Below the pieces are notes generated by a model. That model did not search any database. It saw only the letters and a program-made list of their open reading frames with translations, and was not told the DNA's origin. A stretch of DNA of 64,000 nt from Bilabrum cf. latius (lineage: Eukaryota), in the NCBI GenBank assembly GCA_965178125.1, contig OZ237736.1, forward strand, positions 496,001-560,000, in the 5' to 3' direction. Shown piece after piece: positions 1 through 64,000 of the stretch. Each line of letters begins with the position of its first letter. Within the stretch, counting starts at the first letter, position 1. Both the position numbers and the translations under genes were made by a program.

Positions 1-831
1 AGCCAATCAAAAAAGTGGCAAACTCATGGGAAGCCGTGTCGTCACCCTTGTATAATGTGAAGAATGTGGACATGTCGCTGTCGTGATCTAATTGCGCGCA
101 ACAAAGATTTTACCAGATACGATACCCTGCATTGGCGCGCCTCCCTTATCAGGCTGTGAGTGTGTGCCATGCGTAGAGAGTACTTATGCGATAGAACCCG
201 TTGTGTCGACTCCCAGGGATTATATCACACTGAGGAGTGTCGAAAGCCACCACCCCGCAAGACTGCGTAAAGATCTACAGGCCGTGGTGCCCTCAATGCC
301 GCACGTGACGCATGATATTCGGTATAAACAGATGCCACCCAAGTGCTCTGTATCGCCGGTCCTGCTGAATCATCTTGGCTGGAACCCCTTGCACCGCACG
401 TGTAGCTATGCTATTGCCGGCCATGAGGGGCTCACTAGACCTCGCCAGCACACGCCTGAAGCCGATTTGAGGGGGCGGGGGGCGGGGGGTGGGGGCCGAT
501 ATGGGAGATGTCAGGGCAGACCCACGGCGAGTCCTACGGCAGGGATTCCCTCGCAACAGCAAGCAGAGACAGACCTGGTGGAGACTCATGGGCAGGGCCA
601 TGGAAGAGAGAGGGCCCGATGGGTTGAGTCTCAAAACTGCAAGTCGTCACGTCTCAATCTTGGCCGCAAGCGCAACCACCCACATGATGCCACCAATACC
701 GCAACCACCGACACAGCACTGCACACTGCACCCTGCACTGCACACTGCACACACCGCCGGCGCAGACGTGCGACTCGGAGTCAAAAGCGCCTCGAAACGC
801 TGTCTAACCCTCCTCACAGGACGGAATCTGA

Positions 832-3306
832 ATGAGCAGCATCCCGAGCCTTGCGGAACTTGTAATTTTATCATTCGAAAGCAAGCAGCACGATTTAGAG
901 CAGATTCTGTCTCGGGCCAACTTCTGGAGCTTGCCAGTTGCACTACAGAGCGCAGCCGCCTACGTCATTCCAGACTATGTGCTTTCTCGTTATCTATAGT
1001 AGCATTCTGGATAGCAAGACTTCGAAAATTTGTTTAAAATTCTAGGCCATGCAGCAAGACGACGCATGTGGGCCCTCGCCAAGCTGTGCTCCGATAGCTT
1101 CGAGGTATCGGAGCTAGGTTCCAGAGAATCTCGAGATTTATGCCTGCTAGAGCCTCCACTGGACAATTTGTACGGTAGAACATACAGTATACAAACTGAT
1201 TCGGTCACGTTGCATGATTTTGCGTTTTAGGTGGCTGGCTCAACTGAAGCCACGGAATTAATCGGCCTAAGATAGCAATTGAGAAAGGTGATTACATTCG
1301 TACAGTCCCTAAGCTAGATGTTACAACAATCTGTGCCGACGTCCAGTCATGCGTTGGAGCGCAGACGGGTGCTGAAGCGTCGTACGGCGGGAGGTGCAAC
1401 CGAAGCATCTCCACCAGTGGCAGGTGCGGCAGTATCTAGTCGATAGCAATCGGATTTCACATCACGCAGAATCAAACTGATCAAGCCAAACAGCAGTACT
1501 CCTTCACTCAAATCAGGTCTTCGTTCAATTGCAAAGAGAGGCAGTCGGCCGTCTTGCAGGGCAACAACAGCAAAGATAGCCAAGCCGGCACAACTGAGCA
1601 GAGTCGTTGGTTCCAAACGCGCTGGAAGCATGCTCAAAGTTGGCCAAGGGACCCCTCCGCAGGTACAGCTTCGATTCATGCGATAGACCCGGAGAAGTTC
1701 CAGTCCTAGGAAGACGAGCACAGGTACTGAACCAGAATAGCAAGCGGCTGCCCACTCGAAGCGGGCACGTTCCCATGCATCCATGCGCGTGACGAGTGCA
1801 GTCCCGCAGCCGAGTACTGGCCACCGGCTTGCGCTGGCAAGGCGCATCCCCTCGGCTGGGCCAGCCACGCTGAAAGCAATGGGAGCAGGTGCTCCTTTGC
1901 TAATTGTCAGCCGCCTTGCTCCTCTGGCAGCGCCGAGACATCCCGTCAAGTCACCGCACAGATAGAGTCCTAGTCGGAGGCATGAGGGGAAATAGCACTT
2001 GAGAGCTGCTGGCAGGGCCACCGGGACGGGGCCAGCCAGAGTGAGCACTGGAGCGAGTGCTCAGGGATCTGGGCCTCACGGCCTGAATAAGACTGGCAGT
2101 GGCAGAGAAGAGGGTACAGCAGCTAGAGAATCAAAGCTAAAAAATGAAGCAAAGGCATCACACAAGCCCAGTGCAGATGCACTGGTGGCAGCATAGCGCA
2201 TTGTGCGTTCCATGAGAGCGTGGCTCGGTAGGCTACGCCGCCCGAGCGAGCAGGTGTCCGCGCTTCGCAATGCAGTGCAGTTCCCGGCACACCCCGCGGT
2301 GCTGGAGCTCATGGGCGCAGGCACACTCGTGCATCCCTTGATCCTGCGTCCCGCCGCGCAGTGCATGCGGAACCTCAGGCGTCTCTCCTTGCGGGGATGC
2401 GAATCGCTGCAGACCGCCGAGGCAGTTCCGACGATCGTGCGGTCCTTCCCGCTGCTGGAGCTGCTGGACCTCAGCGGGTGCCGCCTGCTCCGAGATGCGG
2501 AATTGATCGCTATTGGGGGCGGGTTGATTCGGCTCCGGGTCCTCGAGGTCGCGACCTGCAGGCGGATTACTGGAGAGGGGCTCAAGGCGTTCGCCGAGGC
2601 CGTGCACACGACGCCTGTTTTGCAACCCGCAAGCAGCGGATAGGAGCACTATGAAGCTGTCAACGATGGGGACGCGTCGCATCCAGTGGAAGATGGAGCG
2701 AGCACCACTGGGGCAAAAGCAGTTGCTCGGGAGCAGGTGCTGCCAGCATCCTCAGGGGCAGGCACGGATGTATACACGAAGGGATCGGAGCACGTCCTGA
2801 GCAGAGGAGTAGGGGATTCCACTCCCGAAATCGAAGTTAGAGGGAGTGCAAGGGACACGGTTCCGGTTTCCGGGCCTCGGATGGTGCGGAAAGTGACTGA
2901 AATACCGGAAGTGGAGCCCGCGCTGAGCAAGCGGCTGGCGCCGCACGGTACCAGCCCGAAGCTGACCCTTGGGTAGCGCGCTCTGTAGACGTCCGCTCTG
3001 CGCTGCCTCAACCTCGCGGATTGCAGAGGCGTCGACGATGCCGGGGTGGCAGCACTCGGCCGAAAGCTGCCTGGGCTCCGTGACCTTTGCCTGTATGGGT
3101 GCCTGCAGCTTACGGGAAGGTGTGCGGATGGATTCGGACACTTGGATTGCAGGCTGCGACGCCTGAACACGGCGGGGGTGTACAAGTTCGGGCACGAAGC
3201 TAGCAGCTACCTGCTGCAAGCGAACCCCGGCCTGCTCTTGTACAACAACCCAAACGAGTTCGACAGCTCTACCAGGCTTGCAGGCGGGGAGCGTTGGCTG
3301 CTTTGA
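832..3306 (+). CDS. Leucine-rich-repeat (AMN1/FBXL-type, cysteine-containing LRR) protein with N-terminal BC-box-like motif and an IQ-like motif; ~824 aa with TAG=Gln
   Basis: One frame from ATG 832 to TGA 3304-3306, interrupted only by 15 TAGs (e.g. 997, 1000, 1012, 1228, 2194, 2641, 2974, 2986) and no TAA/TGA. It joins track ORFs 1030, 1783, 1999, 2203, 2686 and 3046. LRRs: LRRLSLRGCESL, LELLDLSGCRLLRD, LRVLEVATCRRITG, LRCLNLADCRGVDD, LRDLCLYGCLQLTG. Start MSSIPSLAELVI. Confidence 0.8.
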
Positions 3307-3417
3307 CACGAACTTGATTTTTTCACTCAGGCCGCAACCGCACCGTTGTCCGCGCCAGCCCACCTTTGCATCTCGTTCTCCCGTTCTCGCACCAACTTGA
3401 AACCGGAACTCAACGCC

Positions 3418-5322
3418 ATGACCGGCCCGGGACCGCGAGAATCCGGGAACACACAAATTAGAAGCATTGATTCTGGCGACAAAATGGATAAACACGAAGA
3501 ACCCGCCCATTATTCGCATAAGCTTCCGGTGAAGCGCGACGATGATACCAAATGGAGGATCTACCGCCCTACTTTTAGTAGCGACGACTTCAAGATGTTG
3601 CTAGACCCCGCTTGGAACAGCCTGGCGAGGGATGGTAACCACCTTGCCATTGAGGTTCGGCAAATGACGCATGCCATGCCCCTGTCTGCCACGCCTCACG
3701 CGCTGACAGTGCTCCCACAGGACGACTCGGGGGATGGCGGGAAGGGGTCTAGTGGCAAGATCGCAACGTGTTTCTATACTTGCTATCCGGAAGGGTAGAA
3801 GAAGAGGACAGGCAAATATGACAGAGGCAAAGCATCGGGAAAGGGTGCAGCGAAAAAGAAGTCAAAAGAAGAAGGAGGCGATGCAGTCGGGCAAGTTATG
3901 TCAATTTTGGCTGGGGTGCCGGCATCCGATCGCCCTTGCGTTGAAATCCTAAGGAAACACACGCAAAGCGGCGACGTGTCAGTGGCACTGGCCCTTGAGG
4001 CGAGCATTGCAGTTTCAACTGGAATCGCTGCCGTGGTCCGATGCGGGATCCCATCAGCCATGGTCGCTACCTACATGCCGTCGGCTGCGAGAGATGACGG
4101 AAAAGGAGGCGAGCGAGTCGTGCCATCTCCTGTCCATGATGCCAGACTACACCAATCTGTGCTGTCTTACATGGGGAACGGTCAGGTGCTGCTCATCGGC
4201 GGCGAGGCCACGATGGCCGCCCTTGTCGAAGCAGCTGCCGCTGCCAAGGAGGAGCACCGTGACGGCGAGGCAGCACCCCCTGCTGCTGCTGCTGTTGTTG
4301 TTGTTGATGCTGTTGATGATAAGGCAAAAGCTGGTGCAGCTGCACGCGCGGCACCCGCAGCGGCACCAAAAGCGGCTGGGGAGCAAAGGCCGGGACCCAA
4401 GCCGAAGGCCAAGTGCGGCGTGGTGGCGATACCCCTAAGTCTACTTGCCGAGTCGCTTGCCCAGATAGGCGGCGTTGACACCAGTCCGGGGTCACACGGC
4501 ATGAAGTACGCCGCTGCCAGGATGACATTAGACGGTGAGGTGCTGGGCGGCGTCGCGGGCTACCTGCAGAAGGCGGGTGTGTTTGAGGAGGACCCGGATA
4601 GCGCGGCAAAGGCCCCTGGCCCCGCTCCTGCCCCCCCTTTGGGCCAACTCAAAGTGAAACTCAAGCCGAGGCTGCTCATGTGCTTCCAAGGGGCCGTGTT
4701 GGACGAGTGGAGCGGGTGCGCATCGAGTGGCGGAGCAGCAGCCGGAGTCGGAGCTGGAGCCGGGGAAGGCAGCTATGCTGGGATGAGAGAGAGGGCAGCC
4801 TCTGCAGTGGAGGCTGCACGGGCAGCGGAAAGCATGATGCGGGGGGATGCTCCTCTGGAGCATTTGAGGGAGGCGGCGGCCAGTGCGCTCCAAGGCGATG
4901 CAGGCGGGTCAGACGACAGGGCAAGTGCTGGGGCAAGCGTTGGATCGGGATCGGCGGCAGCGGGAGGTGCAGGGGGTAGCGAGGGAGTTGATGAAGGGGG
5001 AGGCAAGGCCAAAGCAGGCACCGATCAGCATTCAGTTGTGCTGAAGGCGAGCACGAAGCAGGTGCTTCTGAGCTATGAGGCGAGGATGGACGCCAAGACC
5101 GGCGTGTGGACGATACAGCTAAATCTGCCGGGCGGGAAGCGCAGATTCGCGGAAACAGACTGGGGATGTGCAATGCGCCACTTGAAGGATGAATCAGGCC
5201 TCGGGATTGAGCATTTGGAGCTGGCGGGGCTGCACCCAGTCGCTCGCACCATGGCGGATCCGCAGTGCTGGGCGGGGTCGATCCGGTTGGAGCTGATGCG
5301 ACTCTTTGTGTATTCTGATTGA
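3418..5322 (+). CDS. Hypothetical protein with C-terminal degenerate Nudix box; ~634 aa
   Basis: Track ORFs 3346-3798 and 3898-5322 are in one frame, separated by one TAG (3796). First ATG is at 3418 and the stop is TGA. C-terminal LNLPGGKRRFAETDWGCAMRHLKDESGL resembles Nudix GX5EX7REUXEEXGU. Confidence 0.65.
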
Positions 5323-5422
5323 CAAGGTGACTGCTACGTGAAAACAGACTATACAGCTGCAGAATTATAGCAGCAGATTACGATGCGAAACCCATTTCTG
5401 CCAGGCATACCCTGTAGCTACC

Positions 5423-6806
5423 TCATCTTGCCACCACTCCGGGCTGTGCGGCTGCTGCAGGCTGGGGTGCTGCTGCCGCGGGCTGTGGTGCTGCTGCCGC
5501 CGGCTGGGGTGCTGCTGCCGCCGGCTGGGGTGCTGCTGCCGCGGGCTGGGGTGCTGCTGCCGCGGGCTGTGGTGCTGCTGCCGCCGGCTGGGGTGCTGCT
5601 GCCGCGGGCTGTGCTGCTGCCGCCGCGGGCTGGGGTGCTGCTGCCGCGGGCTGGGGTGCTGCTGCCGCCGGCTGGGGTGCTGCTGCTGCCTCTGCCTCTT
5701 GCTGCTTCGCCGCGCCACCCGTTGCCGCCGCGGTTGCAGCGGCGGGCGGGTCAATTGGCTTGCCGATCCACGCAGGTGGATCTTGTGCCTTCATTACGTC
5801 AACAAACCCCTTCAGGTGAACCTTCTCTCGGAATTCGGCGACGCACTCCCTGAATTCCTCCTCGTTTGCCTCCCAGTCCTCGGCGGGCTCAAACTCCTCT
5901 GGGGCCTTCGCAGGCACCTCCTCGAAGGTAAGGCCCATGTCGCAGATCTCTTCGTTTATATAGCCGAGCAGCTGCGGGGTTAAACGAATGTAGAGGCAGA
6001 TGTGGCGTACGATGCTGAGCCAGGAGACGCTTCGGGCAGCACGCAGGTGTCCACCAAATGCTCACGTCTTTCTCCAGCTCTTTGTTAGCTAGAAAAAGGG
6101 TAAATTCTAGCATCCGGTTCCAGTACTCCCGGACGTTGCCTCCGTCCTCAAAGAGGTATCCTTCAAGCCGCTTCCGCCGCTCATCTTCTGTCGAATCTGG
6201 GATCGCGTTGATCATCTGAACAAGATCCAGCTCCAGCCTTCGTGATGCCTGCGAAGTTATTAGGTATACACAGCAAGGCCAACCTCGTACAATCATATCC
6301 AAACACGGCAATTTGCATGTGTCGCGATAGTAATCGAAACAACACACGGATTTCTCACAATGCTAATTCGCCATACTCCCAAGTTCGCCGCAGAACCTTT
6401 TGTAGCATGACAGTGATGCTTCAGTTGGAACTCAAGGTCGACAATCTTGTTTCCAGGCGCATCGACGCGGAGCTTCTTGTCTCGGCGGTATGCGTCCAAC
6501 AGCTGCATGAAGTCCCTTAGATGCTCGACGGCGTCCTCCCAGAAAGTTACTAGTAATTCCACCGGCAATGCCTCATTTGGGAAGATCTCATCTCTGTCTT
6601 CGGCATCCGTAGTCTGCAAAATTGGGAGGCTAGAAGTACTAGGTTGTCGGGTGGCAATGAGCCGCCGCGAAGTACAGCTAAGCATAATCACGACCCTGCA
6701 AGCAAAGCCATATCATTCTAGGGTTCAACTTCTAAAGAAAGCTCACGTTGCAGTACAGCTGCTTGATCTCGACGACATCAACTTCGTCATACGACTTGCC
6801 GTCCAT
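5423..6806 (-). CDS. Histidine phosphotransfer (HPt, Ypd1/AHP-like) domain protein with acidic segment and PQPAAAA-repeat tail; 4 exons, ~348 aa
   Basis: Model complement(join(5423..5971,6066..6248,6359..6613,6747..6806)). Three phase-0 GTGAG...YGCAG introns (133, 110, 94 nt). The spliced product has VELLVTFWEDAVEHL...LKHHCHATKGSAANLGVWRISI|ASRRLE, matching the HPt consensus HxLKGSAANLGAxRLSxxCxxLE in spacing. TGA stop. Confidence 0.75.
5441..5690 (-). repeat. Coding 21-bp tandem repeat (~11 units) encoding PQPAAAA
   Basis: Plus-strand unit gctg(g/t)ggtgctgctgccgc(g/c)g repeated; lies in the last exon of the HPt gene. Confidence 0.95.
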
Positions 6807-7076
6807 TGGAAAAGGCTTCACTGCAAGTCTTCCCCCACCACCAAGATCTGTTACGCCTGCCATAGACGCCATGGGATACCGCTGAAGACCGAGCTAATGG
6901 AGTGGCTTTGGGAACCTCCAGTTGTTTCCGCGTGGCAATTAATGTCCTCGGTCCGGTGGGCCACTCCAGCGGAACCAACGGCGCCGCGCATAATCCACCG
7001 GTTGGTCGCAGAACTCGAAGCTCGATATTCGACGGCGACTGAACAACAACAATCTTTAGTACAATGCACTACATCT

Positions 7077-10000
7077 TTATACCTCCGCACTCGGTTTGGT
7101 CCCTGGTCTCGCCGCCAACGCGCCACCAGTCACGCCTCTGCTGCTTCTTCCTCGCCCCCGACCTGCACCGCGGCCCCTACCCCTGCCACGACCCCTGCCC
7201 GCACTCGACAGTCTCTTCACTGCAGCAGTAGCTGCTGCTCCCCTCCCTTCAGCAGAGGAGGCAGCTCCCGGAGGACCGGACCCCCCGCGGCCCTGTAGAG
7301 CGGCGAGCGTGTCCAGCAGCTGCTCCGATCTAACTTCATGCCTCACCGCTGCTTGTGCCCTCGCCACACGAACCGAGAGCGCTTCGCCCGTCCCACCCGC
7401 GGCTCCGCTCCCCCCACCGGACCCGAACCCACCCCCCATCGGAGACATCATGCCGGCACTGGCAGAAGAAGACCCGGGGCCATCGGAGAACACGATGCTC
7501 CCCATCCCCGTCACCCGAACGCGGCCGTGCATCCCGACGGATCCTAGAGGACCGGGCGACTCGCCCCGCTCCGATTCCGCGTTGTTCCCCGGGCCCTTGT
7601 TCCCTGCCTCCGCGCCACCAGATCCGGCCTCGTCCTGCTCGCTGCCGCTATGGTTCGCTGCTCGTCCAACCCCGGCGCCAGTCCCCGAGGCCGAGGCTGG
7701 CAAGGCTTGCTGTTTCCGATCGAGAGGTCCATCTCCAGGGCCTGTACCACCACGCGATGCACCTGATGTGCCGCTGCTAGCGCTTCCGCTGCGAAGGCTG
7801 GAGGCACCGTCCGAGCGAGCCGCTGAGCCCGGCCGCATCCGTCCGTTGCGGCTCCCAGCACCACCATGCGATGCACCGGAAAGGCCTCCGATCAGCGGAG
7901 ACACGGCCGCAAACGAACCGGAGCGCTGCACCTGCTTGAACGCGTCCCCGTGGCCTAGATCAGCAGCACCCAGCAGCAGGGGCGACCCAGGCACGCCACC
8001 GCTGCCGCCTCCACCAAACGACCAGCTGGAGCCGCGAGTGTGGCCGCGGCCCGAGCCAGGCCTGCCACCCCCTTGTATAAACTGAAGGGACGCCTAAAGC
8101 AGCATGCCGCACTCTCGAGCGGCTGCAGATGATCGCGATGCAAGGGCATCTGAGGGGCCGGGCCTGCCCAGCAGACCCAAGTCAGATTGCAGCCAATCGT
8201 ACCAGCTCGACCCGGACACCTGCCCCCCCACGCGACCGGGTGGGTCGGGGGACAGCCCCGCTGCGTGTGCATCCGGGGATCGAATCCCGCTTGCGGCCAA
8301 AAAGGTATCCGTGAGGCCGCGCTGCCGCCCCACCACCCCGCCTTGGGTCACAAGTGCGCGCAGGATAACCACGCCCGCACCCCCAGCAAGAAGAACGGCA
8401 AGGGTAACCCCGCCCGGGGCCGAAGCGACCCCGGCGCTGCCCTCGGCGCCACCATGCCGCAAGGGTTCATCCTCCAAGCCAGACACGAAGGCAACACCGA
8501 TCACAGGAGTTCCAAACCGCCACACTGCAGCCGGCGGGTGATTCCATACACCCAGGGCCCTGACATCTCCGCCATCTCCGCTGCCGACCTCACCAGAAGC
8601 GCCGGAAGACGAAGCGTGCCGCCGCAGCTTGGAGAATAGCTTGCCGTCTTCCCCATCTCCTGCCTGCTTGGAATCTGAGCCGTCCGTGCTGCCGGCGCGC
8701 GTGCTGCCCCACTAACCTTGCTCTCGTGCTGCCAGCTCAGTCCCAGTCAGCACGCATGCAGTTGGTGTGCGAGTCAGCAGCACCTCCCCCGAGGCCGTGC
8801 CAGTCACTCGCAAGGTAGATCCATCTGGTGCTTTCCCTACACAGGTGGACAAAGGAGCATGCCGGAGAGCTGCCGCTGCCACGTCCTCATCTTCGGCTTC
8901 GAACCCCTCCTACCGCCCCGATCGCACGACGGCGGCGGCAGCTTGCGCAGCTCGAGACCAGGTCCCCATGCTCTCCCAACCGTGCAAAGAGCTAGAGGAA
9001 GCCCACCCAGGAATAGCGGCGACTTCGTGAGGCGCAGCAATCTTGCCAGACCCCGACCACGGCAGCCAGACCCTTGTTGTGTGGCTGGCGTCAGCGATGC
9101 GGAGCGCTCGAAAATCAGAAGAGAAGTCCAGCGACACGATGCGAGGCTCAGTCGCACCTCGGATCATCTTGCCCCTGCTTCCACTCCCCGCCCCTCCGCT
9201 GGCTGGTCTACGGTCCGACGACCGACCGCTGCGGGGCGTGCGCGAGCCCTGTCGCCTGACCGGGGTTGCCATACCTGAGCGGGTGCTTCTGCCTCCCAAT
9301 CCTGCCGAAGACACGGCACTTGCCCCGCCGTCCACGAGCGAGAGCTGGCGCTTTCTCAGCAGCCGAGCAGCTTCCTTTCTGCCCCCCGAGCCGGTTGCGG
9401 GAGCCAGGAGCTCGACCACCCCGTCGCAATACCCTGCAGCGAGGAAGCCCCCCTTGCCTGCTGCAAACCGAAGGCACGTCGGGTACGTTCTGCCACGCTG
9501 TGGCACCGCCACGGCACTCGCTGGGCCGAACACCAGCGTTTCGGCCTCGCCGGGATCCTCCTCACCGGTGCCAGTGCTGCCGCTGCTCTTGCTGCGGATG
9601 AGGTCGCCTGATCCAAGTCCTGACCTCTGCAGAGCTTCCAGGCGCTGCCTGCCGCCAGCACTTGCCGGTGGCTCCACCATTGAAGCAGCGAGCTTCACCG
9701 TCACGAGGGTAGGGGCATGACTGGCATGGTGCGCATCGTCTGGACTCAGCGTCTTGATCACATCGTGCTGCACCGACTGCAAGCCTACTCCTATCGTGGA
9801 ACGGTCAGGGGACACATCGATTGCAGTAATCGCCTGCCCCCACTTGCTGAGCTGCTAGAAGCACAGCCGACTGCCCAGCTGAGCATCCCATGCCTCTAAC
9901 ACACCGTTCTGTCTACCTACCAGCAGCACCGGGAAAATTGGATGCGAAGCTATCGCGGTCATTGGATCGCCCCTTCCAGCCAGCACAGTCCCGACTGCAG

Positions 10001-13000
10001 CTCTAGCAATGGAAGCAGGGTGTGCAGAAGCGGGTCCCGCCGACCCGGTGCTGCAGGCTCCCACCGCCGCCTAGAAGTAGGCGTGCGGCCACCCGACCAG
10101 AGACACCTCCCCGATGGCAGACACGGCAGCGGCAGCAAAGGGGTGCATCTGGCTTGCCAGGTCTGTGCTGCTGCGGAGTGACGGGTTGCCGCTCGTGGCT
10201 GCAGACCCAAACTTAAACGACTTTGCCCTATTGGCACTGACCCCACGCTGCGCAATACCCTCGTCGAACGATGAGCGAGGTGGCAGCATCCCAGCACCTG
10301 ACTTGAATACAAGGCAGCCAATTGCGCCTTGCATTGCCTGCAGCGTGGTACCGCATTTCGAAAGGCTCTGGGGAAAGGGAACTGGCTCCGACAGCCTTGG
10401 GTCCACCTCATCTGCGCTAAGCGGTCCAGTGTCACTTGATGTATCTCGACGGTGCAACCCCACCCCATCCGCTGTCAGCTCCACGGACCATCTGCTCATG
10501 GTGCCATCAGATGACCCAACGCAAATGTCGATCGCGTCATTAAGCACGAGGCCGTCACTCGCCCCATCGCTGCTCATGCTTGCACCGTCCAGGTTGGATC
10601 TGACGCACGCCAGTGCCATGATCGAGACCCCCCCCGGCCTCACTTGTGCCACTAGTTCCGTGCTAGACGTGGTCGAGTTGCTACCCTTGTTTCCCTGCAA
10701 GGCTGGCAGACCGGGCGATCCAGTACTGGGCCAGGACGACGCGGATGCGTAAGCACCGCCAAACAGCCACTCGATCTAGTTGCTGGTGGGCACGTCGATT
10801 GACTGCGCGATGGGTTGCAGCGCTCCGCTAGCATCGGGGCGCACGGTCATCGCTGGCGCGACCGGGACGCAAAACACTGAGATGGTCCCGTCTGTCGCAC
10901 CGAAGCAAGCAGCAACGACATCGGGCCACTGCCGGCTGTCGTCATCTTCCTCGCCACCCCTTTCGAACCACGGCCTCACTACCCCTGCAGATACCGACAC
11001 GTACTTGGCTTGCGAAGGCGGCTTGCGCAAGGGGGCGGCATCTTCCGTGTCGGAGTCCAAATCGGAGCCATCTGGAGTGGCCGGCACGGAGGGCGGCAGG
11101 CCCAAAAAGTGTGCTGAAGGGGCATCGAGAAGACCGGAGCAGTGAACGGTGCAGCTCGAGGCATTCTACCCCGCGCCGCAGCCGTCCGACGCGGCCAGAG
11201 AAACAGGTGTATCCTCCGTAGAAGCGGTACCCACTGCGCCCACGCAAATTCCAAGCACTGCGCGTATGCCTGGTCCTGCCAGCACGACCGAGTAGGCTTG
11301 CCTCGATTCTGCCTGGGGTGACGCGTGCGATGGGGAAGGCGGGGCAGGGCCAACCGTGATCCCTCCATCGAGAGTCAGTTTCGCGCTCTCATGCGGCGCG
11401 TGACCCGAGCCCGAGCGCGACCACGAGTTTGTTTGCTTCGTCACAAGCACGGTGGTTTGCACGACGGACATTCCCACGGCCTCAGCAGGCTGGCCAGCAC
11501 GCCCGGCCCCGCACTGCTGGTGCGTCCCAACGACATCTTCCCAGCACATAAGCAGTCTGCCACGGCTCGCCACATTTGCAAAACAGCCGGCAAAGCCGGC
11601 TCGCTTCTGCCGAAGTCTCTCTTTCCTGAGCGCCAACGCAAAGGTCCGGGTGGCAAGCGACGGCCGATTCGTGCCCAAAGGGGCAGACCCGACCGAAGAC
11701 TTCGGCGTATCAGACGCGGGTTCCAGCTCCGAGCTGTCTGCGCTGTCTCCCCCGGAGGTGGTCCTTCCGGTGCTATCAGCAGCACTTCGTGCAGCTGCTT
11801 GCTCGATGGAGGCCGGCAGCAGGCCGGCAGCCTTCTCCCCGAGCATGCTTGCAGCGGCAACAGACTCTGCTAGGTCGGGCTCGGTGCGATTCAAAGCCAG
11901 CCAAGCGGTGCTCGCGCTCACATCCTGCGCAACAGCTGCTGGCAAAGAACCGCCTCGTTCCATCTCCTGCTCCACGTCTTGTCGCGGAACGAAAGGGATG
12001 GCAGGCACACTGGCCGATTGCGCCCAGGACCACAAAGAGACCGACTGCTTGCCCCTTTGCTAACCCGCCGACAAATCAGACCTTGCGCGGCCAAGGAGCA
12101 CGAGAAACTACCCGTCTGGAGTGAACTGGAGGGCAGAAATTCCGCTGGAATGCACGCCAGCGCTGCAGCTCATGACCGCGACAACCGTGCCGTGCTAGGC
12201 GTGCACAACTGCAACGCAAGGTGCCGCGGCACTCCCAGCAGACTGCGCGGCTCTGCCAGCAAATCGAGCCGCGGGAGATGACGGTGGAGGACGACTGACG
12301 GCACTTTTGCGACCCTTTCGACCAAGCAAGCTGGGGTTCCCCGAGCCCTGGTCTATACGAACCCTCCACGCTACCGCCAGCAGCGGCATGCTGGGATGGG
12401 AGGCGACGCAGTCGATGCGGCCCGGGAAGATTGCCAAGGCATTCTGCTGCGTTGAGCCAAAGGCCCATGGTACGGATCTGGCCGTTCCGTGCGCATCCTG
12501 CGCCGCAGCATCCAGGAGCCAGCGTGCCTGCCCCTGCGGTGGATCGACTCGCATCAGCACGGTGCCATGCGCGACCGCCATCGATCCAGTACCTGGGTCG
12601 ATCAGCGCGGCGCACTGCCGTCCCAAGGAAATCGCACCTCCGGGTGCGCTAGTCGAGTGCAATACCGACGATGGTCCGGAGGAAACCAGGCGGGGCAAGA
12701 GAAGTGTGTCCACGGGTCTGCTCGCAATGGCAGCGATGGTCCTACGCATGCCCTTTAGAGGGGAAGCGAGACCGAGGCTACCGTGACTATGCGCATTGGC
12801 CTCGCTATGCCTACTGTTTCCAAGGCCCAAGGACCCCGCGCTGCTTCCTAGCGAGGCAGTGGCAGCGCTTCGGTGACCCGCCCTCGACCTGCGCGCGCCC
12901 GGCGGCGACTTGCCTGGCGAGCTGCCTTCGTCCTCTGTGAGCCAGGAGGGGAGGACGGATGTGCCCTGCTGCGGCCAGTAGCCAACTTCCGAGCAGCCAG

Positions 13001-14009
13001 TGGTGGCAACTGCCCTGCTCCCACGGAGCAGCGAGGCCATCGGATACTCGAGGTTGCAACCACCAGGCTGGCCGTGAGCGTCTCGGACGGACCCGGAGAG
13101 AAGCTTGGTCTGCCTCATAGCCAGAGGCAGTTCCCACTGCTGGCTTGCTACTGACAGAAAGAGGGTTTCAAGGGTTGTTTCATCGATGTCTGACTGATTG
13201 CTTGGCAGGAGACACAGGGCTGCGTGCTCCAACCCAAGAGCACTGAGCGAGCGCGCAGCAAGTGCTCGGACGGTCGACGCTGCCAGCGACCTGCGAGCGC
13301 GAGCGGACACGGGAGTGTGCAGCCCACTGCCTGCTGACAACTGGAGAGACGCCAGCCCTCCCACCATACCATTACGAGTGTTTTTTCCTCTCTGCGCAAG
13401 CCGCCTCCCTCTGGACCCGCTCGCTGCACTGCCACGGGAGGCACTCGAGCTACGCACAGCCGCCGGGGCTCGCCTGCGGTTGCGTAACTCTGCGCGAGGT
13501 GTGCGAGTTGCTCTATTCTGCCTATTCCCAGATGACTGCCCGGATCGACCAGAGGCCCGCCTTGCGCCGTTGGTGGCTGGCCGCAGCGCAGCGGAATTGC
13601 TAGCTGCAATGCTTCGTCTGGGTGTGGCAATAGCATTCGCGGCACTGCTTGAGCGACCCGAATGCGAAGAAGCGATTGATAATAGGTCGTCCCCGACCTG
13701 CGATGCATGTCGAGGCCGTCGGGCGGAAGCAACCGGGGCAAGCTTGGCTGCCACAGCGGGTCCAGCCGTTTCTCGCAGCAGTTTCTCCGTGCGGCGAGGT
13801 ACTTCATGGCCTGCCTCAACTAATACGCCCAAAATATCAGCTAGCGCGTCTTGAAGTCGAGCAATCGTCTACTATTGCCGTTCAACGACCTGCAGAGAAA
13901 GGGCTAGCGCGTCTAGAATCCACGCAGTTGAACTAGAACCTAGAGAATGAGCTCGCAGCAGCAATGCATACCAGGCGCATACCTTCTATATATTGTTTTG
14001 GGTTTCCAT
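7077..14009 (-). CDS. Giant WD40-like repeat protein with N-terminal coiled coil and long low-complexity inserts; ~2280 aa
   Basis: Track ORFs starting at 13832, 12035, 11105, 10700, 10064, 9815, 8525 and 7994 are all one minus frame, broken only by TAG (13 counted), ending at TAA 7077-7079. ATG 14009 with a probable intron 13890..13982 (GTATGC...CTGCAG) gives METQNNIQK|VVERQQQTIARLQDAL. WD-like segments: IDCVASHPSMPLLAVAW, MTAIASHPIFPVLLVGRQNGVLEAWD, TCLRFAAGKGGFLAAGYCDGVVELL, IVSLDFSSDF. Confidence 0.75.
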
Positions 14010-14142
14010 TGTTTCTTGCAGTATTGCAACCGCTCTTGTGCTGAGGCAGACTTTAAACGTCACCGGAGCCCCCTTTTTTTTTTTGGCTCCGCACCCAACA
14101 AAATATGCTCAAAACTACGTGCGAATTCGAAGTCTTGGCATC
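14010..14142. promoter_or_regulatory. Very short divergent intergenic region (putative bidirectional promoter) with poly-T tract
   Basis: 133 bp between ATG 14009 (-) and ATG 14143 (+); T run at ~14074-14084. Function inferred from position only. Confidence 0.4.
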
Positions 14143-15459
14143 ATGGAACTTCGATTTGGACTCGATTCGGTAGAGAAGTGGGTGAAGAACACGCACGGGC
14201 CAGTAAAAGCCCCATTCAGGTTGTTTCACGGGGCCATAACATCCCCTCAGGCTGCTGCGCTCATTGCGCATGCGGTACGTGAAGGAGCTTCGCGGGATTT
14301 TCTCGGATACTTTGTTGACACACACTTGGCTGGGCTTGAGGGGTGGCTTAGCCACTTGTCGAAGGCAAGGAGGGCCTGGGAGAGTCTTTTCGAATTGGTT
14401 GCGTGGAGTAGTTTGCAAGACTAGCTTGCAGCGCGCCAGACTGCCTTGAACGCTAGCCACCGCAGTAGAATAAAATCCCTTGCTTTTCTTCGATCAGCTT
14501 CAGAGCGGAAGCGCTGGCTATCGGTCGGCCGCACCGACACAGGACATCGACTTGTCGCAGGCTCACCAGCACCAGATGGAGCAGGCGGCAGTAGAACACC
14601 AGTGTTAGCCGGTAAGGCACTTGAACTGACCACCTAGTTCGTATGTAGTCAGGGTAGCACGACTCCAGAATCTCTTTAGAAAGGTGCTGACGCTCCTGCC
14701 GACAGCAGCGGCGCCGCTGCACACATTTCCATCCGGTCATTGCACTCGTGCCTATCGATGCTTGACGACTTGCTCGCCATGGCAAAGCACGACGGATGCA
14801 AGGGTGCTCTTCCTTCGGCTCCGTTACCAGCGGTAGCATCCGGCGCAGCTGGCGCAGCCGGCCCGCTCCCCCGTCTGCCTGCCAGTGAGGTCGAGGTCGA
14901 GAACTGTCGGGGGACACCTGCCCTTCGGCTCTGTGCTTCAGCGTGGGGTTTAATTGAAAGAGGTATTACAGGGCTTCAACGGGCATCCCTTGACGAAATT
15001 GAAGCGAGCAAGAGAGAAATCGAGGCTGTCATCGAAGGCAGAATGCGCAGTGCAAGGGCTTTTGCTGAAAGCAAAGCACGGAGCTTGCTGAACAGCCTTT
15101 GGACCCCTGAATACTCCGACTCGTGTACTGGCCCAACTTCTGGCTCTCCTGCCACTACCGCCGCAGCACCTGCTGCTAGCGATGCAGCGGGTCCAGGCAC
15201 AGGCAGCAAGGGCGCACCTCCCGCAGACACCTCTACCTCTGACATTCAACGCATTGCCAAGGCTGCGCATGCGTCGGCTGAATCGGATTTGCGCGCATCA
15301 TAGTCTCGCGTGGACAAGATGGGTGCTTCCATATTGCGAGCGAGGCTTGGCGCCATCGCTGCAAAGCAACTGCTCGAGGAGCAGATGAGAGATGCAGCCG
15401 GAGCGAACGTGACGATAGTCGTGCCCAATCTGGAGGGGGATTCGGCGCTCAGAGGCTAA
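14143..15459 (+). CDS. Hypothetical protein, ~438 aa
   Basis: One frame from ATG 14143 to TAA 15457-15459 with TAGs at 14422, 14635, 14677 and 15301; joins track ORFs 13993, 14446 and 14740. No domain recognised. Confidence 0.6.
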
Positions 15460-15679
15460 GCATTGCGAGAAGTTACTGCAAGCTTCACCAATACACAGTA
15501 GCTGAGTGGAGCTGCTGTGAATCTGACTTCGACGTTCACACAGTGGTTCATTGACGGGCACAGGTAGTCCCTGCCGGTTGCGTTTGCTGTTTGAGCTGCG
15601 CAATTCATGGCTGATAGGCACGATAGCTGACCACAGAGGTGATAGAATGTTATAATGGGGCAAGGCTGACGGTTCTCCT

Positions 15680-15815
15680 GCCTTTCATGCAGGTGCGGAG
15701 GGCCCGGACACTGCGGAGGGCGGAGCGGCTGGGCTTGCGGCTGTGCCACCGCTGGAGGCGAAGCGCCTTGGAGGATACGAAGCCTGCGAACGACTCCTAT
15801 GGAAAGCAGTATTGC
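15680..15815 (+). pseudogene. Degenerate relic copy of the 3' (ankyrin-like) end of the downstream LRR gene
   Basis: 15741 ctgtgccaccgctggaggcgaagcgccttggaggatacgaagcctgcg matches 17721 ctgtgccaccgctggaagcggcgcggctgggcgggcacgaagcttgcg (VPPLEAKRLGGYEACERLL vs VPPLEAARLGGHEACVSLL). Confidence 0.6.
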
Positions 15816-15940
15816 ATCTCGCATTGGAATGGAATTGCGGGCACACTTTGAAGAACCCGGAACCATGGGCAGTTCGTTCCGTTGCGATTTGTGCAGAGTT
15901 GATGGCATCTTTGTGAATTCGTAACCTCTGCCAGTTTAAT

Positions 15941-17824
15941 ATGGCTGGGGCAAAGCATGGTAGACTTGAGGTCGACTCGTTCAGCTTGGATGAGTTGCGA
16001 GAACGCATGGATCGTTCCATAGTTTTGGATCTCTCGAAAGGATGGAAGCGCGGGCCCAAACGGGGTGCTGCGCGCTTTCTGGCCCTGTTCCAATGCGTGG
16101 AGAGCTTGGTACTTAGCAGCTACAGTGGGACTGGCGCTGGGCGACATTTGGCGCGCATAGTTCGAGAGTGTCAACATTTGCGCGAACTAACTGTTGTTGG
16201 GCTGCTCATGCCCCAACAAGGCTTGGATCGAATTCTGTTTGCCGCCGGACAGCATCAAAGTCTCCGATCACTCAGTTTGATTCACACGCCGAATCCTGGT
16301 GCTTCTGCGTTGCTAGCCTTGTGCAGCAGTCTATCGCTTCGATCCATCCATCTGGTCGGGTCAAAGGTGTCTGGCGAATGCAGTGCAGTAATTAATCAGT
16401 GCTTGGTCAGACCAGACTGCATGATCGAGTCTTTAACTCTGGGGCTGGCCCAGTTCTCGCCGCGCGAGTGTCTGGATCTCGGCGAGGCACTCAGCCGAAA
16501 CTTGTCGGTGCGTGAACTCTGCCTCAAGGCTCGCGGCGACAGCATGCGGATTCCTGATATAATGGACTCTGTGAGCCACTGTGATGGCCTCTTGTCCCTA
16601 CAATTCAGCGACTTGCGCCAGGAAATCCCTGCTGATTGGCTTTCGCGGGAAGCACGATTGCCGCCGGCGTTGGTACGGTTCTTGACCACATGCACTTGGG
16701 GCGGAGCTCGTGGCTGGACCAAGAGCCTGTCCAATACCTTTGCAAGAAAACTAGGCATGAAGTGTGCTCTGATCCGATACGACGACGCCACCGGAGGGGA
16801 GAAGCTGGGATTATTTGACGCGAGAGAGGTGCCACCTACGACTGTGCCAGCCTCGGCCTGGTTGACCAGCCCAACTCCTCCAACGCTGGTCAGAGCGGTT
16901 TCCCTCCTGCACCTGCTCGCAATGGGACGCCCACTATCCACGGATGCCGTGCTTGATTATGTCCTGCGTGCTGTGCTGCACGACAGAAGCTGCCATGCGG
17001 TACAGCTGGCCCGTCTGGGTCAGGTCCTGTGTTGCGTTGGGGGTGCGAGAGCACCATGGGGGGAAGATGACCCGGGACGCATGGCAGTGAGCATCACAAA
17101 GGCAGCGCGATACTGGAAGCCTGGGCTTCCTGACGCCCCTGTCGAAGACGCGGAGGGACGGCCGGCCGGGGGTGCTGGCTTCGGATTTGCCGAAGCGCTT
17201 GCTGCCGACACGAGCCGAGGCTCACGCACACGCGGGGGCGCCAGCAAGAATAAGAATAAGAAGAATAGCCATTCAAACGATAAGCGGTAGATCCTCTCAA
17301 GATCACGCCGTCGTCGTGGCGCTGTGGAAGGCGCGCTCGCCTGCATGCTTAGATCTGGATTGGTGGCTGCCCTGCGGAGCCGGAGCATTTTGGAATTGGA
17401 AGCTGCCTCCAGCGAGCGAGCGATATTTGGAGGTGGTGCTCGCCCGAAAGGGTGGTGGAAGCATGACCCGAAACACTACCGGCGGGCAATTGCCGTAGAG
17501 TAGTTCAGTGCTGCAGTCCGTGGCCTGGTAGGAACGCTAGCCGACCGCCGGGGCATTCCAATGGTCCAATGGAGAAGGGCAGTGGAGGCCAAGCGGGACG
17601 CTGCCATGGTGTTTCAGGCGGCCGCAGAAGGCAGGCCCCTGGAGCTGGCAAAGCGGTTGCGGCTCGGCGTGCTGGCGGGCGGGCTGGGCATTGCGGGTCG
17701 GCTACGTCTTGGGGACAGTCCTGTGCCACCGCTGGAAGCGGCGCGGCTGGGCGGGCACGAAGCTTGCGTGAGTCTCCTGGTGCAGGCAGCGTCTCGTGTT
17801 GGTCCTGATCCGGGCGCAGGCTGA
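15941..17824 (+). CDS. RNI-like LRR protein with C-terminal ankyrin-like motif; ~627 aa
   Basis: ORF 15941-17290 continues through TAG 17288 and one more TAG into ORF 17561-17824 (TGA). LRR motifs HLRELTV, SLRSLSL, LRSIHLV, LGEALSRNLSVRELCL; ankyrin-like PLEAARLGGHEACVSLLVQA. An upstream exon is not excluded. Confidence 0.65.
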
Positions 17825-18021
17825 GGCATCTCCTGCTTGGCTAATTGCTTACATCTGCAGGAGTTTTTTTCCGAATGTCTATCTTTTCATTTCTGTAACA
17901 CTTTGGCATGGTGGACCACGGCGCTCGCCTCGAGTGGGGGCCTTTGCTTCCCGGCAATCCATCGATGCTTCGCGCATGCGCGGATTCTAACAAGACTCGT
18001 CTCCAGATTCCTCTGGTACAA

Positions 18022-19202
18022 TCACTCCTGCTTCTTGGCCAGGAAGTCGTACATGGACCCGAAGTCCTTGGTGGCGTACCCGTGCTGAGAGATGAGCTCG
18101 TACATTGCAAGCGCCGTACTGCCCGCCGGCAAGGGCGCGTTCACCGCCTGGGCCGCCTATGCAGCAAGTCCGAGGTCCTTGCGCATGAGAGCAGAGCCGA
18201 ACCCGCCCTGGTACTCCCTCGAGGATGGCACCCCCTCCATGACGCCCGGCACGGGGTTGTACGTGTCTGAGCTCCAGCACCTGCCCGTGGATGTGTTCAC
18301 GATGTCTGCGAGCACCTTTGGGTCCGCGCCCAGCTTGATACCGAGGTTCATTGCCTCACTCACGCCCAGCATGCTGATGCCGAGGATGAGGTTGTTCACG
18401 ATCTTGGCGACCTGGCCCGTGCCGGCAGCGCCGCAGTGCACGGTCTTGGCTCCCATTGCATTCAGCAGCGGCTTGGCCTTTGCTAGGGACTCCGACTCGC
18501 CGCCCACCATGAACGTGAGGGTGCCTGCCTCGGCACCGCCGACCCCTCCGGACACGGGTGCGTCCAGGAGCCCCAGTCCCTTGCTGCTGGCCTCGCCCGC
18601 TAGCTGCTTCGTCACGTTCGGGTCGATCGTGGAGCAATCCACAAGCACCGGCTTCGAGGCGCTGCCTGCTGCCAAGTCGAACACTTCTTCTCGCAGCACG
18701 CGTGCGACGTGCGGAGAAGATGGCAGCATGGTGATGATGGCCTCTGCGCCCTCGACGGCATCCTTCACTGTCGCAGCGCTGGCGCCTCCCGCTTCCACCG
18801 TAGCATTGGCAGCCTCGGGATTGACTGCGGATAGGTGGAGCTTAAATTAATCCTTTGGCCCAGTCACATACAATCGTGGGTCACATGATGCACCCGTGCT
18901 GCCATAGATCTGCTATGAATGTGAGAGTCTTACGGTCAAATGCCTTCACGCTGTGGCCTGCCTTGCACAAATTGACCGACATGTGAGATCCCATGTTACC
19001 TAGACCAATAAAACCAACCTGCGATGCTAGTGGGCTCTAGTTCTGCCGAATGGGGCAGTGATCCCGCGCAGTTGCACTCCAGTTGCTGCTGCCGTCTGCT
19101 CTACCTCACATGGATATTTTTTGATCCAGCAGCCGACATGGTGCGACGTACACTCCCCACAATGCACGACTTGGCTACTCGAGAAGCTCTAGACGCAAGC
19201 AT
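18022..19202 (-). CDS. HIBADH: 3-hydroxyisobutyrate dehydrogenase, mitochondrial; 3 exons, 326 aa
   Basis: complement(join(18022..18824,18934..19018,19110..19202)). Presequence-like MLASRASRVAKSCIVGSVRRTMSA; motifs VGFIGLGNMG, DCSTIDP, DAPVSGGVGGAEAGTLTFMVGG, GQVAKIVNN, STGRCWSSDTYNPVPGV. TAG at 18157 lies in MRKDLGLAA*AA and is followed by the conserved tail GYATKDFGSMYDFL; TGA stop. Confidence 0.95.
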
Positions 19203-19324
19203 ATCGCCAGAAAGTAACTTGATTGCAGACCAGCTGCAAACAGTGGTATATTGCCAAAATACACGCTACAACATCTGAAGTTGCCTTTGGGAACGCGTCA
19301 GTTCAATTTTGATTCACACCTCCA

Positions 19325-22213
19325 ATGAAGAGTAGTGTTGTGCTACTTGCGAGCCTAGCTCTATGTGGCATTGTTTCAAAGGGCGCAAGCCCTGTCCCTG
19401 ATCCCAAGGCTGTAGTCTTGCATGGCCACATGCGCGTCACGATCCTGAGCGATTCGTTGGTGCGGATTGAAGCTTCGAACACGTCATCGGCCGGTGCAGT
19501 TGATGACAATATAGAATTCGATGACAGAGCGACACTTGCAATGGTCAACCGCCTGACCGATGTCCCCAAGTATTCTGTCAAGCAACTAAACTAGACCGCG
19601 ATTTAGATCACACTTCCGACAATGCAGATTGAGCACAATGCCGTGTACTCGCCGCCTTCGAAGCAGTGCTCGGATTCATCAAAGTGGCAAAATGGTACGG
19701 ATTAGACTGGCGGCTCGCGAAGCCCATCGTATCCAGAAGGCACCCGGGTAGCCTCGCCAGAAGCGTGCTGCGACACGTGCGCTAGCGACCCCCACTGCAC
19801 CGCATGGGTTTTTTCAACTGAGGCAAAGGCGGCTGATGTCAATTGCTATCCCATGGGACTGATTTCTGGCACAGTAGCCCACGATCATCGCATCTTCGGC
19901 CGTGCGGACGGGTCGATCCTCACCCCCGACAACTTTGCCATCCGCACTACCGGGGGAGCCGAGTGGCGCCCCGGCACGCCCGACTCTGGGAACCTAAATG
20001 GAACCGCTCGCGATGACTTCAACTGTGCGAATAAAATACCAGTACAGGAGTGCATCGCAGACCTCTGGGACCGCCTTACCCCAGGGCTGATCTCGATTCT
20101 GGGATGGACTCTCATCGATGACAGCGCGACGCCTCGCTTCGACAAGGAGGGAGGTCCCGATAGCGGCTGGCACGAGAGCACCTTCATCGATGAGAGCGAC
20201 TGGTACTTTGCCGCGTACGATTCCTCTCTCACTGGCGAGCCGGTGCCTGACTACAGGAGGTCGTTGCAGTCGTTCGCGGAGGTGTCCGGCCGCCCGGCCC
20301 TGCCTCTCCGTGGGGCGTTCTTGCCGGCATACTCGCACTACTACCCGTACGGCGAGAACATCATCGGGAAGCAGACCCTGGCAGGGTACAAGGAGCATGG
20401 AATGCCGCTGGGGGTGCTGGTTTCTGACCTATTCTGGCACGAAGTGACCGTGCCTAAGCAGTGCAACCCGTACGGCGGATACATGTGGAACCAGACCCTC
20501 TGGCCCGACCCCAACGGGTACCTGGAGGAGCTGCATGGAGGCAAGTCCGAGTACGGCGCCCCGCTGTATTTCACCGTGAACGTCCACCCGCAGATGGGGG
20601 TGGATCCGTGCCAGGACGCCTACCTGCCGATCGCGAAGGCCATCGGGTTCGACACCTCGGGGAACAAGACCATCCCGTGCGACTTGGCCAACAGCACATT
20701 TAGCGATGCTTTGATGGAGTACGTCATCAACAGTCCATCGAGGTCCAACATCGACTTCATGTGGACCGATTACGGGGGCTGCAGCTCCGGGTCGAGCACT
20801 ATGGACAAGTCTTTCAACATGCTGTGGACGAACATCGTGTTCGCCAGGCAGAACCAGAAGCAGTTTGGCGGAATCAACGCATTGCAATTGCATGATTCGC
20901 AGGAGTCCAACTCCCTTGTGCTCGCAGATGACGCGCAGGGCGGGTTCTCGCGACGTCCCATGGTGCTGTCTCGCTTCGGTGGACTTGGGAACCAGCGGAC
21001 GCAGGTTGGATTCAGCGGCGACACGCACCAGTGCATGGAGGTGTTGGAGTGGCAGGTGGCTGCAACTCCCATGGCCAGCAACGTACTGTTCACGTACTGG
21101 TCCAGTGATATCGGCGGATTCAAGCCTTCCGGCGTGGGGCCGGGGTGCAGCGGCAGCTGGCAGGCAGGGAACAACACGCAGGGGGAGCTGTACCTGCGAT
21201 GGATCCAGTTTGGTGCGTTCAATCCCATCATGCGGACCCATTGCACAGAGTGCATCGGCCGCGACACGTTCGCACCGTGCACCTACTGCGAGCGGCACGC
21301 CTGGAAGTGGCCTGATCTATTTGGTGCCATGAAGGACGCGTTCGTGCTTCGTGGTATGATCCAACCGTTCCTGTACTCTGAGGGGTTCCGCACCTACCAG
21401 ACTGGCACTGGGGCCTTCCACTCCATGTACGTCGACTATCCCAATTCGACGGAAGCCTACGACGTTGCCCACTCCCAGTACATGATGGGCACCTCGGTGA
21501 TCGTGGCACCCGCGGTGCAGTTCATCGAACCGGGAGCCACCACCACCAAGGTGAGCGTCTGGCTGCCAGAGGAACAGTCGCAGTGGGTGGCCTTCGATGG
21601 CAGCAGAACTGAGCAAGGCAGCCAGACGATTGCCGTGGATGCCGGTCTGGACGATGTGCCCGCGTTCGTACGCGCTGGCACGCTGCTGCCTTTGCAGACC
21701 CCGGACAGCTCGATGAACGGGGCAAACGCCACCGCGCCTGACACCCTCCTCTGGACGATGTGGCTCCAGCAGAACCGCGCCCCCACGCAGTCTGGCTACG
21801 AGCTTTTCGAGGACGATGGGGTGACGGTCGCGTACCAGACGGTGACGGACGCCGCCGAGTCCAACGTCAGCACTGTGACGAGTGCCACCGCGTCAGTGAC
21901 CACGACCCAGCTGGAGATCTCGATCGTGGGCACGCAGGGAACATATGAAGGATCTCCCACGGCTCGCAAGCACTGGTACAACGTGCGGGGCTTCGGGCAC
22001 AGCACGGGCGGCAAGGGTCCTTCTCGCGTGGAGGTGGACGGCAAGGTCGTACCGGAGATCGACAGGTCTTCCTCTGCGGACTTTGGGTTCTTCGTGGTGG
22101 ATGCCGCCGCTGCAACGAACCAGACTCTGTCCAGTCCCGAGGGCACCTTGGTGGTGCGCGCTGGTGGGGCTGTCCCTGTAGACGAGCTTCACTCGCTGCG
22201 TGTCACGTTCTGA
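19325..22213 (+). CDS. Secreted glycoside hydrolase family 31 (alpha-glucosidase/xylosidase-like) with PAN/apple-like insert; 962 aa
   Basis: Signal peptide MKSSVVLLASLALCG. GH31 N-terminal RVTILSDSLVRIE...FDDRAT is joined in frame to ORF 19853 through TAGs 19592, 19604 and 19703. Motifs VSDLFWH, IDFMWTD, YWSSDIGGF, ELYLRWIQFGAFNPIMRTH, QYMMGTSVIVAP, LFEDDG. Insert SPEACCDTCASDPHCTAWVF...NCY. Confidence 0.9.
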
Positions 22214-22438
22214 TCACCAGGGCGTACAGACCTGAAGTTCCGCGTTGCGTCGGATGGCTGTGGTGGGCCCTTGCTTTGTCTTGAGGGGTACGGCCTGGCG
22301 GTGGATGCCGACTGTTCTGGCGTGTGCCTAATTGTGGCTTGAAGAACTTAGCATTCTTGTTTATGATCAATGCTTCTGTACAGCTGACTCACCCAAGACC
22401 CACGCCCGGCTATTGCCCAGCCTGTGGCCGCCAGCAAG

Positions 22439-24313
22439 TCAGCGGTTGCGGCCCTTCTTTGACGGGGGTTCACCGCTACTTGCACAGCCGCCACTGGATG
22501 CCACGATTGGTCGTGGGCGCACACTACCGATTGCCGGTGCATCGGCACCAGTGATGCCGGTGTTGATGCCGATGCTGAAGAATCCGCTCGACCCCCTAGG
22601 CCCATCATCCCTGATTAGGTGCACTGCACTGTCCACGCTATCCTCCGTGGCAGCGGACTCTCGGCCAGAAGCAGAAGCAGCGGTGTCGTTCACTCCAGCC
22701 CCTCTGGCGACCACGGCGTCTGCCAGCCCCACCGATCCAAGAAGTGGGCCACCGCTACCCAAAGGCTTGTCGGCAAGAATCTCGACAACGTCATGGTTAG
22801 CAGTGCTTTCAGTCTGCCCTGAGATTTCATGCTCTATTTCCTACTGCAGGCTATTCCAGGCACGCAGTCGTTCAGGTCTGACGGGAAGCGTGTGACCTGG
22901 CTGGCATGAGGTCGCGATCTGCGTGCCTTTCACTCCCACGCCACTGCCAAGTGCAGCAGTGGAAGCGGCATGGGCACCCGCTGCTGCTTGAGGCATCCCT
23001 AGCATGCCAAAGTCTGACGTGCTGCTTGGGACACCATCATCCGTTGCGAGCAGCGTTGCCTAGTCTCCGTTGGAAGAAATGGAGCCCGTAGAAGATGACG
23101 AAGTGCTGCTGGATGGCCAGGGGTAGCGCGGGCTGGCAGCACCTGGTTGGACTCCGCAGCTCCAGCCAAATCCATTGGTAGCTTGGGGCACGATGGGACT
23201 TCTGGCGCTGCTCATAGTTGCTGCACCAGCTGCGGAGGCAGCGTGCCCGCCGCCGCTGAACGACCTCACCCGCAACAGATGTGAAGCCGGCACAGGCAGC
23301 GGCCACTACCACTGTGAAGGGGATTGGCGCGCGAATGCAATGCTCCGCGATCCCCCAAGCCCGGGCGACATTGACCCCTGCGACATCGTGTCTGCACTTA
23401 GCACACTGCCGAACTCCTCAGTTGTCCCATCCAGAGCGGGTGGCCCAGACGCGGCTCCAGAGTTCCTAGCACGAACCAGATCGACCGAGCTGGATGCCAC
23501 TTCGACGGCAAGCTGTGGATCATCGGTGATTGATATCCCTCGCAGCTGAGCGTGCGCAGAACTCGGAGCTCTCCCTCCGGCTTTGTCCATTGGCAAACTA
23601 CGAGGAGGTGCTGTAGCAATAGGGGGCCTTTGACCTTTCCGCGGCTTCTCAGAAGGAGAGGAAGGACAGACAGCGTTACTCTTTGATATTATTCTCGATC
23701 GCCTTGGCCTTGCGCCGAGCTTGCGACCATCTCCTTTGCCGCTGGCAGCAGAGCTTGCGATCCCTTCGCCTTGTGCCATTCCGCTGCAAGCAAAGTTTTC
23801 GATTGCTGCCGGTGCTTCGCCAAGCTCCTGCCTTAGAATAGCTGGCAAGCTTTCCTCCTTGCCTTCAAGAACAGCAGTTTTCCACCACTTGGAGAATTGA
23901 CTCTTGCTCGACCCGATGGCAGCAGAGACCCTCTCTGCAATAGGCGGAAACCACCGCTTCCTCTTTTTCTTGCTTCTTAGCCGACTCTTCTTCATCTAAT
24001 CTATTCTCTTCTTGAATTTAGCGACACGCTTCGCAGACTCCGTCAAAGACGGTGTTGACGAGCTCATGTCTTGAAGCCGCTCTCTGACGAGCCGTCTGAC
24101 TTGGTCAACGTGTTCCTGCCCCTTGGTACCTTGTTGCCAAATTTCTGAAAACCAATATTGCAGATGAGCTAATTTCTCCCTATCCGAGAAAGGCCTGCTT
24201 CGTTTGGATGTGGATGTGGCTGTTGCGACGTTTCCCACCTTTGGCGTCGTCTTTGTACGCTTCGTAGAAGTACTATTTCGGCCTGCCCTTGCTTTGGTAT
24301 CACATGATTGCAT
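22439..24313 (-). CDS. Hypothetical basic, low-complexity protein; ~624 aa (up to 673 aa from ATG 24460)
   Basis: Track ORFs 23996-24460, 23306-23995, 23060-23293 and 22439-22762 share one frame, separated only by TAG (23996, 23306, 23060, ~22841); TGA stop. NLS-like KKSRLRSKKKRKR. Start uncertain. Confidence 0.6.
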
Positions 24314-24641
24314 AGTTGATGCTTGCGCCTGAGACTTTCTGTGAGGACGTAGAGTGGGAGAGCCGAATCTATCCAAGAAACGTCTGCCAGGCAAAAAGTA
24401 GCCAAGATAAGCGTTGTGGCGTGAGTCAGGCGTGGTCAATCCAACAGCAATGAATAACATAGCCTCTCACAATCAATCACCTGAATGTAAGCTGAAAACA
24501 AGCCACCTTGCGTGCTAATGCTATGAATCCACGATTTCATTGGGTGCTCAAGCCAGAATCTGCACGCAACTACGCTGCATCATTCGAACGTTCGGCTCGT
24601 GCGTCCGATGGAATCGCTGGCGCCAGCCGGCCCCGAGCACC

Positions 24642-27600
24642 TCACTACCGGCCCTACCGTCTCGCCATGCTCTCGTGCTGCCGTATCTGGTCCAGCGCGG
24701 AGGCCAGTGACACCGCCTGTGACCTCCTCAGACGCCTAGCCCCAGTCCCTGCAACAACAGACAGCCAGCCAGTCACAATCCTAGACATGGCCATTACACC
24801 CGTACGGAGCTCCTCAGCAGATGCCCCTTGTCCCATCGGGCCATGCTGTATCGTACGAACCAGCTAATCTATCGAAAGAACGTTCCTGCGGTGCGATTGG
24901 AAGGCAGCTTGCACACCCTGCGCGAGCTGCTCCAAATCGACAGTCGCACCATCCCGGCCGCGCTGTTGCACCTCACGCTCCTCTCGCCGTCTCGCCGCAC
25001 TCTATGCATTCTGCCGAACTCTTTCTATCAGAGAAGAAGAAAGACCTGTGAGCCCGCTCGACGGCGAGGACGGGGGCACTGAAGCAGACTAAGCTACAGC
25101 TCCGCTTGTGCGTCCTTGACCACGCAGTCCTACACCCACTGAGCGACCGAGACCGGCAGCAACTGTGCTCCCAGGCATTCTTGCTGGAGGAGAATCGCTG
25201 CTGCTAGCCAATGCTCCCCCCATTCCGCCGCCAGCGCCAGCCGGTCTGCTTCTAGATGGACGCGCGGGCTCCGGCGTGGAATCCTCGCGGCCAGCACTCG
25301 ACCTGTGCGTCGCACGAGCTCCACCAGCAGCGTTAGCCGGCTCATTACCGAAGTCAAGAGTTCTTCTAACGTTGGAAAAGGTCTCGATTGGGCTGCTTGC
25401 GGGTGGCGTCTGCCTGCCAGTCCCAGACTACTCGCTAGGAACTCGGCGAGCGCGCATCGGAGCTGGTGGAGGTGCCATGCGAGACGAAGTGGGGCGCTGA
25501 GCAGCTGGCGGCGTCTCGAATTGGCGCAAATGGACCGATTCCATCCTTCCAGAACCCGTGCTTGGCTGCTCTAGGCTTCCCGTCCCGCTGCGCGATGCGC
25601 TTGTCGGTGACATTGAATGGCGCACGTCCCGTCCGCCACGATCCCGCGAGCCTTCAGCAGACTCAGGCACAGGTTGCCTGGAAGCAGACCTAGCGTTGCT
25701 GCTCGCACGTCTGCTTGGTTGCGAGGCGCCGCCACTCTCTCCCCTGAACAGTTGCCGCCGAGCGCGGGACAGAAGCATGGCGCCCTCGTCCGTTTGCGAG
25801 GCTCGGGAGCTCGGCGACATGGACATGTCTCTACGCAGTTCCCGGGCCGTTGGTGAAGCAGATGGCGTTCCACGGGACTGCAGCGAGGATGCCAAGCGAC
25901 CCCTGCTACGGTCGCGGGACAGAGACCGGTAGAGAGCAGGGGACATCCCAGCCGAGGTGCCGTTGGCAAGGACAGCCTGCGCGCCCACCTGACTGCGGTG
26001 TCTGGACGGATCCACTGGGAGATCGCCGAGGGGGATGTCCACGCTGTCCGGGTCGAATCCATCCGCCCATTTCTTCATGGCAATGGGATCAAAGGTGCGC
26101 TTGCCTGTCCTGTGACCTCGCCTGCCGGCCTCGATTGCCGAGACATGCTCATCATGTGCGGTGGCGGTCAGCGACAAGAGAGCGTCCCTTCTGTCCTGCT
26201 GCCGCTCTGCCACTTCCTGCATGCCCATCCTAGCAGACCCACTGCTGGTACTACCTGCCGCCGTGGCGCGTGACGCGCCGGGAGACGATCCCCTGCTGCT
26301 GGACACTATGTTGCTGCCGCGCGCAGTCGTCACTGTGCGGGTTTGGCCCGTAGATCGCACAGGCGAGTCGGAAGGCGAAGATGCCGCCGCGTCTTTACTA
26401 TGCGGATTGGCAGCTCCAAAATCCACGCAGAGCTTCCAATCCATGCGCTCCCCAACCGATTGGACCATACCTCCGCGTGCAGAGGCAGCTTCACGGTATA
26501 GGCGGTAGTGCCACGGCACAAGGCCGACTAGCTGGCGAAGGTAAACCTGCGTGAAGGACGACTTGAGCATCGATTCCACAGCAAGGCGCAGTGCCTCGAA
26601 CGTGGGCAGCTGTCTTCGCTGCTTGAGCAGCGTGATGGCAGCGTCCAGCGCATGCCCGCGGTTCTGGATCGTGCCAGCGCAGGACGGCAGTGGCAGCTGC
26701 AGATGAGCCCGAGCGGCCCGGCGGACAAACTCGCTGCGGCTTGAGCTTCCTGTCCGCCCAGTTGCACCCGGCGCAGCAGTGTCTATCTCTAGGCGAGAGT
26801 CAGACGGCTGCAGCAAGCGTCGTCTGGCGCTGACTTCATCCCCCTGTCCGCCCAGCGCACCACCCTCTCCTGCTGACGAAGCGCTTTTTTGCGCAGGTGA
26901 TGACGGGGGCCCGCTCTGTAGGAGTGCCTGCAGTCGCCTGGCAGCCTGGCTCGACGGGGTCCTTGGCCCAGCAGGCAGCCTGCCCCGCCTAGTCTTGGCT
27001 TGCTGGGTCCTAGACATGCCGCCGCTGCTGCTGCTACTGCTGCTGGCATTGGCGGCAGGGACACCCTCCATGGGCTGCTGCGCCTAAAAACCCTATCCAT
27101 GCCTGTCAGCATTCACCGCAATGGCGAGCGCGTCCCCTGACGCAGAGCCAGTCACCGCTAGCTTTGCGAGCGCTAAACCGCGAGCAGCAGGGGCGCCACG
27201 ACCACGACCACGACCACCGGAAGCGCTGGCACGCCGGCTTACTAGACCATCTGAGGAAGCAGGCGCGTGCTCCTCGTCTCTATCAGAATCAGCGTCACTA
27301 CCAGCAGCCTGTGCTGCGGCCAATGACCTGCGGATCCGCCTCTGTAACCTGGGCCTCGATCCACTACGAACGCCCGCTCCTGCCACCACAGGACTGCCGT
27401 CCATCGGCCTGCTGCCCGAACCGGTAAACCCGCGGGGTCTCTTGTCTGCTTCCTGGGAGGCCCTAGACAGCACTCCTGGCGAGCCGCTGCTGCCCCTAGA
27501 TGCCACCGAGGAAGGTCGTTGCGCTCTCGCCAGCAGTGCTCTCTGCCGAGCTGAGAGCCCCCTGCCTCCAGGTACTGGTGATACACCAGGCGAGCCTGCC

Positions 27601-29756
27601 AGTACGTCGCCCTCTGCGGCGCCCCGCGGCGGCACCTGCACCCCTGCGGGTACTGGCGGGCTGTCAGTAGCATTGAGGCCGTTTTGTGGACTGGAGGCCA
27701 GCGAGCCAGACGTTTCAGAGCTGGCTCGAAGCCTTCGCATGCCAGCCGACACGCCCTCTTGAGGAACGAGGCCGCCGCCCGATACCTGCCTGCTAGAAGC
27801 AGCCGACGTCACAGTTGACGCGAAGGCCCCAGACCCTGAGATTCCGCTGGCGCCCCCCGTGGTGGACAGCGAAGCCTCCGCCGATTCTGCCGTGGCCTGC
27901 TGGATGCTGGCAAGGTGCCGGCGCATGGGCCTCGTCGGCATGGGTCTGGTCGTGAGAGCGTCGGCTGGGTGGCTGCCTGCAGACGCGTCCGATTCAACGC
28001 CATCGGTGGCTGCTCCTCCTTGGTTTGCAGCCCTCTGACTCGCTGATGCAGGCAACGGCTCGGGTGCAGCCGACCCCAGCACAGAGGCGACAGACTCCCG
28101 TCGAGCGAGTGAGAAGCCGCCCGTGTTGCTTCGTCCTTTCGCCGATTGCGATGCCTCTCCAGAAGCCCGCCCGCGCCTTAAGTTGGCATGCAACGGTGAC
28201 TCTGCTGCTGCGGGAGTCATGACCGCCGCAGCTGTGGTCGGGCTGGGCAGCGGGCAGATTGGTCCGCTCGTCGTTGAGGCGGCCCTTGACGCGCTGATAG
28301 ATCCACTAGACATGGGCATTCCGGCCGATGTGACATGTGCCCTGCCGGGTACGGTATGCGGTGGGCTTGCCTTTACACGTATTTGAAGGCCAACTTGACT
28401 TTCCTTACCGCTGCCTTTCTGGCTTCCCGCGGCTGTGCGCATACGACCGGACGCTCTAGCACCGTGTCCGTGTCCCCGCATCGCGACTGTCGCTGGACCC
28501 GACGATGCGCCAAAAGGACGGTCAGGCGTCTACAGACCCCTCTTCGCAGCCTCAGCCTCACTCACGGTCTGGGCCTGGGGCGTGGATGGGAACTCCTGGA
28601 AGTCGACGGAGGTAGTTCCTGCTCCTGCTGCTTGTGGCGGTGCCTTGATGGAGGCAGGAGGTGTCGCCAATTCACGGGCGGAATTGGTCCCACTGCCGCC
28701 TTCTTCGCCTGTGCTGGTACTTCCCTGGGCATTGGAGGGCGGCGGCCGCATCATTTCACTGTGGCCTTGCAGCGGCTAGCTCTGCTGGTGCTGCTGCACA
28801 CCGGTAATCGCTGCTGTAGGTCCGGTTCCCCTGGCAGCGGCTGTCCTGCGTCTCCTGCCGTGCCCCGGCCCTTCGATTGCAGCTGTCGCCATCCTCATGG
28901 CCTGCTTCCATTCTGACTCCGAATCCATGCGAGCGGTGTGGTGCTTGTTTCTGCGTGAGCGGTGCCTGCCGCTCCCACCACCCTCGGCGACTCGAGTCGA
29001 ATCTGGCGATTCCACGCCCGCACTCGATGACGCAGGGGCTTCCCTTCGGCGTCGCTTGGAAGGGCTTTGCTGCGGCGAAACCGCGGAATCTGGGGCTGGG
29101 GAGCTCGTACCGTGCGTGGCGCCAAGCGAAGAAGCAGAAGCGCCTGCCCGGCTCGGCCTCCTAGTCGCAGGACTGCTCGGCCGAAACTGCTCCAACGTAG
29201 ACTGTCTGGTCGTTCCGCGCGATCGTTTTCGCCCGGAGAGCCCTGCCTTGGGAGCTTGGCCGGGAGAATCGCTGCCGACGCTGGCTGCGGCACCTGCTCG
29301 CTGTCGTGCTCGGTTGGACCGAGCAGCACTGCCCGAGCTTCCTGCCGAGCCAGGCCTCGACATTGCGGGACTATCCCTCGCGGCCGTCGGTGAATTGACA
29401 CCGAAGCGATCGACTGGGTTCGTTCCTGCGGGTCCGAGAACCAGCAAACTCCGCGGGTGGACGCCAGGCGGCTGGTGGCATTGCCGGGCGTCATCGGTGC
29501 CTGCACCGGCCGCTCTTAAATCAACAAGTGGGGCTGCGCTATCCGCATGAACAGGAACTGCATCGGCAAGCCGCCTTCGTGCAAGACGCTAAGAGCGGGC
29601 GCTCGATGCTTCTGAATCGTCAGCAGTGGCGTTTGTGACAGATGTTGATCTTGAACCAGCTGGATGATGCTTCGCCGCAATACCAGGCTGATACATATCA
29701 CTTAAATCGACTATTGTGTCCGGTCCAACTCCTTCTTTCCCTTTGTGAATGAGCAT
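24642..29756 (-). CDS. CDT1: DNA replication licensing factor Cdt1 with very long disordered N-terminus; ~1700 aa
   Basis: Single minus frame open from ~29837 to TGA 24642 with 11 TAGs. Middle domain LPLP...HALDAAITLLKQRRQLPTFEALRLAVESMLKSSFTQVYLRQLVGLVPWHYRL and KKWADGFDPDSVDIP. The C-terminal domain GLSSSLIERVRQ...LEQLAQGVQAAFQSHRRNVLSID...SAEELRTGVMAMSRIVTGWLSV appears only on TAG read-through. 5' end uncertain (possible upstream exon). Confidence 0.8.
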
Positions 29757-30374
29757 GCCTGGCTTGCCTTGATCAGCCGATGCAAGTGTTCGTTCTGCGA
29801 GGTCGACGCAGGGTATCAAGGGGTCAACGCTACAGTGTCAGACCGTGCGAATCTGAATAGACCTACCAATCTAGACGCCTTCTCACGGGTTCGTGTCTCT
29901 TGTCTTGTGTCGGACTTGCGCTGACCATCATCGGAAGCTGAAACCCCCTCCCGCTGGGCGAACTGCGGCGACTACCAAACAATAGACAGCAACACTGAAA
30001 TATGTTTATGATAATTGAAGTAAATTTGCATGAACATAGGCTCCACGGCCCAAGATATTCAAAAGAGAAACCATTTTGCTCACGCTGTCGCGATCGATGA
30101 CCTTGCTCCGAAGCGATCGAGGCAGCACGCTATTCTTCCTCCGAGTAATATGTCTGTCCATGATCTAAGATTTTGTATATTGTGACTAGACAGCGGCGCA
30201 CACAAGTGCCTGTATACTGCTTTTATGCTTCCGCAGTCCTGCTCGCAAGCAAATTGCTCGATCGGCGACGAAAAAAATCCGGTCAGCTATTCAAACGGAA
30301 CGTTACATTCACGCGAAAACCCGAAAAAGTCATCCCAGTTGATACAAGCTCTTACAAAGTAATATCTCGCTCAA

Positions 30375-31198
30375 ATGGCTGGCTCAGCAGAAGATCCCAC
30401 TGTAAGGTGGTGTTTGCGTCTGCTCATTTGGTTCGCTAGGACACTTGTCCTCAGGTTGTCTCTTTTGAGTAGCACATTCCTTGTCTCGCAGCTGGTTCTG
30501 CTGGTAGGTGATCTCCATGTACCGTTCAGGTCATCAAGCATCCCGAAAGCATTTCAGAGAATACTGGTAAGATTTCCACTGCATTCAATGCTGTGCTGGA
30601 CCCTCTCATCGTCGTGCATGGCTTGCTAGCAACACCGGATCCGCCGTCCCCTCTCTTGCAGATGCCTGAGAAGATGCATTATGTTCTGTGCACCGGTAAT
30701 TTGTGTTCTTATGAGCAAATGAATTCACTTCGCACTCTGGCCCCTGATGGGGCCAGGTTCAAAGCAGTGGCTGGGGATTTTGATAGCGAATCGATGGGGC
30801 TGCCTGACCAAGAGGTCTTCACCATTGGAGGATTTAAGTTTGTGATGAACCACGGGCACAGCATAGTTCCGTGGGGTGACCTAGAGGCCCTGTCTATGCT
30901 ACAGCGCAAGCATGGTGCGGATGTGGTGATTAGCGGGCACACGCACGAGAACTCCGTGCACGAGTACGAAGGCAAGCTGTACGTGAATCCAGGCAGCCTC
31001 ACGGGGGCATACTCGTCCATCACCACGGAGCCAACTCCGTCGTTTTGCGTCTTGAGCATCGCTGGAGACAATTTGACGGTGTACATTTACACGCTGGAGG
31101 CGGATGGTACGCAGAAAACGGAGGAAGTGTCCTACAGCAAATCAGCACCAGTGGCTGCTGCAAAGGGGGCTGGTGGGGGTGCCGCCGGTTCAAAATAA
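30375..31198 (+). CDS. VPS29: Retromer subunit VPS29; 3 exons, 212 aa
   Basis: join(30375..30401,30492..30566,30662..31198) with GTAAG...YGCAG introns. Motifs LVLLVGDLHVP, VLCTGNLC, VAGDFD, HGHSIVPWGD, VISGHTH, VNPGSLTGAYS, PSFCVL. Ends in TAA. Confidence 0.96.
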
Positions 31199-31280
31199 AA
31201 TCATTGCTACGTTTATTCTCAAGAGTAATGTGAACACACAACTTGAAGTTGCAGCTCGACTCGGAGCGCCGAGAGGCCAA

Positions 31281-31616
31281 TCACCGCGTCTTTGTCTTCC
31301 CTCGATCTATCCTGAAAGCATCGAAAGTTGGTGCTTGCACTCGTACATCTGAGAATTCATGCCCAGCTATGGTGCTCCGAGGCGAACCAACGGTGCTCAA
31401 CCACGTCTAAAATGCTGACACTGCCGCCTCTGTCGGAGCCTCTGCAGCACCCTCTACTGTACCACGCTTCGTATTTCGTACCCAACCGCACACACCCAGC
31501 TCGTCTGCCTTTGCCTTGGTGTGCTTTCTGAAGAATACGCCTTGCACCTTCCCCTTGATCTCGAAGGTGAATGCCCGAACAGATCCACCGGAAGCCAAGC
31601 TTGATGCAGCGGCCAT
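31281..31616 (-). CDS. ACYP: Acylphosphatase; 111 aa
   Basis: [16 protein letters not shown]...[20 protein letters not shown] at 31407 is followed in frame by the conserved [13 protein letters not shown]...FRI, then TGA at 31281. Confidence 0.93.
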
Positions 31617-31876
31617 TGATGGGGTAAGTCCAAACGATGAGGTCTACGCTATGCAGCCGAGGGAAAATGTGAAAATCAGATACTTCAATAGTGGAACGCT
31701 GGCTAGGCTTGCTGTGGCTGAGGATATGCCGGCTGTTGCACTTGGTTCCGCAATTCATCAACACAGTCGCTGGACCTGCACAAGCGCGACAGCCTAGACA
31801 CGCTAATAATTTGCGATTATCTTATCGTTATTGTATTCCCACCCTCTTGATTCGTTCACATCTTTGTCTGGGAGAC

Positions 31877-34800
31877 ATGTCATCGCTACGTCAGTGCGCA
31901 GCGCTGGGATTAGCCTCAGCTTTCCTAGATCCCAGAAGCATAGGATACCTGAAGCAAACCGCCAAGGGCATTGATCGGGCATTTCAATAGATTGACGAAC
32001 GCATCCTCCGCGCTGTAGGTCATTCGTTCGGCCTCTTGGGAGACCTGCGAGGAAAGAGGGTTGAGTTGACTGGGCGTACTCATGTTGACAGCCAGGTGCA
32101 GCAGTGGCGCCAGGTAGCGCAGTCTCAGCCTCCACAAAGCCGAGCTCATCATGCTATGCTGCAGGCTTCTGATTTATCGCGAGAGTAGCCCCATGTGGCG
32201 TTGTTTGGAGGAGATTGCGGGGCCTCCTTCTCCGCCGGTCTTCACATTGGCCGCGTGGACTAGGATGGCATCCGGTGGAGGTTTGCAAAACCAAGAAAAC
32301 TTGATGATATGGAGCCTATCTACGATCCTGCGCGAAATCTCAGCGGTTTGCTCGGCCGGCCAGTCAGCGCAGATGCCGCGGCGCTCACGTCATCGACCGG
32401 TGGCAGCCGTCCCCACTACTAGCGAAGCACCGAGTGCTGGCCCTGCCCCAGATCTGGGCACGCATTCGTTCGAATGGTGTTTGCGGAAGTATTTACGCCA
32501 GAGTACCCACCACGCCCTGGCAGGTGTCGCAGCGACGGCACTGCTAGCGGCTAGGGGACACCAGCCCTTGCAAGCCGTAGCGGCGCACCCGATGCGCCTG
32601 CCAGTGGTGATGGATCCGGGGCCAAGCCCGGTGCTTTTCGCTCTGCAGAGTGCGGTCCAACGTCTCCGGCACTGGGTGCGTCCTCCGTGCGACGGTCGTC
32701 CTCGATAACGTCGCAAGATCCAGACTCACTCGCAGAGGGCACAGCCAGCGACGGGGATGGACCGAGGCTTGCTATGCTACTCGGCGGCGAAGCTCGCATC
32801 CCCAGCACCTCCCCCGTTTGGGACGCATGGCGAGCTGGCGCCGCCATCGTGAAACGGAGCGTTGGTTATTCCACTGCCACTGGGGCCTTGCCAAGCAGCG
32901 ATCTCGAGGAGCCCACCGATGCTGGAATGGACCTGGTTGACATTGCAGATTCGGCCTGCCAGCTGAATCTTGAAGATGACCACGATGCGGAGCTTGCAAG
33001 ATCTACTAGAAGCAGGCTTGTGGAATCGGGGTGGAGCGGTCGAGTCTAGATGCAGACGATCTGTCGGCATGTTGCAAGGTCACTGCTAGCATCGTTCGGA
33101 CTGGTGGGCGAGGGGACTGACCGTGTGCAGGCTTCCGCATGGGTGCACCTTGTGGTGGCCATGGGCCTGCGCTCGACACCAAGGGCAATCGGCTGGATCA
33201 TGGGGCGGGCACTGGCCTGGATCGCGAGGGATGATGACGAGGTAAAGCACGCGCGGGAGTTCATGGACGTGTTTGGTGAGGGCGACACAGCCGGGACTAG
33301 AATTGGACAAGAGACTGCCGCTGTCCTAATGTACGTCCTGCAATCGGGATTGCCGGCTGCGCCGGGTGCGGTCACACAGGAGCCTAGAACCACCAGCGAC
33401 AGCTGTGATTTCCGCGGCGTACCGGATCGTGCCCCAATGGGAATCCTTTCGTGGATGGCTGACAGGCTAGAACGGTGCATGCACGGGCTGCTGGGTGCTA
33501 GCCGGGGAACAGTGTGGCCCTTGGGCCAGGCATGGGTGCTGGATCTTGCGGCAGCTCAGAATCGGGTGATGAGCGGTACCACTGGTTTTCCTGGTAACAC
33601 CGACTCTGCAGGCGCTGGCGATCGAACGTCTCCCTTCCTGTGGTAGTCGCTGCCGATGCTAGGAAGCACTGCTTTGTTTGAACGTCTTGCGTCTCTTCGT
33701 AGCAATGATGCTGCTGCATAGGGCACCGATCGTGCAAGCAATTCAACGCCAGCCAACCGAGCACCGCTCCCGCTGACCGTCACGAGGCACACAGCGGCTG
33801 CGAGCCCTTCGCTCTCGGCTGCAATTGCAAAGTAGATTGCGCGCAGGTACAGTGATAGTGGAGCGGATCGAGCTGAAGTTCGAAGCCGCTGGAGGTGGGC
33901 ATCTGTTCTGGTGTCGTTTGGTGGATGGACCCTGGCCAGGGGCCTGTCAAGGGAGACCTCCAGGGAGTCTCTGCTCGAGGTGGGAATCGCAAGTGCCGTT
34001 GCTATCGTTGTTCTGGCAAGAGAGTCTACGGGGAATTACAGGCGCGCGCTAGGGTCCAGCAGAGTGCCACCACCGCCTGAAGGGGAGGTTGAGACCGCTA
34101 GCTATCACAGGTACGACACGTTGTGTTGCTGCATCCCGCTGTCAATGACCATTCCTCGGGCCGTTTGCCTGGCGAGCAAATCGAAGGGCGGATCAAATCC
34201 ATTAACCCACGACCCGGTGCCACAACCCGGCGCGCGGATGGACCACAGGATGACACCAGTGGGAGCATCCGCTCGGCTCTCGCCGATCATGGCACGAGAC
34301 CGCGGGCCTGCGGTGGACAGGTTCGTGGTGTTTGGGGGATGGAGCCAAGTGGAAGGCTTTGAATGGGGGGTGAACGCCACCCAGTGCTTCACTCGCACGA
34401 CAGACAGCAGCACGGGGGCGGGCCAGGTGCAGATCGCGCCGACTGGCATCTGGTCAGCTGGCGGCACTTCTGCAGCCGCTGGTGCTTCAACTGTCCTCGA
34501 GCCTCTGGAAGACTTGCAGGAGTGGAAGCGGCCTGTGCTGCGGTCAGAAGTGTGGGAACTTGCTGTGCGTGGGATGGGCCAACGCGAAGCACATGGTCTG
34601 GCTGACTTGGCTGGTGGCCTGCGCTCCGGACATGGGGAGGCTGCAGATGACCCAGGATTGAAAGCACCACTCAGTGGGACTGAAACTGATTCCTAGGCCG
34701 CAAAGGCATCACAAGACTTGAAGAATGATGTTTTGGTCTCGGACCGACAGTTTCCGACCGTGTTTAACGTGTGCCTGCAGGCTGAATGGCGACTAGTCAT

Positions 34801-35689
34801 GGCAGACGGGAAAACCGATGACAGGCTCCTGGGCAACCCCAATGCCGTACAGTGGGACATGACAGACGCAGATTAGCTGAAACAGTCAGAGGGGATGATT
34901 ACATGGCCGAAGATGCTAGTTCAAAGCCAGCGCGCCACTCCGTGTGCTCGATCCATGCCGTTGATGTGGTCGCAAGGTGAGCAGCTGCTCGTGTACGGGG
35001 GTAGCATGGGCTACTCGATCGGCGATTAGTTCAGGATAGACTCAGTCTCACAAAAGCCGCAGTGCAGATTGATGCCCAATCCTGACTCTGGTGTCACTGC
35101 ATGCGATGAAGCAGCGGCGAGTATATCAACAGGCAGCCATGGGGGTGCAGAGGCTGGACCCTCACGCCTGCCAGTGGCAAAGGCAGGAAGCAGCGCCACC
35201 AGGGTAACGGGACACAAACCGTTGAGTTGCCTGGAGTCATGTTGGCAGCCGTCATGGAAGACTCTGCGTGCGTGGGCGGCCAAGGGGCACAAGCGGATGG
35301 GTGCTAAGGAGGCTGCGTCGGTGGTGGTGCTGCGACGCACCGCACCGGGGGCCGGCCCATCTCGTGCCAGTGGTGGTGAATGCACAAGTGGCGTTAAAGG
35401 CACCTGTTCAGGCGGGGTAATGCGGCGCGCTAGTTCTGGTGGAAGCATTAGTGCTGGTGGAGATCTTGGACAGCGTGCCGGCATTAGCGTTGATGAGGTG
35501 AGCTGCGGCGTCCTTGTGTGGGGCGGTGCCTCGCGTCAGTTCGGGTCGAGCTTCGCGGTGCCTCAGAGCGATGCCTTCTTGCTGGAGGTGCTGCCTCGGC
35601 TGGTTGAGGACCACAAGCCTGGGCCTGTTCCTCAAGGCCCGCAGGCCATCAGAGGCCGTTAGGCATCTGCATCAGCGGAAAGTCCCTGA
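31877..35689 (+). CDS. Kelch-like repeat protein with large inserts; ~1270 aa
   Basis: One frame from ATG 31877 to TGA 35687, broken only by ~13 TAGs. Kelch-type motifs: PQSRAHHAM...VALFGG, PCPRSGHAF, VLVSFGGW, PGARMDHRM...FVVFGGW, PCARSMP...LLVYGGS, VLVWGGA. Confidence 0.75.
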
Positions 35690-35849
35690 TCCGATCAGGT
35701 TTACAGCAAATCGTTCTGGTAAGGGCCACCCGAATAGCTCTCGTTGTTTCGTTCAAAAGCAAACGGCCAAAACGCCAAGGAGGGTGGCCGAGAGGGCTCT
35801 CGGCATCCACATCGAAGCACCCTGTAGCGGCCAGGGGCGAGCTGCTCGA

Positions 35850-36510
35850 CCTGGCTAGCAGGTGGGGACCTTGAAATCGTTCGCATGCTCCAGAAGCACG
35901 ATGAGCGAGAGCTCTGTCCAGATGTCGGTATAGGAGCGCGCAACAGCGCGGGTTGGTCGAAACATGCCGCGGCGGCCATGAGTAAGTTATTGCGTTCTTG
36001 TTAGATACAGCTCGACGAACCCCCACTAGTTGATGCTACGTTCGGCAGCAATGTGGCCATTGTGAGTGCCCGCGAGGCAATGCCGAAATAGCGAAGCGCC
36101 TGCTGAAGCTCCGCGGGGAGAGACGAATGGACCGTGCGACGCGGAGCAGTGAGGCAATTCGCGTTGTTAATTGCTTGCCGCAAGAACTATATGGATGTGA
36201 CCAGGGTTCTACTGGAGCTTGGCGGGGGGCTAGGGGCTGTGGAGATGCTGATCATCCCGGCCGGCGATGCCGTGGCACGCCAATCTAAGAGCAACGACTT
36301 CAAAATCTTGCAGGAAGTTCGGATGATGTCCAGACCCAGGCCACCAAGGGGCCAGCCAGACCGCCTGGCGAACTACCTCCTCTCCGAAGAAGCATACGGC
36401 ATGTACCCTTCAGGGCTTGAAGGGCCGTACGATTACTGGCTGCACTGGCACGGTAGCCCACGAGCCAGCGCTCTGTGCGGCTGCCGGGCCGCTTGGAACG
36501 TGCACATATA
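35850..36510 (+). pseudogene. Decayed ankyrin-repeat gene
   Basis: Ankyrin-like fragments in different frames: GDLEIVRMLQ, CRGGHE*VIAFLLD (in-frame TAA), GNAEIAKRLLKLRGERRMD, ALLIACRKNYMDVTRVLLELGG. Frameshifts are required to join them. Confidence 0.5.
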
Positions 36511-36804
36511 GACGGTCGTATCGCTGGGATCTACTGCGCCGAGGGGTGTCGTTTGGGGCTGGCGAAATGCTTGCGGCCGGGTCGGTTTGTACCCAGCAGG
36601 GGGGATCTCGAGGCGTTGGCTGCCTCGGGGTGGTCATGATGGGTGCGTGGGGCTTGTATGGGAGCAGGTGGGGCTGCTGTGATGCAAAGCTAGGGGTGGC
36701 TGAGGTATCCCGGATTGGTTAGATGTGGTCTGCGTGTCGAGTCGATAATCCAGCTGCCCTACACAGTTGAATCCTATGTCACAGGAGCTACAAGCACATC
36801 ATGA

Positions 36805-39800
36805 TCATAATTTTACGACTCCAATGGAAGCGTCAGCTTCTGCAGGGTCGTTGATACTAGAACCAGGATTACCGCTTTGGCTGCCTGCAGCTGCGTAAGA
36901 GGTCAGTCCTCCCATTGCTGGGACGTACCCGGAGGAATCTGCCCCTCTAGTAGCAGGACCCTATCCTGCTCCGTTGTCGTATGGGTTCACCGATCCCCCC
37001 ACGGGTGCTACCCGCAGCTGCTTAGTAGCCAATGGGTGAGCAGCGTCCTGCTAACCATGCACAGTTCCTGGAATGCTGCCCCCCCATGGGTAGGCGGGTG
37101 GGGGCGCAGGCAGTGGAGGCCCAGGAGGAACTGCTGCGTCAAGAAGCGGTCTTCCCGCTGCATCGCCAAAGTGGTCGTCCAAAGGAGGAGGCGCCCGGGG
37201 TTCTCCCGCAACTGGCTCCGCCTCCTACACCCTGGGTTGCTCCCTTCGGGGCAGCAGCCAGCAGCAGCATACAACGCAGTGGTCATTATCATCCCTACAA
37301 GTTACACCGCAGCAGCGTCGGGGCATGCATGGCCCACACATGCACAGAAAAATAGCACACGTTGAAGTCAGCACTACCCCTCCCACAAATGCACCTGCCG
37401 CAATCTCAATGGCCAAACGAACGGGCAGGCTAGGGGCCGGGGTTGGAGATGGTTGCACGGGGCTCGGCGAAGCCGTGGGGGAAGGCGTGCCGGTGGGTGT
37501 CGTGGTAGCAGTGGTGCTAGGTGTGGCGGTCGGCGTGATGGAGGGTGTTGGCGTTGGAGTCACCGTCGTACTCGGGCTTGAGCTTGGCGTTGGAGTCGTT
37601 CTCCACGCACTCAAAACTTGGCCATCCCCTACGATGTAAAGTCCCGCGGCACCAAGGCTCATGGAGTTGACGGAAGCTGTTTGGCACCCTGCAACTCGGT
37701 AGGTGTGCACTTGCACGTTGCCGTTCTGCTCGAAGGCATCCGACAGCCGGAGAGCGACCGTACTGGAATCAGGCTGCAAGTTCGCCTGCAAGCCGACGTA
37801 CACCACATCACTTGCAGACACAGCCAACGCCACCCCAGACTGCATTGGGTCCCATCCATTGGATTGCAAAAGCTGGACGTTCCACGTCTTGTCAGAAACT
37901 TGTCCATCTGAGCTGACGTATGATACCCATATGGTGGGGACCCAGAGAGGCAGGTGAACACACAAAACCATGACAGTGTAAGTTGCATACGAGCCACCAG
38001 GTGCACCGATAGGGCCAATATCACCAGGACTCACCACTGTGACTCCACGTCGGTTGACAAGCCCGTTGGAACTGAGACCGCTCTCTGGACGAGGTGGCTC
38101 AAGGGGCAGTTTAAAGTGGGATACCAAAGACTCGGGATTGTCCGATGCACTCATGAGGCTCAGCTTACCGACCACCGCTGCCTACATGGAAAGGCTGTTG
38201 CCCACGCCATCCGCCGAACCCTGAGACACCGCAGTTACGATTATTTCATCGAGGCACGACAGACCATCTTTCAGCGATGCCATGACGTCTGGCAACTCCC
38301 ACATCACTGCAGCCGTGCTTGTGTCAATGGCCACGAGACCGGGACACATTAACCCTACTTGCCCGCTCGCCTCGTAGCAGAGCGGGCTCGTGCTCTCATC
38401 CGGCCTAAACTCGTCGTCCGCGTTGGGGTAAGGGTACATGGGTCTGTACGCAGTGCCTAGGAGCAAGCGGCCACATACCGCCACGGGCGCGCCAGCAGCA
38501 AAGCTGAGCCCGGTGTCCATCGGCTTGGGGTAGCTCGGAGATGACCCCCACACGTTTAGTACCATGAGACTGCCAGGGGGACCCATCATGCCGCCATACA
38601 CATCAAGCCCAGTCACGAGCATGTACAATGGGCAGTGTGCCACCGCCGTAAAGCACTCTCCCAGTACCGCTTGGTGGACCTGGTATGTCCCTACCTTGGC
38701 GTACACTACCTAAATACTCGGGGCATCAACGATAATGACGGGAGGGCTTCCCCACGATTGCTTGGCCTTTGCCACTAGAATGAGGCGCGTTTCAGTCGAG
38801 CTACTATGCTACGGTGGCGTCACTATAAGCTCAAACTCAAAATACTGGCAGCTGACATCTACCAACCGGCTGTCAAAGGTGCCCAAACGCTCAAATATCT
38901 CGCTACCGAGCTTGCGCCTGTACAGGACGTGTTGATATCCGGTCGTCGCCTGCATCATGGTGACGATGAACTGCGAGTCATGCGCATCAATGACTAGATT
39001 CGACTGCTAGCAACCGTCGAGAGGTGATGCAGTGTGCACGAGGTCAGTTGCAGTCGATGCAGCGTCTTTAGATTTGATGGGCCCCATTGCCTGCTCGTGC
39101 CTTCTGGTTCTGCCCCTACCGGCGCCTTGCATACCCCACACAGGCAAAGTGGCATTGCTGGGGTTTGGGGTGGGAAGTGGCAGCGGTGAAGGAGCAGGGG
39201 CCTTGCGTAATTGAACCAGCTCGGCAGGGAATGGGTTTACCTTTGCAATCGCGAAGATCAGCTCCCTCCTGCCGATGGTCAGACCGACGATGGGACGGGT
39301 GCCCCATCCCTGGTACACTCGGTGCGATTCGATCGACGAGGTGCCATGCTGGGCATATATCGCTTCCAGTGGTCTGAAGGCAATCACCATATCCGGCTCG
39401 CTCCTGGTGTCGCCCATCGAGCCGAGGGACCGCAGCACGGCGTAGACGACTCCGTCTGGGGACATGACTGGGCTCTCCAGGGATGAGTGGCCCGTTAACT
39501 GCAATGGAAGCGATATATTAACTAGGTAGGTTCGCTCCTGTAGGCTGCCATTGCCAGGCAGAGCCACGAAGATCTGGTGAAAACTGGGAAATAAGGCGAT
39601 ACCCGGCTCGCCCTAGGTAGGAGTGGTCTTGGAGATTAGCAGCAGCACCGCCTGACGGCATCCCTAGTCAAACATGCCGTGGCAGTACTGTGTCATAAAA
39701 GGAGTGACAACACTCGCACTTTCGAAGGTACCGTCATCGTCAAAGCTTTCCGCAGCAGGAGGGGCTTGCACCCCTCGAACTGAGGGCTTGCTGGTGCCGC

Positions 39801-41054
39801 CCCAAGGCTGGTGGTACCTGCCCTGGCTGACCCAATAATCCTCTGTGCTGCCGCTCAATCTCCTCGTTATTGAGGGCTATCGCTTATACACTACAAGTTC
39901 CGTCTTTCCAACAAGTAAATTGCTCGCATTCCGTTCCACTACAGCAGCCATCCACGAGCCTTGGCACACAAGACCAAAAGAGACGATGTGCTGCATGCGC
40001 TCTGTCCATAGCACCTCGCCTGACCAGCGATCGAAGGCTCGCAACACCGGACAGTAGACCCCTCCTGCTAACGAAAGGCATAGTCCACCTGCACTAGCGG
40101 CTGTTCCATTCTCTGTGATGCTGTGGTCTTGCACGTATCGGGTGGTTACAACGGAATCGTCACACACAGCCACCTGCACTGGCATGTCTTCCGGTGCCTT
40201 CCAGATGCTGTCAGCCACTAAGGTTTCGCTGCTTTCCGGGTTCCAAACGTCGATCTGTAGAAGCTGGGCCTGTGCGTTCAGGTAATGCAAAGGGCATGAG
40301 CTCCTGGCGCTGCTGTCGCAATCCGCCGTGACGAGGGTGCTTGGGATGGCATTGACGTCCTTGAAGTACCTTTCCATCGTCGCCGAAGCGACATTGATGA
40401 TGAATAGGGTTCTAGAACCCACAAGGATTCTTGTGTCATCATTCCAACTTTTCTTGGGCAGGATAATTGCGTGATTATTCGGAAAAAGGCAGAAGACGCC
40501 AAGAGGCGCTGGGATACTGATCACTAAAAAGTCCAGCCCTGCAGACGGAGAAGTACGCTTTAGAATTACCAAGCTGAGCGGACGGTTGCACGAATACGCG
40601 TACTAGGCCCCTAGATTGTCAATGAGCACGTTTCCAATGTCGGACTGAGAAGGATTGCTGTCTGGCACCAACGGGACTGTTAGATTGCTGCTAGCCCGTT
40701 CGAACGGCCCTCGAGCGGCAAGCTGCATCCTAGAGTGACCCCCGTTGCCGAACTATGACCCCCAAACCATTGAATTCGACGAGTTCTAAAATACTTTGTC
40801 AAGGTGGCGTTGATGTGCAGCCATTGAGAATCCCACCTTTCGCGAATTGGGCAAGCCCCTGCGGGAAGAGAGTCAGGCAAGCTCAATACGACGGAAACAT
40901 TGCGTGCGATACGGGTTTACATGATTCGGCTGTCGACCCAAACAAGGCTACCTCACGCTGCAATCGACAAGAGTCCAAGAGCACATACGAGAATCTGAAT
41001 GGGGGAGCACAGCCCAGCTTTCCTGAAGCTTTGGACGCAACAGCGCTGAACCAT
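36805..41054 (-). CDS. Type I membrane protein: signal peptide, two putative PQQ/BamB-like propeller modules, Pro/Thr stalk, TM helix, Cys-rich tail; ~1383 aa
   Basis: complement(join(36805..40858,40957..41054)) with a 98-nt GTGAGG...CGCAG intron. Five track ORFs share one frame with 13 TAGs; TGA stop. Module starts WGSQFGNGGHSR..GP and WGMQGAGRGRTR..GP; stalk TTPTPSSSPSTTVTPTPTPSITPTATP; TM LAIEIAAGAFVGGVVLTSTCAIFL. Fold assignment is tentative. Confidence 0.7.
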
Positions 41055-42308
41055 TAGTCAGTAAGAGTATGGTATCATGTATAATTTGCTCCGAAGCAGT
41101 GAAGGCAAGCTTGTTTCAGTCGAGGAATGGTCAATTCATCACCAGTCCGGATTTCGGAATTCGGATTCCGGATGGTTGCCCCCGGCGGTTGCAACTGCAA
41201 ACCACTCGCGCAAATAGAGACTCCCTGTACACGTACGTGTACAACAAATGGAGCTGGTGGTGTCTACCAAGACTTAATTAGTCGGCTGCATGTCCTCCCG
41301 CCTGACACCACCAGTGCGCCCAGTCCATTCGTTGATGGGCAGGTCCTGACGCAATAACCTCCGGGAATATGCCGTTACATGTGGTAGTGCGCCACCCTAG
41401 GGGGCCTCCACGGTGGCGGTGGGCTTGGCGCTCATTTGCTTGTGTTGCATCCGCGATCGTCGAGTGGAAACTCTCCAACGGCTGCACCAAAAGGGGGCGC
41501 CTTCGAGGGGAGCTGGGGGGGTGGGTGGGGGCGACTTGCAGTCCGCCAGTGCTAGCCAAACCGACATGTAGACCGCTGAGATGGAAACTGCGGGAAAATT
41601 CGATATGGAGTCTGCGCTGCAAGGCAGGTTGGATGTCGATTCAGCTGCTCCTGTTGCAGCTACAGATCCCGTGAGCGAGCGTGTGGCAGGGCCTGTCTGA
41701 ATCTGGCTAAGTCGCAATACATGCACTCCACTTTACATGCACGTCGGATTGCACGTCGGCACCGTTCCTGGAGTTGTTCCAGGGTGCCTTGGACGATTGA
41801 GAGCTCCAGAGAGTCTGAGTCCCCTCGGTGGTCGTGCGTCAGCACCTGCTCCGTTTTGACGTGTTCCATCCATAGTGCTCTCCCCACTGCCGTGGGTGCC
41901 CAGGAAACATCCGTGTGCGTGGCTTCCGCGCGCATCTTTCGGCCTGTACCGAGCGTTCTCCTCTGTGGTGTATGGCACCTTCCCTAGGGTAACGCCCAGT
42001 GAGCCATCGTAAGATGAGGCGGCCATCTCGGCCTCGCCAGGTGCTCCGTGCTATCGCTGGCATGGCCGATGGACCGAGGATCCGGGAATTGTCCAAAGCG
42101 ATGCAGCTCTGTAGGTGCTTCATACCTACAGACTCCTCGTCGAACTTTGCCCAGGCGTCTGTCACTACCGGATGCATCGTTTCGGCTTCGCGAAGTATTC
42201 CGTTTTTTTGGCGAGATGAGAGACGTTGGCACTCTTCCGGTTTTCACATGCGAATTCCCGCGTCGCAGCAGCAAACATTTCTCCGCCCTTATCATGCGGG
42301 TAGATATC

Positions 42309-43582
42309 ATGGATGACCACTACATGGCGCTCTCGGCTATTGTAACAGTTGTGATGTAGCTGCTTTTCTTTGCTATCGCTTTCGCTTTCCAGTTTGACAA
42401 AGTGAGCGTGCTGACGTTGCTGGATCAATGGCGACGTGTTCGGCACCTGTGCAATTTGTAGTTTGGCAGCCCCGGTTCCACTCCAGCTACCGACCGAGGA
42501 CAACACATACATTTACATTATCCGCTAACTTGAAACCCATGCCATGTTGGTTCGCTGGATCCGTGCCGGGCTGAGCTCTGAGAAGCTCAACCATTTGCAG
42601 TATTCATGGTTTCATGGCCGTCTATCTCGCGTCGCAGGTGACAGATTTTGCTGGTTCTACTAATTTCACCCTGCTTGCTTGGATGACCCTGATCTTGAGT
42701 GGGGCGTATCAGACCCGACAAATCATTGTCACGGTAATGCTTACGTTCACCAGAGCATACTTGGCGGGATACCTGCTCTATCGCGTGTTGCAGCGTGGTC
42801 ATGACGCTAGATTCGACCAGATGCGGTCGCAGTTCTTCGCCTTCCTGGGGTTTTGGGTCTTTCAGATGATCTGGGCGTTTGGTGTTTCCGTTCCGGTGAT
42901 CTACTTGAACTCATTGCCGGTTGGCGATGGAGCAAGCGACGAGCCCCCGCTGGAATGGAGAGACTACCTTGGGTACGTTTTGTTTGGAATCGGGTGCATT
43001 TTCGAGATCGCGGGAGATCTCACGAAGAACTCGTTCCGGGCTGACAAGTCTAACAAGGGCAAGGTGTGCGACGTCGGCGTGTGGGGATGGTGCCGCCATC
43101 CGAATTACTTCGGGGAAATCATGATCTGGTGGGGAATCTTTGTGAGCTGCACCGCGGGATTCGAGGCGAATGGCTATGGCGAGGGCTACGGCACCGTTGT
43201 GTCACCGATCCTCACGATGCTCATTCTTCTTTTCCTGAGCGGCGTGCCGTCCGCCGAAGGGTCCTCCTGGGGGAGGTACACGAAGAATCCAGAATATCGC
43301 CCCGTCGTGCTCGAGTACATCGAGAGCGTGCCGCCTGTGGTTCCTTTCCCGTCCCCGGTGTACAGGGTGCTCCCAGGCTGGTGCAAAGCGGCGTTCTGCT
43401 GCGAGTTCCCGATGTACGCCCCCCCGACCGAGAAGGAGGACGAGCAGGCGCGGGCAAAGGACCGGCTCACCAAGCACGGGGGCGGGCATGGTGCTAATGC
43501 AGACAGAGTGGAAGGCGGAAAGGACGAGGGCGAGGTGTCCGTGGTTGCCCCCGCGGCGGCGGGGTCTTCGCCCACTGCGTGA
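42309..43582 (+). CDS. DUF1295 family (steroid 5-alpha-reductase-like) membrane protein; 2 exons, 345 aa
   Basis: join(42309..42401,42638..43582) gives MDDHYMALSAIVTVVM*LLFFAIAFAFQFDK|VTDFAGSTNF with TAG at 42357. Motifs GHDARFD, FWVFQMIW, GVWGWCRHPNYFGEIMIWWGIF, LLFLSGVP. Confidence 0.92.
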
Positions 43583-43725
43583 CTGCACTGGGGGAGGAAG
43601 GGTGGGGGGGGGGGGGAAGAAAACTTGACCTGACTGTCGGGGAGATATTCATGGAAACGCTCTGAAGCTCTGTAACTAACGACACTATCTATGTTGCAGG
43701 CCTTGCTTGCCGAATCGATCGGAGC

Positions 43726-46251
43726 ATGAAACGTGCCTCACGAGGCGGATCCAAACTGCTGAAGTCGTCATTCTTTCTCTGTAGCGGGGCGAGGATGATC
43801 TCTTCACTGATTTTTGTAGGTTTACTGCATTTGATACATGCGTCGGATCTTGACACGGTTAGCGCCAGGTTTGCTACCTCGCTTCTACCCAAGGACAGGT
43901 CGGAAGGAGAGAGCCTAGCAAACGAGGTGAACGGAATACTCGCAAAGTTCATCTCGAGCAACTGCACGTTCGAGGGAATTGACTACAACTCAAAGCGAAG
44001 GGCAAGCTGGCCAGTCATGGCTCATCTTTCTTACACTCAAGCCATGCTGGCAGGCTGGCGCTCGAACCAAACTGGATCGCTTCATAATAACGCAACCGTG
44101 CGAAACGCTGGCGTATGCGCCCTCAATTGGTGGCTTGTCCACAAGCCTGAATGTCCGAATTGGTACGATCAGGTCATCTCGGGCCCCAACAACATTGGCC
44201 AGGCTGTGCTGTACCTCGGGGCCGGCTCCCTGCCGCAGAATCAGACCGACGCAGCTGATGCACTGATGAACAAGGCCGCCGGCCCGTGGACCGGAAGCAA
44301 TCTCCTCTTTGTGCTCCGCGCGCAAATTCTTCGTGGGTTGTTCTTGAAGGACGCAGACCACGTCGGGAAATGCTTCAGCACAGCGTATGGCTCGCTGGTC
44401 CTCTCGAACCAAGGCGATGACGGCATCCAGGCCGATGGGTCCTTCCACCAGCACGGGCCCCAGCTCTTGGCTGCTCACACGTACGGGTCTGAGTTCTCTA
44501 ACCACGTGCTTGAAATGACCATGCTGTCAGCGGACACGCAGTGGCAGCCCGCAGATGGCCCGTTGGCGAACTTTGCGGGTCTGGTGCTGGACGGGCAGCA
44601 GCACATGGTGCGGGCGCAGTCGGACCACTGGGATTGGCAGGCGGCTGGACGGTCCGTCGATACGCCACCTGGCCACCTCACTGGCGTGTCGTCCTCCCTA
44701 GTGCCCTCTTGGATGCGGTCTCTGGCAGACCGGCCCAGGGGTGACGAGTGGGTGGCGTTCGCTGACAGGCTTGATGCGGGCAGCAGCGGGGCGCCTCTTG
44801 TCGCGACAAAGGTGTACTGGGACAGCGACTTCGCCACGCACGCCACGAAGGATTTCTCAATGAGCATTCACATGCACAGCAAGCGCACCATCGGCGGTGC
44901 TTGCGTCAACGAGCAGGGTAAGCTGTCCCAGAGGATGTCTGACGGCACTATGGCTGTCTACCACAAGGGGGATGAGTACGATGGCGTGTGGCCAGTCCTC
45001 GACTACATGCGGCCTCCCGGGACTACAACGGCGATGAACGGAGAGGAACTGGGCTGCGGCAACGCCAAGAAGCCAACGTACTCTGGTTGCACCTTTGTTG
45101 GGGGAGTTGCCTCGAACTCTTCTGCCTTTGGCGCCCTCGCCATGGACCTTCACTACGACAAGGAGATCCACGCTCCCAGATCGTGGATGCTCATCCCGGA
45201 AGGATCCATCATGCTCGGTCAGTCCCTACAAGCCGCTGCTGGTGAAGACTTTCCCCTCGCCACCACGATGGACCAGAGGCTACTCGCCGGGGACGTCTGG
45301 ATCGGGACTCACCTGAGCGGAGGCAAGCCAGTGAAGTTGACAAAGCAGGGAAATTTTTCATACGGCATTCCAGGGGCTACTTCTGACTCCAGTCTACATT
45401 TTGGGGATGGCAGTATCGCTGACAACGACATCCTCCAGTGGGTATGGCACGACGGGACTGGATACGTGCTGCTTGGTGACAGCATGGGTGCACAGCACGA
45501 CACACCCCCGACAAGTGCACAGCTTTTCGTCGGTCCAAAGACTGGGGACTGGTCCAGGGTTGGTGTCGAGTCGGGCAATGTCACTTTGGACATGCTAGAC
45601 CTCGCTATGTATCACGCCAATGATGCAGCACAAGGAAATGGTACGTTTGCCTACGCCGTCCTGCCCACAGTCAGTTCGCCCAGTGACATGCAATCGGCCA
45701 TCGCAAGGTTTACCACCCAGCCGGCTGCCGGTCGGGATGACCAGCCTGCCTCAGCAGATGGCAAGATCAGAGTTATTCGCCCTGTAGTCGACGGGGCGTT
45801 CGCACCGTGGCACGCAGTACTGCATGACAGCGACGCCACGATGCTGGCTGTGATTTGGGATGCGAACGCACCGCCAGCCGCCGCAGGATTGCTGCAAGAC
45901 GGTACATTCACGCCGGTCAGCGCGGGAGCTGGGTGGTCAATTGCCTCTTCTGTCCCCACTACTGTCGTGGTGGATGCATCCGGCCTAGACTCCTCCGGCT
46001 CAGGGACTGTACTGCTCTCTGCTGCGTCTCCCGGCATCGACGGTGGCAAGATATCACTGTACGTGGACCGTGCGCTCAGTGCATGCACAGTTGCAGGCAC
46101 CAGCAGCGTATCTTGCGTGCCGTACTCGCCTCCTGCCTCAAGCCGTACAGCCTCGCTTAGTGAGGCTTCGACCTGGACGCAGATTACGTTCGAGTTGCCT
46201 GGCGGCGACCGTATGGTGGGCGCGCCCGTGAGTGTTCGGGCAACGAGCTGA
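43726..46251 (+). CDS. Polysaccharide lyase family 8 (chondroitin AC/hyaluronate/xanthan lyase-like), secreted
   Basis: Uninterrupted 841-codon ORF; probable start ATG 43795 (MISSLIFVGLLHLIHA signal). PL8 motifs NWYDQVI, WTGSNL, DGIQADGSFHQHGPQL..HTYG, AGRSV, DYMRPPGTT, FVGGV, RSWM, TTMDQR, WVWHDGTGY, FAYAVLP. Confidence 0.9.
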   Translation: MKRASRGGSKLLKSSFFLCSGARMISSLIFVGLLHLIHASDLDTVSARFATSLLPKDRSEGESLANEVNGILAKFISSNCTFEGIDYNSKRRASWPVMAHLSYTQAMLAGWRSNQTGSLHNNATVRNAGVCALNWWLVHKPECPNWYDQVISGPNNIGQAVLYLGAGSLPQNQTDAADALMNKAAGPWTGSNLLFVLRAQILRGLFLKDADHVGKCFSTAYGSLVLSNQGDDGIQADGSFHQHGPQLLAAHTYGSEFSNHVLEMTMLSADTQWQPADGPLANFAGLVLDGQQHMVRAQSDHWDWQAAGRSVDTPPGHLTGVSSSLVPSWMRSLADRPRGDEWVAFADRLDAGSSGAPLVATKVYWDSDFATHATKDFSMSIHMHSKRTIGGACVNEQGKLSQRMSDGTMAVYHKGDEYDGVWPVLDYMRPPGTTTAMNGEELGCGNAKKPTYSGCTFVGGVASNSSAFGALAMDLHYDKEIHAPRSWMLIPEGSIMLGQSLQAAAGEDFPLATTMDQRLLAGDVWIGTHLSGGKPVKLTKQGNFSYGIPGATSDSSLHFGDGSIADNDILQWVWHDGTGYVLLGDSMGAQHDTPPTSAQLFVGPKTGDWSRVGVESGNVTLDMLDLAMYHANDAAQGNGTFAYAVLPTVSSPSDMQSAIARFTTQPAAGRDDQPASADGKIRVIRPVVDGAFAPWHAVLHDSDATMLAVIWDANAPPAAAGLLQDGTFTPVSAGAGWSIASSVPTTVVVDASGLDSSGSGTVLLSAASPGIDGGKISLYVDRALSACTVAGTSSVSCVPYSPPASSRTASLSEASTWTQITFELPGGDRMVGAPVSVRATS

Positions 46252-46574
46252 ATGGTTGAACTGTGCATGGAGTGGATTTGGAGTGCATTGTGATCGTGGA
46301 GTTGGGTTTATGCTGCGTGTTCCTTATCATACCTCGGTGCTTTGTGTAACCAAGTCAATCCAATGTGTGATGCAAAAAAGTAGACATATGGTTACTGGGA
46401 GCCCCCAAGCACACTTCCGGCTACTAAACTAAGTGACCACTCAAATGGCCAGGCCCGCCCCCAACTGCTTTGCCACCCGTGCACCCGCTCTCTTGCAAGC
46501 CCAAGCACTGCTCTAACCAGTGGACTAGCCGGTTTCACGCACGTGCGTCTGCTGTAGTACTACTGCTCAAATAG

Positions 46575-49500
46575 TCACGTGCACTTGCAGGCCGCGCGCA
46601 GCAGTCCCACGACGCACGTAATCCATACAACGCCAACAATTTGAAGCCGCTACCAAGCTAGCAGCTCTTGTGGTACGCTTTGCAGCGAGCCTTGCTGGTT
46701 TGAGCACGAATCCCAGGCGCAGATTCCTAGTGTGCACAAGGCCGCCCACAGCAGCGAAGCAGCAACTAGGACAGACTTTGCTGCACAGAAGGTCGCTGTT
46801 GAGACTGAGGTTGCGTCGTGTATGGCCTACAGAATAGCAGCATCTTGTGTAGTTTCTCTATCCTTAAGAGCTTCAGCGGTTGACCCGGTAGCTACGCCAT
46901 CAGAATGCTGGGCCCCTTCCCCAACCACCTAGGCATCCCTGACATCTATCTCGCTTGGGTAGGATGACAAAGTGTTCGGCGAAGATTCTTGCAGTAGGTT
47001 CTGCTCTTGTTGCAAGCTGGGGCTTGACCCAAGCCGGGAGCTTAAGCACCCTGCGCCGCCATGCCAAACAGCAACGAGGAGCTGGGACTTCCATGTCACG
47101 ACGGTTAACAACCGCAGAAGCGCTGCGAGAGCAGGAGAACGTCTAGCGAGAGCAACCACTCGATTTCGGAGCCGTCTTCCCTGATTCACAGTCAAATCTG
47201 TACCCGCAGGTTCAGAAATGGAACCGATGCTAGTATCAATACCAGCCGTGGTATGCAGTCTCCAATCGGTGTCTATCTATCCCCCCTCAGGACTAGCCCG
47301 ATGCGGGTCTGCGTGCCTGTCAAAGACGCGCCACTCTATATCGACTTGATTTAGCGTCCTGTTTCCAGCATCAGGACGGTGACCATCCGCATTGCCCCGC
47401 TAACGACTCCATATTGACTCGCTGCCCTCGACGGCCACTTGGTTTCTCGTGTACCTCCGTAGCCGCGGTTGAGACTGCTATCGCCGCTCAGTCAATGCAC
47501 CGAATACGTCAGCATCGCAACAGCTTGCAGCTACAAATCTGCTCACAAGTAGGACACTTTGGCCAGACAGCTGCAACACCGCTGGCGCTTGCAGACTGAC
47601 TTGCAAAAGTACGACACCAAGAAGCCATTGCTGCATAGTGAGCACTAGCTCTGAGATGACCACCCATTTGACTGAATCAAGCTTTGCCTACAAAGATTGT
47701 CTGCACACTACACCCTTTATGGCCAGCCAGGAAGCACAGGCAATATACATGGTACAAAGGAGCGCCTGCAGCACAAGCATTGGGCTCGAGAACCACTGCT
47801 GTGCGGACAGGCGACACTCCTCGCCTAGCATTGGTAAGCCAAATGTTCCAAGGCACGGAAGCTCAATTGCATGAAATACACTATTTACATTCACTGCGAG
47901 CAGCCAAATACCACCTTCTGCACCGGGTCTGTCTCCAGACAGAACAGCTGCTAGTCGCGTTGCTACAGCTCCGGCCGACATCGCACGCAAGGACGTGGTT
48001 TCAGCCAACCCGATCAAATATTCGGGATTCGAAGTGCCGATGCGGACAGAAAATGAAATCTGCACCACTAACTGAGACATGTTCAATGGATCAGCATTGT
48101 CAGGCGGTTGCGGCGGCAGCAGCTCGTAGTCTGTTGCTGCTACCTCCCACCTTCGAAACGTGGAGCCACTACCTTCCCCTGCAAGGTCCATCAGGTCATT
48201 CAACACGTCATCTTCGAGCCATTTCATCTGTGCAGTCGATGGCTCTGGGTAATCGAGGCCTGGAGCTTGACCAATGTGGTCTTCCATCCATGATTGTGCG
48301 GCTGGCCATCTGTTCCGGTCGAAGAGAAGGTCAAACGTGAGTCTAGCTTGCGAAGCCGAGAGACTCTGTGCCCATACCGAAGAGTAAATATCATTCCATG
48401 TTCCCATTGACGGCCGCAGCACCTATTTGCACGTCATCTTGGGGGATATGCTCGCAAAAGCACTATCATTTGCGTACACTAGTGCCGACCTGCTGGACAG
48501 GTTGGGAAACAGCAGAGACCCCCGTGCAGGAACATACTGCAATCTGCTTGCATCATACGGAAACATTGCCGGTGACAAAGCGGGATATCCCAGCCAGTAA
48601 GAGTACCAGATGCGATGCACGCTCGCTGCCAACGACCACCCGCCCCGCGAGCCCCGACCAACGGCTGCCTCCACACCGGGATCCACTGGTACATCGTCAG
48701 GGTCGTCGCACACGGCCATCACTGCCACACGGCCCTGGAAGTAACCGTAGACCTGCGTCCTGTAGGGCAGCCATCGACCGCCTGACACAGCGGGCAGCGT
48801 GACATTGGGGGGCGGCGGGTATGCTCTGGCGTTGACGATGCCTCTGTAGACGGCGTACGGGCCAATGACAGCACCGCTGTCAGCTGGCGTCGCGTCCTCG
48901 TTGGGTATACCGAAAGATCTTGCACCCCCAATTATTGCTCTTCCATTGCTTGCTACTACAGATACGGTTGCATTGTATCGTCCCGATGAAGCCGGAATAT
49001 ATTGGCCGACTGCAGAGTACGGCTCTGCCTCGCCTCCGAATAGGGTAGCAACCCCATTCTGTGCCGCAGTCATGTCCGCTGGCATCAAACCGCTACGGTA
49101 CCGGCTGAAGTCCACATCGTACGAGATCGCGCATCCCACGCGGACACTCGGGAATGGCCCTCGGACAGCATCGCTCTCAGCGTACTGCTTCAGCAAGGCC
49201 TGCATGCGAGGATCCTGTCTGTCGGTGATGCTGCCCGTGTCGGGGGTGCAGGAGCGGGAACCCACGCACGATGCACGATCAAGTAAGACTCTTCGGCCTC
49301 GATGTACATAGTGCCTTCTCCCACCGGCCCTCACCGGCATGTAGCAAAATACATCCTGCATTGGACTACCCACACCATCTCCATCAGTGGTTGCGTTGAA
49401 TGGGTCTAGCACGGACGGTGGCACATCAACCACTAGAGCAATGACATGCCCACGATTCACACGCCAAGCGTAGTACTCGGACTCGCCCACGATCTTGACA

Positions 49501-50881
49501 TCGTTGTCGTACGGCAGCACAGCCACAGAGCCGGGTGGATACACAGTGGTTAGAGACTGGTGCCACTTGGCCGTCTCCTGAGCTGCGGTATCGCCGCTCT
49601 GCCTTCGTGTCGGGTCAATCAACAACTTTGCGCACACAGCAGTGGCTCGCACTGTTATATTATGCAATGTGTAAACTGGGTCCTAGGGGTATTCAATGAA
49701 GGGTATCGAGTCAATTGACGAGTAGTTTGTGATTGGCTTACTTGGGCACGCTCTTGGCGACGATTGGCCGCCAGCTGGGACCCCCCTTTTGACATCCAAC
49801 CTGCCCTTTTTGGCTGGAAACCCCGTCCCCTGGATGGGCCACACGGTGGTCTGCAGACAGATGTCCCTGGGATCGACAGGCTGGTCCATTGGGGAGCAGG
49901 CCGGGTCATACCACTCCACAGGGCAATCCACAGCTACAACGCTTGTGCACACAGTCGACCTGGATATATCTGAGCCTTGTATTGCCACCTGGATGGTCGT
50001 TGGATGCAGAGCAAGCGGCGAATAAGCATCGTGAGGGGGGTGTTCCCCGGTTCTCGAGTAGACCATGTGCGCCCGCTGCACTACCTTACCCCCCATGTCC
50101 CCACGTGTCGTGAGGAACCATGCCTCGACTGCATACGGCTCTGCGACCCGATCGGGGGGAAGAATACAACTTTGCTCGCTCAACGTGGCCGCACCCGTAG
50201 TGGGAGGGCCGAGTTGAGTCGAGCTTGCGGCAGGGTAGCGCACTGTGGACCCGATGGACGGGGTGACAAGCCTGCCAGTGCCGTTGATCGGCTGCAAACT
50301 GCTGGTGGAGCTGGTTCCTTTGGCCACGGGAAGCATCGATGCACCGCGCGATATGCTGCCCGAGTACGTCATGTTCGACCAACGAATACCCGGCCCAGCG
50401 TTCCAAGTCCAATGCTGTGAAGGGTTTGGTGAATTCGGGTGCCCAGTTGGAGCGGCCCAAGGATGCCCGAAGAGATGACACGACTGTCTCGAACGGATGA
50501 CAGTTAACGCTGACTCGCTTGCACTCAGTATTCTTGATGTTCGATTGGTCACGCCAGCGATGCCTAGGCTTGCTGGTCCTTGAGCAACGTACCAAGAGCC
50601 TGCAATTAAAGAAATGGAATTAGTGGGTCAGGGGTAGAAAATGATAGCAAAGCGAAGTGTAAGCGCATACGCACTTCAGATTACTGACAATTACACAACG
50701 ATAAATTGTATCGATCCTTTCCTGGCGTTGATATTACGGCAGCGGGTTCTTGCGTTGATCCGAAAGGGAATGCAACCTGTGGAATCGCGGCTTCCATCCA
50801 GTCAAGCACGCCTGTAGCTCCTACTGCTGCTTCGTCGTAGGAAAACAGCGCAACAATGAATGCAAGAACTGGATATTGCAT
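46575..50881 (-). CDS. Receptor-like multi-pass membrane protein, paralogue A; ~1405 aa
   Basis: complement(join(46575..50599,50689..50881)). Signal peptide MQYPVLAFIVALF; phase-1 intron after Cys-Asn shared by all four paralogues; 9 TAGs; TGA stop. Homologous over its full length to copies B-D. Confidence 0.8.
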
Positions 50882-51104
50882 AGGCACACTGTGACATACA
50901 GGTTGACAAAATCGTTGTTTTGTCGTTCTGGTTCCGAGTTCCGTCCGTGGATTCTTCAATCAGATCACCTATACGTCCAATAATTGACCTAAGCTGATCA
51001 GGAGCTTCGCCAGACATTGACTTACATATATAGTCTGTGTTGGTTTTGGATCGCGTCCCCCCAACTACTCTAAATTGCATCGCGACAATCGAAGTCTTGC
51101 CGCA

Positions 51105-54100
51105 ATGAAAATTCAGCAGCACATTCTTGTCGCCATGCACGTTCTTGCCATACTCTGTAGATGGTCCAATGCATCAGCATTGTCCCAGAGCAATCAAATG
51201 GTGCTGCAGTGCGGAGATGCACTGCATAGTGACAGCATCGCAATGGCAATTCATTCGGCTGATCCGCAGACTGCCGTCATGTTCGGAACAGAAATGGGCT
51301 GTTCAAGGAAGAGTGTACGAGGTCTTCCACTCGCAGTAACTGCTTGTAACGGTATGAATTGTGACCTTACTGCGGGCCAATAGCGAGCGGCCGATCTCCT
51401 TGAGTCTATCACCAGACTTGTCTTCGAGGTCTACTGTGTTTCTCCGTGTACCGCAGGTTCTTGGTTTGTGTCTCAAGGATCAATGGAACTAGGAATAAGC
51501 GGTACCTCAAGCCGAACGGCCAGGGTCCTGAACTCGTCCACCGCGACTTGGAGGAGCTTGGGCGAGCATCTCGAGCGGTGCCGACTGGTGGGCCATCCAT
51601 GGATCGGAGTGCCTGGCGACCCCATCAGCCCACTTCCAACGTAGCATTGGACGTGGCCGGTCGGCCCGGCGATCCATCCGCCAGAGTATGGCACCCATGG
51701 TGTGAATTCAAGTAGTAACCTGCGCATGGACACGCTTGGAACCTTCGTTCGCTTTCCTGGTGCCAGCACTCCCTAGCTGCCCCCGCCATCGGTCGAGGTG
51801 ATACCACAGTCACAGCAGGACTTGATTCTGCCTCCCGATCGTGTTGCTGAGCCATTTACTGTAGAGGCATGGTTCATGTCAATTTGGAGCCGGTTCGGGG
51901 GAAACACATTTGCACGTTTCCAGAGAGCTTACTCGGGCACTGCTGGGCTGGCTCCGATCAACCTGTACTCGTTCTTGGATACCAGCAGCTACACGATGCG
52001 GTCTGGCATCCTAGACTCAACTCACAGAGATTTCACGTACTGCACTCCCATCAAGGTTGTGGACTGTCCCATGGAGTGGTATGACCCGGCCTGCTCCCCC
52101 ATGGACCAGCCTGTCGATCCCAGGGACCTCTGTCTGCAGACCACCGTGTGGCCTATCCAGGGGACGGGGTTTCCAGCTCAATCACGAGCATAGGTAGGAA
52201 GGGTGGGCAAGGGCGCCAAAAGGGAATGTCCAGTCAAATCAAGTTCGAACTACTCCTCTATCGACAGGGTTCCAGCGGTGATGAGCGACTAGCACAATCC
52301 GAAACTGTACAAGGAGCAGAACATTACTGTACGCACGGGAAGCGCCTGCATCGGTTCGAGAATTGTGACGACACTACGGCCGAGCGGAATATCGGCAGCT
52401 TAGTAGACTCCGAAATGGCACCAGACATTGTCCACGGTATACCCGCCCGGCTCCGTGGCAGTCCTACCGTACGATGCAGACGTGCGAGTGGTAGGAGAGC
52501 GGGCAGACTATGCATGGAGAGTCAACCGAGGTCATGTGATCGGTCTTATCATTGATACTCCTCCGTCTTATCTGGACCTTGGCAGTCGATCCTGGGGCTC
52601 TCCAATGGACGTTGGGTCTGCAGACGTTGGCAATCGCCGAACCAATGCAACGATTGACAGCCCTAAACTTGACGTGTCCTGTGCGTTTCCCACCGACTCT
52701 GGTGAAATATTGGACCAAGTCATAAGAGCAAGGCGGGTCTTGCTGGATGATGTATCTTGCGTGGGTTCCCGCTCCTGTACCCCCGACACGGGCAGCATCA
52801 CCGACAGGCAGGATCCTCGCATGCAGGCCTTGCTGAAGCAGTACGCCGAGAGCGATGCTGTCCGAGGGCCATTCCCGAGTGTTCGCGTGGGATGTGCGAT
52901 CTCGTACGATGTGGACTTCAGCCGGTACCGTAGCGGTCTTGTTCCAGCAGATATGATTGCTGGATAGAATGGTTTGGCAACGATGTTAGGGGGGAAACAA
53001 CAGCCATACCAAATAGACAATGAGGATTACGCGCCAGCGGTAGCCGGTAGATTCAATCAGTCAGGAGCTTTGGCTGTCACTGCCGGGTTTGATGCGCGCG
53101 GTGTAAATACTGATGACCAAAGACGAGCCAATCAGATACCCAGTCAACAGGCGACATCCGCTGACCTAGGTCTAGCCATTGGCCCGTACGCCGTCTACAG
53201 AGGCATCGTCAACGCCAGAGCATACCCGCCGCCCCCCAATGCCACGCTGCCCGCTGTGTCGGGCGGTCGATGGCTGCCCTACAGGACGCAGGTCTACGGT
53301 TACTTCCAGGGCCGTGTGGCAGTGATGGCCGTGTGCGACAATCCTGACGATGTGCCCGTGGATCCCGGTGTGGAGGCCGCCGTGGGTCGGGGCTAGCGGG
53401 GCGGGTGGTCGTTGGCAGCGAGCGTGCATCGCATCTGGTACTCTTACTGGCTGGGATACCCAGCGTTTAACCCCGTCGCTTCTTTGTACCAAACTGCTAG
53501 GCTATCATCCGTTCCAGCGAAAGCCAATGTACGATTGGATCAGCAGTATAATCAACTTCCCACGTATTCGGGACCCACGCCGCCCAATGGATCAATGCCA
53601 CAGATGGTGTGCAAGCACGACCGGTTTCCCGGTTGGTCGCATGGGATTTCTATGTACAGAACTGCGTGGGCAAGGCGGTTGAGGGCTAGTAGAGCAATTA
53701 TTGACTTCCACCTGTTGTTTGACAGAAACAGGTTGCCAGCTGCACAAGATCGGTCGCCCTGGCTTGGGACTCAGGCTCCTGGATTGAGCTACCCTTCACC
53801 CAGCAGTGCTTAGCTTGAGTGGTTTAAAGGTGACGTGCTTGACGATCTTAAAGACTTGGCTGGAGAAGGGGACGGCGATTTGATTCGGTCGTGGCGCATT
53901 GATATCGTTTCAATTGATACGCTTGCGGCACGGCCTCCGCAACCGAACGACACGCTGCTGTACCCGCAACTGTGGATGAATGTCTCACTTCGAGCGCACA
54001 TCGAGCAATCGCAGTGGCTTGCGGATACCCAAGTTCCACAATTGCACATGTTACGAAGCATGTCGGCCGGTTCGGTAGGTATGCGATTAAGGGATGTCTT

Positions 54101-55574
54101 GTCTGGTGCGAGACCCGGAGCATTGAACGGAATTTGGCTGGGTACAACAGCGAGGACGAGCGTACACCTGTCCGTAACTCTCCCTTGCCTGGCGTCAAAC
54201 TCAAGGGCGGCTACGTACGATCGAGATTGCCTACAAAGTGCAAGCACCTGGGCACAATCATGGACAACATTGATCTCACTGTTTGTATCGTTGCTCTGGG
54301 TTGCTTGTGGGGCGTCACTTTCGGTACATGTGCTTGGATCCACGTCATCAGATATCAGAGATGGTGCGTATTGGCACACGCTTGCATGGCACATAGTCCT
54401 GTCATGTATTTCTAGGTTGCTTCTTACAGCCGGATTGATTGTGTGTATGTTCGCGTCAAAGCTGAGCTACCCTGCAGCGTCTCTCATCGCATGCGCTGCT
54501 CTTGGAATAGCTGCACGTGCTATTCTAATGGGGTGCTTCAACATTGACATCGGAGGTCAGTCCCTGCAGCTTGCTGGTAAGCGATAGGGTAACCTCTCGT
54601 CTATTCTTGCAGTGCGGGAAGAAGGCAGTGTGCAGGCTGAGGGTACCGCTCACGGCATCGGTGCCGCGTACTCAAACGACCCTCGCGCGGGTGCGATCCA
54701 AACCAGGTCCCAAGCGTGGCGAATCATTCCGGAGAGCCACGCTACCCAGGCTCAGGATACAAATAATTGCGCTTGGGAAGCAAATGAAGCTAGAGTTGCC
54801 GATATCTTTTACAGAGATGAACCCAGCCATGGTGGCTACGAACCGCACCAACAGCACCTGGCTGACCACTCGCATATGCATAGCAACGTGAGTGCAGGGC
54901 CTTCCGGTCATACGAATAGTGTTTTAGACATGAAAATAGATCCACATGTGCCGATAGAAGCGCCACAACCTGACCATGGATCTCGCGTGCAAACGCCTAG
55001 ATCTAGTTTACAACAAAGAGTTCGTTGGGCTGCACGAACCTCACCGGCAATGTTTGCCGCCGTGAGGCTCTTCACGCTGCTACACTGGGATCTGTAGGCG
55101 GCTTATGTTCTCTGGGTTTAGGCTGTCACATGTAATGTTGGCCATTCATCGTGGTGCGCCTGCTTGCAAGCCGATCCAACAGGCCAAGCATCGCACAAGC
55201 CGTCCCCTCGATTGGATCTTCTTTTGGAGATGCGCAACGGGGCATTCCCCAACAGTTCGTCTGCCAAGGTTGGACTCGCTGCATTTACAATAATTCGCGT
55301 GCATGGAATCTGGTTTCGGTTTGTGGAGGATCTCGTAGTGCTATGCACGCTGACCTGGGTCGGACTCTGCACGACTGGCGTTTGTGAGTGGGACGCGTGC
55401 TCCGCCGGTGGAGAGCTGGGGGTTCTGCTATCCGTTCCACAGGAGCTTTTGGCATGGCAACGCTTTCAAACCCTGGGAATTACGTGGACAATGAGCATAA
55501 TGGCAGCGATATGTTCATTGGTTCAGTTGATCGCTGTGGATGTCTGGATCCGATCGCCGCAAGAGCAACGCTGA
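51105..55574 (+). CDS. Receptor-like multi-pass membrane protein, paralogue B; ~1454 aa
   Basis: join(51105..51351,51457..55574). 12 TAGs join track ORFs 51798, 52428, 52974, 53412, 53835, 54612 and 55164; TGA stop. Hydrophobic helices near 54260-54540 and 55330-55540. Confidence 0.8.
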
Positions 55575-55751
55575 AGATTGATACAATATCTGCCTTATGT
55601 ACTGAAATAGCCCGTTGTTGCAAGCAATTGATAAATAAAAACCATAAAACTGGTGTCGTCGCCATTAAATCGTAACAGAATTCCTATCTTGATGCAGTTG
55701 GCCAATGCACTGATCATACGTCAGTAGCTAAGCACCTCAACGCCAGTGTTG

Positions 55752-58700
55752 TCAGTTGGGCGGACCGCTACATGCTTGTCGCTGGCAGGCAATCATCCAT
55801 TCGCACTTCGCGTGAAGCATCACGGATATAAGTACAGAACAAGCTGACGCACTCCACGCCAACCCAACCTCTTGCACTCGCTACCAAGCCACCAGTTCCT
55901 GAGGCACGCTCTCGATTGACCCGATGTCCTGCCAGCTGCAGGCCGACCACTTGCACACGCCTGCAGTACACAATGCCGACCACACTAAGACAGCTACCAG
56001 CACAAGATCCTCTGCTACCCGCATGTACCAGCCATACAAGTCGACACGTTGCTCCAGTAGCCTCAGAACATTTCTGTTCTAGTCGGAAAGACGTTGTGCC
56101 AACTTGTGCACCTGGTCGATTTCCTCGGGAGCGGCAATCTGCTCCGATCCCTTGCTGGCCTAACGCGGCTCCTCAAATTCAATCATATCAACCTGTACCT
56201 CCCTCGAGCCTCCGGGGGACTCAGGCACATTGTGAATCTGAATGCTATCCTAGCCTTCGACCAAAAAAGCAGGCTTTGCTTGCATCTAAGCATCGTCTGG
56301 TACGATCTCCAGGAAAGGCCGATGGCCTTCAGCTGTATCTTCGCTGCTGCAAAAATTTCTAGAAACAGCCAGCAACACCTGATTCTCCCAGTCAAGTACC
56401 GCCAGCACGCGCAGGAACGAATAGTACACGCGCCAAGCCGTCGAAAGCAAGCTGATTCGCCTATGCAGCCGCACGTCCGTTGCAATCTTAGCAATAATGC
56501 TGGAATGCTGTGAATGCTCCTCCTCATCCACACGATTACAAGCAGCATCGGAAGGCATCCCATCACGGGTATCAGCTTTGTACCGTCGTATGCGAGGAGG
56601 CACTGCAATGGACTCGTCCTACTTTCGATAGATTAGTCCTGGCACGTGCACTCGGGACTTGCTGTGACTCGGCAGCCCACGCCTTATAACGTTCTTCTCA
56701 AACGGATTGTGGTCCATTTGACGGCCATGGATGCTATCGAGATCGACATCACAGCATCCGATCAGAATCGCACGCAGTACCAATCCCAGGCTCAGAGCTA
56801 TGATCCACACGTCACCCGGCCCGTCCAGCCGCGCTCGAACCAGCTGCACTGCAAGCACCCAGTGCAGCACCATCCGGCAGACCCGACACGCGCTCGCCGA
56901 GATGATCTCCAGGTCAATCGAAGCCTGCAGTCTGCACACAGCATACCAACATGACACCGCGTACACCATGCTGCAGGCTATCATCGCCGTCACTACAAGC
57001 AGCTGTGCCCACGTGGCGCCCCGATGCATCCATATCGCTCCGACGGTATTGCAGTCTTCGGCGTATGCCTTCACCGACGAACGCAGACAGGGGAGCTGGA
57101 TGCGATAGCCGACACTACCCATGTCCACTGCCAGCAGCCACGTGCCTGCGAGAGCTCCCCCGCGATTCCCGCGCAGCACTGGTACCACCCGATCCACCAC
57201 CGACCCAGCCGACATGGACCGCTAGAATGCCAGGCCTGCCACCTGCGTCCGAGCGGCCCCATCTGGCTCGCCCACATGCACCTGCACTGACAGGCGCATC
57301 CACAGCTGGGACACATTCAGTGAATCACCCGATGGGGCAGGCTCAGCGGGCAACGCATCTACTTGCAACACCTCCACCCGCCAGGACCGCACCTGGTCCA
57401 TGTCGCCCTCCCCAGCCATATCCTGCAGATCGTCCAGCAAGTCATCCTCCAGCCAGCGCAGCTGCTTGTTCGACGGATGGGGATGGTCTACACCGGGCGC
57501 CTGACCGATATATTGGCCCATCCACGATTGTGCAGCGGGCCACCGGTTCCGGTCAAACGCCAGGTCAAACCACAGGGAAGCGCGGCTGGCGCCCAGGTGG
57601 CGGGCCCAGTCAGACCGATACATGCTGCGGGCAGATCCAAGGCCAGGCGATTCTTCTGATCGGCATTCCATGCGAGGCACCAAGCTATCAACCGTGCTGT
57701 TCCCATCATACGACACCGGAAGACGGGTACTACCGCCGTTCCAACGCAGCTGCACACCAGCTGGCACTGCGGCCAGCCGGCGCTGTACCGATGCCGACAC
57801 ATTCTGGACTAGACCGGGATATCCCAGCCAGTAAGAGTACCAGATGCGATGCACGCTCGCTGCCAACGACCACCCACCCCGCGAGCCCCGACCCATGGCG
57901 GCCTCCACACCGGGATCCACGGGCACATCGTCAGGATTGTCGCACACGGCCATCACTGCCACACGGCCCTGGAAGTAACCGTAGACCTGCGTCCTGTAGG
58001 GCAGCCATCGACCGCCCGACACAGCGGGCAGCGTGACATTGGGGGGCGGCGGGTATGCTCTGGCGTTGACGATGCCTCTGTAGACGGCGTACGGGCCAAT
58101 GGCTGTTCCCTGATTTGCCTACGTTACGACTGGATCAGTATTTTCTAGAGGAGCATTTATCACCCGTTCCATTCTATGTGTACCAGAATTGTGAGACCCA
58201 TGAGAACTGATCTCGCTGACAGTACTGGATCTCTTAGCCCCAAGTTCTATCGTGTCAGCGGCAGCAGTCCAGTTGCCAGGAGGAACGTAGCGCCCCCGAC
58301 GTGCCACCCGTATGCCTACTTTACGGACATCGTATGGGCGATCATAACCCCCGAACATTGTTGACATCCCGTTCTGCGATGCTGGCATGTCCATCGGTAC
58401 CAGCCCGCTACGGTATCGGCCGAAGTCCACATCGTACGAGATCGCGCATCCCACGCGGACACTCGGGAATGGCCCTCGGACAGCGTCGCTCTCAGCGTAC
58501 TTCTTCAGCAAGGCCTGCATGCGAGGATCCTGTCTGTCGGTGATGTTGCCCGTGTCGGGGGTGCAGGAGCGGGAACCCACGCAAGACGCATCGTCCAGCA
58601 GGACAGCACGCGTGTAAGCTGCCTGAGGTAACCTTCTTTGATCATTGCAAAATATATCTTTCTTCGGGCTAGCAGCAGCACTGCCATTACCATCCAGTGG

Positions 58701-60074
58701 TGTCACATTCCACGGATACAGCTCCGATGCCGGCACATCCAACACAAACGCAAGCACGTGTCCCCGATTCACGCGCCAAGCGTAGTCCTCGGCCTCGCCC
58801 ACGATCTTCACATCCTCTCCATACGGCAGCACAGCCACAGAGCCAGGTGGGTATACCGTGGTGAGAGACTGGTGCCACTTGGCCGTCTGCTGCGCCGCGC
58901 TGTTGCCGTCCCGCCGCCGAGTCAGCAGCACTCGAGAGTCTACGCAGGCCGATGTGATGCGCACCGCCACCCCCGTGGAGTTATACTCATCAGGAATCGG
59001 GAGGGGGCCGCCAGCCGGGGCCAGCTTGTCGATGGGCTGCCTCGATGTGTACTTCACGGGGCACTGCACTGCAGATGACTGGTTCTGTCGAGAGGAATAG
59101 GGAACCCTAGCACGAGCTGGGTATCCCGTCCCCTGGATTGGCCACACGGTGGTCTGCAGGCAGATGTCCCTGGGATCGACAGGCTGGTCCATGGGGGAGC
59201 AGGCCGGGTCATACCACTCCACAGGGCATACCACAATGGTGCTGCTCGCACATATTCTGAACGGTATGTCATTCATTCCGACTGCGGCTATTCGCAGGGA
59301 GCGTGCTTGCTTCAGCGGTGTGTAAGTGATAGTGTTGCTGTACCCTTGCGTGCCACTGTACGTCCTAGGCTATCGTGTAACAACACTACCTCCAGCTGAA
59401 GCGCGTATCTGTGTAAACCAAGCCTCCACCGTGAATGGCTCAGCCACCCGATCAGGAGGCAAGACTAGGTCCTGGCGCTCCGGTGGGACCAACTCGACAG
59501 AGGGAGGGGGCAACTAGAACGTGCTTGCTCCTGGCATGGCGATATGGGTTCCAAGTGCAGGCACTATGTATACGCACAGCTCCGGCTCATCCGCATCCAT
59601 TTTTAAAGATGGAACGCCAGGCCCTGCTTTCCACGACCAGTGCTGGTATATTGTGGCCCTTCGGGAGCTTTCAGTGGTTCCAAACCCAGACCAAGGAGTT
59701 TGTTGCATCAAACATCGCTCATAATCCTAATCCAGCGAGAACATCGTAGCCATTTGTGCAGATAGTACACGGCTTGTCCGAGTTGATTGGTTCGTGATTC
59801 CAAGGTGTATCGCTCCAAGCCCGGCGAACCATGAAGCTGCGACGGAGTATCGGTCCATAACGAGCTACAAAATAAAAAGAAGACATTATCACCTGCTGGA
59901 CCAAGGCAGTGACTCACCATTGCACCGTTGTGGAAGCAGCATTGAATTGGCTGCCCTTCGGCGTGAGAGACAACTGCCAAAACTGAATGCAGTGCTCGGT
60001 GAATTGCGATCAATAGCATCATGAAGAGGATGCGACACGACCAATGTTGCAAGAATTGCAGCGAAGCTAATCAT
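55752..60074 (-). CDS. Receptor-like multi-pass membrane protein, paralogue C; ~1413 aa
   Basis: complement(join(55752..59836,59918..60074)). Signal MISFAAILATLVVS; 81-nt GTGAGT...CGCAG intron; 11 TAGs; TGA stop. Confidence 0.8.
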
Positions 60075-63000
60075 GTCAGACTGCGACGGACATTATTCGG
60101 GATGCGGAGAGATTATAAGGAGGAGAAGCAATAGACCCACAGGGCAACTTGTTGAACGATTTAGATTGCATTCTTGAAATGCATGTATTATTTCTGGTTG
60201 CGTTAGTGCAAGACGCATTTTCGCATACTCTGTTTCATAGTATTGACTCGTACTAGCCAAGCACCTCATTCCAGTTTGGCGCTTGCATTGGCAGCAACCA
60301 GGACAAGCGACTGCATCTACACCAGCTGAGGTCGCAACAGTGTAATTGTAAGATTGGCAGCAAGCATGTTGCTTGACTTAGAAATTGTACGCAATATAAT
60401 CCAACTGTGCCCCGTTCTTTGGTCGCAGCTACATGGGTTGTGTCAGATGGGGCTTCGAAGCTTGGCATCGCTGAATCGAATCGAACTGTTAGGATTCTGT
60501 CCGCAAGCTCAGCGTTTCGCATGAATACTTCAAGCGATCCATCTCGCTGTGATATGATCTCGCCTCCATGGAACGGTTGGGGATTGACCCCGAGCTCACA
60601 GCATCCGCCCGTGTTCAAACGGTGGCGATGGCTGACTGGCCCCGGAGTTCCGTCCCCAAGCCACGCATCACCATCCGCGATCAGCTGTAGATCAGCTGGA
60701 GAGTCGTTTGTGCCATCAATAGGAGTCCACGTTGCTATGCCAGGAGCAAGCACGTTCTAGCTGCCCCCTCCCTCTGTCGAGTTGGTCCCACCAGAGCGCC
60801 AGGACCTAGTGTTGCCTCCTGATCGGGTGGCTGAGCCATTCACGGTGGAGGCTTGGTTTACGCAGATACGAAACAATCTGCCTGCATCTATCATTGGACG
60901 ACAGCCTAGGACGTACAGCGGTACGCAAGGGTACAGCAACACTATCACATACACACCGCTGTAGGACACAACCTCGTTGCAAGTGCATCGTGTGTTCATT
61001 GGACTAAATCCATTCAGACTATGTGCGAGCAGCACCATTGTGGTATGCCCTGTGGAGTGGTATGACCCGGCCTGCTCCCCCATGGACCAGCCTGTCGATC
61101 CCAGGGACCTCTGTCTGCAGACCACCGTGTGGCCCATCCAGGGGACGGGATACCCAGCTCGTGCTCGGGTTCCCTATTCCTCTCGACAGAACCAGTCATC
61201 TGCAGTGCAGTGCCCCGTGAAGTACACATCGAGGCAGCCCATCGACAAGCTGGCCCCGGCTGGCGGCCCCCTCCCGCTTCCTGATGAGTACGACACCACG
61301 GGGGTGGCGGTGCGCATCACGTCGGCCTGCGTGGACTCTCGAGTGCTGCTGACTCGGCGGCGGGACGGCAACAGCGCGGCGCAGCAGACGGCCAAGTGGC
61401 ACCAGTCTCTCACCACGGTATATCCACCCGGCTCTGTGGCTGTGCTGCCGTATGGTGAGGATGTAGAGATCGTGGGCGAGGCTAAGGACTACGCTTGGCG
61501 CGTGAATCGAGGACACGTGCTTGCGTTTGTGTTGGATGTGCCGGCATCGGAGCTGTATCCGTGGAATGTGACATCACTGGATGGCAATGGCAGTGCTGCT
61601 GCTAGTCCGAAGAAAGACATATTTTGCAATGATCAAAGAAGGTTACCTCAGGCAGCTTACACGCATGCTGTCCTGCTGGACGATGCGTCTTGCGTGGGTT
61701 CCCGCTCCTGCACCCCCGACACGGGCAGCATCACTGACAGGCAGGATCCTCGCATGCAGGCCTTGCTGAAGCAGTACGCTGAGAGCGATGCTGTCCGAGG
61801 GCCATTCCCGAGTGTTCGCGTGGGATGCGCGATCTCGTATGATGTGGACTTCAGCCGGTACCGTAGCGGGCTGATACCGATGGACATGCCAGCATCGCAG
61901 AACGGGATGTCGACAATGTTCGGGGGCAAGGACGCGCCATACACCACTCGCAGCGGCGTTGTGGTGGCGGACCGAGGGCGGTACGAGCCTCCAGCGAACA
62001 ATTCAGCGCTGAGCGTGCAGGCATCAGGTGCGACCCAGAATGGTGGAGCACATGAAGTCTCGGTCAGCACGGGCAGTTTGAATGATGGTCCTGTGCCGGC
62101 AACGTTCGGTGCAATTGCAGGCCCGTACGCCGTCTACAGAGGCATCGTCAACGCCAGAGCATACCCGCCGCCCCCCAATGCCACGCTGCCCGCTGTGTCA
62201 GGCGGTCGATGGCTGCCCTACAGGACGCAGGTCTACGGTTACTTCCAGGGCCGTGTGGCAGTGATGGCCGTGTGCGACAATCCTGACGATGTGCCCGTGG
62301 ATCCCGGTGTGGAGGCCGCCATGGGTCGGGGCTCGCAGGGCGGGTGGTCGTTGGCAGCGAGCGTGCATCGCATCTGGTACTCTTACTGGCTGGGATATCC
62401 TGGTCTAGTCTAGAATGTGTCGGCATTGGTACAGCGTCGGCTGGCTCCAGTGTCAGCTGGTGTGCAGCTGCGTTGGAACGGCGGTAGTACCCGTCTTCCG
62501 GTGTCGTATGATGGGAACAGCACAGTTGATAGCTTGGTGCCTCGCATGGAATGCCGATCGGAAGAATCGCCTGGCCTTGGATCTGCCCGCAGCATGTATC
62601 GATCTGACTGGGCCCGCCACCTGGGCGCCAGCCGCGCTTCCCTGTGGTTTGACCTGGCGTTTGACCGGAACCGGTGGCCCGCTGCACAATCGTGGATGGG
62701 CGAGCACATCGGCCAGGCGCCCGGTGTAGACCATCCCCATCCGTCGAACAAGCAGCTGCGCTGGCTGGAGGATGACTTGCTGGACGATCTGCAGGATATG
62801 GCTGGGGAGGGCGACATGGACCAGGTGCGGTCCTGGCGGGTGGAGGTGTTGCAAGTAGATGCGTTGCCCGCTGAGCCTGCCCCATCGGGTGATTCACTGA
62901 ATGTGTCCCAGCTGTGGATGCGCCTGTCAGTGCAGGTGCATGTGGGCGAGCCAGATGGGGCCGCTCGGACGCAGGTGGCAGGCATGGCATTCTAGCGGTC

Positions 63001-63466
63001 CATGTCGGCTGGGTCGGTGGTGGATCGGGTGGTACCAGTGCTGCGCGGGAATCGCGGGGGAGCTCTCGCAGGCACGTGGCTGCTGGCAGTGGACATGGGT
63101 AGTGTCGGCTATCGCATCCAGCTCCCCTGTCTGCGTTCGTCGGTGGAGGCATACGCCGAAGACTGCAATACCGTCGGGGCGATGTGGATGCATCGGGGCG
63201 CCACGTGGGCACAGCTGCTTGCAGTGACGGCGATGATAGCCTGCAGCATGGTGTACGCGGTGTCATGTTGGTATGCTGTGTGCAGACTGCAGGCTTCGAT
63301 TGACCTGGAGATCATCTCGGCGAGCGCGTGTCGGGTCTGCCGGATGGTGCTGCACTGGGTGCTTGCGGCGCAGCTGGTTCGAGCGCGGCTGGACGGGCCG
63401 GGTGACGTGTGGATCATAGCTCTGAGCCTGGGATTGGTATTGCGCGCGATCCTGATCGGATGCTGT
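56751..63466. repeat. Large inverted repeat: arms ~56751-59540 and ~60734-63466 with a ~1.2-kb spacer
   Basis: Paralogues C and D are near-identical reverse complements over these arms except for three short unrelated cassettes. The spacer holds their divergent 5' ends. Confidence 0.9.
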
Positions 63467-64000
63467 AGAATGGACATTGCCAGTCGGTATGTGTTGGAAT
63501 CAGGTGAACAGCAGTAGCACGGCAGAGCGGGTGCAGTCCATGATGGAAATCAGTACCGGCGCAGGGATGCAGTCGTTCCGGAACCTGGGCTAGCAATCAC
63601 TAGCAAGCATGGAATGCTTTAGGCTGATACACGATCATGGAATGCGGATAGTGGAACAGGTCGGGCAGGAGTCATCAAATCCTTGGTTCTTGTTGAGACG
63701 ACGGTTGGCATAGCAGGGTGCAGGAATCCCAGCGCTGAATCGAAGTGGCCCCGCAATAGCGCTCACAGTAGATTGCGTCGCATTGTGTCGACATTGTCGC
63801 TGGCGTACCCCGTGCGATTGGCATTTATCAGAGTGATGGCCGTGCTGGATTGGGACACCTAGCTGCTGCTAGCATCGAGTTGCATCCAGGGAGGCTCGGG
63901 GTTGCGGAACACTGACAGTCGCGAGGCCCCCCTCATTGAAGAAGATGCGTCGGACCATGATAGAATAGTTGGGTAGATGTTTTCAGACTCCGAGTCGGAC
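60179..64000 (+). CDS. Receptor-like multi-pass membrane protein, paralogue D (3' end runs off the window)
   Basis: join(60179..60347,60429..>64000). Signal MHVLFLVALVQDAFS; 81-nt GTAAGA...CGCAG intron; 9 TAGs and no TAA/TGA up to the window end. Confidence 0.8.

Follow-up and report, generated by a model that had tools for sequence, protein, structure and literature searches.

A 64-kb stretch of GC-rich eukaryotic DNA in which UAG is very probably read as glutamine while UAA and UGA remain stops

The window, that is, the whole stretch of 64,000 nucleotides analysed here, has a GC content of 58.4%. The following genes, frames and introns were placed on it; TAG numbers refer to in-frame triplets, and the contig runs X5 and X6 are described below.

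832..3306, + strand: leucine-rich-repeat protein, 824 codons, 15 TAG, TGA stop (Pfam LRR_6, E=6.3e-6)
3307..5322, + strand: frame with a weak NUDIX match near its C-terminus, 671 codons, 1 TAG, TGA stop
7077..14108, - strand: low-complexity protein with a weak EML-type beta-propeller match, 2,343 codons, 13 TAG, TAA stop
13951..15459, + strand: frame without a Pfam family, 502 codons, 4 TAG, TAA stop
15917..17824, + strand: frame without a Pfam family, 635 codons, 2 TAG, TGA stop
18022..19105, - strand: 3-hydroxyisobutyrate dehydrogenase, at least two coding pieces (18884-19105 and 18022-18846) with a predicted junction
19313..22213, + strand: glycoside hydrolase family 31 (GH31) with a PAN domain, 966 codons, 3 TAG, TGA stop (Pfam E=1.1e-34)
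22439..24466, - strand: frame with a spliced intron (next entry), 675 codons, 4 TAG, TGA stop
24339-24470, - strand: intron of 132 nt, GTGAG..CAG, removed in X5 and X6 contigs
24642..29837, - strand: CDT1-like replication licensing factor, 1,731 codons, 11 TAG, TGA stop
29795-29886 and 29963-30083, - strand: introns of 92 and 121 nt upstream of the CDT1 frame, GTGAG..CAG
30375-30401, 30492-30566 and 30662-31198, + strand: VPS29 in three exons, 0 TAG, TAA stop at 31196-31198
31281..31754, - strand: acylphosphatase, convergent to VPS29, 2 TAG, TGA stop (PF00708, E=1.3e-19)
31673..35689, + strand: frame without a Pfam family, 1,338 codons, 13 TAG, TGA stop
36805..40872, - strand: frame without a Pfam family, 1,355 codons, 13 TAG, TGA stop
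41432..42424, - strand: frame without a Pfam family, a doubtful gene, 330 codons, 4 TAG, TGA stop
42575..43582, + strand: DUF1295/steroid-reductase-like membrane protein, 335 codons, 0 TAG, TGA stop
43666..46251, + strand: polysaccharide lyase family 8 (PL8), 861 codons, 0 TAG, TGA stop
46575-50627, - strand: first of four tandem paralogs, 9 TAG
51021-55574, + strand: second tandem paralog, 13 TAG
55752-59885, - strand: third tandem paralog, 12 TAG
60377-64000, + strand: fourth tandem paralog, running off the window, 8 TAG

Matches to Pfam families or PDB chains indicate that the GH31, CDT1, DUF1295, PL8, leucine-rich-repeat, dehydrogenase, acylphosphatase and VPS29 genes are genuine. The dehydrogenase matched Pfam NAD_binding_2 and NAD_binding_11 as well as PDB chain 2gf2_A (E=4.8e-82); it ends in TGA and carries one TAG in each of its pieces. 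Going by its animal homologs, the enzyme is presumably mitochondrial. The preliminary description of this DNA had recognised VPS29 and CDT1 from the letters alone, and both identities hold: VPS29 is borne out by Metallophos_2, by homologs named VPS29 in their source and by atlas clusters of that name, and CDT1 by the Pfam families CDT1 (PF08839, E=9.3e-11) and CDT1_C (PF16679, E=3.2e-6) together with Cdt1 chains in the PDB (2klo_A, E=0.0032). The NUDIX match in 3307..5322 (E=3.8e-4, 20.9 bits) lies just under the 21.1 cut-off, and the true start of this frame is probably internal. By eye, the translation of 36805..40872 shows a stalk rich in Thr and Pro and, close to the C-terminus, a hydrophobic segment. 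The two long TAG-free genes have Pfam matches of E=2.9e-56 (DUF1295) and E=2.1e-47 (Lyase_8) and GC3 values of 0.72 and 0.66, respectively. The atlas clusters nearest to the PL8 gene are mostly bacterial, which we record as a lead only. The four tandem paralogs alternate in orientation, belong to no Pfam family and are 45-47% identical to the second copy; the three complete copies end in TGA. They served as a test, within the window itself, of what TAG means.

Codons were counted in 20 frames, comprising 17 long frames and the dehydrogenase, acylphosphatase and VPS29 frames. Their 18,626 codons contained 128 TAG, 0 TAA and 0 TGA in frame, the absence of internal TAA and TGA being partly built in because the frames were delimited by these two triplets. 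In the two alternative frames of these stretches, the averages were 183 TAG, 79 TAA and 346 TGA. Frame lengths, Pfam and PDB matches and full-length paralog alignments are independent of the delimitation. When TAG was read through, the longest stop-to-stop frames grew from 861, 835 and 557 codons to 2343, 1731 and 1517 codons, and when TAA was read through, none of the ten longest frames was altered. In the 17 long frames, about 15% of glutamine-family codons are TAG (125, vs 454 CAG and 227 CAA), and, like CAA, TAG prefers weakly constrained positions. These counts agree with the preliminary description, which had reported about 120 in-frame TAGs from a hand count (125 in 17 frames and 128 in 20 were found) and 15 TAG, 0 TAA and 0 TGA over the 825 codons of 832-3306, a + strand frame closed by TGA. 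Its 13 TAG in about 2280 codons at 7077-14009 likewise reappeared, in a frame of 2,343 codons that spans 7077-14108(-) and ends in TAA.

The terminators of the 19 complete frames are 16 TGA and 3 TAA, exactly as had been tallied before. In this one window, no frame requires TAG as its stop. UGA is a stop by three observations: the TGA of the dehydrogenase sits at the C-terminus of its homologs, no TGA occurs in frame, and TGA closes 16 of the 19 frames. The frames that terminate at TAA end at 7077, 15457-15459 and 31196-31198. Reading through TAA merges no gene and only adds tails with further TAA; past the TAA of the 7077..14108 frame, for example, two more occur in frame inside 46 codons. 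TAA is not a sense codon here, and the question of whether it also occurs in frame is answered by 0 occurrences in 18,626 codons.

Contigs from three runs (X5, X6 and X7) of two studies distinct from the source of the DNA were compared with the window, and X1 is the DNA run. Contigs of X5, X6 and X7 skip five GT..AG introns that no X1 contig skips; the run types are a tool's guess, with X5 flagged 'probably DNA', and the RNA origin of the contigs is read from these splice joints alone. The introns are 90-132 nt long and do not overlap TAG sites. Those of VPS29 (90 and 95 nt, GTAAG..CAG) are joined in X5, X6 and X7, leaving a continuous spliced frame. Within 19300-36000, no letter differed from the DNA among the contig matches listed. 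Here the X5 pieces listed cover all 33 TAGs, and the X6 or X7 pieces listed cover 13 of them as well. A single X5 contig spans 19315-22321 with the GH31 gene, another (30661-36000) covers all 13 TAGs of the 31673..35689 frame, both without a difference, and the acylphosphatase gene is covered by X5, X6 and X7 contigs. The contigs are spliced and yet identical to the DNA at all 33 TAGs, from which it follows that these TAGs are transcribed and are neither spliced out nor visibly edited; contigs lose rare variants, so that partial or low-level editing could escape. The preliminary description had asked whether RNA would show the TAGs removed or edited, and in this region 33 of 33 were kept unchanged.

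Alignments of the paralogs and of an environmental ortholog provided insight into the residue for which TAG stands. In 18 well-aligned TAG columns, the commonest partner was glutamine in 13, leucine in two, and proline, lysine and serine in one each, and the summed BLOSUM62 scores were 51.1 for glutamine, 17.0 for glutamate and 11.1 for lysine. Under stricter column selection, glutamine was the majority partner at 5 of 10 TAG, 12 of 25 CAA and 78 of 89 CAG columns. Solved and database homologs point the same way. The TAG at residue 230 of the dehydrogenase faces glutamine in the two closest homologs (86% and 63% identical), and the in-domain TAG of the acylphosphatase aligns with a glutamine of acylphosphatase-1 (solved chain 2k7k_A). 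Other sites are uninformative, namely the three of GH31, at residues 91, 95 and 128 of an N-terminal part that is not conserved, and two unconserved ones in the CDT1 C-terminal domain. From these comparisons, UAG almost certainly appears to be decoded as glutamine.

A metagenome contig (L001) matches the window at 85-90% DNA identity over long stretches (about 89%) and keeps the same head-to-head gene order. A single open frame of L001 contains 7 TAG in 1,040 codons, and a second contig (L002) contains 8 in 619 codons, at positions other than those of the window. Over 1,023 aligned codons, the tandem paralog denoted D and its L001 ortholog differ by 160 synonymous and 146 non-synonymous changes; of the nine codon pairs that hold a TAG, four are TAG/CAG and one is TAG/TAG. 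Overall, the codons that replace TAG, in paralogs as in orthologs of the relative, are mainly CAG and CAA. These patterns argue that the relative shares the code.

We conclude that the translation system of the host reads UAG as sense, almost certainly as glutamine, and terminates at UGA and UAA, which corresponds to NCBI translation table 15; we put the probability of this reading at about 0.88. It draws on the codon counts, the RNA-derived contigs, the paralog and ortholog comparison and the alignment with solved homologs, and the same four lines of evidence support the claim made earlier for this DNA, namely that UAG is a sense codon, probably for glutamine, with UAA and UGA as stops in a nuclear genome. 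That the genome is nuclear had been argued from spliceosomal introns and the VPS29 and CDT1 genes, and five GT..AG joints now confirm the introns. As part of the best explanation, the host is with high likelihood an intron-poor eukaryote, and the window its nuclear DNA of 58% GC.

The gene ends bear on whether UAG could be ambiguous, standing for glutamine inside genes and acting as a context-dependent terminator for some of them, as in codes without dedicated stops. In the CDT1 frame, TAG is both the fourth-last and the last codon before TGA, and termination at TAG is possible there; the 31673..35689 frame has a TAG eight codons before its end, and the gene ends examined number only 19. However, at about 0.7% TAG per codon, roughly one gene in 16 is estimated to carry a TAG within nine codons of its end by chance, and two were observed. 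None of the 19 frames needs a TAG stop, and in the tandem paralog denoted A, the TAG located 24 codons from the end is aligned with a conserved glutamine, and the C-terminal segment beyond it is conserved too. We consider such ambiguity improbable. A sense UAG with another meaning (Glu, Lys, Leu or Ser, which are known or conceivable single-step neighbours) is, in our judgement, distinctly improbable. UAG does encode leucine or serine in other eukaryotes, according to PMC11687900, and individual columns lean that way: one TAG column has serine in all four partners, leucine, lysine and proline lead in those mentioned above, and in a wider alignment D predominates in the dehydrogenase column (53 of 120, vs 7 of 120 for Q), along with S or A. 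Glutamine nevertheless has a BLOSUM62 sum three times that of the next residue, its majority rate at TAG is like that at CAA, and it is found opposite TAG in the dehydrogenase's closest homologs and in acylphosphatase-1. Tryptophan, the other transition neighbour, faces TAG only once. Speaking against the glutamine reading, the L001 copy of paralog C has TAG where the four window paralogs share an invariant tryptophan (compared by eye).

Could UAA also encode glutamine, as in the table 6 type reported for Amoeboaphelidium protococcarum, and be rare through the high GC content? UAA and UAG usually change together (PMC11687900), and TAA is the rarest stop triplet of the window (250 TAA, 503 TAG and 864 TGA on the + strand). 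Against this stand 0 TAA and 128 TAG in frame despite a CAA:CAG ratio of 227:454, the three frames that end in TAA, including VPS29, whose TAA lies about 20 residues past the end of its homologs, and the further TAA in the read-through tails; moreover, the GC content of Amoeboaphelidium is about 40% (PMC10608142) vs 58% here. This explanation is hard to credit. Least credible of all is the explanation that the TAGs are untranslated, belonging to decayed pseudogenes, arising from assembly errors or being lost through splicing or editing. All that speaks for it is that stop triplets are there and that contigs would not reveal low-level editing. Only one stop triplet of the three occurs in frame, the DNA run and the intron-spliced contigs of two other studies carry identical letters, none of the five introns seen overlaps a TAG site, and the relative's frames are open with TAG elsewhere and many synonymous changes.

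The same code variant has already been described in other eukaryotes, and the window is a further case, new or unrecognised. The nuclear code of the fornicate Iotanema spirale has UAG for glutamine and UAA and UGA as stops (Panek et al. 2017, PMC5304391). The three assignments are the same as in the window. In Iotanema, in-frame UAG occurs at moderate frequency and never as an evident terminator, and only about 40% of conserved UAG positions are dominated by glutamine, like ordinary glutamine codons (PMC5304391); the window shows the same pattern of glutamine dominance. Iotanema genes, in contrast, end mostly in UAA (104 UAA vs 15 UGA; PMC5304391), while the window has 16 TGA vs 3 TAA, and Iotanema is an anaerobic gut flagellate, whereas the window encodes 3-hydroxyisobutyrate dehydrogenase. 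A change of UAG alone to glutamine, with UAA retained as a stop as in the window, is also reported for Protocruzia tuzeti and two phyllopharyngean ciliate lineages (PMC11687900). With its 58% GC, genes as long as 7 kb, an uninterrupted length of 64 kb or more and introns of 90-132 nt, the window is unlike typical ciliate macronuclear DNA. The earlier impression of a genome that is not ciliate-like is reasonable in view of its GC content, its multi-kilobase genes and its introns, the ciliate side of the comparison being general knowledge.

For the separation of UAG from UAA, PMC11687900 names one rhizarian, Iotanema, Scotinosphaera and a few ciliate lineages. The rhizarian exLh (UAG=Leu) and Scotinosphaera (UAG=Ser) resemble the window in that a nuclear genome outside the ciliates treats UAG and UAA differently. 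The residue differs, with leucine leading in 2 of 18 and serine in 1 of 18 window columns vs glutamine in 13 of 18; a reading of UAG as leucine is not what the columns show. According to PMC5304391, the ribosomal-protein genes of exLh, a class with typically high expression, seldom contain UAG, and the TAG-free, high-GC3 genes of the window may be a parallel. Amoeboaphelidium protococcarum, in which TAG and TAA appear to encode glutamine (PMC6299283), is like the window a non-ciliate eukaryote with a stop-to-glutamine change. Its genomes of 40.5% and 39.9% GC (PMC10608142) vs 58.4% rule it out as the source, and TAA is not sense in the window. The table 6 code itself (ciliates, Hexamita, some ulvophytes and Amoeboaphelidium) was rejected, as no sense TAA was found. 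A code without dedicated stops of the Condylostoma or Blastocrithidia type was rejected too, TAG alone and not all three triplets being in frame. Code 15 of crAss-like and other gut phages makes the same assignments (TAG=Gln, TAA and TGA stops; PMC9523058); a phage source was rejected on the five spliced GT..AG introns and the eukaryotic VPS29 and CDT1 genes.

As a mechanism, we propose that a CUA-anticodon tRNA, with glutaminyl-tRNA synthetase as its charging enzyme, would decode UAG but not UAA, and that an eRF1 without efficient recognition of UAG would keep that of UAA and UGA. Both steps are drawn from established knowledge of such codes (PMC5304391). The 64-kb window holds no tRNA gene and no eRF1 gene.

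Among named homologs, the closest reach only 35-59% identity. It is conceivable, and we offer this tentatively at somewhat under even odds, that an unreported, independent origin of UAG=Gln with UAA and UGA as stops is represented here, in a GC-rich, intron-poor, non-ciliate and poorly sampled lineage, with the code shared as a clade-wide trait by environmental relatives of about 89% identity and the TAG-free, bacterial-looking genes (PL8, DUF1295 and the catalytic part of GH31) being transfers that followed the code change. Under gene calling with the standard code, almost all long genes of this organism and its environmental relatives would be broken up; the close relatives in the protein database are short, at 121 and 258 residues. 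Nuclear code changes are rare, and the separation of UAG from UAA is rarer still. Iotanema was known only from a transcriptome as of 2017 (PMC5304391), and therefore the changes in its tRNA and eRF1 could not be read then; the genome of a lineage such as the present one would show which tRNA and eRF1 changes act. A GC-rich lineage that terminates mostly at UGA would also offer a test of how GC content and stop usage permit the capture of UAG. If our reading is true, a tRNA-Gln(CUA) could be read directly from the existing genome assembly and RNA data, as could the alterations of eRF1 that set UAG apart from UAA.

When TAG was read through, the longest stop-to-stop frames of the window, which reach 861, 835, and 557 codons under the standard code, became 2343, 1731, 1517, 1377, 1355, 1350, 1338, and 1208 codons. 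Reading through TAA left the ten longest frames unaltered, and reading through TGA gave longest frames of only 961, 881, and 727 codons. Seventeen long frames contain 125 in-frame TAG triplets. With the dehydrogenase, acylphosphatase, and VPS29 frames included (18,626 codons), the in-frame totals are TAG 128, TAA 0, and TGA 0, the two zeros being partly built into the count because the frames are bounded by TAA and TGA; in the two alternative frames of these stretches, the corresponding means are 183, 79, and 346, respectively. The frame lengths and the homology are independent of this delimiting bias. Our recounts agree with the 15 TAG at 832–3306 and the 13 TAG in the frame at 7077 (recounted over 7077–14108) given in the preliminary description.

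Sequence homology identifies the frames as real eukaryotic genes. The following identities were assigned in the window using Pfam.

832–3306, leucine-rich repeats (LRR_6, E = 6.3e-6)
18022–19105, 3-hydroxyisobutyrate dehydrogenase (both NAD-binding domains)
19313–22213, glycoside hydrolase family 31 (GH31) with PAN domain (E = 1.1e-34)
24642–29837, CDT1 (CDT1, E = 9.3e-11; CDT1_C, E = 3.2e-6)
30662–31195, plus strand, last exon of VPS29 (Metallophos_2 fold)
31281–31754, minus strand, acylphosphatase (E = 1.3e-19)
42575–43582, DUF1295 (E = 2.9e-56)
43666–46251, polysaccharide lyase family 8 (PL8; E = 2.1e-47)

The dehydrogenase also matched chain 2gf2_A (E = 4.8e-82). The presence of VPS29 and CDT1, noted previously from sequence inspection, is supported by Pfam together with homologs that bear the name VPS29 in their sources and a match of the CDT1 C-terminus to the Cdt1 chain 2klo_A (E = 0.0032). 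The named matches of the dehydrogenase (Planoprotostelium, Sphaeroforma, Hondaea, and Ciona) all show 56–59% identity, and none stands apart. The best named homolog of GH31 is a Physarum transcript (35% identity), and its other homologs are mostly bacterial. For VPS29, the best matches show 48–49% identity, except for two closer partial ones (95% over 45% of the query and 58% over 68%); only generic VPS29 clusters were hit in the protein-cluster atlas, and searching prokaryotic genome contigs with VPS29 gave no match. Closer relatives were found only among environmental sequences, namely the 95% VPS29 part, a dehydrogenase with 86% identity, and the metagenome contig L001. ARAGORN detected no tRNA genes in the 64-kb window, and no Rfam families were found there.

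The TAG content differs among these genes. DUF1295 (GC3 0.72) and the adjoining PL8 (GC3 0.66) contain no TAG in 1,196 codons despite 40 CAG/CAA codons; the rate of the window as a whole would predict about eight. The atlas clusters nearest to PL8 are mostly bacterial. GH31 (GC3 0.75) has three TAG, all confined to an unconserved N-terminal extension. These patterns could be due to transfer of the genes after the code had changed, or to high expression.

The 19 complete frames end at TGA (16) or TAA (3: 7077, 15457, and 31196), the same tally as obtained previously, and none of them requires TAG as its end. The TGA of the dehydrogenase coincides exactly with the ends of its homologs, and the TAA of VPS29 lies about 20 residues past the ends of its homologs. 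Reading through TAA merged no gene pairs; the 2,343-codon frame acquired a 163-codon tail, with two more TAA within 46 codons. These results uphold the earlier proposal that UAA and UGA stay stops. Because the CAA:CAG ratio is 227:454, a UAR = Gln code predicts dozens of in-frame TAA, which at conserved positions had been named in the preliminary description as a refuting observation; none was observed, and this code is very unlikely. The end of CDT1 (24642–24656) reads TAG-GGN-CGN-TAG-TGA, in which TAG is both the fourth-last and the last codon before TGA. This double TAG could be due to chance or could hint at context-dependent termination. Some termination at TAG depending on the context is possible, our view being limited to 19 gene ends.

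The stretch is present completely in four runs of one DNA sample (X1–X4), which may be the source of the assembly, and 30–90% of its sampled words are present in three runs of two other studies (X5–X7). In the region 19300–36000, the contigs from X5, X6, and X7 leave out five segments, each starting with GTAAG or GTGAG and ending with CAG, whereas no X1 contig does so.

24339–24470, skipped segment (intron)
29795–29886, skipped segment (intron)
29963–30083, skipped segment (intron)
30402–30491, skipped segment (intron)
30567–30661, skipped segment (intron)

The X5–X7 contigs therefore come at least partly from spliced RNA, an origin deduced from the splice joints alone, as no run is on record as RNA and X5 was automatically flagged as "probably DNA". 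The segments corroborate the spliceosomal introns postulated previously, and removal of 30402–30491 and 30567–30661 creates a continuous three-exon VPS29 frame. No TAG is removed by the five introns. The comparison of the contigs with the window lists no differing letters, insertions, or deletions over these 16.7 kb; each of the 33 in-frame TAG of the region is covered by a listed X5 piece, and for 13 of them listed X6 or X7 pieces give further cover. Splicing out, editing, and assembly errors, which had been named as possible explanations of the TAG triplets, were thus not seen, the contigs matching letter for letter across all 33, although contigs lose rare variants and partial editing would escape them. 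We conclude that the TAG triplets are retained in RNA, within the limits set by the X5 flag and the dropped rare variants.

Some other features of the window were observed. VPS29 (plus strand) and acylphosphatase (minus strand) are convergent (31162–31283), with stop codons (31198 and 31281) 82 bases apart, and the listed RNA-derived contigs stop at 31162/31200 and resume at 31241/31266. This arrangement suggests very short 3' untranslated regions, for which the contig ends are weak evidence. Within 26541–27097 in CDT1, a short low-complexity stretch near 27017–27053 reaches a depth of 360–960 in the three runs of RNA type and collects numerous loose ends, as a repeat would. A tandem repeat at about 5400–5800 encodes (PQPAAAA)n on the minus strand.

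The region 46575–64000 is filled by four tandem paralogs (A to D) with 45–47% identity to the second copy and no Pfam family. They comprise about 1,350–1,500 residues in alternating orientation, and each combines a highly conserved centre, rich in Cys and Trp, with hydrophobic segments at the C-terminal end; that they are surface or receptor-like proteins is only a guess. When metagenome contigs were scanned with the paralog alignment, two loci emerged, L001 and L002. The homologs come from one metagenome, and L001 has the same head-to-head gene order as the window.

The meaning of TAG was examined in an alignment of the four paralogs and the two metagenome homologs. A TAG column was used if it offered one or more well-aligned partners, defined by 50% identity or more over the six flanking columns on each side. 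In the 18 usable columns, the commonest partner was Q in 13, L in two, and P, K, and S in one each, and the BLOSUM62 sums were 51.1 for Q, 17.0 for E, 11.1 for K, and 6.5 for R. Under stricter conditions (three or more partners, with a majority of 75%), Q was the majority in 5 of 10 TAG, 12 of 25 CAA, and 78 of 89 CAG columns, and TAG thus resembles CAA, the rarer ordinary Gln codon. The UAG of Iotanema is likewise described as behaving as an ordinary Gln codon (PMC5304391). The TAG of the dehydrogenase (residue 230) corresponds to Q in its two closest homologs (86% and 63% identity), within a wider column that is variable (D in 53 and Q in 7 of 120), and the TAG within the acylphosphatase domain lies opposite a Q of acylphosphatase-1 (chain 2k7k_A). 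The TAG positions of GH31 (three) and the CDT1 C-terminal domain (two) are unconserved and uninformative. There were also misfits. In one TAG column, all four partners carry Ser. The paralog C copy of L001 (minus strand, ortholog of 59055–59673) has TAG at the Trp of the motif EAWF, a residue that a comparison by eye shows to be the same in every one of the four window paralogs; this could reflect a sequencing error in a contig of low coverage, decay of this copy, or a genuine replacement of Trp by Gln.

L001 shows 85–90% DNA identity to the window (60166–63398 and its paralogous region). Its ortholog of paralog D contains seven TAG in 1,040 codons, and the more distant L002 contains eight in 619. 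Over 1,023 codons, paralog D and its L001 ortholog have 717 identical codons, 160 synonymous differences, and 146 non-synonymous differences. The nine pairs involving TAG are TAG/CAG (four), TAG/TAG (one), and TAG paired with CCA, AAG, CTA, and CAC (one each). The gain and loss of TAG amid purifying selection argues that it is a working sense codon rather than a sign of decay, and the TAG code is shared by this environmental relative.

The GC content of the window is 58.4% (37,372 of 64,000 bases; 54% to 64% in 4-kb stretches). Ciliate macronuclear DNA appears to differ from the window in GC, gene lengths, and the introns of 90–132 nt. A GC of 44% is given for Nuclearia thermophila, in a text that is silent on its genetic code. 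Identity with Amoeboaphelidium was rejected on GC (40.5% and 39.9% in Table 1 of PMC10608142) and on TAA usage, both TAG and TAA being said to be Gln there (PMC6299283), whereas TAA is a stop in the window. The stops listed for Iotanema are 104 UAA and 15 UGA (PMC5304391), in contrast to 3 TAA and 16 TGA here. The code with UAG = Gln and UAA as a stop is already known, being described in Iotanema, Protocruzia tuzeti, and two phyllopharyngean lineages (PMC11687900). In the full-text literature covered, which includes few subscription journals, we found no further report of UAG = Gln for a GC-rich non-ciliate eukaryote, and we therefore consider the present example of a known code to be new or, at the minimum, unrecognised so far; the genome is public, and the case may already have been described. 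According to Panek et al., a code in which UAG is read but UAA is not needs a tRNA with the anticodon CUA and an eRF1 without UAG release (PMC5304391). In the present organism, a CUA-anticodon tRNA charged with glutamine would read UAG, and eRF1 would no longer release at this codon.

Follow-up and report, generated by a model that had tools for sequence, protein, structure and literature searches.

The region between 46.5 and 64 kb of the window, by which we mean the whole 64,000-nucleotide stretch of DNA analysed here, raises the question of how the triplet TAG is read. Translation with table 11 breaks the region into short ORFs, whereas reading through TAG gives four long ones. Comparison of these four genes with each other and with their relatives supports the proposal of the initial annotation that UAG specifies glutamine, the strong evidence coming from one gene family. 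On this reading, the nuclear code of the source eukaryote would assign UAG to glutamine and keep UAA and UGA as stops.

Four tandem genes with in-frame TAG

The four tandem paralogues (A to D, Table 1) code for a lineage-specific membrane protein and are intact and under purifying selection. Pairwise identities in MAFFT alignments are 45–47%, with 78% for C and D, dN/dS is 0.25–0.53, and the reading frames are free of frameshifts and of internal TAA or TGA. Paralogue B is likely to start at an ATG ten codons into its ORF, which is followed by a hydrophobic signal-like stretch. Further paralogues were sought in the window and none was found, a Pfam search with the four proteins gave no match, and an AlphaFold model of the paralogue C core (built on a 30-row alignment) has a mean pLDDT of 49.9.

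Gene C is interrupted by an intron, and a contig of run X5 lacks this GT..AG segment while still reading TAG at 59514 and at 59727, although no run is recorded as RNA. The first TAG of the raw ORF, at 59865, lies inside the 81-nt intron and was rejected as a coding triplet.

Table 1. Coordinates of the paralogous genes and of the TAG triplets discussed in the text
Feature	Positions	Strand	Description
Paralogue A ORF	46575..50552	-	1325 codons, TGA stop, 9 in-frame TAG; possible 5' exon upstream
Paralogue B ORF	51075..55574	+	1499 codons, TGA stop, 13 in-frame TAG
Paralogue C raw ORF	55752-59870	-	12 TAG including one intronic
Paralogue C exon 2	55752..59836	-	TGA stop, 11 coding TAG
Paralogue C intron	59837..59917	-	81 nt, GTGAGT...CAG; absent from a run X5 contig, where 59836 abuts 59918
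Paralogue C exon 1	59918..60074	-	ATG at 60074-60072; encodes hydrophobic N-terminus; splicing keeps the frame into exon 2
Paralogue D ORF	60407..64000	+	1198 codons, 3' open at window end, 8 in-frame TAG
TAG TAG in B	52401..52406	+	Faces CAG CAG in C and D (D 61382/61385), CAG GAG in A; columns 472-473
TAG in D	62411	+	Faces C 57804 CAG
TAG in C	59370	-	Faces D 60902 CAG
TAG in B	52965	+	Faces CAG at D 61898, C 58374, A 49059
TAG in B	53811..53813	+	Faces CAG in A, C, D; Q in 8/8 database fragments
TAG in B	51642	+	Opposite CAG (A, C) and AAA (D)
TAG in B	51774..51776	+	TAG also at C 59514, D 60758; A 50214 CAA; relatives E, G CAG
TAG in A	46650..46652	-	TAG also at C 55881; B 55458 CAA
TAGs in D and B	D 63860, B 55095	+	Face CAG in A and C
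Counter-example TAG in B	53394..53396	+	Fully conserved block; A, C, D have TCG (Ser)
Counter-example TAG in D	62993..62995	+	TAG also at C 57222; A, B have TTG/TTA (Leu)
Exception TAG in D	60962	+	Faces AAG

The TAGs of a tandem family could also be nonsense codons in dead repeats, created by RIP-like C-to-T decay or mended in RNA by U-to-C editing, and a change from CAG to TAG is indeed what C-to-T decay of duplicated DNA is expected to produce. However, decay should also have given TAA from the 78 CAA codons and TAG or TGA from the 145 TGG codons, and none is seen; the frames are intact at the dN/dS values given above, and the single-copy genes for CDT1, an LRR protein and an EML-like protein hold 11–15 TAGs each. 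Editing is opposed by the T that is kept at covered TAG sites in every aligned contig, including the spliced one. We regard dead repeats as extremely improbable, and in the window TAG is a sense codon.

Residues facing TAG in the paralogues

The initial annotation had listed nine places at which TAG alternates with CAG or CAA between paralogues, and all nine recur in a MAFFT codon alignment of the four CDSs in which TAG was masked as X. The reassignment is plain in these paralogues because, where glutamine is conserved, the codon has shifted between CAG, CAA and TAG. The TAG at A 46650 is evidently read through, since conserved sequence runs on past it to the TGA stop, and at the column of B 51774 all six of the database fragments have Q. 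Five database fragments start or end at the column of B 53811. Six columns pair TAG with CAA, from which it differs by two changes, and the glutamine signal therefore goes beyond mutational proximity alone.

The claim that columns containing TAG are enriched for glutamine also held, with Gln making up 26 of the 98 residues opposite TAG (6.35-fold) and 21 of 44 at sites with flanks of 40% identity or more (11.2-fold); every other residue counted three times or more is enriched 1.8-fold at most. Maximum likelihood over 20 residues favours Gln in the four paralogues (42 TAG in 37 columns), followed by Glu at 16.6 lnL lower, with Leu 28 lower. It does so again when three metagenomic relatives are added (62 TAG in 50 columns), with deficits of 41.7 lnL for Glu, 47.4 for Ser and 61.7 for Leu, Gln being the top residue in just 14 of 48 informative columns taken singly. 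As a control, the same procedure recovered the true residue for nine of ten sense codons; the failure was CAA, and the test is thus weak for codons in variable regions. The share of Gln among aligned partners is 0.517 for CAG, 0.302 for TAG and 0.253 for CAA, the next codon being AAA at 0.109. Across the 71 fragments that the databases hold for this family, 52 of the 215 residues opposite TAG columns are Q (6.2-fold enriched), and the four best columns have Q in 6/6, 8/8, 11/16 and 9/16. The TAG counts are not independent, the strong evidence being drawn from members of a single gene family that share ancestry.

CAG and TAG were also confirmed to interchange at the synonymous rate. In the clade ((C,G),(D,E)) such changes occur in 7 of 34 columns compared with 8 of 49 for leucine CTR/TTR exchanges, and non-synonymous first-position C/T changes, in 4 of 203 columns, are about ten times rarer than CAG/TAG changes (Fisher p = 0.77 against the leucine class and p = 0.00015 against the non-synonymous class). 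For the C–D pair only, the corresponding values are 3/36, 5/58 and 3/261 (p = 1.0 and 0.025).

Three exceptions that had been noted from the outset, TAG opposite Ser at 53394, Lys at 60962 and Leu at 62993, are all real in the MAFFT alignment. Database fragments have S in 7 of 17 and Q in none at the first of these columns, and L in five and Q in four of 13 at the last; the metagenomic copy G has a TAG at an otherwise invariant Trp. TAG could then be a sense codon for a residue such as Glu, Lys, Ser or Leu, with its pairing to CAG reflecting a single C/T transition, a view favoured by the conserved columns in which Ser (53394) or Leu (62993, 57222) stands opposite TAG, by a TAG facing Asp or Glu in the HIBADH gene, and by the existence of nuclear codes with UAG as Leu or Ser (accessible text of PMC11687900). 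However, Glu, Ser and Leu fall well below Gln in likelihood, as given above. TGG, which is also one transition away and numbers 145 codons, never stands opposite TAG in the four paralogues, whereas CAA, two changes away, does so at several conserved columns, and the CAG/TAG rate matches synonymous rather than non-synonymous change. We consider assignment to another residue very improbable, and TAG in the window encodes glutamine.

Stop codons across the window

The window has a base composition of 58% GC, and its 18 ORFs (17,982 codons) contain 122 in-frame TAGs spread over 15 of them, a density of 6.8 per 1000 codons in frame and 9.8 off frame. TAG makes up about 15% of the Gln codons and is a minor third Gln codon. 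TAA is avoided in frame: neither TAA nor TGA occurs among the 17,982 codons, and about 60 in-frame TAAs would be expected if TAA were used as Gln in the way that CAA is relative to CAG. Of 17 ORFs terminating inside the window, 14 end in TGA and three in TAA. A code of the NCBI table 6 pattern, with both UAR codons read as Gln, is ruled out by these observations, and taking TGA as the sole stop bridges no gene of the window through an internal TAA. In-frame TAG in many unrelated, otherwise intact genes (the 15 of 18 ORFs, with the paralogue dN/dS values above) and the retention of TAA and TGA as terminators, here on one 64-kb window, are the pattern of NCBI table 15, and a code in which only UAG has passed to Gln, with UAA and UGA kept as stops, is very probably in use here. 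A change of this kind is rare but already known.

UAG might still be ambiguous, being glutamine internally and a stop in some genes, or giving a mixture of residues via near-cognate tRNAs. Codes with context-dependent stop and sense meanings are described from other eukaryotes in the accessible literature, and genes ending at TAG would not be visible from ORFs alone. But the base following the 122 internal TAGs is unremarkable, being distributed as that following CAG (p = 0.58), with no sign of a readthrough context; TAG provides a sizeable share of the Gln codons, as noted above; sequence is conserved after TAGs some 25–40 codons short of the ends of A and C, and each ORF reaches a TGA or TAA. 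Ambiguity is very improbable, and glutamine remains the preferred meaning.

The window ORFs encode eukaryotic domains, including CDT1, an EML-type propeller, GH31 with PAN, HIBADH and a VPS29-like phosphoesterase. A pyrrolysine codon is typically rare and limited to a few genes such as those for methylamine methyltransferases, where UAG is read by a Pyl tRNA. Pyrrolysine decoding does not fit the window, whose DNA is of eukaryotic type and has TAG, aligned with Gln, in almost every gene. A PL8 lyase gene in the window is free of TAG, and a search for a bacterial donor of this gene returned a sole relative, 26% identical.

Conserved proteins outside the paralogue family offer six TAG sites (in HIBADH, a MEK-like kinase and GH31), one of which favours Q. 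In the five PDB alignments listed, D, D, E, E and D stand opposite the TAG of HIBADH. Ala of MEK1 is opposite both TAGs of the MEK-like kinase, which lies on the relative contig L002, and of the three GH31 TAGs one is aligned with Q, V, Q, another with S, D, S and the third with R, R, K. These sites are mostly uninformative and too few to confirm Gln independently.

By analogy with other lineages in which UAG has become Gln, decoding would involve a tRNA-Gln bearing a CUA anticodon and an eRF1 that has lost recognition of UAG. No tRNA gene was found in the window or on the contigs L001 and L002, an Rfam search gave no match, and no eRF1 gene lies within the 64 kb.

Known codes and relatives of the window

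The closest parallel is the fornicate Iotanema spirale, with UAG as Gln and UAA and UGA as stops (Panek et al. 2017, PMC5304391, accessible text). As far as that text describes it, the two share a non-ciliate eukaryotic source, the reassignment of UAG only, to glutamine, and a terminating UAA. The Iotanema data, however, are the transcriptome of an anaerobic metamonad with UAA as its main stop, whereas the window is GC-rich DNA with TGA as its main stop and, set against this anaerobe, codes for a HIBADH-type enzyme. The accessible text of McGowan et al. 2024 (PMC11687900) gives the same UAG-only change to Gln for two phyllopharyngean ciliate lineages and for Protocruzia tuzeti; codon, residue and UAA as stop are shared, but the window differs in being 64 kb of multi-gene, GC-rich DNA with spliceosomal introns, and no feature ties it to ciliates. 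Genetic code 15, with TAG as Gln and TAA and TGA as stops, is also used by crAss-like and other phages, in which, according to the portion of PMC9523058 available, suppressor tRNAs act late in infection, whereas the window is cellular eukaryote-type DNA with introns and CDT1, VPS29-like and EML-like genes.

Reading of both UAR codons as Gln is reported from many ciliates, hexamitin diplomonads, some Ulvophyceae, Streblomastix and Amoeboaphelidium protococcarum (accessible parts of PMC11687900, PMC5304391 and PMC6299283). A stop codon read as Gln, presumably via a suppressor tRNA-Gln, is common to these codes and the window, but in the former TAA is also a sense codon, whereas here it occurs in frame only at ORF ends. 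An aphelid (Amoeboaphelidium) origin, suggested by the known code of that genus and by small shares in runs labelled algae metagenome and protist metagenome, is ruled out by this behaviour of TAA and by GC content, the Amoeboaphelidium genomes listed in Table 1 of PMC10608142 having about 40% as against 58% in the window. UAG has likewise been uncoupled from UAA in the nuclear codes of the rhizarian exLh, where it is Leu, and of Scotinosphaera, where it is Ser (PMC5304391, PMC11687900, as far as accessible), the residue being the difference, since these two fit the paralogues worse by the likelihood deficits given above.

Nuclear codes that split UAG from UAA are rare, the literature consulted listing a single fornicate and a single rhizarian, one genus of green algae and a small number of ciliate lineages, and each new case is a test of the mechanistic coupling of UAG and UAA through eRF1 and wobble-reading tRNAs. 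Beyond Iotanema, our literature search, with subscription papers and supplements outside its reach, found no GC-rich non-ciliate eukaryote with a UAG-only change to Gln. We tentatively suggest, at somewhat less than even odds, that the window belongs to a so far unrecognised GC-rich non-ciliate lineage of eukaryotes in which UAG was independently separated from UAA and took on the meaning glutamine. If so, it would be a genome-scale addition to the very few non-ciliate eukaryotes with UAG-only codes, opening its tRNA and eRF1 changes to study, and public gene calls for the lineage and its relatives would be systematically truncated.

The 71 sequences related to the paralogue family in the databases are all fragmentary, at most 546 residues long, several of them beginning or ending at TAG columns, and a search for near-full-length relatives of the paralogue C core gave fragments only. 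As these fragmentary relatives show, annotation of the organism with the standard code would split most proteins, and their recovery needs a translation that reads TAG as Gln and stops at TAA and TGA. HIBADH-type enzymes are mitochondrial in model organisms. The best match of the HIBADH protein of the window is 87% identical, and its named matches, at 56–59%, are scattered among Amoebozoa, Labyrinthulomycetes, Ichthyosporea and a tunicate.

Glutamine opposite TAG in four paralogous genes

Read with the standard code, the region between 46.5 and 64 kb splits into open reading frames (ORFs) of 150–480 codons, but with TAG read through it consists of four long ORFs, the paralogues A to D. These share 45–47% identity, with C and D forming a closer pair (78%). 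No relatives were found among the remaining ORFs of the window, and no Pfam family matched any of the four. Each has a big conserved cysteine-rich region, hydrophobic segments and a variable tail, and a hydrophobic signal-like N-terminal stretch is present in B, and in C once spliced; we read them as a predicted lineage-specific membrane or secreted protein family. The splicing of C is evident in a contig from sequencing run X5, in which position 59836 is joined to 59918 and the 81 nt skipped read GTGAGT...CAG on the minus strand, a GT..AG intron towards the 5' end of the gene. The upstream exon supplies an ATG and the hydrophobic N-terminus, in frame with the main ORF, and upstream exons are likely for A and D as well.

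Features of the window and of related metagenome contigs (L001 where indicated)
Feature	Coordinates	Strand	Length	In-frame TAG and remarks
LRR protein	832-3306	+		15 of 40 putative Gln codons (38%; window mean 15%)
ORF ending in TAA	stop at 7077	-
ORF ending in TAA	stop at 15457
HIBADH	18022-18798	-		1
VPS29-like (Metallophos_2)	30593-31198	+		ends in TAA
DUF1295 protein	42614-43582	+		0
PL8 polysaccharide lyase	43726-46251	+	841 aa	0; 32 CAG/CAA
Paralogue A	46575-50552	-		9
Paralogue B	51075-55574	+		13
Paralogue C, raw ORF	55752-59870	-		12 (11 coding after splicing)
C intron	59837-59917	-	81 nt
C exon 1	60074-59918	-
Paralogue D	60407-64000, cut at window end	+		8
Copy E			1030 codons	7
Copy F			589 codons	8
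Copy G	L001 1-753	-	251 codons	5
Ubiquitin	L001 4278-4689			TAG at residue 28; intron ~269 nt after codon six

The proteins of A–D were aligned with TAG masked as X, so that the aligner had no bias toward glutamine, and columns were traced back to codons. The initial annotation had listed nine positions at which TAG in one paralogue faces CAG or CAA in another, and all nine were recovered in place; the toggling is thus confirmed. The exceptions it reported also hold, with serine, which is invariant, opposite TAG at 53394, lysine at 60962 and leucine at 62993. One detail differs: the TAG at 59865, the first of ORF C, lies within the intron and is not coding. Leucine is also opposite TAG at 57222, and database fragments at the two leucine positions have Leu in 5/13 and Gln in 4/13.

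Glutamine accounts for 26 of the 98 residues aligned opposite TAG, a 6.35-fold enrichment over background, rising to 21/44 (11.2-fold) where flank identity reaches 40%, and is found at 10/26 where it reaches 60%. Thirty-five TAG columns have a non-TAG partner; 13 of these have well-conserved flanks, and CAG or CAA is opposite in nine. When all codons are ranked by the glutamine share of their partners, TAG (0.302, 26/86) falls between CAG (0.517, 201/389) and CAA (0.253, 47/186), followed by AAA at 0.109. TGG, a single transition from TAG, occurs 145 times yet is never opposite TAG in A–D, and CAA, two changes away, is opposite TAG at several conserved columns; the signal therefore reflects equal meaning beyond mutational proximity.

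Each of the 20 residues was substituted for TAG on a fixed LG+G4 tree and site likelihoods were summed over TAG columns. Glutamine ranked first in A–D, followed at lnL deficits of 16.6 (Glu), 18.7 (Ala), 19.4 (Lys), 19.8 (Ser), 28.0 (Leu), 77.4 (Tyr) and 125.0 (Trp). In a control in which ten ordinary codons were masked at 42 occurrences the true residue was regained for nine; the failure was CAA, for which Ala led by 0.1 and Gln came fifth, showing that the test is weak for codons in variable regions. With three further family members (E, F and G) included, giving 62 TAGs in 50 columns, glutamine was again best, the lnL deficits now being 41.7 (Glu), 44.0 (Ala and Lys), 47.4 (Ser) and 61.7 (Leu). 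Column by column it was top in 14 of 48 informative columns, many TAGs lying in variable stretches.

First-position C/T classes were compared by Fisher tests for the C–D pair and for the clade ((C,G),(D,E)). CAG/TAG differed at 3/36 positions between C and D and changed in 7/34 columns of the clade, as against 5/58 and 8/49 for synonymous leucine codons (CTR/TTR; p = 1.0 and 0.77) and 3/261 and 4/203 for non-synonymous C/T pairs (p = 0.025 and 0.00015). CAG and TAG thus interchange at the synonymous rate. The enrichment, the likelihoods and this rate support the proposal that UAG encodes glutamine, and UAG is very probably decoded as such.

Stop codons and alternative explanations

Eighteen ORFs (17,982 codons) contain 122 TAG, 450 CAG and 223 CAA codons in frame and no TAA or TGA, whereas 35,962 off-frame triplets include 351 TAG, 147 TAA and 679 TGA. 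About 60 in-frame TAAs would be expected if TAA usage followed the CAA-to-CAG ratio. The ORFs terminate at TGA (14) or TAA (3). Taking TGA as the sole stop merges no genes in the window through an internal TAA; the additional TAAs fall directly after presumed stops or inside the C intron. The code is therefore one in which TAG is glutamine and both TAA and TGA are stops, a UAG-only code distinct from the commoner UAR = Gln type.

Decay of pseudogenes, RIP-like or otherwise, is excluded as a source of the TAGs by the absence of in-frame TAA and TGA, the intact reading frames, the dN/dS of the paralogues (0.25–0.53) and the presence of TAGs in single-copy genes too. A special readthrough context is not seen, because the base following TAG is distributed as after CAG (p = 0.58). 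U-to-C editing of TAG finds no support: T is kept at every covered TAG site in contigs, which drop rare variants and come from runs whose kinds are guessed, and the spliced contig has T at 59514 and 59727. UAG is a sense codon that has the same meaning as CAG and CAA; a further, ambiguous use as a stop is less probable.

A contig from run X1 spanning 62373–63439 is ~4x deeper than its neighbours and has 12 differences, one of them a T>C at 62411 that converts a TAG of D to CAG. A collapsed additional paralogue or allele is the probable source.

Comparison with known codes

UAG alone is reported to be reassigned to glutamine in Iotanema spirale (PMC5304391) and, among ciliates, in Protocruzia tuzeti and two phyllopharyngean lineages (PMC11687900); UAG is reportedly leucine in a rhizarian and serine in Scotinosphaera (PMC5304391, PMC11687900), and UAR is glutamine in many ciliates, Hexamita, Ulvophyceae, Streblomastix and Amoeboaphelidium (PMC11687900, PMC5304391, PMC6299283). 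An Amoeboaphelidium origin was rejected on GC content, 40.5% and 39.9% in Table 1 of PMC10608142 versus 58% in the window. No matching report was found in the openly readable literature, and the window is a further case of an already known code change unless the organism has already been described. By analogy with the proposal for Iotanema (PMC5304391), a tRNA-Gln(CUA) would read UAG and eRF1 would be limited to UAA and UGA. No tRNA genes were found in the window or in two relative contigs (L001 and L002), and an Rfam search gave no matches.

Database relatives and TAG outside the family

A scan of metagenome contigs identified two loci carrying E, F and G, none with an in-frame TAA or TGA. 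G has TAG at the position of an otherwise invariant tryptophan, and the frame of E stops early at TAA TAA; damage to the copies or errors of metagenome assembly may account for this. A complete HMMER search of 1.8 billion representatives yielded 71 relatives, every one a fragment of at most 546 residues. With these added to the alignment, glutamine makes up 52/215 residues at TAG columns (6.2-fold), followed by proline (27, 1.5-fold), and at the best columns of the masked alignment it is found in 6/6 (column 258), 8/8 (967), 11/16 (660) and 9/16 (850) fragments. Several fragments start just past or stop just short of TAG columns (for instance three at 258 and five at 967), as expected for gene calls made with the standard code, which seems to truncate the publicly available calls for this lineage.

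TAGs outside the family carry no weight either way, because none is at a conserved glutamine. Three relatives cover the three TAGs in GH31 and have S, D and S opposite one, R, R and K opposite another and Q, V and Q opposite the remaining one. The single TAG in HIBADH is opposite Asp in three and Glu in two of five PDB alignments, both in a MEK-like kinase on L002 are opposite alanine of MEK1, and that in ubiquitin is at what is presumably a variable position. The HIBADH and VPS29-like ORFs cover their Pfam models from profile positions 40 and 27 on, placing first exons upstream, beyond introns. The closest HIBADH relative, 87% identical, is unnamed, and named ones (56–59%) are scattered.

If 15% of its glutamine codons were TAG, as elsewhere, the lack of TAG in the PL8 lyase would have P = 0.005, before any correction for 18 genes. 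Here and in the DUF1295 protein it could reflect recent acquisition or codon selection; the sole prokaryotic PL8 relative found is 26% identical.
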